Of a stretch of 64,000 nucleotides of DNA, positions 1-64,000 are shown piece after piece; positions within the stretch are counted from its first letter, which is position 1, and every line of letters starts with the position of its first letter. Origin of the DNA: Hydrolagus colliei (lineage: Eukaryota). The stretch spans positions 806,001 through 870,000 of the forward strand of contig JAYJKW010000106.1 of the NCBI GenBank assembly GCA_035084275.1. The letters run 5' to 3'. Made by a program: the position numbers and the translations under genes. Below the pieces are notes generated by a model. The model did no database searches. It saw only the letters and a list, made by a program, of their open reading frames with translations, and was not told where the DNA came from.

Positions 1-99
1 AGAATCCGTTGACAGAAGAAAAGCGGAGACGATATGAGAAGTAGTACCTGAAACAGTCTTGGACAGAAATCTGCAGGTTGACGTGAGAGGAGATGAAGT

Positions 100-1110
100 C
101 GAGGAGGATTTAGTGTTCCACAGTGTCAATGGCAGAGCATGTATTTCAAGATCCTGGTCCTCACTTTCAACGCCCTTTCAAACAACAACAACAACAACGT
201 AATTATAGTTATGGAGCCGTTGAATTTCCTTCAATTTCCACCAAACTAACACCAATAAGACGGAGGCCCACCTGATCGGCTCCGCGCCTCAGTCACTGTC
301 AACAGCAACATTCCAGGCTGCTCTTTCCACCTCTCGATGCCAGTCAGGAATCTGGGCTTCATTTTTAATCCTGAACTGACCTTCCTCCCTTATATCCGCG
401 CCATGACCGGTACAGCCTTTCACTGCATCCGTAACATTGCCAGACTCCGCCACTGCCTCACCCCCCCATTGCTGCTGAAACACTCATAGACGCCTTCGTT
501 ACATCTAGGCTCGAGTACGGGATGTCTCTGCTCATCGGCCTTCTTTGCTCCTCACTTCACAGGCTGCAGATCATTCAGAATTCTGCAGCTCATGTTCTCT
601 CCCGCACTGGGCTCCGCAGACACATCCCACAGAGTATCCCACAATTGCCCATCACCACTGGCTCCCCATCCCACAGAGCATCGAACTCAAGATACTCGTC
701 CTCACCTTCAAGGCCATTCACGGCCTTGCCCACGACTATCTCTACGACCTGTTGTCTCTCTATTAGCCTGCCCGTCCCCTCCAATCAGCAGGTTTTGTCC
801 TGCTCCACGTCCACTGCCCTAGCCACCGTACGATCTGTGGCCGTGATTTCAGCCCGTCTGCTCCCACAGTATCGAACACCATCCCGCAATTCCTTCGACT
901 CTCTTTCATTCTTCAAGGCAGGTCTAAAGAACCTCCTATTCGACCGTGTCTTCTGCTGCCCTCCTAACACTTCCCCATCTCCTCCTCTCATTCTCCTTCC
1001 CCCTACCCCGACCCTTCCCCACCTGCTCGGGTTTCGACCTGATTGTTTAGCGCGTCAAGACGTCCGCCCATCGTGAAATACGCTCGAAAATGTAATTTTA
1101 TTGTTGTTCA
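100..1110 (+). mobile_element. L2-clade LINE 3' fragment, degenerate
   Basis: Frameshifted RT C-terminal motifs (LHRLQIIQNSAAHVLSRT, HWLPIPQSIELKILVLTFKAIHGLA) and an L2-type 3' end with a TTG tail near 1100. Homologous to 27915-28590, 39680-40375 and 46200-47080. Confidence 0.85.
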
Positions 1111-1499
1111 CGTCGGGAGCACATACCATGGTGCTCCATGCCCTTCTTCCAGCCTACATCTGTCATCCCATAACACCCTACCAACGCGTCCATTGCATGC
1201 ACTCAGCTGGCTCCTTCCTGCTTCATGACCTTCACTTTGCTACTCCAACATTGCCATTCGAGCCATCAGCTTCTATCCCGCAGAATCTTCTGCTCGACTG
1301 CTCCGTGATCGCCATCAGAACATATCCATTTTGTGTCCATGCCTTTGGTCGACACTTTTGATCCCTGCCATAGTCCATCCTCCCTAACCTTGACACTAGC
1401 AGCATGGGTCCGAACACTGATTGTCCATCGCATTGGCACGACCACTTAACTTGAAATGTACATTCACAAGTTATCTTATTGCTGTTCCGCTCATCACAA

Positions 1500-2100
1500 C
1501 GCAAACTGGATATTACAGAGATTGAAAAGATACAGAGGAAAACAACCACATTGGTTGAGGGGATAGAATCCCTGAATTCAGGTTTGGTTAAATTGACCAA
1601 TGTTTGGATACAAGAATAATCATTGAAACTGATAGGTCTGTTTCCTTTATAAAAGCTGGATAGATAGTCAATGGATAAAAGCCAAGAAAGGTGGACGAAT
1701 GTTACAACAAAGTTTTCTTCAAATTCCTTGTTGATGAAACACTTGGTTATCAGGATTATGATCTACAGAAGGAGGCTTTTGTGTCCATGCTGGAAAGCTC
1801 GGTCCAAACTAATCCCACTCCGCCATGAGCTAACCAAAGGCCTGTATGTTTTCCCTCCCCAAATAACTATCTACATCTCTCTTGAAAGTTCTTATCAAAT
1901 CGGCTCCCTTCAGCCATTCAGGCAATGCATTCCAAATACGACTGAATCGCTGTGTGAAGAAAAACTACCTGCTTCTTTACATTTGTTTAACCATTTGCCC
2001 ACCGGTATTTACACGCAAAATTCGCACATAATATTGAAAACCTCTATTAAGACTTGTCTTATCCTTCTCTGCTACAATGGGAATATACATGGGAAATCTC
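1500..2100. mobile_element. old CR1 LINE fragments in both orientations
   Basis: Degenerate similarity to the CR1 3' region at 26140-27056 (e.g. gagattgaaaagatacagaggaaaacaacc; caggcaatgcattccaaatacgactgaatcgctgtgtgaag). Confidence 0.5.
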
Positions 2101-3660
2101 CTGTGCACCTACTCATAGGCGTTGACATACAGAATGCTATGCCATCCAAACACTTCGCCGTGTACAAACTCCAATTACTTGACATTGTCTTTGAAATCGT
2201 TATTGCTTCACATTTTCACTTTTTCCTCTTCTACCATTCCTTTCATGGCCTGTACAATTGGTGTATAGTGTTCCTCACAGCATTGAAGCTACATTGGTCA
2301 ACATGACAAACGATATCCTGTTCATCAACAGGACTCCTCTTTCTCCTCTTCCACGTTGAACACTACTCTCGCCCTACCACGTGTCACTGATTCCGCTTCC
2401 ACCGCCTTTCTTCATGAATGTCTCTTCCATGCATCACTATGGTTATTATAGTGTTCGTTTGTGTTCTGTCTTTAGACCGCTCAGATGTCCTCTCTGACTC
2501 TCAATTAGACTACACGGTATCTTATGTGCTGTCAGATAATCTGAAGGCATCATTTTCTGGATAAAAGACAAATTCCTGTAGCTGAATGTCTGCAAGGTTG
2601 ACGACATTGATCCTCCAGGTTGGTTGTGTGGAACTCTTCCACACTACAGGCATTGGGATCATCTGCGTCCAATGATGCACATTCCAACTCAACAAATGAA
2701 TCAGGAACCTAGGAATCTTGTGCAATCGTCAACTGTACTTTAGCCCAATATTCACGACACACTCTGTCTTCCCTCACCTCCATAAGATTGCTAACTGCAA
2801 CGCGTAGACTGCCATAACCCTGCTATATGTATGTATATATCATGTCCATTCGCGACTGCAAGACCCTGCCTTTTGATTCTTCCAAATCTTCCCTCCACAA
2901 GCTGGAGATCATATAGAACTGTAGCTAGTATCCTATCGTATATCAGACGGCTTTTCGTGCGTCCACTAATTTTCTCCTCAGACTTTACAACTTTGTCCAG
3001 CAACTTCTGATACCAAAGGTAATCCTTGCACTTCATGTAGTGCTTTTCGTGTCTTCTAGATGTCTCATAGCACTTCACGGAATATATTGTGAAATTAATT
3101 TGGGCTAATCACGGCAAACAATTGTTCACAACAGTGTCCCACAAACAGATTAAAATGAACAATTTTGTTATTGTGTTATTTTTGGATGGGTTATTAACTG
3201 CTAAATTGTGCAAGGTTGTGTTCCTTATAACCAAGTTCAATTCAATGCTAGTCAGTGAAATCATGTATTCTAATAAAGAAATAAGAAGTTTCTGAATATA
3301 GCTTTGAGAAATGTTGGCACAATAAAATGACCAATATGGTAGTGTGTTTTATAACTTTTGTCTCTGATTCATTGTGTTTACTTAGTCTTCGTATAATAAG
3401 GAATAAAATAGTCTTCTTTGAATTGGATATTGCACCGTTCGCCTGTTCTAGACGTCTCAAATTACTTCCCATTTCATACTCTACACTAAAACGTTTGTGC
3501 AGGAATTGTGGCAGCTACCATTGTCTCACAAACTGTCATCAAATGTAGTTTATTGTTGAGTTTTTTTTTTGATGAATTACTATCAGGCGTGTAGAGTAAG
3601 AAAACGTTCCAACGTTTTGCGCTGTTGGAAATTTAATGAACATTTCGCTTATGAGTTTAA

Positions 3661-3748
3661 TGCTCCAACCACTGAGTTACAGCACTTCAACCACTGAGCT
3701 CCAGGACTCCCAACATCTGAGACACATTATTCCAACCACTGAGCTATA
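3661..3748 (-). repeat. four tandem ~22-bp copies of the tRNA/SINE A-box segment
   Basis: CAACCACTGAG occurs at about 3666, 3688 and 3733, with a degenerate copy between the last two. The reverse complement reads TAGCTCAGTGGTTGGA, matching the local SINE head. Confidence 0.7.
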
Positions 3749-4358
3749 GTGGATTACAAAGTAAATTTCGGTAGAGAAAATGTCTTGAGAAATAATATGC
3801 AATAAAAATGAGTAATGTCAATTAACCAGACAATAAGCAGATACATATTGGAAAATTAAATTAGTCAACAAAAGTGAACTCTAAATTGATTTGCTGTGCA
3901 TGGTGTGTTCCTGAAGTCCGCATGTTGTATTTAACAAACTATCGAATGAATATATATGGGGGAGGCCAAGAGTTACAGAATGAAGTTGTAGCCACTCTGC
4001 ATATTATTGGTTGATTCGGGGGTGTCCTTAAATGTTCTTTGAAAATAACCATCCGCACTGTCATAATACTATTAATTTAATGGTATTCCCCGCGAGAGAT
4101 AAAAGATATAGCGAGGAAGAAAGATATGAAATCTTGCAATACAGGCCAGATGGTCTAACATCAGTGGTACGGAAATATATACCTCCACCTCAACCAGAAC
4201 GACTCTGTCCTAGACTGTTTCATGTCCTTCCACTGACACCTTCTCTACTTTGCCTCTGTCATTGGTTTCTATTCCAACCCCTGCACAGTTTCCTGCCGTA
4301 ATCCTCAGGATCGTGGATACAGAGAAAACTATCCACAGCTCAATGTGTGCCAAGCCGC

Positions 4359-5065
4359 TGTTAGAGATTCGACCAATGCGTGAAATGCACTAGAGTCGTA
4401 TCTCATCAAAACAGGTTGTTTATTCAGGCTAACCCGTCAGGGCTTGACACTAAACACAGGGATCCCTTAATGGTGTATACTGTCCAGCAAGGGATTGATT
4501 CTTTATCCGCTGTAACCTAATACTCTCCTCTGTTTGGTGGTGTATACTGTCCACCCCAATACTCTCCTCTGTTTGGTGGTGTATACTGTCCACCCCAATG
4601 CTCTCCTCTGTTTAGTGGTGTATACTGTCCAGCAAGAGGTTGATTCTTTATCCTCTGCAACCTACTGTCTTTGTTAGAGTATCTTCCATCAGTTGTTTCT
4701 CCTTCTCGAGAGCGGCTTGGCTACTGTCACGTAACAGTGTCTTCCATCAGGTCCTTCTCCTCCTGCTCTTCCGTCTCCGCTCTGCTTATTCCTTTGTCTC
4801 GACGCTTTTAAAAGGTCAAGGCTCTTGCGGTCACGTGTCGCCAGACCAGTTACTCAGCCAATTGCAAGACCTCACTCTGGCCTTGTACCTCCATTGACCA
4901 TGCTTGCTTTGGCACTCACACACTGTTTGGCGCCTAAATATCACATGACCAGCAATGCCCATATTAGGCTTGATACATGCCCTACAATGATTGGATTGAT
5001 TTTACAAATCGCAACAGTCCACACCTTGATGCCGAATTAACATGAGGCATCATAATTACTTAACA
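4359..5065 (-). mobile_element. solo LTR (707 bp)
   Basis: Termini TGTTAG...TTAACA; flanks AGCCGC/AGACGC (6-bp TSD, one mismatch); minus-strand AATAAA near 4420; internal 39-bp tandem repeats at ~4470-4665. Confidence 0.7.
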
Positions 5066-6852
5066 AGACGCACAAATGCATGAATCGCAACAATGTTTCT
5101 TGTGGATAAAACAATGAAGTGATATGGGAATAACTCGGGGCATGTGGAGCTAGGTTAGAATTTCTGCTTCCCTCACGACTCTTTCCCAACCTCCTGAATC
5201 TCTACCGACCCTCCCCACTACCCTGCACATCTCGTACGCTCACTTCAGCACCTGACTGTTCAGCACCTTAGTACGTCCTCCCAATGTGAAATGCGCTCTA
5301 TGGATATAATATTGTTGTTGAAGTTGTTGTTCAACAACATCCTCAGTTTAAACTCTCATCTGAAAGGCCGCTCCAAAGGCAAAGCAATAAGTCGCCATCA
5401 AAATAATTAAATGACAATTTTGCTAACCAAGAGGCTCGAAGGCACCCAGTGAGCCAGACTGAAAACTTTGCGAATGGTACCGCAGTTCATAATCAGACGC
5501 GTGAAATGTCTGAAAGACTTATTGGGATTGTGTGGAGTGCTAACCAATTCAACATCAGATGTTTAAATTTCAGCAGTAATCAAAGCGACAATATTGGATT
5601 CCGAAGCCTTTGATTCTTCCCATTTCAGCCAAGTTTCTCAATATGTTATTTCAAATAATGTTACTCTAATAATAATCCTGATAATTCGTATCATTCTTTA
5701 TCATTTATTCAAAACGCCCACACCAACGCTCACAGTTTATATCTTGCAGCGATTTCTTTATTGTGAATTTTTGGTTGAAGCGTAAGGATATAACCATATT
5801 CTAGACCAACAAATAGACATTTAGTTCGCCTTCCATCTTCCTACTTGTTGCAGTCATGTATATCCTTGAACAACATATGTACTAAATGACAATAATTCCT
5901 AAAATAAACCTAAGCTCTTTCTTTCAATCAACACTTAGACCTTAAACAGTATCCTTAGGGAATATGTTCCAAAGCTTTACTGTTTGATTATTGGAATAGT
6001 GCTTCTATAGATTCGAAATACAAGGTAAACCTTGCGCACAGTAAAGTGTAAGATTCGTCCATAAAGTGACTGATCAATTGTATCTGTGGGACTGTTGGCC
6101 TGCAAAATTACAAAATCTCCCTGGACTATTTGAAATGGGAGCTGAGATATTGTGGCTTCCGCATGTACAGACAGCCAGTACCACATTTGCACAGCTATTT
6201 CGCAAATGCAATGCATCACACAGACACACAGTCACTCACACACACACATACAGACACAAACACACTCACAGTGAGAGAGAGGGAGAGACGGACAGAGATA
6301 GAGACATTTAGAGATTTGCTCCTTTGCGGCTGATAAGCATATCACAGCCAGGTGTATACAATGTAAGGCAGTATATGGGAATTGTATGGCAGTATTATCC
6401 TTTGTGGAAAGCGTTATCACCTTTAACGTGTTAAACTACAGCAGTGACCTCAGCGCCCTGTACACACTGTGGTCACAAAGGCCTTTGTCCCTCCCAAGCT
6501 GTGCCCAATGCTGTAGGTAATGGGTTCAATGCTGGTGAGTGGCCCCTGTGTAGACAATGTACACACACACTCCAGGCTGGGGAATACTGTGTGTAGGTGG
6601 GGGACATACACTCACATGTGCATCTCTGTGATTGTTTAGATACTTTAACAACAACACATTGCACTGACACACGGTGGCGTGTGTGGTGTTGTGGGCCTGG
6701 GTTTCATCAGGGGATGGACACCCAGCTGCCCCCAAATTACATCATTGGGGTGAATTGCGTAACTCAGGGCAGATAATGTTTTGTTTGCACACGGCACAAA
6801 CTCTCCCAGGATCATGCGGTAAAATTGCTCAAAGGAGCGTTCCCCACTTTCC

Positions 6853-6860
6853 TTTAAATA
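6853..6860 (+). promoter_or_regulatory. TATA-like box of GPCR gene 1
   Basis: TTTAAATA about 90 nt upstream of the ATG at 6945. Similar boxes lie at similar distances before GPCR genes 3 and 4. Confidence 0.4.
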
Positions 6861-6944
6861 AGACCCCGTTTCATGCTCTTGAGAAACACTATTTTTTGCG
6901 TGAGTTGCCTTCTGTAGAAGAGGATTCATTTTGTCTCAGTGAAG

Positions 6945-9458
6945 ATGGCAAATCTGATCATTTGGAGAATTGAAGACATTTACTACCCGATTCTCGCTGC
7001 TGTTGGAATTCCTGGCAAGTGATTTATCCACTTGATTATTTTAGGTGAGTTTGCACTAAAGTCTGTAACCTGACTCAGTTCAGCAATCTCACCTTTCAAT
7101 GAGCAAACGGTAGTTTATCTAATCCTTGAATTTCCCTGTTTGTCCCTTGAAATCTCCCTGCCCCTTTTCGTGATACTGACCGTTGACGATCAAATAAATT
7201 GTGAGGGCTTGAGTTCTTAACTAAGTGCGGTAGCGAGAATAAAAGCGTAGTAACAAATCTCCAGTTTCCTGCTTAAGTATTAGAGATTGTAGTGCGCCAT
7301 TCAAAAGAGAAAATAGATAAGGTGAACTTGATGGCATTTTGATTATGTAATTCTTTTTTGTTACTCCATACAATAATTATTTCACCATTTAGTAACTGTA
7401 TAGTGGTGGTTCGCTATTGTGAACATCTGACTACCGAATTTCCACACAACATCAAGTCGACTCGCTTTACAGTATATTCTGTGAAGAGATTTCAGACGAT
7501 AAGCAGACGATAAGATATTATATCTAACACAAGTTTCCAGACTAATCTCTATTATTCGCCGTTTACCGGCTGAATCGGGGAGGTGTGAGCTTTGGTTCCA
7601 TGAACGAACATTCGACTCCATCAAAAAACAAACAATCACCATTTGTGAAGCGCCTTTCACATGGGAGAGCGTCTGAACACTTACACACAGTGCTGGGTTG
7701 CAAAGAGGATGAATCTCTGTATGACGAATATTTATGTTCAAATTAAAGAATGCTGTGAATGTGGCTAATGGTAGAGAGATTGACTGATCCTCTGTGCAAA
7801 CCCAGCATTGTATGTCAGCACACAGTGAGGGGAGTGACCGGTGTTATCTCAGAAAGTTTGGGGCAGGACACGGCGAGGTATTTGCTCCATGTTAAGATGT
7901 CTTAAACAATAGACAATTTGCTGTATCAAACGCTAGGCATATGTGTTTATTAATTTTGCGTTTCTAAATGACCATTAAATGACCTCTCTCGGTTTATCTC
8001 AGTTTGAACGTATCTCTATTAATATGCCTACTTCTGTAAGTGAACGACGCATATTCTAAATGTGGCTGTATCTCTGCCAGCACCTCTCCCTTTCTCTCTG
8101 TTGGTATGTGTTTGTGTCTATTGTGATGTGTGTTTCTTTCTGAACATGAACGACAGTCTCTGTCTGTTACATTCGTTATCTGTGTTCTTGTCTTTCCCTT
8201 ACTGTGGCGTTTCTTCCGCATTTCGCTCTGTGTATGTTTGTGTTTGTTTATCTCTCCGACTATAGTGTATCCATCTCGCTCATTCTCTTTGTCTGTTTCT
8301 CTACACCACTCTCTCTCCAACGACCGCTCTCGCTCTCTCTCTCTTCCCCGCTCTCTCACTGTCGCTCAGTATATCTATCAATTTCTCCCCCCTCCCCCCC
8401 ACTCCCACCGTCCCACTACCCATTTTCTTTGTCACTTTTCGGTGGGCAGCCGGGTGGTGGACATCGAGACACGTTCAGCAAATTGTAATCTTTACCAATG
8501 AATATTTATGTCTGATCATTTCTTTCTCTTTATCTCTGTAGTCAACCTATTGGCGATTGTTGTCCTGGCTCGAGGGAGGTGCGGTCTCTCCAAGTGCATC
8601 TCCATGTATCTGTTGGCCATGTCAGTGGCTGATCTGACGGTGGTTACTTCCACGGTGATCTTTGCTGTCATTGTACCTATGTACTTCAGGAATCCGTTCG
8701 TGTTCATCACTCCCGTGTGCCGGGTGCTAATTATACTGGAATTTGCAACAAGGGAAACCTCTGTCTGGTTCACTATCGCTTTCACCTTTGATCGATATGT
8801 CGCCATCTGTTGGCAAAAACGAAAAGATAAATATTGCTCCGAAAAAACAGCTGCTGCCGTGATAGCGGGGCTGAGTGTTGTCTTCACTGTGAAAAACATT
8901 CCCTGGTATTTTGCATATGAATCCGAATTCACAATTGACAAGAAACCCTGGGGATGCATTCCTACACCAAACTTTTACACTTCACTCCCATGGATAGTGT
9001 TTGACTGGCTCGGCATCACTGTCACCCCTTTTCTCCCGTATGTTCTGATTTTGCTGCTCAACGCCCTGACTGTCAGCCACATACTGGTGGCCAGTCGAGC
9101 TCGCAGGAGATTGCGGGGACACAGTGATGGGGACAGAACTAGAGGTGAGAGAGACAGTGATCCAGAGATGAAAAACAGGAGGAAATCCATCGTTTTACTG
9201 TTTGCTGTTTCTGCCAATTTTATATTATTATGGATAGCATATATTCTGTTATCATTATACTGGAAGATTACACGCGACTATGTGTACTCGGGGTATAATG
9301 ATCCTAAGTATATTATCTATCGAACTGGCTTCATGTTGCAGATGTTGAGCTGCTGTACAAACACATTTATTTACGCTGTGACTCAGACTAAATTCAGAGA
9401 GGAGATTAAGAAAGTGCTGGCATTTCCTGTTACACTAATTGTGAGATTATTTCATTGA
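6945..9458 (+). CDS. GPR139/GPR142-like class A GPCR, gene 1 (2 exons, 328 aa)
   Basis: Exon 1 6945-7014 (MANLIIWRIEDIYYPILAAVGIP+G) with donor GCAAGT. Acceptor tctgtAG ends at 8541; exon 2 8542-9458 is in frame (VNLLAIVVL...). Seven TM segments, FDRY, NTFIY; resembles GPR139 (YY...GLP|ANIL, LEFSS..SIW.T...DRY.A.C). Confidence 0.92.
7688..7810. mobile_element. internally deleted MITE in the intron of GPCR gene 1
   Basis: Terminal inverted repeats cagtgctgggttgcaaagaggat / atcctctgtgcaaacccagcattg, with TA on the right flank. The longer copy is at 21464-21903. Confidence 0.55.
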
Positions 9459-9559
9459 CAAATTTTCCCACTGCTGTGTGTGTGTCTTTGTGACGCGATA
9501 GACACAGTGACTGGGTCCCTATGAGCCTACCCGTCCCATCATCATGTAGCACGTAATGT

Positions 9560-9860
9560 TGTCTTCTGGAGATCATCAAGTGAATAAAATCAATAATCAT
9601 GAATAAAAGTGCATCACAGAATATTCTGTGTAATGTATTGACTGTTAGTGTAGTTGTGTGCAAATCACAGCAGTGTTGCGTAACGTAGTGACTCACAAAC
9701 AGGTATGGATTCAAAATACCTATTTATAATTGTTTTTCTCGAGCGATTATCATGAATCGTGTGGCGTAAGGAAACTTGCCCAAAGTTGTACCATGTTCAG
9801 AATTGAACCCAGAACTCTCGCTTGTAAGTAGCGTGCTCTAACCACTGAGCTATAAGACAC
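9560..9860 (-). mobile_element. tRNA-headed SINE
   Basis: Minus-strand A box (TAGCTCAGTGGTTAGAGC) and B box (GGTTCAATTC) at ~9800-9855, with a degenerate body. Mirror copy at ~19430-19740. Confidence 0.7.
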
Positions 9861-10069
9861 TACACCTGGTTGTGTTTGTCAGTGCATGTGTCTCTGTTAG
9901 TGCTTGACTCTATGCCACTGCATGTGTCTGCGAAAGCAAAATAGCTGGAGAGACACAGATAGTGTTAGCACCACATGTATGTGAGCACGTAAACCTTTTT
10001 CCCAATGTATGTGTGTGTGAGAGAGAGAGCGAGAGAGAGAGAGGGACTGAGTGCTGTAATATATCTCGT

Positions 10070-10380
10070 TGCAGCGTCCTGTATCTCAGTTCTGGCACTC
10101 GCCATAAAAGCGTGAGACGTGTGTCCGAATCCAGGCAGGTTAGCTCGAAACCTTGGGAACGTTTCCTTACTGCATACGTCGAATTCTAATCCCTAAAAAA
10201 AAACTATAAGAAATTGTTCATTTCAATCAACGACTGTTTGTGGGGCACTGCTGTGCGCAATTGGATGTGCTGTATTGCTCACACATCTAACTTCAATTCA
10301 CTTTACGGTATATTGTTTGAAGCGGTTTGAGACACAGTTTAGTAAATTCCAACAGTGCTCTATCGAACGCAAGGATTAAT
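10070..10380 (+). mobile_element. tRNA-headed SINE with L2-type tail
   Basis: Colinear with the full-length SINE at 12055-12378. Mirror copy at ~18925-19225. Confidence 0.75.
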
Positions 10381-10489
10381 ATGAAGACGTAAAAGTTCGT
10401 TCAGAAGGAGCTAGTTAGACTAACACCGAAAGTAGAAACAGAATCTGGCAGTGGGAGACCGCATGTGGTTTGCTCAGTAAATTGGAGGC

Positions 10490-10790
10490 TTTGATTTGAC
10501 AATAAATATATTTTGCAAAGAACGCTTGCTCTGGGTTGAGTGTGATTTTGTGCGTGTAATACATTCGTTGTTTTGGGGGTTCGTATAATATACAACGAGG
10601 CGTCGATATCAGACAAGTCAACTCACTTCTTACGAATGGAAATCATTTAACCTGTTCGATACTATGACACTATCGTGTTCCCATTCACTCTGATTTTGTT
10701 GGCCAAACTTCTGACTGACAGCCACATTTTCGTGGCAGTAGAGCCCACAAATGATCGTGGGAGTGCGGAAAATAAGACGGGAATAAAGTT
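10490..10790 (+). pseudogene. decayed GPR139-like GPCR remnant (TM4-TM5)
   Basis: Translates with stops and frameshifts to SGLSVILCV*YIRCF, TSYEWKSFNLFDTMT and FPFTLILLAKLLTDSHIFVA. These match AGLSVVFTVKNIPWYF, TSLPWIVFDWLGITVT and LPYVLILLLNALTVSHILVA of gene 1. Confidence 0.75.
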
Positions 10791-11074
10791 TTGAGTGAGT
10801 GAATGTGTGTACAATTGACTGCCGCGTTTCACCCACACATTCCATCGTCCATTCGTGTTACAATATGTTCTTTGATGCGCTTAGAGACATTTTGAGGAAG
10901 TGGTATTGCGCTATATCGATTCTATGTATTAGTATCATTCATATTGTAAACAATTTACCCTTTCCATGGATAGGCCATAGTGCATTTCAGTTCACTGTTG
11001 CTCACGCAACCCTCTCCATGTCGAGGTATAACATTAACTCTTTCCTGATCCTTTGTAAATGAATTCTTAGTCTT

Positions 11075-12700
11075 CTCACTGGGGAACTATATAATTACTG
11101 AGTTCACAGTTTAATTTGCTTAGTGATGTACAAACGTATCACAACAACAAAATTACACTCGCATAGAGTTCATAGATTGAAGCCTTGAGTTACATGTGGA
11201 ATTATGACCTGATCGATTCTAAGCATTAGTATTATCAATAATATTGTCATTTTCCCCATTCCAAGAATGATACAAGTTACCTCTCGTCACTCCCTTCTTC
11301 ACACATCCCACCCCACATAAAGCGATCATTTGAACTCAGTCTTCAAAAATGGTTCGTAACCAACACACTGCGAAATTAATTAAATACTTGATAGACAGTT
11401 TTAATTTACTTGATGATGTACAAACGTATAAATCATATACATTGAACTCTTGAGCTACATGTGGAGTTAGTGATATTCAATAAACCATCATGACAACAAC
11501 TTTCTAACTGTATGTCGTCCACAAAATATGGAGTCAGTTCACTTTACAGTGTATCCTGTCAATCACTACTGATACTTTTCGAAGGCATGAGATGAGCAAC
11601 CACAACAATAATAAAATTACACTTGTATAACGCCTTTCACGTCAGGAGGACGTCCCAATGCGATGGCCAGTTACGGTCTCAAAGCTGAACTGAGGAGAGA
11701 TCGGGTGAGACGGAAGGCGGGGATTAATGATAAGAATCCTTGCATATATTATTGCATTTGATAACTTCTACATGTCTCCGAGCGCTTCACAGACTATGCT
11801 GTACTGTGCCGCAGGAAGGCGTGGAGATACTGGGTAAACATACAAGAACATAAGAATCAGGAGCAGAGGAAGAATATAACTCCATATGTCCCTTATTCGC
11901 CTAATTCCCATATCCTTTAATACCTTGATCGATAATAAATCTATCAATTCCAGGCTTTAATGGGTTCAAGCAATGAGCATCTATAGTTTTCGGGGAAGAG
12001 AATTCCATAAATTAACTTATATCTGAGTGAATAATTGTATTGTCAACTCAGTGCGACCTCCTGTAGCTCATTGGTTAGAACACTTGTCTTGCAAGCTGGG
12101 GAGACCAAGCTGGGGAGACCTGTGTTCGAATCCAGGCATGTCAGCGCGAAACCTTGGGCAGGTTTCCTTACTCCACACACACGCCTAATGATAATCACTC
12201 ACTAAAAAAACCACAATAATAAAATTGGTCATTTCAATCGACGACTATGTGTGCGCAATTCGCTGGCACGATTCGCCCACAAATATATAAAATAAATTCA
12301 CCTTGCAGTATATTCTGTGAAGCGCTTTGGAACGTTGATAAGATATGGAAAGCGCTATATCAAATGCAAGGATTATAAAGTGCTGACCCCAAATTTTAAG
12401 TCTTTGAACCTTGGTTATAGTTTCTCATTCTGCCATATTCAAGAGAATACAGGCCTAGTTTTAATAGACAAACCTGTCTTCACAGCCGAGCTCCTTTATC
12501 CCAGGAACAAACATAGGGGATGATTCGCTTGGGGAATTAATTAATTACTTAATTCAAAGTGTAAATTACTTGGTGATGTACCAACGTATAACAACAATAA
12601 AACTTTACTTGTATAGAGCTCATAGATTGAAGCCTTGAGTTACATGTGGAATTATGACTTGATCGATTCCAAGCATCATTATTATAACTAATATTACTAA
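11075..12700 (+). repeat. three dispersed direct copies of a ~100-170 bp unit (about 11075-11245, 11375-11470, 12530-12700)
   Basis: Shared core gtgatgtacaaacgtat...ttgagttacatgtggaattatga. All three copies are mirrored in the right arm. Confidence 0.75.
12055..12378 (+). mobile_element. full-length tRNA-headed SINE with Deu-like core and L2-derived tail
   Basis: A box TAGCTCATTGG, B box TGTTCGAATCC, core tgtgtgcgcaattcgctg, tail gtgaagcgctttgg...aaagcgctatatcaaatgcaag. Mirror copy at ~16935-17255. Confidence 0.85.
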
Positions 12701-12719
12701 TAGAGAATTAAATAAATAA

Positions 12720-13150
12720 ACTACCATCTGAGTATCAAAAAACAGGGGAAGGACTGAGCCCTAATTTGAAGACTGTGTTCATTTGTTATCATTTCTCCAA
12801 CCAGGGAAAATATTCTGTCACTGCCTACTCTGTCTTGCCCCTTAATTTTCTTATAGGCGACGATAAGATCCCCTATAATACTTCGATATTCTCGAGAACA
12901 TAGGCCTAGATGGCTCATCTTATCGTCATAGCTGAACCCCCTTTACCCATGAACCAAACTTGTTGGGCACCCACTTTAAGTGGAGTAATTCCTTTCATAA
13001 ATAATGAAGCCAAACCTGCACACAATATTCTAGGTGCGTTCTCAGGAAAGGCCTCTTCAGTTGCAGCAAGACTTCCCAACTCTTATATTCTAACGCTTTT
13101 GTAATAAACGCCAACATGCCTTTTGCACAAAATACAAAGATCTGTATTAT
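12720..13150 (-). mobile_element. CR1 LINE RT fragment, degenerate
   Basis: Minus-strand translation GDLIVAYKKIKGQDRV..RIFSLVGE matches CR1 GDLIEVYKIMRGFDRA..KLFPLVGE. Mirror copy at ~16190-16590 (+). Confidence 0.8.
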
Positions 13151-14304
13151 TCTGTGCACAGCAAAACTAAGATTTTCCTCTGCACCTAATTATTTCCCTT
13201 TCCCTTTCCTTCCACATATTTAATGGGGTTTGATACAAGATGGATAGCCAGCAGAACGATTATCCATTAGCCTCGCTTCCTCCCTTGCCTCCTCTAAGGC
13301 CACGAGGGAATGGTTTATTTGAAGGTGGAGTTGGGTTCAGGGAGTTCAGATGTTACCATTATCATTTGCTTGGCCGAAGACATGGCAATGATAAGTGAGG
13401 TGAGCTCTGCAGGAAGCAATATATAAATCGATGTTGTTGTTGTTGTTGTCAATGTCGGCAATGTAATCAACGTACGTGCAAAACAGCGGTGTCATCCCAA
13501 TGTGATGACTGTTCAAATACACGCCAACAAACCAAGAGAGAGAGAGAGAGAGACACAGAGAGAGACACACACACAGACACACATACCTCTGTTTACCAGC
13601 AGTCAGGAGGAAACCGCTTGTTGTTCGGTTAGCGGAACACTAGCCCCCAGCCCCCGCCCCCCCTCACCCCACCCCGCTCCTCCTTGGGTAATAATACCTA
13701 CAAAATAATAATATTTTTGTTCACTCAATCCACGACTGTTGGTTGAATGTCTCTGTGTGCGATTCATTGGCTGCCACTTTTCGCCCACAAAACACACAGT
13801 CACTACACTTTACAGTGTGTCCTGTGAAGCGCTTTGAGACGTCTGTCAAACTTGCAAAATGACAGGATGATGAAAAGGCAAAATTATTATTTTATTGTTC
13901 ATCATTAATACTATTATTGTTGAGTACAATAGTTTACAGTGAAGAGTTATTAATACAATGATTATTATTGATATGTATTAATTTATTAATCAGGAAGTAT
14001 TGGTGATAATTATTATCACTCATCAATCACCGACTTAATGGGTAGAATGATGTGAAGTTTTTGCTCTGGAGCCGGTGTCTAGGTGAGAGTCGCTTTCTGT
14101 GTCTGTCTGTGTCTGCTTGTCTCTCTCACACAGTATTTATACTCTCTCTCCCTCTGTCTCTCTCTCTCTCTCTCTGTCTCTGATGAAACTCTCTCTGCTG
14201 ATGTGTCCTGCTTCCCATTTGTCACTTTCAGAATATCTTGGGTTATGTTATTAGCTCTGGCCCTCCCCTTCTCTCCCTTCCTCCCTCCACCACTGCTATA
14301 CTAT

Positions 14305-14460
14305 GTGTAGAGACACAGTAAAGCTCCCTCTACACTGTGCGCCCATCCACACACCAGGTTAGCGTGAGTGACACAGTAAAGCTCCCTCTATACTGTGCCT
14401 CCGCCGACACTCCTAGGTCAGAGTTACAGACGCAGTAAAGCTCTATCTATGCTGTGCTGT
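14305..14460 (+). repeat. ~59-bp minisatellite, 3 copies, in the palindrome spacer
   Basis: acacagtaaagctccctctacactgtgc repeated at about 14313, 14371 and 14430. Confidence 0.8.
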
Positions 14461-15179
14461 CAGCTGTGGGTGTTAAAGCTGTAATGTGTTGTGTGGTCCA
14501 AGGTGGATCAACAGCAGAAACAGGAGAAAACGTTTCAAGCACTTGGTCCCAACATTGTCAATATTGACAATCTGTGCCTTACAGTCTCTGGGATACGGTA
14601 ACATGGGTATATCCCCCAGAGAGGGGGTGAGAGATGGGAGGGAGTACAATAAAAATAATAATCCGTCCATTTGATGAAGCGCTTTTGACGTCTGATCGAC
14701 ATCTTACAGCGCGTCATAAAATAAACCGTAAAGTGAATTGAAGATGTATTTGTGGGGGAAGCGTGGCAGCCAATTGCGCACAGTCATGTCCGGACAAGCA
14801 ATCGTGGATTAAAATGACCAATTATGTATTAGTGTGGGATATTTGTATTTGATAGCCTCTTCCTCTTTACATATTTGTAAAAGCTCTTGCAGTCTGTCTT
14901 TATATTCCTCGCTAGTTTGCCCTCATATTCAATTTTCTCCCTCTTAATCAATGTTAGCCTCTACTTTGTTGATCCCTAAAGCTCTTCCAATTCTCTGGTT
15001 TACTGCTTATCTTTGCTGTTTTATAGTTTTCACATTTGACTTTACACGTTCCCTAACTGCTCTAGTTAGCCACATTTGGACGAACTATACTGTGGCATTC
15101 TTATTCCTCAATGGAAAACGGAGGTAATATAAAGCTTGGCAGCAGGATAACCGTCGGAGTGGAATTAAGGAGGGCCTCG

Positions 15180-15460
15180 ATAACTCGATTTACAAGCGTG
15201 CCTGTGTGTGTATCCAGGCAGGTCAGGGCGAAAATTTGGCCAAGTTTACTTACACCACATGCCTAATAATAATCCCTCCAATACAAATAAGGCTAATTGG
15301 TCATTTGCATCCACGTTTGTTTGTGGGACACTGCTATGTGCAACTGGCAGCCGCACTTCGTGCAAAAATGTAGTCAATTCACTTTACAGTATATTCTGTG
15401 AAGCGCCTTGTGAGATCGATAATATACGAAAAGCGGTATATCAAAAGCAAAGACTTTAAT
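15180..15460 (+). mobile_element. SINE, same family as 12055-12378
   Basis: Core tgtttgtgggacactgctatgtgcaactggcagccgc and tail aagcggtatatcaaaagcaa. Confidence 0.75.
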
Positions 15461-18400
15461 GTGTTCAAAAGAAAAATATGTTCTTTGTTCTGTCGCTCAA
15501 TCTTCCTTCGGTAACGTAGAAGAGAAACGTGGACATGAGCAACTTAACCAGAGCTAGACACAGGAGAAGCTTGGTGGCGATTTGGTGGCGCTTGCCTGCT
15601 CTATGCAAACCGCCTTGAAATTTGCCTATAAACCGTATGGCCTCTACACGGCAAATACAATCCTGTGACATCTTTCCCACTGAACTCCTGGCAATGGGTG
15701 GGAAGTGGGGAGTAACTAGATCAGATCCGAAAGTTATACGGCAGAAGGTCAGCAAGTGATTGGAAATCTGGAAAACATCTTAGAGGAGTTGGTTTGTTGG
15801 CGTGTATTTGAACAGTTATCACGTTGGGATGACACCGCTGTTTTCCACGTACGTTGATTACATTGCCGACTTTGACAACAACAACAACTTCGAGTTATAT
15901 ATTGGCTCCTGCATAGCTCACATCACTGATCACTGCTCTCCTCATTGACCATGTCTTCGGCCAAGCAAATGATAATGGTAACATCTGAACTCCCTGAACC
16001 CAACTCCACCTTCAAATAAACCATTCTCTCATGGCCTTAGAGGAGGCAAGGGAGGAAGCGAGGCTAATGGATAATCGTTCTGCTGGCTATCCATCTTGGA
16101 TCAAACCCCATTAAATATGTGGAAGGAAAGGGAAAGGGAAATAATTAGGTGAATACAGAAGAATACAGATCTTTGTATTTTGTGCAAAAGGCATGTTGGC
16201 GTTTATTACAAAAGCGTTAGAATATAAGTGTTGGGAAGTCTTGCTGCAACTGAAGAGGCCTTTCCTGAGAACGCACCTAGAATATTGTGTGCAGGTTTGG
16301 CTTCCTTATTTATGAAAGGAATTACTCCCCTTAAAGTGGATGCACAACAAGTTTGGTTCATGGGAAAAGGGGGTTCAGCTGTGACGATAAGATGAGCCAT
16401 CTAGGCCTATGTTCTCGAGAATATCGAAGTATTATAGGGGAACTTATAGTCGCCTATAAGAAAATTAAGGGCTAGGACAGAGTAGGCAGTGGCAGAATAT
16501 TTTTCCTGGTTGGAGAAATGATAACAAATGGGCACAGTCTTCAAATTAGGGGACAGTCCTTCCGCTGTTGTTTGATACTCAGACGGTAGTTCATTTATTT
16601 AATTCTCTATTAATAATATTATTCATAATGATGATGCTTGGAATCGATCAAGTCATAATTCCACATGTAACTCAAGGCTTCAATCTATGAGCTCTATACA
16701 AGTAAAGTTTTATTGTTGTTATACGTTGGTACATCACCAAGTAATTTACACTTTGAATTAAGTAATTAATTAATTCCCCTAGGGAATCATCCCATATGTT
16801 TGTTCCTGGGATAAAGGAGCTCGGCTGTGAAGACAGGTTCGTCTATGAAAACTAGGCCTGCATTCTCTTGAATATGGCAAAATGAGAAACTATAACCAAG
16901 GGTCAAAGCCTTAATATTTGGGGTCAGCACTTTATAATCCTTGCGTTTGATATAGCGCTTTCCATATCTTATCAACGTTCCAAAGCGCTTCACAGAATAT
17001 ACTGCAAGGTGAATTTATTTTATATATTTGTGGGCGAATCGTGCCAGCGAATTGCGCACACAAAGTCGTCGATTGAAATGACCAATTTTATTATTGTGGT
17101 TTTTTTAGTGAGGGATTATCATTATGCGTGTGTGTGGAGTAAGGAAACGTGCCCAAGGTTTCGCCCTGACCTGCCTGGATTCGAACACAGGTCTCCCCAG
17201 CTTGGTCTCCCCAGTTTGCATGACAAGTGTTCTAACCACTGAGCTACAGGAGCTCGCACTGAGTTGACAATACAATTATTCACTCAGATATAGTTTAATT
17301 TATGGAATTGTCTTCCCCAAAAACTATAGATGCTCAGTGCTTCAACCCATTAAAGCCTGGGATTGATAGATTTGTTATCGATCAAGAGATTAAAAGATAT
17401 GGGAATAAGGCGGGACATGTGGAGATATATGCTTCCTCTGCTCCTGATTCTTATGTTCTTGTATGTTTACCCAGTATCTCCATGCGTTCCTGCAGCACAG
17501 GACAGCCTAGACTGTGAAGCGCTCGGAGACATGTAGAAGTTATCAAATGCAATAAAATATGCGTGGATTCTTATCATTAATCCCCGCCTTCCGTCTCACC
17601 TCATCTCTCCTCAGTTCAACTTTGAGACAGTAACTGGCCATCGCATTGGGACGTCCTCCAGAAGTGAAAGGCGTTATACAAGTGTAATTTTATTATTATT
17701 GTGGTTGCTCATCTCATGCCTTCGAAAAGTATCAGTAGTGATTGACAGGATACACTGAAAAGTGAACTCACTCCATATTGTGTGGACGACATGCAGTTAG
17801 AAAGTTGTTGTCATGATGGTTTATTGAATATCACTAACTCCACATGTAGCTCAAGTGTTCAATGTATATGCTTTATACGTTTCTGCATCATCAACTAAAT
17901 TAATACTGTCAATCAAGTATTTAATTAATTTCGCAGTGTGTTGGTTACGAACCATTTTTGACGACTGAGTTCAAATGATCGCTTTATGTGGGGTGGGATG
18001 TGTGAAGAAGAGTGTGACGAGAGGTAACTTGTTTATTCTTGGAATGGGGAAAATGACAATATTATTGATAATAATGCTTAGGATCGATCACGTCATAATT
18101 CGACATGTAACTCAAGGCTTCGATCTATGAACTCTATGCGAGTGTAATTTTGTTGTTGTGATATGTTTGTACATCACTAAGCAAATTAAACTGTGAACTC
18201 AGTAATTAATTAGTTCCCCAGTGAGTTGTAAAATCAGAATTATGTTACAAACTATAAGGAAAGAGTTAATGTTATAGATCGACATGGAGAGGGTTGTGTG
18301 AGGAACAGTGACCTGAAATGCACTATGGCTTATCCTTGGAGAGGGTAAATTGTTAACAACATGAATAATAGTAATACATAGAATCGATATAGAGCCGTAC

Positions 18401-18509
18401 CACTTCATCAAAATGTCTCAAAGCGCATCAAAGAATATATTGTAACACGAATGGACGATGGAATGTGTGGGTGAAACGCGGCAGGAAATTGTGCACACAT
18501 TCACTAACT

Positions 18510-18810
18510 CAAACCTTTATTCCCGTCTTATTTTCCGCACTCCCACCATCATTTGTGGGCTCTACTGCCACGAAAATGTGGCTGACGGTTAGACAGTTGG
18601 CCAGCAAAATCAGAATGAATGGGAGCCGCCGGAGTGTCATTATATCGAACAGGTTAAATGATTCCTATGCGTAAGAAATGAGGTGACTTGTGTTATATCA
18701 ACACCTTATTGTATTTTGTACAAACCCCCCCCCAAAACAGCGAATGTATTACACGCACAAAATCATATTCAAACCAGAGCAAGCGTTCTTTGTAAAATAT
18801 ATTTATTGTC
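18510..18810 (-). pseudogene. decayed GPR139-like GPCR remnant (mirror copy)
   Basis: Minus strand reads SYA*ESFNLFDIMTLRRLPFILILLANCLTVSHIFVA, a clear TM5 homolog with an in-frame stop. Confidence 0.78.
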
Positions 18811-19817
18811 AAATCAAAGCCTCCAATTCAATGAGCAAACTACATCCGGTCTCCCACTGCCAGATTCTGTGTCTACTTTCGGTGTTAGTCTAATTAGCTC
18901 ATTCTGAACGAATGTTTACGTCTTAATAATAATCTTTGCGTTTGATAGAGCACTTTGGGAATCTTCGAAACTGTGTCACAAACCGCTTCAAACAATATAC
19001 CGTGAAGTGAATTGAAGGTGGGCAATACAGGACATCCAATTGCGCACAGCAGTGCCCAACAAACCGTCGTTGATTGAAACGAACAATTTCTTATTGGGTT
19101 TTTTTAGGGATTAGGATTCGACGTATGCAGTAAGGAAACTTTCAAAAGGTTTCGCGCTAACCTGCCTGGATTCGGACACACGTCTCAAGCTTTTATGGCG
19201 AGTGCCAGAACTGAGATACTGGACTCTGTAAAGAGATATATTACAGCAATCAGTCCCTCTCTCTCTGTCTTTCTCTCACACACATACATGGAGAAAAAGG
19301 ATTACGCGCTCACATACATGTGGTGCTAACACTCTCTCTGTCTCTCCAGCTATTTTGCTTTCACAGACACATGCAGTGGCATAGAGTCAAGCACTAACAG
19401 AGACATATGCACTGACAAACACAACCAGGTGTAGTGTCTTATAGCTCAGTGGTTAGAGCACGCTCCTTACAAGCGAGACATCTGGGTTCAATTCTGGGCA
19501 GGGTTCAACTTTGGGCAAGTTTCCTGACACCACACGATTCATGATAATCGCTCGAGAAAAACAATTATAAATAGGTATTTTGAATCCATACCTGTTTGTG
19601 AGTCACTACGGTACGCAACACTGCTGTGCTTTGCACACAACTACACAGTCAATACATTACACAGAATATTCTGTGATGCAGTTTTATTCATGATTATTGA
19701 TTTTATTCACTTGATGATCTCCAGAAGACAACATTAAGTGCTACTTGATGAAGGGACGGGCAGGCTGCTAGGGACCCCATCACTGTGTCTATCGCGTCAC
19801 AAAGACACAAACATTTG

Positions 19818-22613
19818 TCAATCAAATAATCTCACAATTAGAGCGACAGGAAATGCCAGCCCTTTCTTAGTCTCCTCTCTGAATTTAGTCTGAGTCACAG
19901 CGTAAATAAATGTGTTTGTACAGCAGCTCAAGAACTGCAACATGAAGCCAGTTCGCCAGATAATATATTTAGGATCATTAGACCCCGAGAACCAAAGGTC
20001 GTTTGTAATCTTCCAGTATAGGAAATTTAGAGTAAATGTCATCCATAATAATATAAAATTGGCAGAAACAGCAAACAGTAAAACGATGGATTTCCTCCTG
20101 TTTTTCATCTCTGGATCACTGTCTCTCTCACCTCTAGTTCTGTCCCCATCACTGTGTCCCCGCAATCTCCTGCGGGCTCGACTGACCACCAGTATGTGTC
20201 TGACAGTCAGGGCGTTGAGCAGCAAAATCAGAACATACGGGAGAAAAGGGGTTACAGTGACGCTGAGCCAGTCAAACACTGTCCATGGGAGTGAAATGTA
20301 ATAGTTTGGTATATGAATGCATCCCCAGGGTGTCTTGTCAATTGTGATTTCGGATTCAAATGCAAAATACCAGGGAATGTTTTTCAAAGTGAAGACAACA
20401 CTCAGCCCCGCTATCACTGCAGATGCTGTTTTTTCGGTGCAATATTTATCTTTGAGTTTTTGGCAACAGATGGCGACATATCGATCAAAGGTGAAAGCGA
20501 TAGTGAGCCAGACAGAGCATTCCCTTGTTGAAAATTCCAGTATACTTAGCACCCGGCACACGGGAGTGATGAGCACGAACGGATTCCTGAAGTACACAGG
20601 AACAATGTACGAAAAAATCACCGTGACAATAACCACCGTCAGATCAGCCACTGACATGGCCAACAGATACATGGAGATGCACTTGGAGAGACCGCACCTC
20701 CCTCGAGCCAGTACAACAATCGCCAATAGGTTGACTACAGAGACAAAGAGAAAGAAAAGATCAGACATAAATATTCATTGGTAAAGATTACAATTTGCTG
20801 AACGTGTCTCGATGTCCACCACCCGGCTGCCCACCGAAAAGTGCCAACGAAAGTGGGTAGTGGGACGGTGGGAGTGGGGGGGAGAGGGGAGAAAGTGATA
20901 GATATACTGAGCGTCAGTGAGAGAGCGGGGAAGAGAGAGAGAGAGAGAGAGAGTGGTCGTTGGAGAGAGAGTTGGGTAGAGAAACAGACAAAGAGAATGA
21001 GCGAGTTGGATACACTAAAGTGGGATAGATAAACATACACAAGCATACACACCGGGACATGCGGAAGAATCGCCACAGGAGGCGAAAGACACAAGAACAC
21101 AGATAATGAAAGTCACAGACAGAGACTGTCGCTCATGTTCAGAGAGAAACACACATAACAGTAGATGCAAAGACACACCGACAGACAGAAAGGGAGATGT
21201 GCTGGCAGATTCAGAAAATGAGTCGTTCAGTTCAAAAGTAGGCATACTAATACAGATACTCACAAACTGAGATACACCGAGATACATAAACGTCATTGAG
21301 AAACGGAAAATAATTAAATAAATAAATAATTAAATAATCTAGCGTTTGATACAGCAAATTGTCTATTTTTCAAGACATCTCAAAATGCAGCAAGTATCTC
21401 GCCGTGTCCTGCACAAACTTTCTGAGATAACACCGGTCACCCACCTCACTGTGTGCTTACGTACAATGCTGTGTTTGCACAGAGGATCAATCAATCGTTC
21501 CTCTACCAATTGCCGCATTCAATGAATTATTTAGTTTGAACAAAATAAGTCATCAGAGGCAATCGAATACATACATTTGACTCAACTGACCCCACTGCTG
21601 CATTTAAATACAATGCAGTGTTTGCATTAAACCTGTCTCATCCTTTGAGAGATTTGGACGACCACAGTTGGCGTTGTATCAAAAGCACGAATCGTTGCAA
21701 TTGAGTCAATGATCTTCAACCAATATCGGTCTGTCTGTACAACGTGCCAATGTAAAATGCCTTTGCAAACAGTACCTTTGGTTAGAGGAGTCAATTGGAT
21801 ATATTCGATTGTATCTGATAATATTTATTTGTTGAAATTAAAGAATTATTTGAATGCGGCAAATGGGAGAGGGTAGATTGATACTGTTTGCTACCCAGCA
21901 TCGTATGGAAATACACAAACGCTCCCCTGTTTCAAAGGTGATTGTTTATTTGTTGATGCAGTTTCAATTGCGAATATGGAACCAAAGCTCACAACTCCCT
22001 GATTCAGCCGGTAAACTGCGACCAATAGAGATTAGTCTGGAAACCTGCATTTGATATAACATCGTATAATATCTTTATGTCTCCTCGAATCGCTTCACGG
22101 AATATACTGTAAAGCGAATCGACTTCATTAGGTGTGGAAATTCGGGAGTCAGATGTTCACAACAGCCAACGACCACTATAAGGTAACTAAATGGCTAAAT
22201 GTTTTTTATATTGCATCGTTTAAAAATTTGCATAATCAAAATTCCATCGGCTTCACATGATCTATTTTCTCCTTTGAATGACTCCCTGCAATCTCTAATA
22301 CCTAAGCAGGCAAACTGGAGATTTGTTACTAAGGTTTTATTCTTGCTACCGCACGTAGTTAAGAACTCACGTCCTCACAATTTGTTTGATCATCAGTGGT
22401 CATTATCCTGAAATAGGAAACAGGGAATTTCACGGATTACACAAAGCACAATTTGCCAATTGAAAGGTGAGATTGCTAAACTGAGTCAGGCTACAAACTT
22501 TACTGTAGACTAACCTAAATACTGAATTCGATAAATCACTTGCCAGGAATTCCAACAGCAACGAGAATCGGGAAGTAAATGTCTTCAATTCTCCACATTA
22601 TCGGATAGGCCAT
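19818..22613 (-). CDS. GPR139/GPR142-like class A GPCR, gene 2 (2 exons, 328 aa)
   Basis: Exon 1 22613-22544 (MAYPIMWRIEDIYFPILVAVGIP+G) with donor GCAAGT. Exon 2 20734-19818 follows ctgtAG. 44 of 305 exon-2 residues differ from gene 1 (manual count). Confidence 0.92.
21464..21903. mobile_element. TA-flanked MITE (Tc1/mariner-type ends), ~440 bp
   Basis: TA|caatgctgtgtttgcacagaggatcaatc ... gattgatactgtttgctacccagcatcg|TA; imperfect TIRs of about 85 bp. Confidence 0.6.
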
Positions 22614-25600
22614 TTTCACGGAGACAAAATGAATCCTCTTCTACAAAAGGCAGCTCACGCCACAAACAGTGGTTCTCAAGAGCATAAAACGGGGTCTTAC
22701 TTAAAGGAAAGTGGGGAACTCTCATTTGAGCAATTTTGCAGCAAAATCCTGGGAGAGTGTGAGCCGTGTGCAAACAAAACATTATCTGCCCTGAGTTACG
22801 CAATTCACCCAATGATGTAATTTGGGGGCAGCTGGGTGTCCATCCCATGATGAAACCCAGGCCCACAACACCACACATGCCACCTGGTGTCAGTGCAATG
22901 TGTTGTTGTTAAAGTATCTGAACCATCAGAGAGATGCACATGTGAGTGTGTGTCCCCCACTTACACACAGTATTCCCCAGCCTGGAGTGTGTGTACATTG
23001 TCTACACAGGGGCCACTCAACAGCATTGAACCCATTACCTACAGCATTGGGCACAGCTTGGGAGGGACAAAGGCCTTTGTGACCACAGTGTGTACAGGGC
23101 GCTGAGGTCACTGCTGTAGTTTAACCCGTTAAAGGTGATAACGCTTTCCACAAAGGATAATGCTGCCATACAATTCCCACATACTGCCTTACATTGTCTA
23201 CACCTGGCTGTGAAATGCTTATCAGCCACAAAGGAGTAAAATATTCATGGGTTAAATATATTGCACGGTATACGCGTGTGTCTCTCACTTTTTGTGTATG
23301 TGTTTGTGTGTGTGTGTCTCCCTCTTTCTCCCTGACATCTGTGACTCTGTCGCTGTCTCTAATCCTTTCTCTCCCTCTCTCTATCCCTCTCTCTCATTTT
23401 TTGTATCTGTTGCTGTAGACACGGGTGTTTGCATCTGTCCCTCTGCATCTGTCCCTGTGTGTGCGTCTGTGTTTGTCTCTATTTGCCTTTTTAGGTGTAT
23501 GTGTGTCTCCCTCTCTGAACATTTCTCTCTCTAACTGTATCTAACCTTGTCTGTCTCTCCCTCTCTCTCACTGTGACTGTGTGTGTGTGTGTATGTGTTT
23601 CTGTGTGAAGCATTCCGTTTAGTAAGTAGCTGTTAAATTGAGTTTTCTGGCTATACATGCGGATCTAACAATATCCCAGCTCAGAACTCAAATAGTGCCG
23701 GGAGATACTGTAAATTTCTTGGCCACGTTTCTCACAGACGCAATTGCTCAGTCATGTTATGGATGAATCTCGCACTTTACTGTGCGCAAAACATCTCTTA
23801 TATTTCTAATCTAGAGTCGCAATTTCTAGTGATAAAACTAAAGCTGTGGAACATATTCCCTCGGAGACTGATGAAGCACTAAGTTTTAATCAAGAAAAAA
23901 AAAGGTTAGATTTGTTTTAGGAATTTTTGTAACACAATATATGTTGTTCGCGGTCATATATTGTTGCAAGAAGTAAGAAGGTGGAATGTGAACGAAATGA
24001 CTGTCGATCCAGAGTTTCGTTATATCTTTATGCTTCAACCAACAATTCACAACACAGAAATCGCTGTAGGATATATTCTGTGAGCATTGGTGTGGGCGTT
24101 TTGAAGAGATGATAAGGAACCATCAAAATTGTAATGATGTTTTATCAGTAGATCATTATTTCGAATAACACATTGAGAATGTTGGTAGAAATGGGAAGAT
24201 TCAAAGGCTTCGTACTCCAGTTGTGGCGCTGCAACTACTACTGAAATTTAAACATCTAATGGTGAATTGGTTACCACTCCACACAATCTCAATATGACTT
24301 TCAGTCATTTCACGCGTCTGGTTTTGATCTGCGGTACCATTTGCAAAATTGCAGTGTGGCTCATTAGGTGCACGCGAGACTCTTAGTAAAAACAAATTGT
24401 GATTTCATTGTTTTGCTGGGGACGTGATTCATTGCTGGGGGTGCGGCCTTTTAGATGAGAGTTTAAACTACGATTGTTCTTCAACAAAAACTTCCAACAA
24501 AAGAAACCTCTGTAGAGCGCCTTTGCGATTGGGAGGACATCTAATGTCGCTGAGCAGTCAGGTCCTGAACCGAACATGCGAGAGATGCAGGATAGTGGGG
24601 AGGGTCGGGGTAGAATTAAGATGCGTGAGACAGTTGTGATCGATATATCCGTGGACCTTTGTAACCTAAAGCATGTAGAACTTGTTTTCGCCAGCTTCTT
24701 GTATCACTCATGCAGAAACATGTCGTCATGTTTTCCACATTTCAAAGGCTACCAAGTGTGAAGGGTAACGTCCAAATTAAATTGCAAATATAACTGTTTT
24801 CGCTAAAATATTGAGAGAGAATGAGTTATCCACAAACATTGAAGAATGACAATCACCGGAATTGAAAGTGCATTCCCTCCTGGAGGCGCAAACCTTCGTT
24901 ACATAATTGTTACAAGTGTGACTGCCCTCTGCCTGCCTCTCCGGCTCACCCTTTCGCTCACTCACTGCCTGCCTGTTCATTCACTGCTCCCTGACTGCCT
25001 GCCAGACTCACTCATTCGCTGCTCGTCTCTCTCGCTGCCGGCCTAACTCACTACCAGGTCCCAGCACCGCCGTGATCCTATCCACCATTGGCTAACAACG
25101 TATATTAGCGATCAAAGCAACGTTAGACGGGGTTCGCCTATAATAAAAATAATAATGCTGCCCCCCCCCCCCCCCCCCCTCCCCCTCAACTGCCCAACCT
25201 ATGGTACACGCGCCACAATGGAGGCGAGCTCCAAGGTTCAGAAACCACTGCAGTTCTCTCTCTCACGGCAGGGTAGCGAGACCCGCATTCACACCAACCT
25301 TCCCCTACGTCTCTCCCCTTGCCGTCTTTGCCCCCTTTCTCCCTGGTCCCACTTCATCGACTGTTTGTGGACAACTGCTGCGCGCAAATTGGCTGCCGCG
25401 TTTCTCCCACAGATAAACAGTCAATGTTTCTACTCTTGTTCCCCCTATGACGACCACTCGCACATGCTGTGGTCTATATAGCTTTCTCCCCCCTTTCGAC
25501 GCTATTTTCAGCTCTCTATATCGACGTACCGTGGCACGCTACTGCACTCTGTGAAGCGCTTTGAGACGTCGATAATATGTGGAAAGCGCTATATAAATGT

Positions 25601-26060
25601 AAGGATTATTATTATCATTATTTATTACACATATCAAGTGCTGACCGAACTACGCCAACAGCCTGCTCACTAGGCTTCCTAACTCTTTCCATATCCTCAC
25701 CCTGAGGGATCTCAGGTTCCAAACTCAGCATAGCTCTATTTCCATTCCATGAATAAAAATGTTAGTTTTGTTTACAATTAAAAACCGATTTGAAGTGCGG
25801 TATTTGCAATGCGCTACAGAGTGTTCTGCTTGCAACACTGCCCAGGAACGAGAGTAAAATAATGCAACAGAACAGAAGCAGTTATTGTTCGTTTGTTGGG
25901 TTTCTGGTGTTCCTCTGAATAAAAGTGATTCGTCTCATTTAATGGACTGTACTGACCGCAGAGATATGCTGCCTGTAATGGTACATATGCATTTGTATTG
26001 CATCGGAAACCATCACAGTTATTAACCTAATGCCATTCAAAATGAAGACCTGCATGATGT

Positions 26061-26132
26061 GGGGATGTAGCTCAGATGTAGTGCGCGTGCTTTGCATGTA
26101 TGAGATCCCTGGTTCAATCCCTGCCGTCTCCA
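26061..26132 (+). tRNA. tRNA-Ala(TGC)-derived, probable pseudogene
   Basis: GGGGATGTAGCTCAGATGTAGTGCGCGTGCTTTGCATGTATGAGATCCCTGGTTCAATCCCTGCCGTCTCCA is colinear with vertebrate tRNA-Ala-TGC. The D-loop GG is lost, the T stem has two mismatches, and no T-run terminator follows. Confidence 0.8.
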
Positions 26133-26139
26133 CGTGTGT

Positions 26140-27056
26140 TCATAGAATCATAGAATTTTACGGCACAAAAGGAGGCCATTCGGCCCATCTAGTCTGTGCC
26201 GGCTCTTTGAAAAGAGCGATTCAATCCCACTGTCCTGCCCGCTCCCCATAGCCTAATAGACCAGTTCTCCCTAAATAAAGATCTAATTCCCTTTTAAAAG
26301 TTGTTATCGAATCAGCCTCCACCACCTTTTCAGGCAATGCATTCCAGAATCGAACAACTCGCTGAGTGAAAAAAATTCTCCTCAGCTCCCCTCTACTGCG
26401 CCTTGAAACTATTTTAAATCTGTGACCACGAGTCACAGATTCACCCACGAGTGGAAATAGTTTTTCTCTATTTGCCCTGTCGAAACCCCTCATGATCTTA
26501 TAAACCTCTATTAGGTCTCCCCTCAATCTTCTCTGCTCCAGAGAGAATAACACTAGCCTATCTAGCCTCTCCTCATAGCTGAAGTCCCTCAATCCTGGCA
26601 CCATCCTAGTAAATCTTCGTTGTACCCTTTCCAAAGCCTTCACATCCTTTCTGTAGTGTGGTGACCAGAATTGAACACAGTATTCCAGCTGAGGCCTCAC
26701 CAAAGTCCTATAGAGGTTAGTCAGCACTTCCTGACTTTTGTACTCTATACCCCTATTTATAAAGCCTAGTATCCCATATGCCTTCTTAACAGCCTTGTCC
26801 ACCTGTCCTGCCACCTTCAACGAGTCACTAACACAAATCCCCAGGTCGCTCTGTTCCTTTACACCATTTAAAATTGTACTATCTAGCCTACATTGCCTCC
26901 CTTCATTTCTTCTCCCAAAATGCATCACCTCACACTTCTCTGCATTAAACTTCATCTGCCATGTGTCTGCCCACTTTACCAATTTGTCTATATCCTCTTG
27001 CAGATGGCTACTATCCTCCTCACTGTTTACTATTCTCCCTAACTTAGTGTCATCTG
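26140..27056 (-). mobile_element. young 5'-truncated CR1 LINE
   Basis: Uninterrupted 253-aa RT C-terminal ORF at 26221-26982 (WQMKFNAEKCEVMHFG...RPQLEYCVQFWSP), truncated at the DDTK motif. The 3' tail is (TTCTATGA)n at ~26140-26156. Confidence 0.95.
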
Positions 27057-27248
27057 AACTTAGTGTTGTCAGAAATTTACGCTGGAATATCTGATTTGTA
27101 CACTCTCATCTACATTTAATGACGGTAGCGTTTGGATCAAATCAACTCAAATATTCATTGATATTCATTGATATCCTGAAGGTCGCTACATGATTAATAG
27201 CCGCTGATGCCACGTTATCGATCTCATTCTACTTCAGTTATCCTCTAT

Positions 27249-27436
27249 GACACAGAGAGAGAGACAGAGAGAGACACAGAGAGAGAGAGAGAGAGAGAGA
27301 GGGAGGGAGAGACACGGAGAGAGACAGATAGAGAGAGACATAGAGAGACCCAGAGAGAGGGACAGAGAGAGAGAGAGGGAGAGGGAGGGAGACACAGAGA
27401 GAGACACAGAGAGAGAGACACAGAGAGAGAGAGACG
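27249..27436. repeat. (GA)n/(GACA) microsatellite
   Basis: Visible directly in the sequence. Confidence 0.95.
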
Positions 27437-27608
27437 GTAAGCGAAACCCTTTGTGAAGCTGACAAGTGTAGACACACAGACTCATACGTTCGCAGGAGTC
27501 ACAATGATATACTTTGCTGAAGAATTTGCTGCGCTCAAGCGAGTTTCATGAAATATCAGAAAATTGTCACAGAGAAGCATATTGCTGCTCACAGGTGAAA
27601 ACGCTATT

Positions 27609-27674
27609 TTCACTGAACTGGAATCGAACCCGGGTACAGCGGTAATAGCGTCGAATCCTGGTTATACCATGGGA
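27609..27674 (-). pseudogene. tRNA-Glu pseudogene
   Basis: Minus strand TCCCATGGTATAACCAGGATTCGACGCTATTACCGCTGTACCCGGGTTCGATTCCAGTTCAGTGAA resembles vertebrate tRNA-Glu, with D-arm deletions and a mutated anticodon. Confidence 0.65.
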
Positions 27675-27914
27675 GACTTCGCTTGTAAAGAGAATACAAA
27701 TCATTGCGTTTTCACCAATTGCTTCTTACGGATTCTATACGTCTCAATGCGCTGTAAAGTGCAGTGACTTCATGTTTATAAATGGCAATCATTGAGTTTT
27801 GTGTATCTCCTTTCGCGTCTATACTACAACCGATAATATTCCTTGCGTTCAATGTAGCGCTTGTCGTGTTAGCTAGACGACGGGAAGCACTTCACAGAAT
27901 TTATCCGATAAAGA

Positions 27915-28590
27915 ACTCGCCTTCCACCTGTGTTCCCCCCGCGCTGCCGAAACACTCGTGCACACGTACATCACCTCACGGCTGGATTACGGAAACTTTC
28001 TCCTCATCGGCCTCCCCAGTTCCTCCATTCACAGGCTGCAGTTCATCCAAAACTCTGCAGCCCGTGTACTATCCCGCACCCGCCTCCGTGACCACATAAC
28101 CCCCACCCTCGCCCGTCTCCACTGTCTCCCCATCCTCCAGAGGATCGAGTTCAAGATCCTCGTCCTCACCTACAAGGCCTTACACGGCCTTGCCCCGCCC
28201 TACCTAACCGATCTACTCTCCCCCTACACGCCCATCCGGACCCTCCGTTCAGCAGGACTTGGCCTGCTCCAAGCCCCCCGCCCGAACCCCCCCCCCCCCC
28301 CACCATCGGAGGCCGGGCCTTCAGTTTCTCCGCTCCCACCCTATGGAATGCCATCCCTCAATCCCTCCGTTTCGTCTCTTCCCTTTCCTCTTTCAAGGCC
28401 GGTTTGAAGACTTTCCTCTTCGATCGTGCCTTTTGTTCCCCACCCCCCGAACTCTTTTACCTCCCCTTCGTGTTTCACCCCTTCCCAAACACTCCCCTCC
28501 CAGCTCGGGTCACATGCCTCCTGTGCAGCGCCTTGGGACGTCCTCCCCACGTGAAAGGCGCTCTATAAATGTCAATTGTTGTTGTTGTTG
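27915..28590 (+). mobile_element. L2 LINE 3' fragment, relatively young
   Basis: ITSRLDYGNFLLIGLP...LQFIQNSAARVL...HITPTLARLHCLPI...FKILVLTYKALHGLAPPYL; 3' end gtgaaaggcgctctataaat followed by (TTG)n. Confidence 0.92.
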
Positions 28591-28709
28591 TGAGGAGAGG
28601 ACGGAACAAAACGCCCGGAAAATGGCGAATTATTATCCCTGTTATTGTGGCTCTCACAGCGTCTCTCTCTCTCTCTCTCTCTCTGTGTTTCTCTCAGTCG
28701 CTCTCCCAC

Positions 28710-30360
28710 GAAACACACAGTCACTACACTGTGACCCTCAAACACAGTCACTAAACTGTGACCCTCACACACAGTGACTACACTGTGACCCTCCAACACA
28801 GTGAGAGAGGAGAAGATGAGAGAGAGATCTGTTTATAGCCTATGATAAACATAGAGAGAGAGAGAGAGAATGAGAGAGAGAATGAAGGTGAGTTAGCGAG
28901 AGAGAGAGAGAGTCCTGTCTCTAGCCTGAGATACACTCACACAGAGAGAGAGGGAGAGAGAGAGAGTGAGAGACCTCTGCAGCCTGAGGTGCCCTCACTG
29001 AGAGAGAGAAGGTGGGAGAGAGAGATGTTATTACAGCCTGGGATTCACAGAGAGAGAGAGAGACCTCTAGAGTCTGAGATACAAACAGGGAGAGAGGAGA
29101 TGTGTGTGTGTGTGTGAGATGCGGATATTTGTATAGCCTGAGATATACTGAGAGAGAGAGAGACCTCGTTGTAGCTGAAATGCACTCACACAGAGAGAGG
29201 GAGAAGATGAGCGAGAGAGTGAGCGAGATCTCTACAGCCTGAGATACAGAGAGAGAGAGAGAGAGAGAAGGTGTGAGAGATAAATATACATATCCCTACA
29301 CCTGGAGGTACAGAGAGAGAGAGATATGTCGACAGCCTGAGATACACTCACACAGAGAGAGGGAGGAGGTGAGAAAGAGAGAGAGAGAGTGGGGTGTCAG
29401 GGGGGGGCATATGCGAGAGGGATATATAGAGACCTGTTTACTGCCTATGATCCACTCACACAGAGAGAGAGAGAGAGCGCGAGAAGGTGAGAGACAGAGA
29501 GAAGGGAAGAGAGTGTTAGAGAGAGAGAGCTCTCTGCAGCCTGAGATACACACACACACACAGATAGAGAGAAGGGGGGCGGGGGTGTGAGAGAGAGGTA
29601 CACTAACAGAATGACACAGAGACAGTGTGAGAGAGAGAGAGAGAGTCTGAGACACACACACACATAGAGAGAGAGGGATAGATACACATATACAGAGTGG
29701 GGGGGAGACACGTGCAGAGAGAGGGGGGGCGATAAACATACTCATCAAGAGAGAGGGGGAGACACACACATACAGAGAGAGGAGAGACACCCATACTTAC
29801 AGAGAGGGAGAGAGAGACATACAGAGAGAGAGACATACAGAGAGAGGGGAGACACCCATACATACAGAGAGGGAGAGAGAGACATACAGAGAGAGACATA
29901 CAGAGAGAGGGGGGGACAACTATACTCATACAGTGAGATGGGGGTGGTGGGGAGACATACACACATTTGGAGCGAGAGACACACACATACAGAGAGAGGG
30001 AGAGAAGCACACTCATACAGAGCGGGAGGTTGTGGGGGACACACTCACAGACATAGAGAGGGGTGGGGGAAACACACACACACACACACATGCAGAGAGA
30101 GGGAGGCTAGAAACATAAGCACAGAGGCAGACACATACACTCAGCCCCCGCCTCTCACCCAGACACACAGCCACACCCCACACATACAGGCCCCTCACAC
30201 AGCCACCCACACCCCCCACATACAGCTCCCCCTCCCCACACACATACACTCAGCCCCCACACACATAAACCCCCCTCATGCAGACATATACCCCACCCTC
30301 CCCACGCACATAGTACCCCCTCAAACAGCCACGACCCCCACCCCCCCCCCCCACCCCATA
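28710..30360. repeat. compound minisatellite / low-complexity block
   Basis: 26-bp unit x3 (acacagtcactacactgtgaccctca), then GA-rich units with a cagcctgagatacac core, acatacagagagag units, and a CA/C-rich tract. Confidence 0.9.
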
Positions 30361-30727
30361 ATGTGTATGTTGGTGCAGTCCTGTATCTCAGTGTTTGGAG
30401 CAATCGCCTTACAAGCCAGAGACATGGGTTCAATTCCAGACAGGGAGCAGCAGCTCGGGCAGGTTTCCATCTCCACACGTCTAATAACAACCCCACATAC
30501 AACACATAATGACATAATACTGACATCATTATTAGATAAGAAATAATAATTAATTCATTAATTAATTGGGAAACAACAAGAAATACGAAACAATTGAAAA
30601 TAATTTAAAAATTGATTAGAAAAATTAATTGGAAAAAATCTAAATTGGAAAAAAGCCAAATACCAAACAATTTAAGTTTAAAAAAAACAATCTAGTGACA
30701 GCCAGTGGGCGGGTCTCTCTCTCTCTC

Positions 30728-31046
30728 CTGTCAATCACTGATTACCAGGGAAACGGGGGGCGTCTCTCTCTCCCTTTCCTGTGAATGACTGGTTACCAGG
30801 GAAACGGGGGGCGTCTCTCTCTGTTCTGTCAATCACCGATTACCACGGAAACGGGGTACGTCTCTCGCTCCCTTTCCTGTCAATGACTGGTTACCTGGGA
30901 AACGGAGGGCGTCTCTCTCCTGTCAATCACAGGTTACCATGGTAACGGGCGGGGCGTCTCTCGCTCCCTTTCCTGTCATTGATTGGTTACCTGGGAAACT
31001 GGGGGCGTCTCTCTCTCTCCTGTCAATCACTGGTTACCACGGAGAC
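30728..31046 (+). promoter_or_regulatory. tandem promoter array: 7 x [CTGTCAATCA-like + 3 bp + X-box + GC box]
   Basis: Units start at about 30728, 30779, 30826, 30877, 30920, 30973 and 31020. A perfect palindromic X-box GTTACCATGGTAAC is at 30933. The array is followed by GCGTCA, the E-box GTCACGTG and a donor GTGAGT at 31099 (putative end of a non-coding exon 1). Confidence 0.7.
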
Positions 31047-31290
31047 AGTGCTGCGCGCAGGCATTCCGCGTCATCAACTTCGGTCAGCAGGTCACGTGGT
31101 GAGTGTCCCTGCTGGCGGCGGCAGAGACACAGAGAGAGCTGCCTGTGTACAGCCTGAGATACAGACGGTCAGGGGGAGAGAGAGAGAGAGGGTGAGGCTG
31201 TGTGTGTGTAGGAGGGCCTGGTGTGAGGGTGAGTGTGTGTGTCTCTGTGTGTGTGTCCCTGACCCCCCCCCCCTTGTCTCCCTGTAGGTG

Positions 31291-31803
31291 NNNNNNNNNN
31301 NNNNNNNNNNNNNNNNNNNNNNNNNNNNNNNNNNNNNNNNNNNNNNNNNNNNNNNNNNNNNNNNNNNNNNNNNNNNNNNNNNNNNNNNNNNNNNNNNNNN
31401 NNNNNNNNNNNNNNNNNNNNNNNNNNNNNNNNNNNNNNNNNNNNNNNNNNNNNNNNNNNNNNNNNNNNNNNNNNNNNNNNNNNNNNNNNNNNNNNNNNNN
31501 NNNNNNNNNNTGTATGTGTNNNNNNNNNNNNNNNNNNNNNNNNNNNNNNNNNNNNNNNNNNNNNNNNNNNNNNNNNNNNNNNNNNNNNNNNNNNNNNNNN
31601 NNNNNNNNNNNNNNNNNNNNNNNNNNNNNNNNNNNNNNNNNNNNNNNNNNNNNNNNNNNNNNNNNNNNNNNNNNNNNNNNNNNNNNNNNNNNNNNNNNNN
31701 NNNNNNNNNNNNNNNNNNNNNNNNNNNNNNNNNNNNNNNNNNNNNNNNNNNNNNNNNNNNNNNNNNNNNNNNNNNNNNNNNNNNNNNNNNNNNNNNNNNN
31801 NNN
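31291..31803. other. assembly gaps (N runs) inside a GT-rich tandem repeat
   Basis: Two N runs separated by 9 called bases. Confidence 1.
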
Positions 31804-32094
31804 GGATGAGTGTGTCTGCGTGTGTCCCTCACACCCCTTTTGTCCCCCTGTAGGAGAGACTGGTGTGAGGGTGAGTGTGGCTGTGTGAGAGTGTGTGTGT
31901 GTGTGTGGCTATGTGTGTGTCCCTGACCCTCCTCGCCTGCCTGTAGGGGGTCCTGATGTGTGGGTCAGTGTGGCTGCTGTCTATGTGTGTGTGTGTGTGA
32001 ATCATTGTCTCCCTGTAGGGGCTGCATTTGACCATATGTTTGGCTGGTAACACATCAGGTGTAAGTTTGTGCTGCTGACACAAGGCAGCAGAGA

Positions 32095-35000
32095 ATGTCT
32101 GAGGAAACCCAAGCCAGCAACATGGAGTTTGTCATTACCCCAGGGAAAGGTAACCACTCAATGTATCTGTACCTTTGTTTGAGAAAAAGAGAATTAAGGT
32201 TATAATATTTAGGAAATGTACAGCACAAAAGGCGTTAAAACAGAAAGCTCAATGGTGGACGTGCAGAAAAGCATGTGAGACTAACAAAACTCGGAAAACA
32301 AGATAAAGTCACACCCACAATTAACACCTGCTTAGTCCATCTGTGTCAGCAGTCTCGAACCCAGAGCATTGACTAACAAAGGGGGTCAATGTACCGATAA
32401 GAGATGTGTGAAGTGAATGTGATTGAAAGGAGGTAAATCCTCCCACATGAAATGTAAAGGATAAACACAGATGTAACCTAAGTGACGGGGTCGTTAACTT
32501 GGTGAAGCTTCGACCCTATCCCTGTACCAGACTGAGCGACTGGTTCAGAGATAGATAATAAATGTACTTGGAGTAACTAAACGTTTTGAGGTATATTTAT
32601 TGTATATGTGTATGAATGAGTTTTAGGAGAAGGACCAATAAACAAAATATACCTAGCAACCTTACTGTGTTTACTTATTGTTTAAATGTTCATTCTAGCT
32701 TTATTGATAACTTGCCCATGCATTACTTGCATTTCGCCTACAATTATACAGTCAATTGACTTTATAGTATATTGTGCAAAGCGCTTCGACATGTCGATAT
32801 GGTGTGAAAAGCGTTATATCAAAAGCAAGTATATTATTATTTGATATTTCACTTTTCAGGTCTTCTAGATGTCTCAAAACGCTTCACAGAATATACTGTA
32901 AAGAAAATTTACTGTATATTTGTGGAGAAAACTCAGCAGCAAATCATGCCTAGCAGTGTCCCACAAACAGCAGTGCAATGAAATAATCAATTTTTTTTTT
33001 TAGCAAACACTGGAAGCAAATATTCGAAGGAAGTAAGTAAACCTTTGCATGTGGCAGGACAGCTAGATAAGGCTGTTAAAAAAGCATACGGAATACTAGG
33101 CTTTATAAGTTGTGGCATTGAGTACAAAGGTTAGGAAACTTTAATTATCCTGTAGAAAACATGGTTTAAGCTTCAGCTAGAGTGCTGTGTTTCGATTCTG
33201 GGCACCATACTTTAGGAAGGACTTTACGGACTTGGAAAGGGTGCAGAGGAAATCCACCGCGATGTTAGCAGGATTGAGGGACTTTAGTTATGAGAAAAGT
33301 CTAGAAAGTCTAGGATTATTCTCATTGGAGCAGAGTAGGTTATGAGTAGACCTGATAGAGGATTTTTTCATTCAGCGAGTTGTTCGAATCTGGAAAGAAT
33401 TGCCTGAAAGGGTATTGGGGGCCGAATTGATAACAACACGAGGTGGGTAGTTATTTAGGGAGGACAGGTTTTGCGGGGTTATTGGGAGAAATCCGGGGAG
33501 TCGGATTGACATTGAATTGTTATTTTCAAAGAGCCAGCACAAGACTCAATGTGTCAATATGCCTCACTTCAGCTGTAAAATTCTACGATACTATACTTCT
33601 GTTATTGTAAGGCATAAGGAGTGAGGAAACTGACAGAAATTTAACCAGGTTTCTCGTTTATAATACGAGTGCTCTAACAGCAGAGCCACAGGATTTATTG
33701 GATATTGACTTAAGGAATTAATTGTACTGAACTGCATTTTTGTGCTTAATTTGTTTCTCATAATAATATTTTATAATAGTGATATTCCTTGCATTTGTTA
33801 TAGCGCTTTTCAAATAATCTGGATGATTTACACTACTTTGCAGAATATACCGAACAATGAATTGATGGTATATTTTACTGTCGAATCATGGCAGCCAACA
33901 ACAACAACCAGTTTTTTTTTTGAAGTATTTTTGGTTTAGGAAATCTATCAACCGGGTTCATATTTACTGCTATGCAAACAGAGGCTTGTGGTGTGAGGAA
34001 ATTGGCTAAGGATTTTTCACTCCTGGGAATCAAGCCCGGATTCTCTTGTGCAAGGCACTGTCCAAGTTGATTAGGAGCAACTTTATTTACTTTCCACAAA
34101 CTCTAACATCTCTCAGCCAAAAGCTGTTAGTGCTTTGTAGTCTCTGTGTACATCCTGTTTTACAATTCTGCTCTTTTTTTATATAAATGTACTCTATAGA
34201 GCCCAGAATTGCAAATAGCTTGAGCTGCAAACGGAATCAATTGACGGGAGGAGAGGCTGGGAGCAACAGATACAATTTGAAAAAGAGGGAGACAAGAAAT
34301 AACACTGAGGACAAGGATCTTCGTGACGAAGATAACCTATGTAAGTGATAAATCAATCAGAGTTTCTAAGTATAAAATGGTCCAGTACAGCAACTATGCC
34401 TTAGCATTGATGACGAGCTTTTAAGGTGAAGTTCCTCTGGTGTTTCAGGTAAGAATGCAACTGTTGGAACGAGAAGCAACTTATATAGAGTCCTCAAGAC
34501 ATCCTGGAGCACTTTGAAGGATTATATTGTGAATTGTTGCAGATTCCACAGCGATGACCCCACAAACAGCCATGAGGTGACAGACTAAATTTATCTTGGA
34601 TATTGAAAGCCGGGACACTGCGGTGAAACCGAGAAAGATAAACTTGCCCACCAACCCCCCCCTTTGGAATCATTCCATCATAATGCTAATGTTTACCTGA
34701 ACAAAATGGCTGGGGAACTGGGCTAAAAATTTCATCAGAAGTGCGGCAGCTCAGAAAATGGAACACATTCCCCACATTAATGTTAGTTTGTACCAGTGAC
34801 CTGGCCAGGTATCCTCTTCACTAATTATTCACTCACCTCATGGCTGATTGTGAGAAGTTGCTGGTTGCAAAATACTGACACTGACAAAACCTGACCTGCA
34901 TGAAGGGGGCGCTTTATAAATGCAATGCCACACTGACCCACATTTGACAGTGGGTAGAGCAAAGCATTGACTTGGGCAGGTTTTGTATAAATGCAAGAAT

Positions 35001-35900
35001 AGATTGATCGCACACCAATTGCCAAACAATGCACTCGCATGTATGTCACTTATACAAATATTTCCTGGTTTCCATCAGCAGCAGAAAAGGGCATCTCTCA
35101 GACAGGATCTCCACAGGATCGCCAGCCATCGATCTCAGGAGAGAGACTTTATGATTGTTCCCAATGTGGGAAGAGCTGCACACATTCAGCAATCCTGCAC
35201 CAGCGATCACATATAGGGGAGAAACAATATAAATGTGCTGAATGTGGTAAGCGATTCATGAGTTCAAAAAATCTCAAGGTTCACTATCAAACACACACAG
35301 GAGAGAGACCGTACAAATGTGCTGAATGTGGAAAGAGTTTCAAAACATCAGGTGCCATAAAAGTACACTATCGATCACACACAGGAGAGAGACCATACAA
35401 ATGTGCTGAATGTGGAAAGAGTTTCCAAACAGCTGGGCATATGAAAATACACCATCGATCACATACAGGAGAGAGGCCATACGAATGTGCTGAATGTGGA
35501 AAGAGTTTCACAATATCATCCCATCTCCAGGTTCACTATCGATCACATACAGGAGAGAGGCCGTATAAATGTGCTGAATGTGGAAAGAGTTTCAAGACAT
35601 CACGCGGCATAAAAGTACACTATCGAACACACACAGGAGAGAGACCATACAAATGTGCTGAATGTGGAAAGAGTTTCAAAACATCAGGCGTGCTCCAGCA
35701 ACACCATCGGACACACGAGGGAGAGACCATATAAATGTGCTGAATGTGGAAAGAGTTTCAAAACATCAGGAGAGTTGAAAAAACACCAGCGATCACACAC
35801 GGGAGAGAGACCATATAAATGTGCTGAATGTGGAGTGAGATTCACAAGGAAACAGCACCTCCAAAGTCACCAGGAAACGCACACACGAGACACGGTATAA
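32095..35900 (+). CDS. C2H2 zinc-finger gene, PRDM9-derived-like (SSXRD-like exon + finger array, no PR/SET); frameshift in the array
   Basis: Predicted coding exons 32095-32149 ([18 protein letters not shown]), 34200-34340 (...[24 protein letters not shown]) and 35079 onward. All junctions are GT-AG, phase 1 and in frame. Eight canonical and two degenerate fingers; a 2-nt slip near 35716 gives a stop at 35734. Confidence 0.75.
32176..32658 (+). mobile_element. probable solo LTR (483 bp) in the zinc-finger gene intron
   Basis: TG...CA termini flanked by a perfect 5-bp direct repeat ACCTT (32171-32175, 32659-32663). AATAAA near 32557 and 32637. Confidence 0.55.
33040..33600 (+). mobile_element. 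CR1 LINE 3' fragment, degenerate
   Basis: Colinear with the CR1 at 26140-27056 (gataaggctgttaaaaaagcatacggaatactaggc...ctgtaaaattctacgatactat). Confidence 0.85.
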
Positions 35901-36399
35901 ATGTGCGGATAGTGGGAAGCCTTTTGCAGGGGCTGGTCAGCAGAAAAATCACAAACGCTCGGAGACGCCGTTACTACTTTAGAGCTTTCCATTTCAAACC
36001 ACATCAGATGCTGCTTTGAGAAGTGATTATGATAATAGTTTGATGGATATGATACAGTGATCCACTTGATCTAATACCATTGACTCGCAATCTATTGTCG
36101 TGAAAAATCTTCCTGACGTTAAATGCGCCAACCAAATGTATTTGTGTGGTTTTTGTAATATTACCATAACTAATATTAAAGCCATTGACATGCAATACAT
36201 TGCCATATTCATTAGGTTCCTCATGTAAGGAATATGATGATAAAGCCTTTATCCCCAAATAGAGATGAATCTGAAGTGAATGTATAGAGGGATATACAGC
36301 AGGACAGATACATTATTTCGCAAACAATATGCTTAGAGATAGGCCAAGGCAGTTGGACAAGAGATTGACTCTGGTGTAATGAACGGAGGGAGCTTGATG

Positions 36400-36910
36400 A
36401 CCGATTTGACTGGCGAGAGCTGGAATCCGTAATTGAGAGATGTCTGCAGGCCGCAAAAGCAATATTCTTGTGCTTCCCATCCAAAAGCATGAGAACATTG
36501 ACAAACACACTTTTTACATCAGGTTTCAAATTACTAAATACTGCCAGCTGAATTCAGGAGCTGGGTGAAGGAAACGAGTTGCTGGCTTTGGGAAATGGTC
36601 ACAAGAAGAATAGTCGAAGAATTGATGTGCTTTGAAAGAGGGCAGAAACGCACACTGTGAATCGACTAAAATGAAAACATTTGTCAGATGGGGTTGGGGT
36701 ACATGAGGAAAGCTGTTGTTTCCTCCTTCAACTCCCAACCCCAGACCCTCCACTTTGACGTCCCCATTGGTCACTCCAAATCCCTCCATCTCCCTCCAAC
36801 CCCGCTGTCCCCAGCTCGAGTCTGAATCAATGACTGTCCATTGCCATTTGACGTCCTCCTGACGTGAAAGACGCTATCCAAGTGTATTCTTGTTGTTCTT
36901 GTTGTTGTTT
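36400..36910 (+). mobile_element. unclassified interspersed repeat ending in an L2-type tail
   Basis: About 370 bp is homologous to 41630-42015 (opposite strand). Ends gacgtcctcctgacgtgaaagacgctat...(TTG)n. Confidence 0.6.
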
Positions 36911-38249
36911 CCAGGGTGTAGGGAAGGACCTGGACTGGAGGACGCTGAGGGAGAAATTATAATCTGTCTAGTAATCTGTCACTACGGAAACAGGGAGTTT
37001 TCTGTGAAGAATGTGCATGATATGTTGATATGATATGCTGGTGTCTGACCATAGACTGAGCTGATGAAGCAGGTCATAGTTAATGGCTTCACTGACCTCC
37101 CTAATGGGACAGTATTTTGATGCTGAAAGCTAAAATCCAATTAATCATCACATTTAGTTGTTTAAAATGATGTAGTATGAAATTCCACCATAAATATTTC
37201 CATTATTATTCGCTAACCTCCTGTGTGCTCCTGTGTGGAAGTAGAAATGTAGGCTTATGACTGATAGTACAAATATGCAGAGTGACCCCATCATCACCTT
37301 CCACAACATCGTCTTCAACAAGAATTACATCACTCTCCCAGTGCTAGTGATCGAATGAAATCAATTTATCCTCATAACATTTGCTCTTGTGTAGAAAGTA
37401 ATATAATATGTAGATACAGCATAATGTACTGCCATTAACGATGATGTTTGGATTGAAGCATAACCACATTTTTATTGTATTGTGGATACACAGACAGCTC
37501 CAAGAGTCAGTGTGAGGCCAAGGTGGGAGGAACGAAGGGAGCCAGTATGAGGACAAGGTGGGAGGGGCGGAGGGAGGGAGGGAGGGAGGGGAAGGGGTTG
37601 CAGGATGAGTTTACAGAACATCAACAATTTGAACAAACAACATAAAACAATGGTGGTTGCAGTAGTGAGGATTAACAAGGGTATTTCGTCATCGTTGGCC
37701 ATGAACTCCCTCAACAACCACATCTTCGAGTGGTTCCCCTGCGGATAGTGCGAAGACTTTTGCATGGGCTGGTCACCAGCTAGTCACTGGTTACTGGACT
37801 ATTGTTGGTCGTTATTGTTTTTGTTATTTATTTCTGTTTATAGTTCTTGTTTGATACCCCCACACCCCACCCCCTGCTCCTTGTCCTCCCCCACGATTCC
37901 ATTTCTCCCCCTTTCTCTCCCCCCTTTACCCCTCCCATCCCTCTTCTCCTTTCTCCCCATTCTCCCTGATTTTAAGCCCTCACCACCTTTCCCCTTAACC
38001 ACCTTTTCCCCCTTTTCCCTTCCTGATTTTACCTCACCCTCGCCTCCCTCTACCCCATTATCCTCTTTTTCGCCTTTCTCGCCTGGCCCCACATCCACCA
38101 CTGTCTATGTGGCAGGTATCATGATAACGATGCTGCAAAGCAATGCTTACCAAAGAACAACAACATTATATTTCTATAGTGCAATTTACACCAGGAGAAC
38201 ATCCATTCCTGTGGAAAGTGAGGGAATAATTCAGCTACTTTGAATGGAA

Positions 38250-38950
38250 TTGGAATAGACATATCAGAAAGTCATCCGTTTTGATTTAAAACGGAAAAGT
38301 CCAGTAGCATATGCAGATAGGACAGATTAACTATCAGAACATCATCATTATTGTTATCACAACATCAGCATTTCCTTGGAGAACGTAGGCCAATGTCCAC
38401 TTAATTGACCTTCATCAACTTCGAACTCGCAAGATATGTGATGTTCCAAATTATGCACTCCAAATATCTCGAGATACCGTCTTTTATTTAGCAGAAATGT
38501 ACGTAAGCTTTTCTTGCAACAAACTATGCTATGTCTTTCCACAGTCTTTGTAAGCAGTTTATTCCACAATAATACTACACACTGCATTTAGTAGTGTATG
38601 AATGTTTCAATAAAATGCAGCATTCTCAAATTAATGTTGACTTTTTCCATGTTCTAACCTTCCGTGTTGACCCAACTCTTTTATGAAATTTTGGTTTTCC
38701 TCCACATTTTGTTGTATCTAGCTAGTTCCTTACGAAAGTATCTTTGTGATCTTGATGTCAACTTTGCCACGCTGGTATTGACAGTCTCACTTTAATTTGG
38801 AGGATACGAAGCAGCATGCACATGAAATTTGTGTCCCACATTTAAGATGGAAGTTGATTCTATTGAATGATCCCATGATATACCTCTTAAAGTCTGTCAC
38901 GCATTTCCTTGAGAAGTACTGTTCATGAACTCAGTCGGCTAAGCTAGCTA
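38250..38950 (-). mobile_element. old RTE-clade LINE remnant
   Basis: Degenerate minus-strand translation (VERHSIVCCKKSLR...EGQLSGHW) resembles the RTE RT C-terminus. Confidence 0.4.
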
Positions 38951-39284
38951 CCCACCTGTGATCTCGCTAGAAGTTCCCCTTTGCCACCATTTACCCTCTC
39001 AGGGCTCAACCACCCAACTCGACTGTCCAATGGCCAGTTTGTGAGTCTCCTCATTGGAAGAGCAGAGGAGGGGGTCTGCCTCCTTGTCAAGCCATTGCTG
39101 ATGTCTGGAAGATGTGATCAGGCGCTGTGTGAAATCCAAGGATTGTTATTCCAGTATTGTTATTATCATCATTACAATAGTTTCAAGGCTCTGGACAGAG
39201 CAGTATGTGTGGGTAAACAGGGCGATGACAGAGAGAACCATTGTATTGTTTCAAGCGCTCTGAGACTTTACCCCACATCGAGTT

Positions 39285-39600
39285 TTTGTAGCTCAGTGGT
39301 TAGACCACTTGCCTTACAAGCATGAGACCTATGTTCAAATCCAGGTTGATCAGTTTGAAACCTTGGGCAAGTTTCCTTAGTCCCCACGGACACACACACA
39401 CTCGCCTAATAATACTCCATCCAAAAAAAACACACACAAAAAAATTGGTCATTTCATCCCATGACTGTTTGTGGGACACTGCTGTGTGCAATTGGCGTTT
39501 CACCCAACAAATATACAGTCAATTCACTTTACACAATATTGTGTGAAGCGCTTTGAGACATTGATAAGATGTGAAAGACGTAAGGATGATTGTTATATTG
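39285..39600 (+). mobile_element. full-length tRNA-headed SINE
   Basis: TGTAGCTCAGTGGTTAGA, TGTTCAAATCC, Deu-like core and L2-type tail. Confidence 0.85.
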
Positions 39601-39679
39601 TATTATCATAAATGGCTCTGTGTTTGTTTGGCAGAATGTCACACAATCCAACCCACTTGGCTGATTGCTGAGTGAGCCC

Positions 39680-40375
39680 GGTCCATGCTACTGTTGCTCA
39701 ATGTTAACGATTTGCTCAAGCCAGCGCCTCCGCACATCTGACGCTGCCAGCTTCAACATCCAAGGCTGCACTCTCCACCTCACAAAGCCAATCAGGAACC
39801 TCGGCATCATGTTCAATCGAAAACTTCCCTTCCCCACATCCGCGCCTTGACCGGCACCGCTTATTTCCACCTGCGCAACATTGCCAGGCTCCGCAACTAT
39901 CTCACCCCCCGCGCTGCCGAAACACTCGTGCACGCATACATCACCTCACGGCTGGACCACGGAAACTCTCTCCTCGTCGGCCTCCCCAGCTCCTCCATTC
40001 ACAGGCTGCAGGTCATCCAAAACTCTGCAGCCCGTGTATTATCCCGCACCCTCCTCCGCGACCACATAACCCCCACCCTCGCCCGTCTCCACTGGCTCCC
40101 CATCCTCCAGAGGATCGAGTTCAAGATCCTCGTCCTCACCCACAAGGCCTCAATCCCTCCGTCTCGTTTCTTCCCTTTCCTCTTTCAAGGCCGGTTTGAA
40201 GACTTTCCTCTTCGATCGTGCCTTTTGTTCCACCCCGAACTTTTCTACCTCCCCTTCGTGTTTTACCCTTTCCCAAACACTCCCCGCTCAGCTCGGGTCG
40301 CACACCTCCTGTGCAGCGCCTTGGGACGTCCTCCCGACGTGAAAAGCGCTCTATAAATGAAATTTGTTGTTGTTC
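39680..40375 (+). mobile_element. L2 LINE 3' fragment with internal deletion
   Basis: AYFHLRNIARLR...ITSRLDHGNSLLVGLP...LHWLPILQRIEFKIL; (TTG)n tail; close to the copy at 27915-28590. Confidence 0.92.
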
Positions 40376-41064
40376 ATAGGACAGGCATCCTGTTTTGTTG
40401 GTACAAATTGGAAAGGCAATGAAGCCACTAAAATGTTCAGGTTGGCCACGAAACTCATAAGCATGTTGGTGGTTTATGGTGTGTGTCGGCCACTCTACTC
40501 AAACAAAACGCTTTACAATATGGCCTAAGAAACAGTTCTGCCTCATCATATCAGCCAATACGCCAACCCTCTTCTACTCTCTTTTGCTGTGTGCAAATCA
40601 GCCATTGTAAATATACAGTCAATTTGATTTACAGTATATTCCGTGAAGTGCTTTCAGATGTCTAGAAGACATGAAAAGCAGTATATCAAATGCAAGGATT
40701 ATTGTTTATAGTTCTCCCCAACCGTAACCAATGTTAAATATTCTATGTCTGCACTTTATTCATTCTCAAGTCTACACACGTCCCATTTACGTGTCCTTTA
40801 TCAAATGGCACATGACTTCAATAATACCCTAACCTCTCTTCCATTAGTGCTTTCAGCCATCGGGACCTGACACTGATTAAATTCCTTTTTTGTTCCTACT
40901 AGTTTCCCTCTAATTTGCTCATTTACATAACGCACCTGAACTTTTTCTAACCATACTTCAGTTGAGCTCTCCTTTCACCATCAATCAGCCTCAAGCTCAG
41001 GCAATATGATTTGCTCACAGACGGTACCGAGGGTAATGGGCATACGGTAAACCATAATGTGATC

Positions 41065-41560
41065 ACAACACAAAATACGACAGAAGCTGGAAATCTGAAA
41101 CAAAAACAGAAGTTGCTGGGAACACTCAGCAGGTGAGGCAGCATCCATGGAGAAAGCAAAGTGAACTAACGTTGGAGGTCCATGACCCTTCGTCAGAACT
41201 GGGGAATGTTGGGAGGGAGAGGTATTTAAGCACAGATTAGAGAGGGGTGGCAGGATAAGGAAGAAAAAGGAGACAATAAGACAAAGGTGATACATGTCAA
41301 TAGGTGATACCGGTGTGAAACAAAATGGGATGTGTTCAACCACAACTGGGGTGAAGAGAGTTAGTGGTGAAGAGCAGACAAAACAGCGAGACAGGGGATT
41401 TGTGGAGTGATGATTATAATGGGGGAGTGGGAGCTCTAATGGTCTGAAGTGGCTGAAATCAATGCTGTGGCCAGAGGGCAGCAGGGTCCCCACAGATTGA
41501 CAAGGTACCATTTCTCAAGCTTTCATTGTGGGTCACTGGAATTGTGTAGGGGAACATGGA
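41065..41560 (-). mobile_element. Penelope-like element 3' fragment with degenerate hammerhead motif
   Basis: Minus-strand GTLLPSGHSIDFSHFR resembles the GIY-YIG C-terminus. It is followed by CTGACGAAGGGTCATGGACCTCCAACGTT and the terminal block gatgctgcctcacctgctgagtgttcccagc...cagatttccagc. Confidence 0.75.
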
Positions 41561-41629
41561 GAGATCAGCCTCGAATGTGAGTGTGAGTTGAAATAAAGGG
41601 AGACTGGAAGATAGGGTTTGACCTTGCGC

Positions 41630-42015
41630 ACAGAGACCAATGCGGCCATCAAAAAGGAGAGTTTGGAGTCGGGAATTGAAGATGGAAACACCAGCTTTTC
41701 TCATGTACCCAGTCCGCATGTTCCCCCATCGTATCATTTTGCTCCATTTGCAGTTTCCGTCCCTCGCCTCTTTGAAAGCACATCAACCCTTTGAATGTGC
41801 TTCTGGTCACCATTTCCCCATCCACCTTCCACGGTTCCCTCCCCCCCCACGCCCCTCACCCCTCCCCTCCAGCTCGGGGGTTCAGCTGGCATTTTCGAGC
41901 ACATTCAGTCCTGATGTAAAAAGGGTGTCGTGTCTATGTTGTCGTGCTTTTGAAAGGGAAACACATTGCTTATATGGCCTGCGGACGTCACTTAAATATG
42001 GAATCCAGCCCTCGG
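41630..42015 (-). mobile_element. second copy of the unclassified repeat at 36400-36910
   Basis: Reverse-complement homology, e.g. ctttttacatcagg, ttgatgtgctttcaaagagg, gggtacatgagaaaagctggtgtttcc. Confidence 0.65.
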
Positions 42016-44818
42016 CAAGCGTATCTTTAGAACCCCCCTTCTGACATAGGGTAAAGCTCACTCTGCTCTGTACCACTCGGTCACTCTGTTGTCCAAATTC
42101 ATTGGCCTATATCTAAGTGTATTGTTTGAGGAATAATATATCTGTCCTGCTATATACCCCTCTATACAGTCGCCTCAGGTTATTCTCTTTAATATTAGTC
42201 ATGGTAACATTACAACAACCATAAAATTACATTTGTTTGGCGGATTTCACGTCGGATAATGTCCAATACAGTAAACATCGACAGTACCTTTCCAGTAAGA
42301 TTAAAAGCGTCATAAATACCCAGATTAATATACCTTTCAATTCTTCAACTACTCTCCCTCCACCCTTACCACGCAAATCATTATCCCTCTGCACGCTTCT
42401 CAACACAATTTAATATCCCTGATCCACACTCAACAAAACCCTTTCCCCTGAAATACATATTAATATCCCTACAACCTGTAACCCACCTCTGCCCACATAC
42501 ACATATGCTCCCCTCCAGCAACACTAACCACCATCCCACACCGACAAAAATAGTCCGACTCCGCTGTTAAAAACAAAAAATGTTGATTGATATTAAGCTG
42601 GTAAACTGTGATCTGGTTGGTAAGAAGCCAGTATGCACATCCCAGTCTGCTCGCAATCAACTGGGAGAGGTGCCTTTTGACCTACTGTTTATAGTGAAGT
42701 GATATATGCTACGGTAATGGAATCACACCTAGTGTCAGTGGGACACACTTTCTCTCACATCTCACTGGTGTCCGCATGTGGTTATTTATGTTTCATTCTG
42801 GGTGCAAGTCTGTGTGTGACTGTGCGTGTATGTGCGCTTTTTTGTTCACGTGTGTCTTTGCGTGAGTTTGTGTCAGTGGCTATCCAATTACTCACAAGGC
42901 GCGAGGCAGAAAACCTGCCATATCAAAATTGAGCATTGCTGGTAGGAATATACTTACATTTCACGTAGACTCGACTTCAACCAGCAATGTGTTGCATACC
43001 AAGGGAATGAAAAGTGACATCGTAGCGCTTTGTAAATTAGTTGAAGATAATTTAGTTTCTTGTTAGATGAGTGAGTAAGTAAAGTGAGTAAGGTTTCTGC
43101 ACCTAAGGACATCCTCTCGACGTGACAGGCGCTTTACAATTTAATTTTGTTATTTGTTGTGGTGAATAACAATAGAATGGAGATAGTATACATACCAGCT
43201 GAATATCACAAGTGTTTCCGCAGAGTAAACTTACAGTTATAATATGCCTGATAATTGAACAGAGCTCTGGAAGCCGCTTTCAATCACTGGCAATTAGCAA
43301 TCTCAAGTAAACACTTAACTTTCTTACTTTTTAATTTGCGAGAATACCAAGAAAAGATCGACGTGTTGTTCTTTATTTGCAAACTGAACCCGGGAATTAC
43401 CCTACGTCAACACATAAGTTAGTCGTCTATTTGTCCCTCTACACTAAACTACACTTCTCTCACTCTTTCTTGCTTGTTACCTTTCCAACCTTCTAAAGAA
43501 CATATGACTTTGGCCATTAATTTACTCATTCCAAAAATAAGTTTCTAGGTAAACAAATCTGTGAATTCACCGTTTATTCCGCCTTTGGGCTTGACATTAT
43601 TTTGAGCTTGATGACAACTATCGTTACTAAAAAATAGAACTGAGTATGGTTCAATGATTTTGTCTTCTCTTAGTTTGAAACAATTGCGCATGTATTTCTA
43701 AGGAGCAGAAACGAGTCTGATTACCAATTCTGATTACGTAGTTTTCTGGGGAACACAACATCTTTCAGCACAAATGAATGTTCTGGCTAATTCTCTCCAT
43801 GTTGACTCAATTGTTGGTATTTTGTAACCCTTGGGTTCGAATGGCAAGGACTCGAAAAAAAACCAATGTAGTTTAGTAAAATATATTGATTAGAATGATA
43901 ATATGTGTATAGCAAACAGTTGATCAATTTATTTCGTACAAGATCAGAAACAGAAAACAGACAATAAAAAATTAAAATATAGCGTAAGATTAATCCCACT
44001 CTAACAGTAGCATAGCAAAATAATACTCGGTTTACACAGCACAGGGAAACAGAGATTCTTTCTGCGTTAGTCAGAGCAAAGTGCTCGTTCAACCTGTCCC
44101 TGTGGTTCCCTAAGCGTTTCTCGAAGCGATTCTAGAGGTCTACGTATCCGAGTATGTCACCTATATTGGTATGAATCTTGTTCTGTCTATTCTGGTGGTT
44201 GTTTTGAAACCAAGTAGAGCATGTAGCTTCAGTGCTATCTGTCTTTGCAGTTACCAGTAGTTGTAAGGGTGATGTGAAAAGTACATGTCTCTTTCCGAGA
44301 AGAGAACCCAATGGTCGTCTGTGTCTCTGTGGTCCAAGATTCGGTTTTGACCACGTTTAAATGATGATTTGTGTTACCGCAAAATTCTGTTCTCTCTCTT
44401 TGGTTTTGTAACTCTGGATTAACACTTCATGTTCCAAAACATCACCTCAACAAATGTCGAAGATTATCCACGTCTGCCACGATGCTATGCACGGACGCAT
44501 TCCAAGGCCGGTTCATTTCTCTGAGGTTTGGTTTCCAAAGCGTAACCAAACTCCACAAGCTGTCTGAGCTGCGATTCGCAAGTCCCCGAAAAATACGTCC
44601 TCACACTTTCACTCCCTCCAAAAGGTACAGTCAACTCCTTTTTCGCAGCCTTTGTGAAATATTTTGATTTTTACGATGAACATGTCAATGTGTAACGTTA
44701 TCTGAAAGCAATATTCTTATTCAATGGTTTTAAACAAAAGCCAACATCTAGTTTGTCTTGGTAAGCAGTGCATCGTTGTCCGTGTTCTACTAGTTATTCC
44801 CAGAGATACATGTGTTCC

Positions 44819-47800
44819 TTAGTTAACCAATTTCAGGATCAGTCTGAATGGATATTTCACCAGATGTTTCACTTCCGCTCTGAAGTTGGATTGTGTGACT
44901 GCATAAATGACGGTATTTGTGCAGCAACTTGAAAGCTTAAGCATGGCTGCCACTTCCACGAACACAATGAATGTGTTTTCATTGTCGAAAATATTCGCTG
45001 AAATTCGGTAAAGTATGAATTCGATAACGTACATCAGCCACAACATTATGAAGCTTCCCGATATGGTGAAGAGCAAAACGATGGATTTCTTACGATTTTG
45101 CATTTCTGCGTCATTGCAATTGTTACTTTTCTGGCTCAGTAGGTTTCTGCGGATTCTGATGGCCGCTAAAATGTGTCCAACGGTCACCACGTTCATCAGC
45201 AAAATCAGAAAGAATGGAGCGAATGGGGTTGTTATTATGTCAAACCATTGAAACACAATCCATCCCAGAGAGGTGTAGAAAGCTGGTTTGTTACCGCAAT
45301 ATGCAGGCCCGTTGTCCCATATAACCCAAGGCTCAAATTTGAAGTACCAGGGAACGCTGATGAAACAGCTCAGGGCAGAGATCACTCCTATAACCACGGC
45401 TGCTGTTCTCGCAGTGCAATAAATTGTTTTCAATTTCGGACAACATATAGCTACTAGGCGGTCAAAGGTGAAAGCCACTGTGAACCAGACTGAAAGGTGT
45501 GTCACGGCTGACATCAACACAAATCTGAGTGCACACACGGGAATGGTGTCCAGAAATATGATACTGCAACAAGCAAAATAGATCTGGTTGAATATCACAT
45601 CGCTGATGGTGACCAGAAGATCACCCAATGCCATGGACACCAGGTAGCGTGTGGTACATTTAGAGAGACCACACCTTCCACGGGACAGGACCACAATGGC
45701 CAAAATGTTCGCTGGAAGACAATGAAGAACAAGCACACAAATGGACTATTGAGTTGCGTAAGTTAGATTATAATAAAAATAAATAAACTTTGCGTTTGAT
45801 GTAACGCTTTTCACATCTACGAGAGGTCTCAGAGGAATTCACGGAATGTACAGTTGAGTTAGTTGGCTACATATATGTGAACGAAAATATTGTGGTTGTT
45901 TTTGGACAGATTCATATTAGGCGTGGGGAGCAAATTTGCTCTGGGTTTTGCACTTGACCTGCCAGGATTCGAACACAGGTCTCACGAATGTCTGTCTCGT
46001 GCTCCCATCACTGAGATACATCACTCCATATAGTTAATGGCATTTTTGCTCAAACAGCAGTTTCTGTTGGGAAGGTGAGTCTGGCAATTTTCATAGATCA
46101 GGCTTCTGAGTCACTGGATTCAAGCGGACACATGCCAGGAGATCGACGCACACACTAAGCTGATGTAAGTTGCAGCGCTGCAGATACAATCAACTTAAAG
46201 CAAGGCAATTCAGAGTGAGATGATCAGGAGCTGGATGAGCGCAAATTTCTGGATGCTAAATGATGACAAGACAGAGGCCATACTCTTTAGCTCTGGACAA
46301 CGTTTTCATTCGTATAGTTCTCACATTCTCCACCTTCCTGGTCTGCACCTAAAACACTCCGAAATTGCCATGCAAACTTGGGGTCAGGTTCGACCCCCAA
46401 CTCTCCTTCCTCCTCCACATCTGGTCCCTCACCATCACCGCTTTCTGCCACCTCCGACGGATCGCCCGCCTCCTGAAATACCTCACCTCAAAAGCCGCTG
46501 AAAACTTAATCCATGGCTTTGTCACCTCTCGGCTGCAATATTACAACTCCCTTCTCGCCGGTCTCCCCGCCATCACAAACCACAAAATCCAGCTCATTCA
46601 AAACTGCCGCCCGCATACTCGCCCGTACCAAACTTCTCTCCCCCATCACCCCAGTCTTGCAGACTTCACGGGCTCACCATCCGAAGAGGATAGACTTCAA
46701 GATCCTCACACTTGTTTTCACGTTCCTCCACTCCTCTGCACCCCCTGCCTCTCTGATCTCCTCTCCCCCAAAACCAGCACGCGCTGCCTTCGCTCCGCCA
46801 GATCTGGCGTCCTCTATTTCCCAAAATCGTCCGCTCCACCCTCGGCGGCCATGTCTTCAGCCACTACGACCCGAGGCTCTGGAATTTCCTTCTTCACTCC
46901 CTTCGCATTGCAACTCTCTTCTCAGGTTTACGTCACAGTTTAAGATCTTTTTCTTCGACCGCTCCTTTGTTCTCCTTTCTGCCCCTGCCCCTGGCTCGGT
47001 CCTGGGATCCCCTACTGTGAAGCGCTCTGAGACGCCGCCTGGCGTGGAGGGCGCTATATAAGTCGAAGTTGTTGTTGTTCATTACGGAGTTCGGAAGGCG
47101 TGCAGGAGATCATATTGGTAAATTTTGGTTTGTTCAGACATGGCCAGTAATTTGAAGTCTATCTCTGGATATTTAAGATGATGCTGCAATATTCCACAGA
47201 ATTATTGTGAAAAGATTCAAAATACTTTAACCTTGTTCCTTTTCTGAATGCTACCATTTTGATAGAGCGAAACTGCATAACATATATCCAATCGAATTAG
47301 CGGACATAAATGACGAAATAAAGTTTGGGATTTTCATGGCTTGATTTTTAAAAAATGTTGTCAAACAACTCATCTACAACACGGACAATCAGTATTCAAA
47401 TAATCGTGATTATCCAGTGTTTTCTGATTGGAATCCACAGCTCAAAGGCGTTACTGCATTCCTCAAGAAGCTTGAATCTAACTTTTCATGGAACATAGCG
47501 ATTTCAATATCCTCAAACTCAACTTCAAATCATTCCCTGCCCCGGTAGCTGTCTACCCCTCAACCTGCTCACAACTCTGGTCCTTCCAGCCATCCAGCCA
47601 AGTTGACGAGTTGACGCTCGTCAACTTGAGCCTCAACGCATCCACGATACATTCTTTAGAACCGTTTAGAAATCGGACATTAAATTATTGCTTTTTGACA
47701 GTGACCACGGTCGCTCTGATTCATCTACTCATCACTAACATGTTTGACTGCCTGATTCAGAAGTCATATCTCGCCTCTGATTCAAAAGGTTGTGGGCTCG

Positions 47801-49092
47801 ATTCTCACATTGCGACTCGGAAACAGATGGTCTGCCACATCGCTCCAGGGAAGGGGTGATGAGCTGCTTTGTTTTAGACATCACGCTGCCCAACAGGTGA
47901 AAGGGTAAACCCAACCCCCTTCTGTCCGTTCAAGTGGACGTTAGTGATCCCACGGATATATTCCAAATTAGAAAAATGTTTCTACCGCCACCTGTTGGTC
48001 ATTGTTTGTTCGCAACCGATCACAGCATTTCGCCCACAGCATATGCAGTCACTATCCTTCACAGTGGATACTGTGAAGAAGCAGTTCATTTGAAAATGGG
48101 GTTCGTACCTTCAGTGTCACACAGTACAGACACAGTGTAGAAAGCAATATGAATTTGACTTTATAAAGCGCCGTTATGTGGGGTAGCATCCTGGATTGCT
48201 TAAGAGTGGCAGAGTCTGACAACCAACCAAAGAATATGGCGAGGATGGGAACTGCAATCTAAAATGAATACCGTAGTCCAGCCGAGGAGTGACAAAGACA
48301 TGGAATAGTACCTAGGTTGCTGTTAGGTGTGCATGGAGGCAGGCGATGGGGTGGAGGTGGAAAGAAATGGGCTTGTCATTCCAACGGATGTGTGGCAGAA
48401 GTAAAGTTGTGCTTTGTCCTGACTCTGAAGTCGAACGCTTCAAACCTACAGTAACGGAGACATTGACGAGAGCCTTATTCTCCTCTAGCTGCATATCGAT
48501 GTTCATCTACTGGAAATTATTTCTCACAAGAGGTATGATACCTATCAAAAAAACTACAGGACACCAAACCCTGGGAGCTGCAGCTGGAGTTAGTGAAGTA
48601 GATTGGTTTTCTATTTGATACACGTCAAACAACGAGATAAAAATACAAATGGTACCTGTAACTCAGTGGTTAGAGCCCTCGCCTTACATGCATGAGACCC
48701 GTGTTAGAATCCAGGCAGATCAGGGCCAAACCTTGGGCAAGTCTCCTTTCTCCACAAACCTAACAATAAACCCTCCCCACAAAAGCACGATAATAAATTT
48801 GGTCATTTCAATCCACGACTGCTTGTGGAAACGCTGCTGTGCGGAATTCGCTGCCGCGTTTCACCCACAAATCTACAGTCAATTACTTTGCAATATATTC
48901 TGTGAAGCACTTTGAGATGTCGATAAAATGTGAAAAGCGCTATATCGAATGCGAGGATTCTTGTTATGGATTATTATTCTAAACTGTCTGTGATTAATTA
49001 CCTGAAATGCCTAAAGTTGCAAGAATGGGATAATAAACTAATTCGGCCTGAAAAAATATTTTAGCTGCAGAATAGTCGAAAATCCTCAACAT
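44819..49092 (-). CDS. GPR139/GPR142-like class A GPCR, gene 3 (2 exons, 327 aa)
   Basis: Exon 1 49092-49002 (MLRIFDYSAAKIFFQAELVYYPILATLGIS+G) with donor GTAATT. Exon 2 45711-44819 follows cttccAG (ANILAIVVLSRG...). FDRL and NTVIY motifs. Confidence 0.9.
46200..47080 (+). mobile_element. L2 LINE 3' fragment in the intron of GPCR gene 3
   Basis: IRSWMSANFWMLNDDKTEAILF...FVTSRLQYYNSLLAGLP; (TTG)n tail near 47070. Confidence 0.9.
47770..48080 (+). mobile_element. old Deu-domain SINE (SacSINE1/AmnSINE1-like)
   Basis: Degenerate tRNA head (ctcgcctctgattcaaaaggttgtgggctcgattctcac) and a Deu-like motif caagtggacgttagtgatcccacggatatattc. Confidence 0.5.
48650..48965 (+). mobile_element. full-length tRNA-headed SINE
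   Basis: TGTAACTCAGTGGTTAGAGC head, core and tail colinear with 12055-12378. Confidence 0.85.
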
Positions 49093-49160
49093 TGTCTCTG
49101 AACAATGTAGTGATTATCAGTCCTGCAAACTGCACTTCAGACTGACACCAAATCTGCCAC

Positions 49161-49168
49161 TATTTATA
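49161..49168 (-). promoter_or_regulatory. TATA box of GPCR gene 3
   Basis: Minus-strand TATAAATA about 70 nt upstream of the ATG at 49092. Confidence 0.55.
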
Positions 49169-49319
49169 TCCCAGAGAATCCTCCACTGAGATTTAGTTAT
49201 TTTTAGAAATGACAGCAAGTAACACTTGTGTTTGGATTAAGGAACCAACCACTGATGCCATAGGGGAGGCAAGCGAGATCTCATGGGGAATGAGGTAACG
49301 TTAAGCTGACGTGCTCCCC

Positions 49320-49620
49320 AAAATCATCAACAAAATTAAACTTGCATAGCGACTTTCAAGACAGGTAGACGTCCCAAGGCGCTGGACAGTCACTGCTTCA
49401 GACCCGAGCTGGGGACGGGGGGCAGCGAGATGGGGGTTTAGGAGTTGTCGATGGGACCATCAAAGGGGAGTTTTGAATCGCGAGTTGATGGATGGCAGGG
49501 CGCAGGCGAGGGAGATGGACTGTGGGTTGGTATTACAGAGGTTGGGGGCATAGTGGCAAAATGCTCGTCCATCAATGGTGGGGCAGGTGGGTCAGGGGAC
49601 ATGGATCAGGCGTGGGGTTA
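49320..49620 (-). mobile_element. L2 LINE 3' end
   Basis: Reverse complement of the L2 tail (cagcgccttgggacgtc...gaaagtcgctatgcaag). Confidence 0.7.
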
Positions 49621-50149
49621 GTATTTGGAGGAGTTAGTTGCTGAGTGAAGATTACAATTAGTCCTCAGCAACTGTGATTGTAAGCGTTTAGCAATGTCGG
49701 TTGGCGACAATTGTCATGAATGAGGACTGTTTTCAGTGACAGAGACATCTGGTTTGGAGATTACGACATCAGCATTCATTTGGACTTTCCGTTGTAGCTT
49801 GTTCCTAGATCTCCTCATAGACGTGTTCTTACTCAGTGAGTGTGAAACCACCATTGGTCAGATAAGCTACAAGCAGGCGGGGGAAGCCCTGAAGAATTGT
49901 CAGAGTAACATAAAGTTGCAGAATGATCAATCTTACATTTCTCGTAATGCTTTAATGCTAATGCCACATGTTAAATGTGTGGGAGTTTCCGATGTGGCAA
50001 TACGTAGCCGGGCTCACTTTGAAGCTTGTACATAATAACCATACGTCCAAAAAGAAGACGACAATACAAATAGGCTATTTTGAATCCACGGCTGTTTGGG
50101 GGACACTGCTGCCCGACTCGGCTGCCGCTTTTCGCCCTCAAATTCGTCC

Positions 50150-50830
50150 AAAAGTGTAGTGACGATAATTGAACACATTTCTCTAGGTGAGGCCTAACTA
50201 AATGTTTATAGCGGTTAGTCAGAACTTCCTGAATTTTGTACTCTATGCCCCTAGTTACAAAGATTAGTATGATAGCTTTGACTGCCCTTTCTGTCACCTT
50301 CAAAGAATCATTCACACAAACTCCCAGGCCGCTCTATTCCTTCACATCCCTTAAAATTGTGCCTATATTGTCTCCCCTAATTTCTCCTCGCAAAATGCAT
50401 CAACTCACATTTCTCCACATGAAACTTCATATGCAGGCATCTGCCCATTTTACCATTCGCTTTATATCTTCTTGCAGATGCCTCCTGTCCTCTTCAATAT
50501 TTACTATTGTTCCTAACTTTCTGTCACCTGCATATTTCGGATTAGTACTAACGATACCTAAAATCAAGATGATAAATATCGATTAAAAAGAGCAGTGGAC
50601 CCAATACCGATCCCTGGGGGACGCCACTGTACACGTACTCCCAGTCAGAAAAGCAACCTTTCACCACAACTCCCTGATTTCTGTCTCCCAGCGAGTTCTG
50701 GATCCATGCTGCCACTGTCCTGTTAACGGCGTGGTCGCCTATTTTCTTGATAAGCCTTTCATATGGCACTTTGTCAAATACCTTTTCAAAATCTGTATAA
50801 ACTACATCAACTACACTACCCGCATCCACC
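50150..50830 (-). mobile_element. CR1 LINE RT fragment
   Basis: VDVVYTDFEKVFDKVPYERL...SGVPQGSVLGPLLFLI, then GIEYKIQEVLTNRYKHLVRPHLEKCVQ. Confidence 0.92.
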
Positions 50831-50939
50831 TCTCATGAAAGACACCAAACATAAGAGACACAAGTTTCGTCAGTGATGATGTGTATTGAGTATTCACTGC
50901 ATGTTTTTGCATCACGCAGACCTGGGACGTAAGTAATTC

Positions 50940-51130
50940 GTCCCAAATAAGCACAATAATAATGTATTGTCATCTCAATCGACGACTGTTGGTGGGGACA
51001 TTGCAATGCGCAATTGGCTGCCGCATTTTGCCCGCAACAATCCAGTCAATTCACTTTACATTGTATTTTGGGAAAGCGCTTTGAGACGTCGATAAGATGT
51101 GAGAAGCGCTATATCAAATGCAATGTATAT
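50940..51130 (+). mobile_element. SINE 3' half
   Basis: tgcgcaattggctgccgc core and aagcgctatatcaaatgcaa tail. Confidence 0.75.
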
Positions 51131-53099
51131 TGTTATTTGATTATCAATTTGCTGGCACATTTCAAGCTCTCCCGTAAAAAGTTTTTCCGCCTCGGAATGC
51201 AGGATATCTATCAGATAACTGATGAGGCAAGGGTAAAATCAGCATCTGGCGAGGAAAGCGTGAAATCAGTTGATGGAAAGTATAACCAGAAATTATATTT
51301 TTCTCATACACATTACTTATCCATTTCGTGATATCCATCTGGAATCGGAATGTATTTGCTATTGAAGATTCACACAGGAAACGCGTGGGAAAGCTACTGA
51401 ATTTCTAAGTTGCCTATATGACGATGGCCTGCAATTCTCCAAATAAAATTAATCAGTCACTCGATTGCAGTATTTGGGAAAGCATAGTGTATAAAATACG
51501 GCCGATTACCAGCCGATTCGGGCAGCAGTGTCCCCCGTGTATAAAATACGGCGAAACACTTTATCAAAAAAAAACATTTGGTATCGACCGCAAGCAGTAA
51601 TGCTGCCTATTGTGTTGGCATCAACTCTCGAAGCTGGCGATCACATCAAACTCACGCCCAACTCCAGTATTGTAAATCATTCAAACTCAAACTTTCATAT
51701 ACTGTCTGCGCTTCTTGAAACCGACAATGGATTTTGCCTCTAACACCATTCAGCATGAAGCCATTATTTCACACAAAATACAATCTCTACACTTTACACA
51801 GAAACCTGTGAAGCATTCGTGCCGTGTTGTCCATGGGAGAGGCGCTGTACCACATGTAACATTTGCTATCGTTCAGTTCAAGATAGCACACTAAAAATAT
51901 CTTCCCAAATGTAGTGCAAAAGATCCCACGTTATAGACAGAATTTCCCATCGCTCGCATCCAATCACAGAACTAAAGGAGATTCCTCAGCCAATGAAAGT
52001 GCTATGAAAGGTGAAACACCCAACTACATCACTGAGAAATGGCATTGGTGCAATAATTTTAAAGCGACGAGTTTTTGGAACGAATCAGTGCTGGAGGCCG
52101 AAGGAATGGTAAATTTGAGTAAAAAGGGGAATATCTCAATATAATCATTTTAAAAAAAAGTGAGGGAAGGGAAAGGAATTTCTGAATCAAATTTAAGAAG
52201 AGGAGTGGGGAGCAGAAAGCAAGAACAGTAAAATTATTTTGACAGCGAGTTTCACACCTGGAAGTCCTGATGTGAAGCCGATTGAGGCTAGTGTGTGTGG
52301 TTGCAGTAGGCAGGTCGAGGCGGATAATTTGTCCGGGTTTGGCGAATGCTGCAGCCTGCTGAGAAAAGTTTTTGAACGAATTAGAAGTCATAGACTTGCA
52401 TGAGACCATGGAGGGACTTGGAGCTGAGGGCCCAGATATTAACCTCTACAGGACAATATGCTAGAGGAGTTGAATGAGAAGCTCCCGATAGGACTGGAGC
52501 TTGGTGTGGCTGAGTACATGAACAACCAAGATCTAGCTGGTCTACAGCTTGTGCTGGTTTGACTAGTCCAGGAATATCTAAACTAATTCCTTGTTCGTCA
52601 GTTTCCTCACCATTTGTCTGCACGTGTTTGGGGTTATTGTGGAGTTGGTCACACGTGTGCTCTGCGTCACAAAGGTTCAGTGCCGATCACCCTCAGCGTT
52701 GTTACAGGAAGGAAGTGGATTTGCACTGGGCCGTTCATGTAGGATAGCGTCCCGGAGCAATTCACACTGATGGAGCCTCTCCCCGACCCTGGGGGAGAGG
52801 GAGCTGGGAGACGATTCTAAAAGTATGCGTTATTGTGAAGCGCTTTGAGACGACGTCCGGGGTGGTGGGCGCTATGTAGCTCGCAGTTGTTATTGTGTCG
52901 ATCAAATTGGGATGTGCTTAGACGGTACTGGAATGTGTGGAGGAAGGGGAAAAGTCGATGGTGATTGACGGAGAGAGCAAGAGAATATTCGTTCGTAAAT
53001 GGCTGAAAGCTTAGCTGCTGGTGTAGGAGTTGTGTGTGCGTTGGACAAACAAGTGGCTGGAGCTGCGTGATTGGAGGATTGGCAGGAATTACAGTTCAT

Positions 53100-56000
53100 G
53101 TAGTATATATGGATATTCTAAATATATTTGATGAGTTGACTTGTTAGTAAAATTAAAGCCCACAGTATTAAAGTGGCTGTAACGACAGGCAGATATAGAA
53201 AATTAGAGAGGAGACCGAAAACATAGGCAAGTCTGTGAATTATTGATTTTCTGATTCGATTGAAGTGCGCATTATTATCCCATTAAAAAAAACAGTCTAT
53301 ACCAATCTTTCATTCTCTCCAATCCTTAGTAGCACACACTGCATTTCTATCCAAGCAAGGATCAAACCGTTCCTGAATATATGTATGCGAATTTATGCAG
53401 GAAAGTGGAACAAGTTTCACTGAGTGCAGTAAGCAGATTTTATTCGCAAAATGTAGTGGGTACACGAAAAATATTTTACAAAATACATTATATATTTCTC
53501 AATAGTAAAAGTTTCGTCAAATGGGAAATCTTCTTGCAGAGACGCAGCATGGATGCAGCATTGAATGAATATATTACACCTCTCTGCAAAAAAGGAGGAC
53601 GAAGCGAATAACAAAGTATTCGAGGAGAATATAGAACAGTTGAATAGGATTTTAAAAAATGGAACATGGAGAAAGTACTAACATGATTGATGTTGCTGAA
53701 ACTAGATAATTCACCCTTTCCATACTGAATGCATGCTGTGGTACTGATGGAAGTACGGGTCAAAATAGTGGAGGCTATGGCCACAATCTTTCAATGTTCT
53801 TTAGATACCGGAATTTTGCCAGAAGACTGAACGGTTTCATGTTTTTCTGTTAATACTAATAGTAGTAGAATTATATCTCGGGATCGAAGGGCCTGTTAGC
53901 CTAACGTCATCTGTAGGAAAATTTAAATGATGATAAGCCAGGACAATGGAACTTTTTACAAAGAAAATTATGGGTTTGTAGAACGACCCTCCAACATGTA
54001 TTCGATATACTCAATTCATATCTAACAAACCTGATATTTTAGTTACCAGAGGTATACAGCACAGAAGGTACTTATTCTGCCCATCGTGTCTTCTCCAGAT
54101 CTTCAAACACATGTGGCAAAATCAACCACAAACCCCGCTCCCTAACTGTAGCACTCCAAAATCTGTCTAACCCAAACCACTAGCCTGTTATTGTAGCTCA
54201 GTTGGTTTGTAAGCGAGAGACCTTTGTTTGGTTCCAGGACAAGTGGCACCTTGGCCATGATTCCATACTCCACACGTCTGATAATAATCCCATGAAAAAA
54301 AGAAAATGGTCACTTCAATCCACGATTGTTTTTCGGGTGACTGCTGTGTGTAATTTGATCCGCAATTTAGCCAAAAATTGTTCTGTCACTTCACGTTACA
54401 GTGTATTCTAAGGAATGCTTTTATACTTCTAGGAGATGTGAAAGCTCTGTATCAAATGGAAGAGTTTGTATTCTTATCATTTCTTTCCTATTTTTTTTTC
54501 CGAATCGGCTTCTACCACATTTTCCCGAAACGCAATCCAGATCAGTACAACTCGAAGTGTGAAAAAACTATTCCCCTCCTTCCCAATTCAGATTAACAGC
54601 TATTTGATTTCATTGTAATCGGGCAACCGACCACTCTCCAGTGGAAACCATTTCTCTGTGTTCAGCCTATCAGTCTCCATTTACCAATCCCTACGTCAAG
54701 GAGTATAATCCTAGATTATTTAATCTCTCTTCATAACTGAAGTCCTTAATTCATGGTACGAATCTGGTAAATCTGTTCTGTATCCTCTCCAATGCCTTGA
54801 CGTTCTTACTAAAGTGATTGGCCCAAAACTGAAGCCATATGACGTCTATCCAGTGTTTCAAAATGTTTCATCATTGTATCCTGACATTTTGATTTGATGC
54901 CGCTGATTATAAAGAATAGTATCCCGCTTGTTTTGTTTCAGTTTTATCTACCTTTCTTGACATCTTTATAAGTTTGTTTATATGGACTCCAGGCCTCGAT
55001 TTTAATTCACCCACGGTAGGTTTCTACCATATAGCTGAAATTTACTCTCCGCGTTCTTCCTTGCAAAATACATCACTTCCATTTATACAAATTATAGTTC
55101 ATCTGTTAGGTGTCATGCCACAATCGGTCTGTATCCTAATATAGTCGGCAACTATCCATGCTGCCACTGTCCATTTAATATTCCGACATTCTGTTTGGCT
55201 TAAAAGTCCCTTATGTGGAATTTTATCAAATACTATTTGAAAATCCATATACTGTTACAATAACATCACTACCATCATCCGCCCTCTCAGAATTCATCAC
55301 AAATATCCATCAGTTTTGTTAAACGTAAGGCTGCTTCGAGAACTCCATTTTGGCTGTCCTACATTCACCACAAAGGAACTGCATGAAATATTTTATTCTG
55401 GATTATAGTTCAAAGATGTTTCACTACTTATGTTAGCAAGACCTTTCCATAGTTCCTGGTAGTATCCTTCTGCTTCTTTCTTTGCCACCTATGAACAAGA
55501 TCCCCCAATCATGAAAAACAACATTTGTTTGCCAATGTCTGTTACCTGTCCCCCAGGCAGTTCACTATTTAAGCTACCACTGCAATAAAAAGATTAGAGA
55601 GCACTTTTCACTACGGGTGGATCTCCCAATGCGCAATAAAGTCAGGGGTCGGGACTCGATCATGATGGAGATGCAGGGTTGGGGGGGAAATGAGAGGGAG
55701 AGGTGAGAGTGTGTCAGAAGGCACGGAACGTAGTGTCTTTTGACCGGCCTTACATGAAGCAAGTGGGTGAGCGAGACGAAGAGACTGTGGGATGGAGTTC
55801 CAGAGTGTGGGGCCAGAGAGGCTGACAATTCGGCCACCGGAAGGCAGAGTAGATAGAGCAATCCGGCGCCTTTTTAACAGTGTGCTGTTTACAAGTCTCT
55901 TATGTGGAACTTTATGAAACGTATTTTGGAAAACCACATCAGTTACATAACTTCACCACATTGATCCACCCTTTGTGGAGCTTCATCATAAAATCTCCAG

Positions 56001-58150
56001 CACGTTTGTCAGAAACGAGTTTTCTTGAATAAATCTCAGTTTGCTGTCCTAGATAAACTACTTGTTGTCTGAGTGAAACAAAATTTTCTTCTCAGACTGT
56101 AGATTGTAAAAAAAAATTTCTAACCAATGACATTAGGCTGACCGACTTGAGTTCACGGGTTTATCCCTCGACCCTTTACTATACAGGTGAGTAGCATTTG
56201 CAATGCTCCAATCCTCTGGCACCGCCCTGATCTCAAAGACGATTGGCACATTGTGGTCAACGGTTTAGTTATTTCCACCCTTGCGTCACCTCAGTAACCT
56301 GTTGTGTATCCACTCTGGACTGGGTTAACTCTGCCTTTCATCCACATTGTAATTAGCTAAAGGTGAAGGACAATGGTCGTAGTGCATTTGTTGTAGGATA
56401 TATCGATTAGACAATGCTTCTCGGTGAAGTGCTGCAGAATAGCCGTGTTAGGAAAATTTAATCCCATGTTATCAAAACAACAGTGGCAGTAATGGATACA
56501 AAACTATCTGGGAAACAGCAAGTGGAGAGGCGGGGTTAACGGTTGTAATTCTGAATGAAGGGATGTGTCCAGTGGTGCCAAACTTGTAGGTGTTTCGACA
56601 TCCAAAATTTTTAATAGATACGAATGAGGCGAGATATGAAGGAGGTCAGAGAGGGTGAGAGGGTGGGGGGGGGGGGGGGGAGGGGGGGGGGGAGGGGGGG
56701 GTAGTTATAAGGATGACCTAAATATAGAGGGAAAAAAACTCTTACTTACAGATGATCCATTGTTAGGAAATACAGAAAACGGTGACCAGACTGCAATGGG
56801 GCTGAGGCAGATTGGTGACGTGGGGAGAAGTTTATTGTAGATTAATTATGTTGTTGAGAGATGTTTATATGGTGGGATGAAAAATGATGAGAGTCAGTAC
56901 TAGATCGATGACACAATGGAAAAGGCGGTGCAGGTTCAACAAATATTTGTAAATGGCGGTACAGGATGTTAAAATAAAATTACACAGCATGCTCTACTTT
57001 AGAATTGGTGGCATATATTATTGATGTGATAATGTTATTATTGCTTATAGAAGTAATAGTGTTACTTCTATAGATAATAATGGTAGTGACAAAATGTCGA
57101 TGTCAGCGAAACTGAGTATTTGCTAAAAAAAAACCTCTCAGCAGTTATAGAGACTTGAATTATCTAAACGCATTGCACACTTTAAACATTGCGTGAATTT
57201 TTGTAGCTCAGTGGTCAGAACGGTCACATTAAAAGGGAGAGCTAAGTGTTCATTTCAAGGTAGGGGCGAAACTTTTGATATGTTTCCTCAGTCCACAAGA
57301 CTGATAAGAATCCATCAAGGTAACAATGATAAATGTATCATTTAAATCCACGGCTGTTTACCGTAGATTGTTGTGCGCTGCTGGCTACCACGATTCGCCC
57401 ACAAATACATACTCATTTCAGTTAGTAGTATATTCTGTGGAGAGTATTGAAGCGTCTCTTAGTCGCGAAAAGTGCATTGCCAAATACAACAATGATCATT
57501 TGTTATTATTATGTCTTTATATTTGGATGAACCTTTTAAAACGGCAGTGATTCCACAATTAGAGAGCTGTCTTCAGTTCTGATTCCCACGCTGTAGGGAG
57601 GATGCCACAGCCTTAGACAGTGTGTAAACTGGATTAAAAGGATAGTTTCAGGAAACCAGATCTTAAGTATCATACTGACAAATGGGGTCTAAGATAACGA
57701 GAATCCCAAATATGTATGTCTATTCCTACATTGTTTAAACAAAATGTAGAATTTGTATTATAAATGCTGCCACAATTTTCTATCGTCACCAGCAATCTAG
57801 CGATACACTCGGTACCAATGCTGTTATGTTCTTGTACAAAATCAACAAGTCTAATCTTCCGCAATTCTTATTTCCCTGTGTTATTCATACTTCTTTAAAA
57901 ATTGATTATTTTATAACCTAGGGCTGAACTGCGTTGAAGTTATGCAATCTGATATATGCCCGTATCTACTATTGTGTTTCATTATTGAGAAGCTTACACA
58001 TGTCTCCTTTCCTGCTTTTAATTCTATGAAACTGCCTATAACTTAGTATAGTTCCATCTACATTACTAATTTGCAACTTGCTTAATCGTTGTCAATATTT
58101 ATGCAATTTCTGTGTACTTTTGCACTGTACCTACAGCACATGTTTTTTCA
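53100..58150. mobile_element. nest of old CR1 fragments (both strands), SINEs (~54190-54470, ~57200-57500) and an L2 end (~55600-55850)
   Basis: Degenerate CR1 motifs (FQNTFHKVPHKRLV; gataccggaattttgccagaagactg; agtggtgcc) and SINE A boxes near 54192 and 57202. Confidence 0.65.
56655..56702 (+). repeat. poly-G tract (G-quadruplex-capable)
   Basis: Long G runs separated by single A or T. Confidence 0.85.
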
Positions 58151-58546
58151 ACTTCAATCACCTGCTCATCTATCAAATCAATATATGTTCTATACAGGTA
58201 GTCTAATTCTAGGCTATTTGATCAATGCATTTCTATTCAATATATTTTCTGGGATTACGTTTACAAATCACATACAGTGATTAAATATTAACATTTTTAG
58301 ATTATAACCTGTCTTATTTTGTTATGTCAGGAAAGTAATCTTCAAGATCACGGAGAAGAATCCAGTTGAGAAGCTGTCTCCCGGTCATATTTACTACGTA
58401 TCTCTCATCTTCTGTTCACTTAATTACTATTACGTAAGAACCATTGTTGTATTTCCAGGGAACATTCTTAAATTATTTGCTCATACAAGTGTAACTAAGG
58501 TGAATGATCTCAACAGCTGCTGGTATCGTAGCAGGCTTTTCTGTAC

Positions 58547-58554
58547 CATAAATA
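58547..58554 (+). promoter_or_regulatory. TATA-like box of GPCR gene 4
   Basis: CATAAATA about 70 nt upstream of the ATG at 58619. Confidence 0.45.
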
Positions 58555-58618
58555 GGGCTGACTTTGTCAACATCACTTCAGAGGAGAAAACTTAGTGGGT
58601 GTCATCAGCACAACGAAA

Positions 58619-60901
58619 ATGACACATCCTTTGATTAGAATATTGGAACAGATAGAACTGATATACTATCCAACTATTGCAGCTATTGGTGTTCTTGGTA
58701 AGTCCGCATAGCCTGATAGTTCACGTAAGTCAACGCTTCAATACATGACTGCCTTTGATATATATCTTATATTTGCACTCTCCTCATGGTTTTTATGCGA
58801 TCTTGTTTTGTATATATTGGTTACTTAGATAGTCTCATAGATGGCTACACAGAGTCGAGTGCGCTCAATGAAAACATTACATTATTTGGTATGCCAAACT
58901 CGCAAAAAAAGTGTTTTTTTCAATTAATTGATTCCTTAGTATCACAGAAAAAACAGCATTAGATGATACAAGAGCATCGAAGAGAGTTTATGCAACAAGA
59001 ACAACAGCTTGCAGTTACACTGCCCATCTGACGCGGAGCATCTCAGAGCACTTAAGATCACCAGCTCCAATGTTTTTTAATAACTGTTCAAAATGTTACA
59101 CAAAACAGTCTTGGAATATGTAAATATGATGTACTTCTCACGAGTAACATTTATGCTTTATCTCCACCTAGCTTTATTTGTGCGTTAATGCTAAATTCTC
59201 TTACTCTGCATAAGTGGTTCACTTTTTATTAAAAAAACTATTAAATGTATGATTGTTATCGGCAATATTTGCAATAAATATCCCAAATAGATAATAACAA
59301 ACATGAGATTTCATGTTTTGCTTTAACATATTCTAGTCTACTCAAAGTATTTCACAGAATATATTTTAAATGGGGTTGGCTGTATACTAGTAGTTGGAAC
59401 ACGGGAGCAGTTGTTGAATGAGTGGCAATTTTTTATTCTATCATTATTTATTTAGATATACTCCTTGAAGCACTTTAACTTGTCAAGGTTTGGATCAATT
59501 TATTCTAAATTGTGAAGCTATGTTTCCGTAAAATTCTCTGACAAAACTGCAAACCTGACATCGAAATTATAATTGATTTGAACAACTTCGAGGCACATGG
59601 ATGCGCCAGACGTCCTACTTAGGGTAAATCCAGCTCCCAAATCTCCATTCACTAAACGTCTCATTGACTAATGTGCGTTCAAATTATTCAAACAATACGA
59701 GACACCAACGTACATGTTTCAAAAGAAAATCTAGTAACTATGTAACAAAAAGTGAACTGCAGAAGGTGGATTCACGTTTGCTTCACCAAGTGAGATCTAA
59801 CCAATCCCTCCTTACTCCCTGATGCCAATAGGATTAGTTTCCGAATGCTCAAATACCTTCGGAATCTCCTGCGTTACCTGGCACCTGGTTGTGGTGTTCT
59901 GACACCGACAAATTCTCCAGTGCGTTACCCTGGGCGAGGGAGGCGATTAAACTGCAGTTGTTGATTTTGTAAGATACTCGAATATTTCTTGTGTTTTGTT
60001 TGCAGTTAACCTGGTGACGATTGTGATCCTCTGGCGAGGAAAGTGCGGACTCTCCACGTGCATCACTCGCTACCTGGTGGGCATGGCGGGGGCAGATCTG
60101 ACGGTGGTGATATTTGATGTGATACTGAACCGCGTAGGTGATCAGTATCTCCCAATATTCAATGTTCTTCTTCTCACCCCGATCTGCCTTCTCCACGAGT
60201 TGCTGCTGAATGTGACCTCAGCGTGTTCTGTCTGGTTCACAGTGGCTTTCACCTTTGACCGACATGTCGCCATTTGTCACCACAAATTGAAATCAACATA
60301 TTGCACCCAGAGATCGGCGGCTGTGGTTCTGGGAACCATCTCTGTGCTGATTTGTGCAATATACAGTCCTCTGTGCCTGGAGTTTGAACCGCTCTTCATC
60401 ATTAACAACAAACCTTGGCTTTGTGTCGTTAAAATAAGTTATTATTTTTCAATGAAATGGACAATATTTAAGATATTTCTATATTTATTAACGCCAAGCC
60501 TCCCATTTGTCATCGTTTTGCTGCTCAATGCTCTGACAGTCAGACACATTGTGGTCAGCAGTCGGGCCCGCAGAAGACTCCGAGCCCATAGCCCTGGGCA
60601 GAATCACATTGATCCAGAGATGGAGAGTCGGAGAAAATCCATTGTTTTACTATTTGTTGTATCTGGGAGTTTTGTACTATTGTGGGTGACATACGTAGCC
60701 ACAAATCTTAATGATATAATTATGTATGTTTTAGATATAGACAAGAGACGCGGCGAACTTATACATGTGGGAGATATATTTCGACTTTTCAGTTGTTCCA
60801 CAAATACGTGTGTTTATGCTTTGACACAATCTAAATTCAGAGAACAGTTGAAAAATATGGTGACTTACCCGTTTCGTAAAATTGTTAAGTTAGTTTGGTG
60901 A
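58619..60901 (+). CDS. GPR139/GPR142-like class A GPCR, gene 4 (2 exons, 324 aa)
   Basis: Exon 1 58619-58697 (MTHPLIRILEQIELIYYPTIAAIGVL+G) with donor GTAAGT. Exon 2 60006-60901 follows tttgcAG (VNLVTIVILWRG...). FDRH and NTCVY motifs. Confidence 0.92.
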
Positions 60902-60949
60902 AAGAACAATCAAGGTCTTCTACTCATCAATTACTTGATTTAACCATCT

Positions 60950-61400
60950 TTAGTCCCGCAGTATCCGAAACTGAACACAGTAATCTGGATACGGTCTTGT
61001 AAAGGCGTTGCTTAGTCGAAGGGTAATTTTCTCTAATTCATTTGCCTCACTCCTTACCACAAATGTAAACATCTAATTTTCTTTGCTGATAACGGTTCGC
61101 TACTGTGATCTGTCTTCAGTGATTAGTTCACCTGAACACCAACATCTTGTTTTGTCCTCCTTCATACTTTTTTTCTCCACGTTCAGAAGGTATTTTATTC
61201 TTTCATTTCTATTGCTCTAGTGAATGACTTCATGCTTTGAATTCATTCCATCACGGTTTCCTTCCTTCACTTCATTTATCTACTTCCGGATCAATCTTCC
61301 TGCTCCCCTCTAATCAATGCACTGCGCCTCCAAATTCTGTGCCATTAGACGGATTGGATATCAAACTCTCTGTTCCTTCACAAACGTCATTTAAATATAG
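60950..61400 (-). mobile_element. old CR1 fragment
   Basis: gaaactgaacacagtaatc resembles the reverse complement of the EYCVQFW-coding segment of the CR1 at 26140-27056. Confidence 0.5.
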
Positions 61401-62329
61401 TTGGTAAATAGATGAGGTATCAGAACTGGCCACCACTGCAAGGCTACTTTCGATGCTATGTGGTTTTGTTTTTTGCCAATAACACAATATTGGGTATATC
61501 GTTTGATTAGAACTTTACTTTTCACATTGTAGTCACTCGAGATAGCCACAACAACATTAGTGCAATAATGCAGAATGTTTTGGGTATACCTGATAATATT
61601 TGTTCTGTTATTATCTGATCTGTAGCTATAACTGTACTTTATTATTGCCAAATAATAAATATTATTCACGAGAAACTACTTGCATTTATGTATCAATTGA
61701 CGTGTTTGCCATTGACACGCTGTGATATCCTGAGCGCTTCTCATTGGTGTTGTATGATCTCCATCCAGCAAACGTTGACTATCAGCACAATCAAACTCTC
61801 CGAACTTCTCGCCCACCAGTGCAGCACCTGGCGCCTCTGCTCGACTCGCATCGGTCTCCTGCTGATCCCGCGCAGCTAAAGACCCACTGCTAGAGCTCAT
61901 TTCTAGGAATTATGTGCAATATTATATCGTTATCACGTTTTAGCAGACACTCAGCAAATAATCCATTCAACTGGTATCCATAAATGTCTTGAATCGCATT
62001 TAGTATTTCGCATAACATTAATTAAAATGAAATGCCAATCTGTAAAACGCTCCTTGTATTCACCGATAAATTATAGTGTAATAATTGCTTATTAGTATTT
62101 GCTAAATTTGGCTGCGGGCGTTTCGCCCACAAGCATACAGTCAATTTTCCTACTTTCCTTCATTTTAGTCCGACACCGCCCCCCCCCCCACATCCCCTGT
62201 TCTAGTTCCGACATGACTGTTCAGATCGGTGAGACGTCCGACGTGAAAGGCTCTATATAAATCTAATTATTAATTGATATTTGAATATAACAGCTTATCA
62301 CGTTTTGGGAATTTCTAAAGGATTTGCAT

Positions 62330-62900
62330 AGAATATTCAATGAACCAAGTTATCTATATACTGGTCGAGGGAAACGCAACAGTTACTTATTTATCGCAGA
62401 TTTCCACAAACAGTCGTAGATTGAGGGAAATAATTAGGATCGTTTGTAGTGGAATGAGATACTTTCCTGAATTGTTTGCCTCCAGTATTGACGAAATCAG
62501 TTTGTTGTACACTGTGGTGTGTAATTCACTGCTGCATCTCAACCACAAAATGTACCGCCAAATCACGTTGCAGCATTTTCTATCAAGCGCATCGAGACGT
62601 CTCATCAAAATGGTAAGCCACTAGACAATATAGAAGCATTATTAATATAATGCAACACCGTCAGCATCTATAGTGATGAGCACAATGTACTTCTGTAGTT
62701 ACCAGAACGTGTGAGACTACGGTTAGATCTCCGAAGTATATATTTCATTTTGAAGGGAAAACTACTCAACAAAATTTGTTTAAAATCCATCTCGTTTTCT
62801 GCTTTCCTTCAGTCCTCTGCAACTGAGCCTGTGTATGTTAAGCTATTGATTTCGTGGCGCTGCGGTAGCGCGTCTCTCTCCAGATCAGATGGTTACATAT
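62330..62900 (-). mobile_element. old RTE-clade LINE remnant
   Basis: Minus-strand RRLDALDRKC...IWRY resembles RTE RRLDAFDRKCLRRI. Confidence 0.45.
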
Positions 62901-63560
62901 TCAAATCACATTGAGGTCAATGCGTTGGTGTTCATTCACGAGAGCTATCAAGTCCATTCTTATTTCATTGTTCTAAGATTTTAATAATGAATCGCAGCAT
63001 CATACCACAGCTGTGTTTAAACAATTTGAATTGCAACAGTGTAAATATAAGGACACTCATACATTTTTTAAAATAGAAAAGAGAGCTCAACTTCATTCAG
63101 AGCTATCAGTTTATTTTCTATAATCGTGTTCATCTTTTATTTTGATATGGTGTTTCCTCTTATGAGAATTATAGAATGAAAACGGCTCAGGAGTCGTTTC
63201 GCCTGAATGTTGAGCAAAAAGCTTAGCACCAAGCAGACATGCTGGGGAGAGTGAGTGGGTGGGAATGATAGAGGGTAGGAAAGATAGGTATGGATCGACA
63301 GGGAGCGGGCAAAAGAGAGGGCGAGAGAGCGGGTCTGGCGGGGGTGGATGTGGGGTGCCAGGTACCACAAAATAATTGTTAATTACAATATTATTAAGGC
63401 AAGCTTTCAGTCAGGTACACTTCACATTAGAACATTTGAATGTCTCGTCTGATTCACCAAATTCATTTTGGTAATAAAATGTTTCCACAATCCGTGGTTA
63501 GTACCAATGTGCGACATTACGACACCTAGTGACACAATCATGATTACAGTGTGCAGTATT

Positions 63561-63643
63561 CGTTGTCAGTAGGATTCGAACCTGCGCGAGAAGTTTCCCA
63601 ATGGATTTCTAGTCCATCACCTTAACCATTCGGCCACGGCTAC
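63561..63643 (-). tRNA. tRNA-Ser(AGA)-derived, probable pseudogene
   Basis: GTAGCCGTGGCCGAATGGTTAAGGTGATGGACTAGAAATCCATTGGGAAACTTCTCGCGCAGGTTCGAATCCTACTGACAACG. The anticodon arm and A/B boxes are intact, but the acceptor stem has two mismatches and the T stem has one. Confidence 0.85.
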
Positions 63644-64000
63644 CGACAAACCAGCATAGAAATGGTTTAGACAATCTCTTGTCTGCACGTGATTACTTTA
63701 TACAGTTTTCCCTAATTCTGCTTGCCCTTCGATTTCATTTGATTCCATATATTTCACATAACGTGCTATCACATCATAGAGATGACATGAAGACCTTCAT
63801 TAGATGTTTTTTGCTGACAGATTTGACAGATTTCAACCTGTGCATGAAAACTGCACCAGGTTATCCTACACATCCAAAGCTACAACTTTAATCTCCACTT
63901 TAACCCAGGAAATTTGGCAGCAACAAAAGGTGAACGTCACTTGAAACATAGGTCCACCAGGCGGTAATTTTTCGATTATCTGTTTCAAGCGTAGCAGTTC

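Follow-up and report, generated by a model that had tools for sequence, protein, structure and literature searches.

We found that two inverted arms, each carrying an intact receptor gene, lie within the 64-kb window (the whole stretch of DNA that was analyzed) and that their divergence from each other changes in steps along their length. The anatomy, the steps, the intact reading frames, and the location of the amino-acid differences were observed directly. The explanation that we consider probable is an old inverted duplicate that underwent episodic arm-to-arm gene conversion, with edges and large indels acting as obstacles, while selection kept the binding pockets of the two receptors distinct. 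From one haplotype of one species, we infer conversion as the process, indels as its barriers, selection on the receptors, and a difference in their ligands.

Anatomy of the inverted duplication and its receptor genes

The inverted duplication was confirmed: three collinear minus-strand BLAST blocks (5205-6314/24608-23528, 75.8%; 6315-7716/23240-21875, 85.1%; and 7715-13535/21558-15789, 90.7%) link a left arm at 5205-13535 (plus strand, 8331 bp) to a right arm at 15789-24608 (minus strand, 8820 bp), and the arms are 90.5% identical over 7754 gap-free sites. The longest identical run is 149 bp. The unique spacer (13536-15788, 2253 bp) begins with a (GA)/(CA) microsatellite, contains SINE-like repeats, and has no open reading frame of at least 120 amino acids. 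The preliminary description had given arms of approximately 8.3 and 8.8 kb around this 2253-bp spacer and convergent receptor genes, and both statements were confirmed, with one intact gene per arm at 6945-9458 (plus strand) and 19818-22613 (minus strand). No homology was detected past the outer arm edges (flank score 23, compared with a maximum of 28 in 30 shuffles), the only N bases in the window lie at 31291-31803, outside the structure, and a structured RNA search of 4000-26000 returned no Rfam match at gathering scores.

Each gene has two exons and, when spliced, an open frame encoding a 328-aa class A GPCR. The left gene comprises exon 1 (6945-7014, 23 codons and one base, followed by a GC splice donor), a 1527-bp phase 1 GC-AG intron (7015-8541), and exon 2 (8542-9458), all on the plus strand. 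The right gene, on the minus strand, comprises exon 1 (22544-22613), an 1809-bp GC-AG intron (20735-22543), and exon 2 (19818-20734). The two receptors differ at 49 residues, and exon 2 shows 0 indels between the arms. Both are class A GPCRs by their Pfam 7tm_1 matches, which include left exon 2 (E 5e-25 and E 7e-21 for the two receptors), and by a predicted helical bundle with class A motifs; the structure model of exon 2 had a pLDDT of 83, and a fold search with it matched class A receptors. A decayed gene fragment of the same family, covering the TM4-TM5 region and carrying stops and frameshifts, lies at 10534-10753 (plus strand), and its right-arm counterpart lies at 18550-18704 (minus strand).

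The arm receptors shared 50-65% identity with numerous proteins of sharks, rays, and Callorhinchus carrying the database label "probable G-protein coupled receptor 139," and their nearest relatives among the matches listed were Callorhinchus proteins. In a quick tree that took in 56 of the 120 matches listed, the two receptors were sisters (SH-aLRT 100) and joined five proteins from Callorhinchus in one clade (SH-aLRT 100). By sequence comparison, they belong to a large chondrichthyan GPR139-like family, of which the window carries four intact genes. The best solved-structure match by sequence was human GPR139 (PDB 7VUG/9M42), and the fold search placed human GPR139 31st among class A receptors without singling it out. 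We rejected a true GPR139 orthologue because the human match was weak (E 2.9e-8) and the window holds four intact family genes; the label "GPR139-like" implies neither orthology nor ligand. No dedicated study of GPR139-like chondrichthyan orphan receptors was found in the literature searched.

Stepwise divergence along the arms

Uniform divergence between the arms was rejected (chi2 344, df 37), in agreement with the argument that a single duplication would predict uniformity. From the outer to the inner end, identity ran in five steps of 78, 97, 85, 92, and 95%. The corresponding segments are 5205-6334 (78.2%), 6335-6789 (96.6%), 6790-8262 (84.8%), 8263-11102 (92.2%), and 11103-13535 (plus strand, 95.2%, with 112 of 2354 sites differing). 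The outer and oldest block proper (5205-6216, plus strand) is 78.0% identical to 23600-24608 (CI 75.1-80.6; 199 of 903 gap-free sites differ). Indel density stepped in parallel with identity, at 14.8 per kb in this block and 4.4, 12.2, 4.3, and 2.9 per kb in the four segments inward of it. The five-segment fit (log-likelihood -2300) was better than a uniform rate (-2438), a gradient fitted as linear (-2357), and the best of the monotone fits, which used 13 levels (-2322); a smooth gradient was rejected because the logistic-linear and isotonic fits were both inferior to the five steps.

These results modify the centre-to-edge gradient that had been described: identity does vary and is lower outside, but it changes stepwise and non-monotonically. 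The outer kilobase, judged 70-75% identical by eye, is indeed only loosely alike, but its gap-free identity is slightly higher than that estimate. The count of three differences in 180 bp near the spacer (13201-13380) was exact. The greater divergence noted for the receptor region applies to the intron (84.0% over 7015-8200) but not to the coding exon, which at 92.5% was no more diverged than the adjoining 3' non-coding DNA (92.8% and 90.7%). In the last 150 bp next to the spacer, identity dropped from 98.3% to 91.9%.

The segment at 6335-6789 (plus strand, partner 22769-23220) is a 455-bp island of high identity, with 15 of 440 sites differing, located approximately 7 kb from the spacer. Monotone decay fits fail because this island, so far out, equals the innermost tract in identity; under the best monotone fit, 0 of 20000 simulations produced it. 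The island lies 155-610 bp upstream of the left receptor start codon and, alone among the parts compared, has a GC content of 48%. It is a putative promoter or non-coding exon, and promoter constraint could in part explain its identity. As a candidate family-wide promoter, it was not matched by any sequence 5' of the two remaining receptor genes of the window.

Several steps coincide with length differences or repeats. A CA/GA microsatellite zone (6217-6314), where the right arm is approximately 260 bases longer (within 23241-23582), falls on the step from 78% to 97%. In the right intron, an element at 21449-21917 has inverted ends of approximately 140 bp that are 77% alike, and approximately 315 bp of it are absent from the left arm at 7716-7734. 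The first ~125 bp of the outer block are the 3' terminal part of an interspersed repeat that recurs elsewhere in the window. An origin of the outer block as two independent transposon copies was rejected, given that the dispersed repeat covers only these ~125 bp and that inverted termini are absent.

Between the arms, repeat-derived tracts of the inner arm differed at 1.8% and 3.2% of sites, whereas those of the intron element differed at 13.5% and 26.4%, a spread for which gene constraint does not account. Both arms also contain an internal 166-bp direct repeat, with plus-strand copies at 11080-11245 (partner 18058-18220) and 12530-12695 (partner 16615-16779); the second copy contains the longest identical run. 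The two copies differ at 25 of 166 sites, proportionally fewer than in the outer block (p=0.048), and they cluster by position and not by arm, with 24 columns grouping L1R1|L2R2 and 0 supporting either alternative. Because the repeat is younger than the outer block and groups by position, its sequence suggests that it was copied across the arms after the first duplication.

Proposed arm-to-arm conversion and its alternatives

Arm-to-arm gene conversion, as proposed in the preliminary description, is supported at the sequence level because non-coding tracts differ by 2-3% in places and by 14-26% elsewhere, indel density tracks the identity steps, and a younger internal repeat is present in both arms. 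As in concerted evolution, divergence in unconstrained DNA is patchy and is higher at edges and near large indels. In the mechanism that we propose, a GPR139-like gene unit would have been duplicated inversely long ago, tail to tail around a 2.25-kb spacer, and the arms would have been rewritten piecemeal through non-reciprocal conversion, leaving identity steps as tracts of differing age. Conversion may have failed first where pairing was interrupted. Such interruptions would lie at the outer edge, past the length difference in the 6217-6314 microsatellite, near the 315-bp indel of the intron, and over the final 150 bp next to the spacer. A slight additional bias toward the inner arm may exist, although the explanation does not need it.

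A possible, although doubtful, alternative is that conversion genuinely becomes less frequent the farther the sequence lies from the spacer, through intrachromatid fold-back pairing, the island being a stray tract or a constrained promoter. Identity trended inward across 40 windows (Spearman rho -0.63; whole-arm block-permutation p 0.0004-0.003), and the non-coding DNA 3' of the gene climbed toward the spacer (92.8, 90.7, 94.2, 95.5, and 96.5%, with the dip at 90.7%). Of 3000 runs each, toy models with distance decay reached rho <= -0.63 in 1227-1674 and the full pattern in 29-90, compared with 45-394 and 2-17 for position-independent models. However, the p value rose to 0.02-0.06 without the outer block and, once patchiness was allowed for, to a nonsignificant 0.07-0.24 from 8263 inward, and the trend is carried mainly by the outer kilobase and the intron. 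Moreover, the steps coincide with large indels, position-independent runs with kilobase tracts showed the trend in 8-13% of cases, and a single palindrome is insufficient for a rule. Against impeded conversion, edge decay as such predicts a U shape, and here the inner edge is affected over only 150 bp. The decay with distance from the centre that had been suggested is only weakly favored over the whole arm but not within its inner part, and this alternative differs from impeded conversion only in degree.

Recurrent crossover inversion of the spacer, with ordinary allelic crossover homogenizing nested inner strata, would account for the one-sided trend and the sharp inner boundary, and 1728 of 3000 nested toy runs reached rho <= -0.63. 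We nevertheless consider it improbable. The inversion that the preliminary description offered as an alternative never yielded the island on its own (pure nesting gave the reversal from island to intron in 0 of 3000 runs); short conversions had to be added, and the full pattern then appeared in 25 of 3000. In the accessible text on human palindrome P6, 56 conversions are set against 3 inversions (PMC3723533).

One or two duplications without conversion, in which a younger duplication landed on a long-diverged copy, the outer block, and constraint explains the rest, would fit the abrupt 78% to 97% step and the position of the outer edge within an interspersed repeat end. This is very improbable, since the dispersed repeat occupies so little of the outer block, the 84% intron is flanked by segments of 97% and 92%, and repeat-derived tracts range from 2% to 26%. 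An assembly artefact made of two haplotypes or fold-back reads is hardly credible, given 9.5% substitution divergence with blocks at 15-22%, a unique spacer, unrelated outer flanks, a gap-free region, and two intact reading frames with exon 2 free of indels.

Receptor differences, comparable systems, and the substitution spectrum

The amino-acid differences are concentrated on the extracellular side, affecting 38 of 156 codons there and 11 of 172 others (p=5e-6); among family-variable columns alone, the counts were 23 of 64 and 4 of 39 (p=0.005). At the local non-coding rate, 26.7 replacement differences were expected on the extracellular side (p=0.014) and 29.0 on the inner side. The extracellular excess over non-coding DNA was not significant without codons 254-293 (p=0.15), and dN/dS values of 1.62 for the extracellular side (p=0.25) and 2.82 for the pocket (p=0.51) did not significantly exceed 1 against synonymous sites. 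Of 30 putative pocket positions, 11 differed, compared with 17 of 177 other TM codons. Shifting the register by up to 3 still left 5-9 differences, so the pocket signal mostly reflects the outer half of the helices. A 134-bp identical tract (9102-9235, plus strand; intracellular loop 3 and inner TM6) directly adjoins a divergence peak (9229-9288, plus strand; outer TM6 and extracellular loop 3) with 18 of 60 sites differing. Polarized changes were evenly divided between the copies (13 and 12, with 19 unassigned).

These findings suggest that conversion and purifying selection held the G-protein side alike and that selection kept or drove the ligand-side differences, which makes it probable that each receptor has its own ligand. 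The view of the structure as a local engine for receptor diversification was not upheld: conversion here homogenizes, erasing differences, and those remaining at ligand-facing codons look as if held by selection. As genome architecture, the structure is an ordinary, well-preserved case of duplicates escaping conversion; as a receptor pair, it is a natural experiment marking specificity-setting pocket positions in a very large orphan family.

The human RHD and RHCE genes also lie inverted, tail to tail, and show conversion along with one divergent exon under selection. They resemble the present pair in convergent orientation, conversion mosaic, and differences kept at functional sites, but are much larger than the arm receptors.

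In the accessible portions of the cited papers, edge decay is already known from other organisms, as are divergence peaks under selection (PMC2588116, PMC3924837); the present pair shows a known mode of duplicate-gene evolution in a little-studied receptor family. In Drosophila duplicated blocks, raised paralogue divergence at the edges was attributed to failing conversion, and coding divergence peaks were read as selection (Osada and Innan 2008, PMC2588116). Both features recur here, but the Drosophila blocks have orthologues from several species and a roughly U-shaped profile, whereas our single haplotype shows a long outer decay, an inner-edge decay of 150 bp, and an upstream island. The human red/green opsins, whose exon 5 carries a divergence peak (Fawcett and Innan 2011, PMC3924837), are likewise adjacent GPCR duplicates under conversion that retain differences at ligand-determining sites, and indels or insertions terminate their conversion, as we propose here. 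In the opsins, however, divergence is lower in the introns than in the exon, whereas our intron is the most diverged gene part; our pair is also inverted tail to tail.

Sex-chromosome palindromes are defined by arms >8 kb, a spacer <500 kb, and identity >99% (candidates >95%) in the accessible text of PMC8327919. The present structure shares gene-bearing inverted arms of that size, a unique spacer, and arm-to-arm conversion with mammalian X/Y palindromes, but these have GC-enriched arms and >99% identity, whereas our best segments reach 95.2% and 96.6% and the longest identical run is short. The gradient had been likened to one known from such palindromes, but distance decay is not noted in the accessible text of PMC8327919, PMC8981503, PMC8600007, and PMC3723533. 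The mouse autosomal palindromic duplication SD12A1, as far as its accessible description goes, is also inverted, with ~93% identity and some higher-identity blocks, but it is of megabase scale and broadly uniform, and conversion evidence is absent (PMC13688818). Our search, chiefly of freely available papers, found no direct precedent for an inverted-pair gradient or for cartilaginous-fish palindromes.

The GC-biased substitution that had been suggested as a check found no support: the arms, at 39-41% GC (changes unpolarized), show no excess over the spacer (43%) or the left flank (41%). The substitution spectrum is a testable oddity, with a ts/tv of 0.66 between the arms, a transition deficit, compared with 1.13 in the accessible text on SD12A1 (PMC13688818). 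The preferred explanation, impeded conversion, does not account for this value. Clustered multi-base changes were rejected as its cause, since isolated mismatches likewise comprised 205 transitions and 304 transversions. A speculative and rather unlikely proposal is that a large chondrichthyan GPR139-like repertoire, chemosensory or immune-like, is diversifying at the pocket, with exchange strongest centrally and heteroduplex repair clearing transition mismatches with greater efficiency than transversions, to give a near-random ts/tv of ~0.6; if true, ts/tv would serve as a single-genome marker of past conversion. In non-coding segments more than 90% identical, the ratio was 0.59, and in the outer block and intron it was 0.72-0.73, a nominal difference in the direction predicted for more-converted segments.

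Anatomy and stepwise divergence of the palindrome

Self-BLAST of the window revealed that the left arm (5205-13535) aligned with the right arm (24608-15789) in three collinear minus-strand blocks (75.8%, 85.1%, and 90.7% identity), with a spacer at 13536-15788 between the arms. Alignment of the flanks outside the arm edges was no better than that of shuffled sequences, and the window contained Ns at 31291-31803 only. For the arm comparison, columns three or fewer positions from a gap and the unalignable zones 6217-6314 and 7716-7734 were dropped. The arms differed at 738 of the 7754 retained sites, and the longest identical run was 149 bp, indicating that exchange between them is slow or has stopped. 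The inverted structure is real, and its divergence is stepwise, not graded. By eye, a promoter-like stretch (24900-25120, minus strand), GC-rich and with CCAAT, lay directly outside the right arm and was directed into it.

Uniform divergence along the arms was rejected (chi2 344, df 37), as the preliminary description had expected, and all three differences it counted at 13201-13380 were found on recount. The centre-to-edge gradient it proposed was recovered as an inward trend (rho -0.63 across 40 windows), but the profile was stepwise and non-monotone. A change-point fit yielded five segments, namely 5205-6334 (78.2%), 6335-6789 (96.6%), 6790-8262 (84.8%), 8263-11102 (92.2%), and 11103-13532 (95.2%), with a log-likelihood of -2300 compared with -2322 for the best monotone curve and -2357 for a linear gradient. 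A lighter penalty further split the coding region, separating a tract of complete identity (100%; 9109-9228) from a divergence peak at 70% identity (9229-9288). The high-identity island at 6335-6789 appeared in none of 20000 simulations under the best monotone curve, and its identity was indistinguishable from that of the innermost segment (p=0.26). Tested by block permutation, the trend along the full arm had p values of 0.0004-0.003 (blocks of 500-1500). These rose to 0.02-0.06 once the outer block (5205-6216) was excluded and, over all four block sizes, to 0.07-0.24 from 8263 inward. Identity fell from 98.3% to 91.9% in the final 150 bp on the spacer side (p=0.0015). Indel density followed the same steps as identity, and two large length differences lay at the 78/97 step and within the 85% segment.

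Receptor genes and their divergence

Each arm carried a class A receptor gene, at 6945-7014 and 8542-9458 (plus strand) on the left and at 22613-22544 and 20734-19818 (minus strand) on the right; both had two exons with a GC-AG intron of phase 1 between them, an open frame of 328 codons, and a match to Pfam 7tm_1. A protein search returned 1793 relatives; among the 120 listed, 119 bore cartilaginous-fish names, the label was mostly probable GPR139, and the top match was Callorhinchus (65%). A quick tree with 60 sequences placed the arm receptors as sisters within a clade holding five Callorhinchus proteins, which makes a chimaera the probable source. Of the solved structures, human GPR139 matched best by sequence, though weakly (E 2.9e-8), and it ranked 31st in the fold search; the arm receptors are not GPR139 orthologues. 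Two further intact two-exon family genes, with approximate exon 1 limits, were arranged head to head at about 49092-49001 and 45711-44819 (minus strand) and about 58619-58697 and 60005-60901 (plus strand), with 45-47% identity to the left arm protein. Both arm genes had a GC splice donor (7015, 22543), and these two genes had GT at the same intron position. By eye, a splice-donor-like site at 6535 inside the island and acceptor-like sites at 6912-6940, just upstream of the start codon, suggest a candidate non-coding first exon.

The two receptors differed at 49 of 328 residues (dN 0.085, dS 0.072), and a dN/dS above 1 was not significant on synonymous sites alone. When the protein was divided by motif-anchored helix halves, in agreement with predicted helices, 38 of the 156 extracellular-side codons differed, versus 11 of the 172 facing inward; at family-variable columns only, the counts were 23/64 and 4/39. 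Judged by the divergence of nearby non-coding DNA (7.9%), differing codons were in excess on the extracellular side (38 observed, 26.7 expected; p=0.014) and too few on the inner side (11 observed, 29.0 expected). The excess leaned on codons 254-293; when these were removed, p was 0.15. Among 30 positions that we take from the class A literature to line the cavity, 11 differed, including 3.29, 5.42, 5.43, 6.51, 6.52, 6.55, 7.35, and 7.43; shifted registers still gave 5-9 differences.

A decayed receptor fragment (left, 10534-10753, plus strand; right, 18550-18704, minus strand) differed between arms at 32/218 sites, compared with 102/1352 of the sites flanking it (post hoc p=0.001), perhaps through exchange with other family members.

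Exchange, constraint, and substitution spectrum

Repeat-derived tracts diverged unevenly between the arms: 3.2% in a SINE-like tract (12062-12376), 8.5% at 10078-10378, and, for an element in the right intron, 13.5% at one end and 26.4% at the other. This unevenness most likely reflects exchange rather than constraint. The intron element (21449-21917) has long inverted ends and is MITE-like by appearance; it is partly deleted in the left arm, at 7716-7734. Synonymous divergence (approximately 17/243 sites) was below that of the intron (159/993; p=0.0002). A 166-bp internal repeat (11080-11245 and 12530-12695 in the left arm) is common to both arms. With 25/166 sites differing, its two copies are less diverged than the outer block (p=0.048), and every one of the 24 informative columns groups them by position rather than by arm. 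Provided that the outer block is as old as the duplication, this is weak evidence for a younger repeat that was copied from one arm to the other. A weak same-strand similarity between 5467-5631 in the outer block and 6322-6505 in the island (nhmmer E 5e-4), exceeding the shuffle maximum in three of four pairings, may stem from an old tandem duplication of an upstream element.

The arm-to-arm substitutions comprised 294 transitions and 444 transversions (ratio 0.66). In non-coding segments with more than 90% identity, the counts (101 and 172; 0.59) did not differ from random substitution (p=0.20). As controls, ten dispersed-repeat pairs gave 291 and 273 (1.07; p=9e-5), and 26 of each were counted in six tandem repeats (p=0.09); these controls are imperfect because retroelement copies carry errors of their own. 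CpG transitions were raised just 1.4-fold to 2-fold. CpG observed/expected was 0.4-0.9 per 2 kb across the whole window, which is high for a vertebrate. The low ratio between the arms is most simply explained if transitions are similarly scarce throughout the genome of this animal. In the epaulette shark, 4/4 validated new mutations were transitions (PMC10587355).

Conversion models and known duplicates

We built toy simulations with arbitrary parameters, calibrated to a mean divergence of 0.095 and a total age of 0.26. A rho of -0.63 or lower arose in 1227-1674 of 3000 runs under distance-decay models, in 249-394 of 3000 with position-independent tracts of 1.5-3 kb, and in 45 of 3000 with 500-bp tracts. 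The combination of inward trend, old outer block, young inner segment, and island reversal was uncommon under every model, occurring in 29-90 of 3000 runs with decay, 2-17 with position-independent tracts, and 25 with nested inversion strata plus short conversions. Pure nested inversion strata never produced it (0/3000) and were ruled out inside the toy model. For this single case and these arbitrary parameters, the counts favour distance decay over position-independent exchange roughly 4-fold to 6-fold when tracts are 1.5 kb long, and more strongly when they are 500 bp.

The most likely account combines an old inverted duplicate of the receptor unit, conversion, and selection on the ligand side. 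Conversion tracts would have repeatedly overwritten the arms, halting at edges and large indels, and selection would hold the ligand sides of the two receptors apart. The anatomy and statistics of the palindrome are the observed part of this account; we infer the conversion, its barriers, the selection, and the different ligands. The suggestion that the palindrome is an engine of receptor diversification found no support because conversion here removes arm differences. Chimeric alleles may exist in the population.

Osada and Innan (2008) attributed the greater divergence near the borders of duplicated blocks to failing conversion, and divergence peaks to selection (PMC2588116), and Fawcett and Innan (2011) gave an opsin example and named insertions and large indels as enders of conversion (PMC3924837). 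Inverted neighbours reportedly undergo conversion in Caenorhabditis (PMC3966223). X palindromes are defined by >99% identity (PMC8327919) and have GC-rich arms (PMC8981503), whereas the Hydrolagus colliei arms show neither; in human palindrome P6, the mean tract length is 2 kb or more and few inversions occur (PMC3723533). The preliminary description called distance decay known for sex-chromosome palindromes; keyword-matched passages of PMC8327919, PMC8981503, PMC3723533, and PMC8600007 contain no mention of it. Those of PMC13688818, PMC5398296, and preprint 10.64898/2026.09.05.749481 offer no closer precedent. GPR139/142 have been linked to protostome MIP receptors (PMC8514136). Our search of mainly open literature found no study of this GPR139-like family in sharks or cartilaginous fish, and the accessible text of two shark genome papers held no keyword mention of it. 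The palindrome adds a new case, from a receptor family that has been little studied, to a way of duplicate evolution that is already known.

Elsewhere in the window, a C2H2 zinc-finger array of approximately eight 84-bp units was located at 35003-35734 (plus strand). A 294-codon frame without a Pfam match (26221-27105, minus strand) presumably resembles the terminal part of CR1-type LINE proteins.

Follow-up and report, generated by a model that had tools for sequence, protein, structure and literature searches.

The twin receptor genes of Hydrolagus colliei raise the question of how two neighboring genes, whose proteins are 85% identical, have come to differ mainly on the side that faces a ligand and to match base for base across ICL3. 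The window, that is, the whole 64-kb stretch of DNA analyzed (contig JAYJKW010000106.1 of assembly GCA_035084275.1, positions 806,001 to 870,000; coordinates below count from its first base), contains the twins tail to tail, in the arms of an inverted duplication. They are intact paralogs within an expanded chondrichthyan G-protein coupled receptor (GPCR) family; probably, this duplication produced them, and their binding has since diverged while their signaling was kept. The age of the duplication would be recorded by the intron and the far-upstream DNA (17-23% divergence), later exchange between the arms would have reset blocks of 0.5-2.4 kb, including exon 2, to about 5-7%, and the differences in ECL2, ECL3 and the outer parts of TM2 and TM5-TM7 would have been favored or shielded by selection.

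Organization of the locus

Genes 1 and 2 each have two exons and encode class A GPCRs, a two-exon layout that is common to all four genes of this family in the window:

5205..13535, plus strand: left arm of the inverted duplication, 8.3 kb
6945..7014, plus strand: gene 1, predicted exon 1, 23 codons and one base that cover the N-terminus and the first half of TM1
7015..8541, plus strand: gene 1, predicted intron, GC donor, AG acceptor, phase 1
8542..9458, plus strand: gene 1, exon 2, from the middle of TM1 to the stop, class A GPCR
13536..15788, no strand: spacer between the arms, not duplicated, about 2.25 kb
15789..24608, minus strand: right arm of the inverted duplication
19818..20734, minus strand: gene 2, exon 2, Pfam 7tm_1 E 7e-21
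20735..22543, minus strand: gene 2, predicted intron, GC donor, AG acceptor
22544..22613, minus strand: gene 2, predicted exon 1, from tblastn of family proteins and splice phase
44819..49092, minus strand: gene 3, same family, exon 1 at 49092-49002 and exon 2 at 45711-44819
58619..60901, plus strand: gene 4, same family, exon 1 at 58619-58697 and exon 2 at 60006-60901

The splicing of genes 1 and 2 is predicted from the DNA; in gene 1, family proteins match 6957-7013 by tblastn, in a phase compatible with exon 2. Single-exon genes starting from an in-frame ATG at 8508 were rejected because that ATG falls within the intron, before its acceptor, and a first exon resembling those of the family is present. 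Exon 2 of gene 1 matches Pfam 7tm_1 at E 5e-25, and the 7tm_1 scores of the twins are 88.8 and 75.4 bits against a cut-off of 30.5. Both carry Asn1.50, Asp2.50, DRY, Trp6.48 and Tyr7.53, and the structure predicted by AlphaFold for gene 1 exon 2 (pLDDT 87) has the seven-helix fold, matching class A structures with Z scores of 24-26. Genes 3 and 4 are 45-47% and 46-47% identical to the twins, respectively.

Distribution of differences between the twins

The twin proteins differ at 49 of 328 positions, five of them in exon 1 and 44 in exon 2; the latter is the number reported by the sequence-only reading, and two extra differences in the open frame of exon 2 are intronic. The regions concerned are the following:

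9102..9235, plus strand: identical 134-nt tract, gene 1
20041..20174, minus strand: identical 134-nt tract, gene 2
9234..9296, plus strand: divergent patch of outer TM6 and ECL3, gene 1, 11 of 21 residues differing
19980..20042, minus strand: the same patch in gene 2, by register with gene 1
8811..8855, plus strand: end of TM3, ICL2 and start of TM4, gene 1, with four differences (W/C, R/L, S/T, A/S)

Most differences fall in the extracellular half of the receptor, where 38 of 150 residues differ compared to 11 of 178 in the inner half (Fisher P 1.6e-6). Only four of 328 rotations of the difference pattern matched this bias, which holds when the membrane midpoint is shifted four residues either way, and none of about 1500 neutral overlays reached 38 of 49 differences on the outside. 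Family variability is itself higher in the outer half, and a single one of 89 near-invariant family columns differs between the twins; after adjustment for this variability the bias persists (P 0.002). Every test run agrees with the earlier claim that the differences concentrate on the ligand-facing side, and the clusters described in outer TM2, TM3, ECL2, TM5 and TM7 are real. The patch that directly follows the identical tract was also correctly read: it includes positions 6.51, 6.52, 6.54 and 6.55 and begins with the densest group of differences in exon 2 (11 in 20 nt from 9236). The four differences around ICL2 lie on the cytoplasmic face, and at three of them gene 1 departs from a well-conserved family residue, which could mean relaxed constraint.

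Shark paralogs served as a control, with 35 same-species and 27 cross-species pairs. The median outer/inner ratio was 1.71 in same-species pairs (31 of 35 above 1) compared to 1.0 in cross-species pairs (14 of 27 above 1; P 7e-5 between the groups). Pocket changes numbered 115 of 560 in same-species pairs versus 49 of 432 in cross-species pairs, and in the latter the pocket is kept (median pocket/overall ratio 0.46).

Within the outer half, the 16 positions taken as lining the pocket of GPR139 (PMC8807744) were mapped by helix anchors and pairwise alignment to GPR139 rather than by 3D distance, with uncertain TM4 numbering and leaving out GPR139's entrance residues 2x66 and 7x35 and three of its pocket residues in ECL2. 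Of these 16 mapped positions, eight differ between the twins. The proportion is lower both in the rest of the protein (41 of 312, P 0.0007) and at the remaining outer helix positions (15 of 87, P 0.008). With a broader list of 37 pocket positions, the enrichment is smaller (10 of 37 differ, P 0.03) and is gone in comparison with the rest of the outer helix positions (13 of 68, P 0.24). Once side and variability are accounted for, being a pocket position explains little more (P 0.09). The identification of the pocket, rather than the outer half, as the site of divergence is only moderately supported.

Selection and the choice of neutral clock

The sequence-only reading had attributed these differences to diversifying selection on the binding pocket, a proposal of which the outer-half concentration stands, an excess of amino-acid change is likely but clock-dependent, and the restriction to the pocket is moderately supported, as above. 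With a shared dS of 0.07, the gene's own, the codon model gave dN/dS of 2.3 for the outer half and 0.41 for the inner half (difference P 6e-9); the outer value is above 1 (P 0.004) and the inner value below 1 (P 0.027), and a site-mixture test gave P 0.001. Purifying selection acts on the inner half. Over the whole gene, dN/dS is 1.2 and indistinguishable from 1 (P 0.54).

Positive selection on the outer half is likely, depending on the neutral clock that is applied. Its dN/dS is 1.8 with its own dS (P 0.12), 1.8 without the TM6/ECL3 patch (codons 255-275; P 0.06), 0.85 by the intron clock (0.19) and 0.59 by the far-upstream clock. These selection estimates rest on two sequences only and therefore involve no real site model, and 13 of 62 changed codons carry two or three changes; both multi-base mutation and gene conversion bias such tests upward, which is a caveat on dN/dS above 1.

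Another explanation, which we regard as unlikely, combines relaxed constraint with a self-reinforcing escape from conversion, such that the outer half, being tolerant of change, drifts and its mismatched parts stay unconverted, whereas homogenization continues in conserved stretches, with no selection for new specificity. It is favored by an outer dN (about 0.16) below the intron divergence (0.19), an outer silent rate (8 of 74 sites) indistinguishable from that of the intron (P 0.21), the greater variability of the outside in the family and the clustering of silent with amino-acid changes. Ten of 13 silent differences lie within two codons of an amino-acid difference (5.7 expected, P 0.014, from few events; P 0.018 when the flank's own clustering is allowed for), and several directly adjoin a replacement change. 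Passages of PMC3924837 indicate that conversion rejected around selected sites would also put silent beside amino-acid differences. However, the 16 pocket positions exceed the intron clock (dN/dS 2.4, P 0.013), although not the far-upstream clock (P 0.14), and the side counts go beyond what family variability predicts. In addition, cross-species pairs keep the pocket, so that in an established gene it cannot drift freely.

The identical tract and exchange between the arms

Along the arms, divergence falls into six unequal strata (3.5-23%), and identical runs occur in non-coding DNA as well:

5205-6309, left arm: 23% divergence
6310-6792, left arm: 3.5% divergence
6793-8262, left arm: 17% divergence
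8263-10329, left arm: 6.6% divergence
10330-11094, left arm: 11.6% divergence
11095-13530, left arm: 4.8% divergence
12531..12679, plus strand: 149-nt identical run, non-coding, partner 16779-16631

Each arm is a patchwork of blocks that differ in age. The introns of genes 1 and 2 are about 17% different over 7015-8380, with 219 of 1311 intron positions differing compared to 248 of 3876 downstream (P 2e-26), and silent sites of the inner half differ at five of 122, below the intron rate (P 3e-5). These patterns support conversion that acted patchily, on entire blocks of the inverted repeat's arms. Allelic haplotypes assembled twice were rejected because the arms are up to 23% apart, with many indels. 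That a third paralog had donated the TM6 patch was likewise rejected within the 64-kb window, in which no further copy of that stretch was found and genes 3 and 4 match neither twin there.

Ungapped comparison of the reading frames verified that 134 nt are identical without a silent change, the longest such run of the two frames (9102-9235 against 20174-20041), bounded by a silent difference at 9101 and a difference at 9236. In the AlphaFold model, the tract covers the end of TM5, ICL3 and TM6 up to Trp6.48. The sequence-only reading had offered gene conversion homogenizing the G-protein-coupling face as a possible cause, and a specific conversion event there, or selection for conversion, can be defended on several grounds: the run is unlikely under even scattering of differences (P 0.0009 when they are scattered by base, P 0.0036 by codon and P 0.007 with a null weighted by family variability), larger-scale exchange between the arms is evident, and an 82-nt identical run spans ICL1 and inner TM2. 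We nevertheless consider it improbable. Only 1.7 silent changes are expected in the 28 silent sites of the tract (P 0.18), or P 0.16 by permutation when the amino-acid pattern is fixed and silent changes are scattered; the non-coding arms hold runs of 149, 117 (12248-12364) and 105 nt, as long or similar; other cytoplasmic parts differ, with four amino-acid differences at ICL2 and the start of TM4, four in helix 8 and the C-tail, and three silent-codon differences across both; and conservation of the tract protein extends to Callorhinchus paralogs (32-37 of 42-44 residues, compared to 56-63% elsewhere). Conversion specific to ICL3 was rejected as unnecessary because the silent-site tests are unremarkable and other cytoplasmic parts differ. 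The eye-catching run is explicable without a special mechanism and would mainly reflect protein constraint on ICL3 and inner TM6 together with the low silent rate of a converted block.

It is very unlikely that gene 1 or both genes are decaying, with a dN/dS near 1 as in a young pseudogene, or that local identity stems from assembly polishing. Decay would fit the whole-gene dN/dS and the W, R and S of gene 1 at ICL2 positions occupied by C, L and T in the family. However, both frames and their splice sites are intact, although 1.8 frameshifts (P0 0.17) and 2.5 stops (P0 0.09) would be expected at the downstream rate, the inner half has dN/dS below 1, the twin branches are equally long (0.098 and 0.097), neutral overlays fail to reproduce the outer bias, and an arm divergence of 3.5-23% is too high for alleles in most blocks.

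Relationship to GPR139 and other receptors

Of the best 120 matches of the twins, 119 were chondrichthyan proteins and one was an unnamed record; their identity to the twins is 49-65%, with no database protein above 65%, and at least 47 come from one shark species and at least 31 from another. Databases automatically label entries of this family 'probable G-protein coupled receptor 139'. In a tree of 51 rows chosen from 273, in which true GPR139 and GPR142 are absent, the twins group with five Callorhinchus paralogs (100/100) within a chondrichthyan clade of 38 rows (98/94). Alignment conservation shows motifs common to the twins and chondrichthyan paralogs in ICL1, TM3, ICL3/TM6 and TM7. The next-nearest relatives in both the profile search and the tree are a vertebrate 'probable GPR139' group containing the coelacanth protein P0229, whose place as sister group is tentative, with an open fork and long branches in the tree. 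That group occurs in sharks, bony fish, amphibians and reptiles, with about one entry per species listed, and its members are 46-66% identical to the coelacanth protein.

Among solved structures, GPR139 and GPR142 (PDB 7VUG, 9M42) are the best sequence match (E 3e-8 for a single sequence, 8e-19 for the family profile). The GPR139 fold is the same as that of the twins (Z 25.2, rmsd 2.9 over 257 residues, 22% identity), a score that many peptide receptors equal; fold searches gave GPR139 no lead over many other class A receptors. Proline at 7.50 is absent from both the twins and GPR139/142, and Glu3.32-Phe3.33 is common to both. In contrast, identity to human GPR139 is about 22%, and position 7.50 is Thr in 120 of 120 homologs where GPR139/142 have Phe. 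Arg6.51, specific to GPR139/142 and needed for their activation (PMC8807744), is replaced by Tyr in gene 1 and Phe in gene 2 and is present in one of 120 homologs. Finally, the chondrichthyan family has dozens of paralogs per species, compared to one gene for GPR139. NCBIfam has no family for these receptors, the 12 of 24 supplements of PMC8455134 searched gave no match, and no functional or evolutionary description of the family was found in the literature searched, a scope that excludes bioRxiv supplements and subscription journals.

Comparison with known systems and implications

The human red/green opsin pair resembles the twins in consisting of neighboring GPCR duplicates with blocks homogenized by exchange, and in divergence that peaks at ligand-facing residues, perhaps with linked silent changes, as in the Teshima and Innan model of selection under gene conversion, which passages of PMC3924837 review. 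Unlike the opsins, the twins are inverted, their intron is more diverged rather than homogenized, and their differences are spread over many outer sites. The evolutionary process, by which receptor repertoires usually grow, is known and indeed textbook; the interest lies in the family. The vertebrate chemoreceptors of the OR, TAAR, V1R, V2R and T2R groups are GPCRs that form clusters and have expanded by lineage, with an outer half that varies and a signaling half that stays constant. The twins belong to none of these groups by sequence, with GPR139 and peptide receptors as their nearest solved relatives, but share with them the presence of many paralogs with outer-half divergence. The family evolves like a ligand-diversifying repertoire. 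The most likely putative function is the sensing of differing small molecules or peptides in a class A pocket, with signaling through the same G protein. As a pair for testing, the twins are well suited, with a near-identical inner face and changes at half of the pocket positions mapped.

As a tentative possibility, the twins may be a snapshot of a putative, unrecognized chemoreceptor repertoire of cartilaginous fishes, made up of peptide-type GPCRs of the GPR139 branch in which selection would vary the outer half, giving new specificities, and conversion and constraint would fix the signaling half. In passages of PMC10869828, the olfactory receptor sets of cartilaginous fishes are reported as smaller than those of all other vertebrate groups listed, with a mean of 43.8 genes, and GPCRs are described as scarce in these fishes in parts of PMC8455134; dozens of automatically labeled receptors per species are present despite these small reported sets. 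If this reading is true, the repertoire (at least 47 entries in one shark among the 120 listed) would at least match the whole known olfactory repertoire, and it may serve smell, taste, skin or immune sensing. If sensory, the family would bear on chemical detection by sharks and chimaeras.

Receptor genes and locus organization

Four genes in the window encode class A GPCRs (Pfam 7tm_1). Two of them, genes 1 and 2 (the twins), lie tail to tail, one on each arm of an inverted duplication.

Features of the twin locus
5205-13535 versus 24608-15789: arms of the inverted duplication, from sequence comparison; spacer 2.25 kb
6945-7014 and 8542-9458, + strand: gene 1, exons 1 and 2; phase-1 intron in TM1, GC donor
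22613-22544 and 20734-19818, - strand: gene 2, exons 1 and 2; phase-1 intron in TM1, GC donor

Splicing of the twins was predicted from homology and phase, giving proteins of 328 residues each that are 85% identical. Both twins have the GC donor (7015-7016; 22543-22542), and genes 3 and 4 have GT at the same phase-1 position. A C2H2 zinc-finger array gene or exon (35003-35731, Pfam) sits between genes 2 and 3, and open frames at 26224-27105, 27877-28586, 39725-40374 and 46353-46940 look like LINE retrotransposon ORF2 ends; these have related copies at other places in the window, and the three scanned had no Pfam match. An assembly gap region at approximately 31290-31810 (504 N in the window in total) adjoins short tandem duplications (30707-31046).

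Distribution of differences between the twins

With helix anchors taken from conserved motifs, the twins differ at 38 of 150 residues in the outer (ligand-facing) half and 11 of 178 in the inner (cytoplasmic) half (P = 1.6e-6), a bias equalled by 4 of 328 rotations. The bias also held under midpoint shifts (P <= 3e-4) and when family variability was adjusted for (P = 0.002). The accessible text of the GPR139 structure paper (PMC8807744) assigns 16 helix positions to the pocket or the ligand-facing surface; mapped through alignment offsets at approximately 22% identity to GPR139 rather than by 3D contacts, eight of these differ between the twins, against 41 of the remaining 312 (P = 0.0007) and 15 of 87 further positions in the outer helices (P = 0.008). 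The clustering at the ligand-facing side described in the sequence-only reading is confirmed, and its count of 44 amino-acid differences is correct for exon 2, with exon 1 bringing five more. A broader list of 37 pocket positions, drawn from general class A knowledge, gave a weaker result (10 differing, P = 0.03; against other outer helix positions, P = 0.24).

An exon 2 protein search yielded 1,793 matches among 5,050 candidates. The best 120 of these included 119 from sharks, rays or Callorhinchus, mostly labelled 'probable GPR139', and the closest among the matches listed was 65% identical. A 51-protein tree placed the twins, which have equal branch lengths, with five Callorhinchus paralogs (support 100/100), so a holocephalan origin of the DNA is the most probable. 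Members of this holocephalan subclade (P0001, P0006, P0008, P0023, P0031 and the twins) have an ICL3 five residues longer than the shark members shown.

Disjoint control pairs of the database proteins (78-92% identity, at least 280 aligned positions, one unnamed record left out) had a median outer/inner ratio of 1.71 within species (n=35; above 1 in 31) versus 1.0 across species (n=27; above 1 in 14; P = 7e-5), with pocket changes at 115 of 560 versus 49 of 432 positions; the pairs are phylogenetically non-independent, the cross-species pairs are only putative orthologs, and species labels are those of cluster representatives. The twins stand near the top (ratio 3.96, pocket 8 of 16), each value being reached by 5 of 35 same-species pairs. 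The pattern nevertheless indicates a pocket preserved across species and altered between paralogs.

Tests of selection and probable exchange between the arms

Divergence between the arms falls into six successive blocks (23, 3.5, 17, 6.6, 11.6 and 4.8%), with 219 differences in 1,311 intron positions versus 248 in 3,876 of downstream DNA (P = 2e-26), and inner-half silent sites (5 of 122 changed) are well under the intron rate (P = 3e-5). A single duplication date cannot produce this mosaic; the simplest reading is later exchange between the arms that would have spanned exon 2. The 480-base block at 6310-6792, 150-630 bases 5' of the start codon, differs by 3.5% between flanks of 23% and 17% and is either a converted tract or a constrained promoter or 5' exon. 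Each arm carries two copies of a 166-base element, approximately 85% identical (11080-11245 and 12530-12695; partners 18220-18058 and 16779-16615), one copy holding a 149-base identical run.

Whole-gene dN/dS was 1.17-1.20, indistinguishable from 1. With a shared dS of 0.070, consistent with the downstream flank (0.067), dN/dS was 2.3 in the outer half (P = 0.004) and 0.41 in the inner half (P = 0.027). The outer value became 1.8 with that half's own dS (P = 0.12), 1.8 without the TM6/ECL3 patch (P = 0.06), and 0.85 and 0.59 by the intron (0.19) and far-upstream clocks. Diversifying selection, as proposed in the sequence-only reading, is probable for the outer half but hinges on which neutral clock is used. 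The 16 pocket positions gave 7.6, 4.4, 2.4 and 1.7 at clocks of 0.067, 0.11, 0.19 and 0.27. A site-mixture test on the two sequences alone was significant (P = 0.001), but codons with two or three changes (13 of 62 changed codons) count against it. Relaxed constraint plus escape from conversion appears an unlikely account, though the strongest of the alternatives.

Silent differences lie within two codons of replacements in 10 of 13 cases (5.7 expected, P = 0.014; P = 0.018 against a null using the flank's own clustering), resembling the 'peak of divergence' reported for red and green opsins in the accessible text of PMC3924837, where gene conversion is also said to yield false positives in selection tests. 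Several of these neighbors are directly adjacent bases, which may instead be single multi-base mutations.

The twins are identical for 134 nt (9102-9235 in gene 1), from the end of TM5 through ICL3 and TM6 up to Trp6.48 (AlphaFold model, pLDDT 87), and 11 of 21 residues immediately beyond are changed; comparison of the reading frames bore out both observations. GPR139 contacts its G protein through inner TM5 and TM6, according to the accessible text of PMC8807744. Such a run is improbable if differences are scattered evenly (P = 0.0009 by base, 0.0036 by codon) or weighted by family variability (P = 0.007), and conversion homogenizing the G-protein-coupling face had been proposed because the run lacks silent changes. 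However, only 28 silent sites fall within the tract, where 1.7 changes are expected (P = 0.18; P = 0.16 when silent changes are permuted around a fixed set of amino-acid differences), and their lack becomes significant only at local neutral divergence of at least 15% (P = 0.01). Its protein is also constrained, with five Callorhinchus paralogs retaining 32-37 of 42-44 residues versus 56-63% elsewhere; non-coding arm DNA contains identical runs of 149, 117 and 105 nt; and other cytoplasmic parts are unhomogenized, with four replacements near ICL2 and another four across helix 8 and the tail. These results thus give no sign of an event directed at the G-protein-coupling face, and ICL3-targeted conversion is quite doubtful. 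Around ICL2 (8811-8840), gene 1 carries W, R and S at positions that are C, L and T in 85-93% of homologs; these changes could affect G-protein coupling or point to relaxed constraint.

Both copies look functional: only 1 of 89 near-invariant family columns changed between the twins, which contain no frameshifts or stops (1.8 and 2.5 expected; weak evidence alone). Decay or artefact is very improbable.

Relation to known receptors

By sequence, the closest relative with a solved structure is GPR139 (profile E 8e-19), but fold comparison did not set it apart from other receptors; as two GPR139-defining residues are also missing, the twins are not classed as GPR139. They retain Glu3.32, Phe3.33, Arg3.36 and Trp6.48. 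Arg6.51 is absent, so the Trp/Phe binding mode of GPR139 is not directly transferable. When the Atlas was searched with the Callorhinchus homolog, the clusters obtained bore the labels GPR139 and FMRFamide-receptor-like. A second vertebrate group with the automatic label 'probable GPR139' (P0229, P0270-P0387), the nearest outgroup found for the expanded family, has approximately one entry per species from coelacanth, sharks, bony fish, amphibians and reptiles, with no mammal or bird among the named entries of the 120 listed for this group.

Evolutionary interpretation

An old inverted duplication would have produced the twins, followed by block-wise exchange between the arms and selection that favored or protected outer differences; hence the twins probably bind different ligands and keep the same G-protein coupling. 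The fold and gene structure, the bias between the two sides, purifying selection on the inner half and the mosaic of the arms are established by the data, whereas the sequence of events is inferred. This account retains the outer divergence and conversion of the sequence-only reading, the latter at arm scale rather than aimed at ICL3, with selection dependent on the clock.

One shark supplies at least 47 family matches among the best 120 of 1,793; cartilaginous fishes average 43.8 olfactory receptor genes, according to the accessible text of PMC10869828. No description of the expanded family was found in the accessible literature, outside subscription journals and bioRxiv supplements, and it seems undescribed. 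The family may possibly, and only tentatively, represent a chemosensory repertoire. The process itself is already known, and the twins would be a fresh case of it in an apparently undescribed family.

Follow-up and report, generated by a model that had tools for sequence, protein, structure and literature searches.

Four receptor genes in the window

The window, that is the whole 64,000-nucleotide stretch of Hydrolagus colliei DNA analysed here, holds four complete class A GPCR genes (g1-g4), extending from position 6945 (the g1 ATG) to 60901 (the end of the g4 stop codon); the gene models are read from the DNA alone (Table 1). Each gene has two exons and a stop codon solely at the end of its frame, and the predicted proteins are 328, 328, 327 and 324 aa long in g1, g2, g3 and g4, respectively. 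Their predicted sequences and fold identify them as class A (rhodopsin-like) GPCRs: Pfam 7tm_1 scores above cut-off in all four exon-2 frames, residues N1.50, D2.50, a DRY-type motif, P5.50, W6.48 and N7.49/Y7.53 are present in 4/4, and the predicted model of g1 exon 2 (pLDDT 89.9) has the class A fold. Besides 7tm_1, a Pfam search at E<=0.001 gave these receptors just weak Srx/Srw matches and no OR, TAAR, V1R, V2R or T2R profile.

A phase-1 intron interrupts TM1 one residue before N1.50, at the identical codon in 4/4, just as an earlier note on this DNA had described. It is of the GC-AG type in g1 and g2 (1527 and 1809 nt) and of the GT-AG type in g3 and g4 (3290 and 1308 nt). The N-terminus is short (24, 24, 31 and 27 residues precede N1.50 in g1 to g4) and lacks a glycosylation sequon in all four proteins. 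TATA-like words are found 72-92 nt 5' of the ATG of each gene. Those of g3 and g4 (TATAAAT, CATAAAT) fit a strict pattern whose chance occurrence is ~2% of 31-nt windows, and those of g1 and g2 (TTTAAAT, TTTAAGT; not independent of each other) fit a loosened pattern only. No 8-mer is common to the 600 nt upstream of g1, g3 and g4, and none of 66 tandem-repeat rows is an array of 26-bp period in the 1.5 kb 5' of any of the four ATGs. AATAAA occurs 125 and 144 nt 3' of the g1 stop.

Table 1. Positions of the receptor genes, their remnants and the inverted duplication within the window
Feature	Positions	Strand	Remarks
Left arm of inverted duplication, carries g1	5205..13535	+	3' flank differs at 257 of 4008 aligned bases
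g1 TATA-like word	6853..6859	+	loose match, 92 nt 5' of ATG
g1 exon 1	6945..7014	+	23 codons + 1 nt, GC donor
g1 exon 2	8542..9458	+	rest of TM1 to stop
Degenerate TM5-region fragment, mirror of the 18566-18709 remnant	10561..10737	+	E 0.08, not significant alone
Right arm of inverted duplication, carries g2	15789..24608	-	pairs with the left arm as 24608-15789
Remnant of family member (end of ECL2 + TM5)	18566..18709	-	family profile E 2.8e-8
g2 exon 2	19818..20734	-	Pfam 7tm_1
g2 exon 1	22544..22613	-	GC donor
g2 TATA-like word	22699..22705	-	loose match
g3 exon 2	44819..45711	-	Pfam 7tm_1
g3 exon 1	49002..49092	-	30 codons + 1 nt, GT donor
g3 TATA box-like word	49162..49168	-	76 nt 5' of ATG
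g4 TATA-like word	58547..58553	+	72 nt 5' of ATG
g4 exon 1	58619..58697	+	26 codons + 1 nt, GT donor
g4 exon 2	60006..60901	+	Pfam 7tm_1

g1 and g2 lie within one inverted duplication. The earlier count of four complete paralogs between the same limits is correct, with the qualification that they represent three old lineages, not four. (An assembly artefact was considered for this pair and ruled out: the arms are inverted and 5-15% different.) The two remnants reported earlier are mirror copies of a single TM5-region fragment inside this duplication; the minus-strand copy is recognized by the family profile in its own right, and the plus-strand copy stands only as its mirror. A public sequencing run yields contigs in 30/30 bins of 5000-24900, with several variant contigs at the g1/g2 exons; depth in that run does not equate to copy number.

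A receptor family of cartilaginous fishes

A protein search with g1 returned 1793 clusters (90% identity) at E<=1e-10, among 5050 candidates, and 119 of the 120 matches listed are from cartilaginous fishes. (What is analysed below as 120 paralogs is this set of best matches to g1, not a random sample.) Horn shark contributes 47 rows to the 120, which fall into 46 groups at 95% core identity and so represent at least 46 distinct paralogs; the contigs they come from have 10 different lengths. Match scores against g1 within the family are E ~1e-95 to 1e-122, its members are spread over chimaeras, sharks and rays, and their automatic database name is 'probable GPR139'. The intracellular motifs singled out in the window, RGxCGLSxC and EMxxRxKSIVLLF, are present in 4/4 window proteins and recur in 99/120 and 90/120 relatives, respectively; window paralogs that are 45-47% identical keep them.

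The three window lineages do not cluster together in the tree. The family is therefore not lineage-specific in the narrow sense proposed earlier, but it is a cartilaginous-fish expansion. Numerous paralogs in clusters, arising and decaying as in chemoreceptor repertoires, are in evidence (the inverted duplication, the remnant, at least 46 horn-shark copies), and the outcome that would have spoken against a birth-and-death family (few copies under uniform purifying selection) is not seen. An account of this expansion was not found in the literature searched, whose coverage mostly excludes subscription journals. There is no GPR139 entry in 12 of the 24 supplementary files of PMC8455134 or in one short file of PMC10529500, and PMC12952989 contains no GPCR or olfactory term. 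By their sequences, then, g1-g4 belong to a large cartilaginous-fish receptor family without a description in the literature searched.

Closest to the expansion are two genes, lineages A and B, that are conserved among non-mammalian vertebrates. Lineage A (amphibians, sturgeon) is present once per species in 21/21 rows, and lineage B (sharks, ray-finned fishes, coelacanth, amphibians, reptiles) mostly once per species. Both are 28-31% identical to the expansion and have an equally short N-terminus, and lineage B has its TM1 intron at the same site as g1-g4, to go by open-frame records whose frames run through what looks like intron sequence as far as this codon. The short N-terminus and the TM1 intron, taken by the earlier note as signs of a chemoreceptor, are accordingly ancestral features common to conserved low-copy relatives. 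A and B differ from the expansion in being mostly single-copy, in their nearly fixed pockets and in having K or R at 6.51 (74/74). Non-mammalian GPR139-like orphans, among which A and B are placed here, have been named GPR210A/B (PMC6504862, in which the word shark has 0 occurrences) and 'Orphan 139-like' (PMC5207463).

In trees built from A, B, the expansion and invertebrate receptors only, the first three unite in a single clade relative to 6 invertebrate sequences (99.4/100). Within this clade A groups with the expansion (93.8/95 in IQ-TREE, 0.75 in FastTree); an AU test narrowly rejects B + expansion (p 0.049) and does not reject A + B (p 0.11). Monophyly of the expansion has support of 89.6/74. 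The next relatives outside vertebrates are invertebrate FMRFamide, MIP/sex-peptide and Srw-type receptors, which are 22-31% identical and fall outside the clade; Srw-like receptor expansions in nematodes and molluscs are candidate chemoreceptors. A common origin of FMRFamide and MIP/sex-peptide receptors with GPR139/142 is reported in PMC8514136.

Relation to GPR139 and GPR142

GPR139 and GPR142 belong to class A and recognize L-Trp and L-Phe. The kinship with them asserted by the earlier note is supported by profile matching to receptors of solved structure: human GPR139 is the best match of the family profile (E 1.2e-22, the second-best receptor reaching 7.2e-15), of g1 by itself (E 2.9e-8) and of lineages A and B, 'nearest' meaning nearest solved, since the library consists solely of receptors with structures. 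A fold search with the g1 exon 2 model, which does not discriminate among class A receptors, places GPR139 at rank 33 of the 50 best shown, and identity of g1 to human GPR139 in the fold alignment is 21%. The relation is distant: because the match to g1 reaches only E 2.9e-8, as against the far stronger scores inside the family, and because one shark has at least 46 paralogs, g1-g4 are, as predicted proteins, not orthologs of GPR139 or GPR142. Family and GPR139 share the lack of a proline at 7.50 (the family has T7.50 in 120/120 listed members), which has been raised as an oddity of GPR139 too (PMC8807744). The family differs from GPR139/GPR142 in having no basic 6.51 and no P6.50, in having C3.25 and in its many copies.

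This kinship, together with E3.32 and F3.33 in g1/g2 and W6.48 in all four genes, is what favors regarding the family as sensors of aromatic L-amino acids of the GPR139/GPR142 kind, the copies differing in which amino acid they are tuned to. On the other hand, R244 (6x51) of GPR139 docks the amino-acid carboxyl, and its positive charge is needed for activation (PMC8807744). Position 6.51 is Y/F/Y/Y in g1/g2/g3/g4 (basic in 0/4), and basic in 1/120 listed relatives and 3/43 relatives. The position of GPR139 H187 is G/S/D/L and that of N271 is F/F/A/D in the four window genes. Sequence comparison thus has the basic 6.51 kept by A and B and mostly lost in the expansion, and amino-acid sensing by the GPR139 mechanism, as the earlier note had proposed, is not supported, the residue being absent from 4/4 window genes and 119/120 listed relatives. 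The missing charge might be supplied from elsewhere, by R3.36 in g1/g2 or by the K or R that g3/g4 have at 7.42. Aromatic amino-acid sensing is very improbable.

A variable pocket and a constant inner face

Among the 120 paralogs mean entropy is 1.92 bits at 25 pocket positions vs 0.75 bits at 128 intracellular positions. The order is reversed among orthologs: 0.09 vs 0.62 bits for 21 sequences of lineage A, and 0.56 vs 0.98 bits for 53 of lineage B. Compared with 59 depth-matched non-pocket membrane positions, pocket positions vary more among paralogs (p 0.006-0.05) but less among orthologs (p<=0.0004). At 9 key positions, 47 horn-shark paralogs have 40 residue sets and 21 lineage-A sequences have 2. 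A hypervariable predicted pocket combined with a conserved signalling face, another feature of chemoreceptor repertoires, is thus present, and entropy and copy counts together support the earlier picture of a large family evolving by birth and death, whose members are alike on the inner face and diverse on the outer one. They also support, for these predicted receptors, a diversified sensing repertoire.

Divergence of g1 from g2 follows the same division. Nonsynonymous divergence is 0.133 in extracellular vs 0.028 in intracellular parts (p 2e-6), the former above the 0.064 of the 3' flank of the duplication arms (257/4008 aligned bases; p 3e-5) and the latter below it (p 0.01). For this single pair, the excess is also significant relative to whole-gene pS (p 0.018; pocket p 0.005), but not relative to extracellular pS (0.098; p 0.49). 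The intron differs by 0.154; divergence is therefore uneven along the pair, and an extracellular excess of this kind could also be produced by gene conversion. These comparisons are only suggestive of positive selection on outer and pocket sites.

The non-significant within-region test and an overall dN/dS of ~1.2 (0.085/0.072) would also be compatible with drift, that is with duplication-prone DNA in which constraint on the ligand-binding outer face has been relaxed, leaving the majority of copies redundant or silent. What makes this unlikely is the completeness of all four window genes, with splice sites and TATA-like words, the low intracellular divergence of g1/g2, the inner motifs unchanged between such dissimilar paralogs, and the excess of pocket over depth-matched non-pocket variability, which plain relaxation would not lead one to expect.

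What the family may sense

The best explanation, to which we assign a probability of about one half, is that the family serves to sense chemicals from outside the body. Sequence comparison shows that this multigene class A GPCR family expanded in the cartilaginous-fish ancestor from a GPR139/142-related gene, its turnover continuing by local duplication and loss. Since the copies keep one intracellular face, they probably use one common G-protein pathway; since they vary the residues lining the ligand pocket, each probably binds different ligands. The likeliest use would be in detecting external cues through sparse expression in chemosensory cells, candidates being those of the nose, the taste buds, or the solitary chemosensory cells of skin and gill. 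OR, TAAR, V1R/ORA, V2R/OlfC and T2R genes form clustered multigene families with remnants, a variable pocket and a constant inner face, and the present family is like them in each of these respects. It differs in its TM1 coding intron, in the absence of an N-terminal sequon and of a matching Pfam profile, and in its separate origin, having arisen in the peptide-receptor clade.

A more specific form of this explanation can be held only tentatively: an additional, independently evolved olfactory or taste receptor family from the GPR139/peptide-receptor clade, larger than all the known chemoreceptor families of cartilaginous fishes combined, each sensory neuron expressing one member or a few. It implies recruitment >400 million years ago. 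The context favors external chemosensation: known olfactory receptor genes in cartilaginous fishes have a mean number of only 43.8 (20-62), reported as the smallest of any vertebrate class (PMC10869828), although their olfactory organs are large (PMC10116579). On the other side, the sparse olfactory pattern is already given by V2R/OlfC genes (PMC10116579). In catshark, most OR, TAAR and ORA genes are reported to peak in expression outside the nose (PMC11979771), so that in cartilaginous fishes resemblance to a chemoreceptor does not make a gene olfactory.

A variable pocket is just as much to be expected of an immune or a somatosensory repertoire. The main rival, somewhat unlikely in our estimate, is a sentinel role in leukocytes, in mast-like cells or in sensory neurons of the skin, where the receptors would respond to peptides and small molecules that come from microbes, parasites or damage, like mammalian MRGPRs and formyl-peptide receptors. 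The MRGPR and FPR clusters of mammals are expanded class A orphans with fast-evolving outer faces; neither is among the family's 31 solved-structure matches at E<=1e-12, and the comparison is one of analogy only. The signature of pocket and inner face is identical to that behind external chemosensation, and the wider clade consists of peptide receptors, of FMRFamide and MIP/sex-peptide types (PMC8514136). Cartilaginous fishes reportedly have no MAS1 or relatives (PMC8455134), so that this niche may be open in them, and for several OR genes of the catshark the spleen or another organ is the site of highest expression (PMC11979771). Against a sentinel role, the window contains no immune gene, the sole other gene seen in it being a C2H2 zinc-finger array.

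Significance

A relative paucity of GPCRs in cartilaginous fishes is noted in one genome paper (PMC8455134). A single shark accounts for at least 46 of the family's members among no more than 120 listed matches, masked by an automatic name. If the olfactory or taste reading is true, the 'smallest repertoire' view of sharks would be a product of searching six known families only; if the family is sensory, the puzzle of how so few receptors serve a keen sense of smell could be addressed directly in existing catshark RNA-seq. If it is immune or cutaneous, it would be a parallel to the MRGPR/FPR repertoires in the oldest jawed lineage. With either role, the amphibian and fish relatives that have the GPR139-type basic residue may offer a route to the ancestral ligand.

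Four receptor genes and the extent of the family

Six-frame translation yields four long receptor frames, all matching Pfam 7tm_1 and each preceded by one short first exon. Spliced in silico, the resulting two-exon models (g1-g4, read from DNA alone) predict intact proteins of 328, 328, 327 and 324 residues, in agreement with the four intact paralogs of the earlier note, both of whose intracellular motifs recur in every one. A phase 1 intron interrupts the identical TM1 codon in 4/4 (GC-AG in g1 and g2, GT-AG in g3 and g4). Proteins g1 and g2 are 85% identical; the remaining pairs share 45-47%. The TATA-like box claimed ahead of each ATG is convincing for g3 and g4 and a loose match for g1 and g2 (words 72-92 nt upstream in 4/4 genes). 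The 1.5 kb ahead of each ATG holds no tandem array with a 26-bp period.

A search with g1 exon 2 returned 1793 clusters with E<=1e-10 among 5050 candidates. Sharks, rays and chimaeras are the source of 119 of the best 120, most of them labelled 'probable G-protein coupled receptor 139'; the top matches are from Callorhinchus, at no more than 65% identity. With a core-identity threshold of 95%, the 47 horn shark rows resolve into 46 separate groups whose median identity is 60%; counted among the best 120 of 1793 clusters, this is a lower bound. Against 50%-identity representatives, g4 has 98 matches at E<=1e-30, and 16 of the 17 whose source was looked up are cartilaginous fishes. Genes g1 and g2 cluster with Callorhinchus genes (support 99.9/100), which points to a probable holocephalan host. 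Genes g3 and g4 cluster with elasmobranch paralogs, apart from g1/g2, implying that diversification of this family (the expansion) had started before the chimaera-elasmobranch split.

History of the locus

A single inverted duplication of 8-9 kb carries g1 and g2 in tail-to-tail orientation. Its arms diverge by 5-15%, varying by part, which rules out a haplotype artefact. The two remnants claimed previously reduce to mirror copies of one TM5-region fragment within this duplication: one is significant against the family profile (E 2.8e-8), the other is not (E 0.08). The locus therefore comprises three old lineages, with one recent duplication and one loss.

Overall dN/dS for g1/g2 is ~1.2. Nonsynonymous divergence is 0.133 outside (extracellular part) and 0.028 inside (p 2e-6), supporting purifying selection on the intracellular part. 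Positive selection outside is only suggested, because pN there does not significantly exceed the synonymous divergence of 0.098 (p 0.49) and the intron diverges by 0.154; the 3' flank diverges by 0.064.

Coordinates of features in the window
Feature	Position	Strand	Basis or remark
Intron of g1	7015-8541	+	GC-AG
Intron of g2	22543-20735	-	GC-AG
Spacer separating duplication arms	13535-15789		unduplicated, ~2.25 kb; AG microsatellite at start; contains 58-bp tandem repeat
Tandem array, units ~51/98 bp	30713-31046		repeat detection
N runs, 504 bases total	about 31291-31800		between candidate promoter array and zinc-finger exon
C2H2 zinc-finger array, 84-bp period	35003-35920	+	Pfam and repeat detection
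LINE-like fragment	26224-27105	-	
LINE-like fragments	435-1073, 27877-28590, 39742-40353, 46353-46940		

The tandem array holds seven sites fitting an RFX X-box-like pattern, which has 13 matches in the window when both strands are counted (0.8 expected); a TGTCAAT-like, TALE-factor-like word stands ahead of each of the seven. This tandem array is directly followed by GC-rich sequence containing a splice donor near 31100, and could serve as the zinc-finger gene's promoter. The zinc-finger array is frameshifted or mis-assembled, since its frame ends at 35731 and the repeat runs on beyond that point. The LINE-like fragments resemble 3' ends of LINE reverse-transcriptase frames (no Pfam match in the one scanned). 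A dispersed SINE-like repeat of 250-300 bp is present in many copies.

Conserved relatives

Among solved structures human GPR139 matches best, though distantly (g1, E 2.9e-8); a 56-sequence family profile finds it at E 1.2e-22 and the next receptor at 7.2e-15. Closer to the expansion are two low-copy lineages, A and B, with no mammal or bird among the matches listed (for B, none in the best 120 of 145). Lineage A has a single row per species in 20 amphibians and one sturgeon (21/25 matches, the other 4 being expansion members), with none in teleosts or amniotes among those 25. Lineage B comes from sharks, ray-finned fishes, coelacanth, amphibians and reptiles (best 120 of 145 matches). Both are conserved orphans. 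The pocket of A hardly varies, and its F3.33, K6.51 and N7.39 match or resemble GPR139; B keeps R6.51, with S or C replacing W6.48. Two lineage B rows are annotated as TMEM183A isoforms, which suggests that the gene neighbours TMEM183A.

Trees built without true GPR139 or GPR142 sequences unite lineages A and B with the expansion, to the exclusion of six invertebrate sequences (99.4/100), and place A as sister to the expansion (93.8/95), although a topology pairing A with B is not rejected (AU p 0.11); the expansion itself is monophyletic with moderate support (89.6/74). The names GPR210A/B have been given to relatives of GPR139/142 in fishes and coelacanth (PMC6504862), and 'Orphan 139-like' is listed elsewhere (PMC5207463); the available portions of these two papers contain no description of the shark expansion.

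The short N-terminus and the TM1 intron are ancestral and no marks of a chemoreceptor. N-termini of A and B are equally short, with medians of 25 and 27 residues preceding N1.50, and lineage B records with open frames stop at the identical TM1 codon.

Ligand pocket and proposed function

R244 (6x51) is peculiar to GPR139/142, where it binds the carboxyl group of the ligands L-Trp and L-Phe; lysine alone can replace it, and then in part (PMC8807744). Aligned with it are K in lineage A (21/21) and R in lineage B (53/53, the first 53 of 120 rows); g1-g4 have Y, F, Y and Y, and 6.51 is basic in 1/120 and 3/43 relatives. Tyrosine and phenylalanine are the usual class A residues there, so their presence may reflect either reversion or the retention of an older state. 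Amino-acid sensing of the GPR139 type, the function of the nearest solved structure, is thus very unlikely here.

The paralogs have a mean entropy of 1.92 bits over 25 pocket positions, given in generic numbering and taken in part from PMC8807744, versus 0.75 over 128 intracellular positions; the corresponding values are 0.09 and 0.62 for lineage A, 0.56 and 0.98 for lineage B. The contrast survives depth-matched control, the pocket being more variable than non-pocket positions in paralogs (p 0.006-0.05) and less variable in orthologs (p<=0.0004). This is the strongest evidence from which we infer that different copies bind different ligands and share one signalling face. Sequence comparison establishes many intact paralogs, a constant inner face, a variable pocket and continuing duplication and loss; drift is an improbable account of these.

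Every copy would bind its own ligand set, and all would share a single G-protein pathway. Plausible candidates are Gq and Gi/o: coupling to both is reported for GPR139 (PMC8807744), and olfactory neurons of the catshark are positive for Go and TRPC2 (PMC10116579). External chemosensation is given a probability of roughly 0.5. Most catshark OR, TAAR and ORA genes peak outside the nose (PMC11979771), which cautions against a quick olfactory reading. The main rival, an MRGPR/FPR-like sentinel role in immunity or skin, is less likely than external chemosensation.

The expansion's proteins are already in databases under an automatic name, and no description was found in the open literature (subscription papers lay mostly outside the search). 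In surveys covering the six known families, cartilaginous fishes have an average of 43.8 (20-62) olfactory receptor genes (PMC10869828). The expanded GPCR repertoire is real and of separate origin; if it proves to have sparse sensory expression, it would constitute a new vertebrate chemoreceptor family.

Follow-up and report, generated by a model that had tools for sequence, protein, structure and literature searches.

The locus considered here lies in a 64,000-nucleotide stretch of Hydrolagus colliei DNA (contig JAYJKW010000106.1, positions 806,001–870,000, forward strand; henceforth the window). An earlier note, made from the sequence alone, had described an exon resembling the SSXRD region of PRDM9 that is spliced directly to a zinc-finger minisatellite, and had proposed a paralog whose zinc knuckle and PR/SET exons were lost as a phase-symmetric block. 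The gene is not a canonical PRDM9 and is very probably PRDM9-derived. Cited papers were covered in part, and statements drawn from them refer to the parts covered.

Gene structure and surroundings

Coordinates are collected in Table 1. The SSXRD-like exon is 141 nt long, with an acceptor ending in CTATAG and a GTAAGT donor, and the exons, phases and open spliced frame described in the earlier note were all recovered. The 55-nt upstream exon does end in phase 1; its likely start codon, by homology to a Callorhinchus milii protein (XP_007910548.1, described below), is the ATG at 32122 and not position 32095. The last nine codons of this exon match residues 1–9 of that protein with a score of 17, reached by 3 of 4873 donor-anchored stretches (itself included), and the C. 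milii Cys at 32129 is present in contigs from all four DNA-type runs compared. Joining 34340 to 35079 leaves the frame into the finger exon open, as claimed; an alternative join at 35082 is likewise open, and one at 35085 leads to a stop. Intron 2 contains only two pyrimidine-tract acceptors, 34448 and 35078, and the finger frame is reached only from the latter. The predicted product has 274–283 amino acids and six fingers. Intron 1 yielded no hidden exon of phase 1/1, the interval 29000–39000 no Rfam match and the window no second copy of the gene.

Table 1 Features of the H. colliei gene and its upstream region (positions in the window)
Feature	Position	Strand	Remarks
Putative promoter: CpG-rich tandem repeat	30713..31046	+	Units: X-box-like RFX site, CCAAT-like word, GC box
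TG-rich degenerate repeat	31250..32020	+	Recurring CTGTAG acceptor-like ends; both N gaps inside (31291–31510, 31520–31803)
First coding exon	32095..32149	+	Phase-1 donor; likely start ATG 32122
Solo-LTR-like insertion, about 483–488 nt, intron 1	32176..32658		TG...CA ends, 5-bp duplication
SSXRD-like exon	34200..34340	+	Phase 1/1; motif 34268–34339
Intron 2, 738 nt	34341..35078	+	No detectable knuckle/SET; second acceptor 34448
Last exon, coding part	35079..35734	+	Linker, degenerate finger 35156–35212, six intact C2H2 fingers 35234–35716, post-frameshift stop
Two out-of-frame fingers	35736..35900	+	Followed by second 2-nt shortfall
Candidate poly(A) signal ATTAAA	36175..36180	+	Sole hexamer in 35730–36600

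The acceptor at 34448 abuts a donor-like GTAAGA (34446–34454), which gives the look of a zero-length exon, and other copies carry 6–7 additional bases here. Some contigs of run X10 have six extra bases after this acceptor, reading Tyr-Arg, and the short C. milii isoform likewise reads Tyr-Arg after the motif; judged from these sequences, the acceptor looks old. Weak similarity to XP_007910548.1 (E 0.026) extends past the 35078 acceptor, for ~55 nt upstream, which suggests a shift of the acceptor into an old exon. Pieces of the 3′ end recur downstream, namely 35904–35943 at 37740–37779 (90% over 40 nt) and, inverted, 36115–36181 at 42187–42253 (87% over 67 nt).

The upstream tandem repeat has a TRF period of 51/98 and a CpG observed/expected ratio of 0.69. 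Its motifs, which we take to be X-box, CCAAT and GC box, include nine X-box matches at seven places, compared to 1.8 expected (at least nine in 0 of 100 shuffles), although all nine are copies of one repeat unit. Each X-box-like site is paired with a CCAAT-like word, the site at 30933 is a perfect palindrome, and an E-box lies downstream at 31091. The X-box/CCAAT/GC-box arrangement suggests a real promoter; that it might drive germ-cell or ciliated-cell expression is a guess. Similar TG-rich repeat units flank the N gap. The insertion in intron 1, presumably an LTR, lies 26 nt past the exon-1 donor and appears young; it is absent from other copies, in which 32170 is joined to 32659 (4 of 4 runs), and organism A has near-identical high-depth contigs.

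Intron 1 also contains CR1-like fragments and a SINE-like element that is very abundant (32730–33000, 33045–33594). A LINE reverse-transcriptase-like open frame of 294 aa is present at 26221–27105, and the window carries LINE/SINE debris. The zinc-finger gene sits inside a cluster of four related rhodopsin-family GPCR exons (8502–9458, 19818–20774, 44819–45745 and 59951–60901), presumably GPR139-like. The first of the four was confirmed as 7tm_1 by Pfam, and the first two form a close inverted pair.

A Callorhinchus milii relative and the comparison with PRDM9

A phmmer search of the 46-aa exon peptide against 1.84 billion representatives returned one match at E ≤ 0.001 (4.2e-5), an uncharacterised C. 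milii protein. Searching with that C. milii region identified XP_007910548.1 (1 match of 2 candidates), an open frame of 419 aa in which an SSXRD-type motif is joined directly to a PRDM9-type proximal finger followed by a seven-finger array. No SET or KRAB was detected in it by Pfam; the same SET-less architecture is present in two UniRef entries, and a second, near-identical C. milii entry shares 109 of 116 residues. The H. colliei exon is 62% identical to residues 91–135 (tblastn E 2e-12 against the window), and the coding part of the last exon is 62% identical to residues 202–419, linker included. By finger identity to the H. colliei copy, XP_007910548.1 ranks first of 121 (0.60 vs 0.454 ± 0.033). 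Neither the intron nor the additional C. milii segments align to the window, in contrast to the exon. By sequence, the H. colliei gene and XP_007910548.1 are thus members of one family. Residues 10–90 (about 80 N-terminal residues) and 137–190 (the proximal finger) have no counterpart in the H. colliei copy; its best proximal-finger alignment scores 33 against a null of 28.7 ± 4.0, the C. milii finger itself being degenerate. Other searches were less specific: a word-index search with the SSXRD-like exon gave 0 matches among 1 candidate, the ESM Atlas returned generic C2H2 clusters or nothing usable, and the finger exon retrieved generic long zinc-finger proteins, none of the best 120 being labelled PRDM9 or matching the SSXRD-like exon.

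Neither this exon nor the C. milii proteins matched the Pfam SSXRD profile (PF09514), and no PDB match to SSX or the PRDM9 N-terminus was obtained. The profile test is insensitive, since whale-shark PRDM9 scores only E=103 for pfam09514 (PMC5519329 supplement) and the pre-knuckle region of L001, a metagenome-fetched PRDM locus, also lacks a match. The human PRDM9 peptide given in the earlier note was located at residues 181–204 of the sequence printed in Table 1 of PMC3836704, which served as the human reference (numbering checked on Y276, Y341 and Y357). The seven ungapped identities claimed for the H. colliei motif (7/24) are correct (P=0.0016), and XP_007910548.1 residues 112–135, aligned by eye without gaps to human 180–203, are identical at 11 of 24 positions (P=2.6e-6); both binomial values use hand-counted compositions and are uncorrected for post-hoc choice. 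The two AAC codons noted at conserved Tyr positions (34301 and 34334) both correspond to Tyr in C. milii.

Residues 136–168 of XP_007910548.1 align to the human proximal finger (382–411) at 10 of 30 columns, by eye and with one 3-residue gap; the match opens with three identities right past the junction, and some of the ten are generic C2H2 residues. Because the segment matching human 180–203 directly adjoins the one matching 382–411, XP_007910548.1 reads as PRDM9 minus residues 204–381 (knuckle plus PR/SET, 178 aa). Descent from PRDM9, as earlier proposed, finds support in this independent protein with its shared junction. End-anchored alignment of the L001 pre-knuckle peptide to the C. milii motif gave scores reached by 20 and 75 of 5000 shuffles, and to the H. 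colliei exon a score reached by 3838 of 5000, not above chance, so that the link of the H. colliei gene to PRDM9 runs mainly via the C. milii protein. The proposed loss of a phase-symmetric block also agrees with the start of a knuckle exon of a teleost in phase 1 and with two C. milii isoforms that part at the same split codon.

Intron 2, other copies and the finger array

Pfam detected no SET, knuckle or KRAB among 96 plus-strand ORFs of 30000–37500 (0 matches) or in three read-through frames of intron 2; a PDB search with one of these frames gave no PRDM match. The profile check for SSXRD, KRAB and SET proposed with the earlier note thus returned zinc fingers only. ORFs, read-through frames and DNA- and frameshift-aware alignments all bear out the reported lack of knuckle and SET in the 738-nt intron, and C. 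milii shows the same junction without SET. The KRAB exon was likewise not visible in the ORFs, with 504 N bases upstream unread. No Ns occur in 31804–36600, and overlapping contigs of other copies cover intron 2 in four runs; the aligned parts are so similar to an intron without SET signal that they cannot encode an intact SET exon. For C. milii, the lack of SET is that of the gene models, the intron itself being unread.

A decayed knuckle/SET remnant in intron 2, hinted at by eye by knuckle-like spacing (34504–34549) and short matches (34627–34723), was rejected as unproven. Alignments with real PRDM exons of three of seven metagenome-fetched loci (L001, L002 and L006) were at background; L003, L005 and L007 (near-copies of L002) and L004 (a chance match) were omitted. 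At the protein level, scores of 24–25 were reached in 129, 150 and 155 of the 170 remaining bins and in 241, 264 and 278 of 300 shuffled sequences; at the DNA level, 83, 139 and 65 of 170 bins reached the scores obtained. As a control, the three PRDM exons themselves match PF21549 and PF18445. L001 (match 399–520, minus strand) is an AT-rich locus with an SSXRD-like peptide, knuckle and SET start in one intronless open frame.

Contigs of 4 of 16 DNA-type runs, three from coded organisms and one unlabelled, were aligned at an 80% threshold. In each of the four, numerous contigs match the exons, intron 2 and the 3′ UTR at 85–95% identity. The Arg codon at 34281 (SSX R169 equivalent) is kept in 24, 12, 32 and 12 contigs, essentially all depth reading G, and Tyr at 34334 in 9, 7, 23 and 7 contigs; the T of this Tyr codon accounts for all depth in two runs and for 41% and 70% in the remaining two. 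These are figures for the contigs listed, a minority of all rows, and not copy numbers, being inflated by alleles and graph bubbles; no single contig extends across the gene, and none listed across the whole of intron 2. An organism C contig spanning 35003–35258 at about 95% indicates that the short last exon is shared among copies. The contigs indicate that gene and intron are multi-copy and that other copies keep the lost Arg and Tyr; this is thus a lineage family rather than a one-off, and the PRDM9 paralog of the earlier note belongs to an old family of many copies.

The finger array of the H. colliei copy begins with a degenerate finger that is 6 nt (two residues) short and continues with six intact fingers, after which a 2-nt shortfall leads, as read from the assembly, to the stop at 35732–35734, within the last exon; finger spacing is 82 nt instead of 84 twice. 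The claimed minisatellite stands as an 84-nt array, but its homogenisation is only partial (82–87% nucleotide identity outside contact codons). Between fingers, contact codons have a nucleotide identity of 0.41 vs 0.82 for the rest, with N:S of 87:12 vs 141:57, and the backbone is conserved (V1–V10, 0.93–0.97). Contact positions hold 0.35–0.38 of the amino-acid diversity on 28 columns (0.275 in C. milii) and 0.39 on 23 columns, a value reached by 4.9–7.5% of 307 control blocks (115 proteins). By a published formula that ours only approximates, most complete PRDM9s lie above 0.41 and most partial ones at 0.16–0.33; at such an intermediate share, a hotspot role is not established.

Equivalents of R169 and Y177 are missing from the H. 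colliei motif, as is its terminal Tyr, for which reason this copy is probably weakened or dying. The earlier suggestion of decay thus fits the H. colliei copy (motif changes, no proximal finger, frameshift) and not the family, and on balance we lean slightly towards decay of this copy. Shortened arrays need not impair function (PMC11703093).

Origin, possible function and known systems

It is highly likely that the gene belongs to a cartilaginous-fish, probably holocephalan, family of SSXRD plus zinc-finger genes that arose from a PRDM9 duplicate, dropped the knuckle and PR/SET, retained no recognisable KRAB and then multiplied. In the proposed course of events, the SSXRD exon of the duplicate would have become spliced to the last exon once the knuckle and PR/SET block was gone, and the SET-less gene would then have multiplied as a birth-and-death family resembling KRAB- and FiNZ-zinc fingers. 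The array is predicted to bind DNA sequence-specifically without writing H3K4me3 or H3K36me3, and the short basic-Tyr-acidic SSXRD motif would be the only candidate effector, so that intact members are most likely chromatin-associated transcriptional regulators, probably repressors. For this functional picture we see even chances; origin, mechanism and state of the H. colliei copy taken together are held somewhat more probable than the reverse. SSXRD carries most of the repression by SSX (PMC8835667). SSX1 uses its basic part to anchor on the acidic patch and its acidic tail to read H2AK119ub, with Y177 packed on H2A, and PRDM7/9-type peptides without SSX W164 and R167 show no nucleosome binding (PMC7714695). 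Equivalents of W164 and R167 are absent from both the H. colliei and the C. milii motifs, which makes a simple transfer of the SSX mechanism doubtful.

The copies could instead all be functionless PRDM9 pseudogene fragments amplified by segmental duplication. The frameshifted array, the short first finger and the altered motif residues of the H. colliei copy would agree with this, as does the classing of salmonid paralogs without SET exons as likely non-functional (PMC11703093), yet in C. milii the frame is open and both the motif and seven fingers are intact, the exon stays 62% identical where intron and extra C. milii segments are unalignable, Arg and Tyr are kept in other copies and finger backbones are conserved, all of which makes this account unlikely. 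We consider it quite unlikely, too, that these genes are catalytically dead meiotic modulators competing or multimerising with full-length PRDM9 at hotspots. PRDM9 does multimerise via its array, for which five fingers suffice (PMC6643046), contact-position diversity is in the top 5–8% of control blocks and the X-box-rich putative promoter is compatible with germ-cell expression; homomers are nevertheless preferred over heteromers (PMC6643046), the contact share of both species is below that of most complete PRDM9s, KRAB is absent, and C. milii PRDM9 was undetected in testis RNA, with an array that is not fast-evolving, in the part of PMC5519329 covered.

An ordinary zinc-finger gene with a charged exon that resembles SSXRD by chance or convergence is very improbable. 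The motif is indeed short and charge-rich, matches no profile and was compared with the human protein by eye, but two PRDM9 segments flank one splice junction in the right order, where the SET block would go, and the first has a composition-corrected P of 2.6e-6. Nor, given the overlapping contigs across an intron free of Ns, is there more than a very slight chance that SET exons of a full PRDM9 were lost to misassembly or skipped in one isoform: N gaps do lie nearby and none of the contigs listed spans all of intron 2, but the sole longer protein found with the motif (1 of 2 candidates) also has no SET. The SET-less family derived from PRDM9 is accordingly preferred.

With PRDM9 (KRAB-SSXRD-PR/SET-ZF) such a family has in common an exon of SSXRD type whose end falls at the same motif in the same phase, and one last exon that bears the 84-nt array with variation concentrated at contact residues; the C. 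milii member adds a degenerate candidate for the proximal finger. It differs from PRDM9 in lacking knuckle, PR/SET and detectable KRAB, in its less homogenised array and in being multi-copy. The C. milii genes, named ZNF814-like (XP_007910548.1/LOC103191364 and LOC103185808), share the first-exon peptide, SSXRD exon, junction residue, linker and finger type with the H. colliei copy, which lacks residues 10–90 and 137–190 and has an eroded motif and a frameshift; their database names miss the PRDM9 origin. Coelacanth aKRAB-ZNFs, KRAB-ZFPs and FiNZ-ZNFs are also finger families that expanded without SET and have a short effector at the N-terminus, their origin being traced to PRDM9 or proposed to lie there (PMC8835667 among the sources), but they keep KRAB (or FiNZ) and have no SSXRD, the reverse of the present family as tested with Pfam KRAB. 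In teleosts, salmonids and cnidarians, truncated PRDM9 paralogs share exon-wise domain loss and birth-and-death evolution, although the truncations covered by surveys retain SET by definition and salmonid copies without SET exons are treated as non-functional (PMC11703093).

PRDM9 surveys would miss SSXRD-finger genes because they require SET (three surveys, including PMC5519329). The family is apparently undescribed: no account of it in cartilaginous fish was found in mostly open literature that also covered, in part, PMC11600626, 10.1101/2023.07.08.548231, 10.64898/2026.09.07.749791 and PMC11603059, while supplements of bioRxiv papers and further salmonid ones could list copies. One supplement file of PMC8892340 held no match, and a term search of the part of PMC10547256 covered gave no mention of shark, PRDM9 or SSXRD. 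The C. milii gene qualifies the published statement that no SSXRD-like region was recovered from elephant-shark gene models (PMC5519329).

Loss of domains from PRDM9 is the proposed origin of KRAB-ZFPs as well as SSX (PMC8835667), and an SSXRD-finger architecture, retained by at least two lineages and multiplied, would be a third combination, invisible to SET-anchored surveys. It would offer a natural system for asking what SSXRD does beside a finger array and a candidate for sequence-specific silencing in vertebrates for which the literature covered describes no KRAB-ZFP expansion. It is doubtful whether holocephalans, perhaps with other cartilaginous fish, independently converted PRDM9 into an enlarged system of zinc-finger repressors with SSXRD as effector in place of KRAB/TRIM28. 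If they did, PRDM9 would have a third offshoot in addition to KRAB-ZFPs and SSX, with transposable elements as possible targets, and the SSXRD that elephant-shark PRDM9 is reported to lack would survive in sister genes without SET.

The SSX family (aKRAB plus SSXRD) is likewise a SET-less PRDM9 derivative with a basic-Tyr-acidic motif, but has KRAB, no fingers and a mammal-only distribution (PMC8835667), whereas the present family has fingers and no KRAB, in addition to the missing W164/R167 equivalents (PMC7714695). Residues 1–20 of XP_007910548.1 show, by eye, Pro and Phe at positions 7 and 9 of aKRAB-B (PMC8835667), as might an eroded KRAB remnant, a resemblance given no weight as evidence here. 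C. milii isoform X2 is finger-less and stops three residues past the motif, an SSX-like short product of the same gene.
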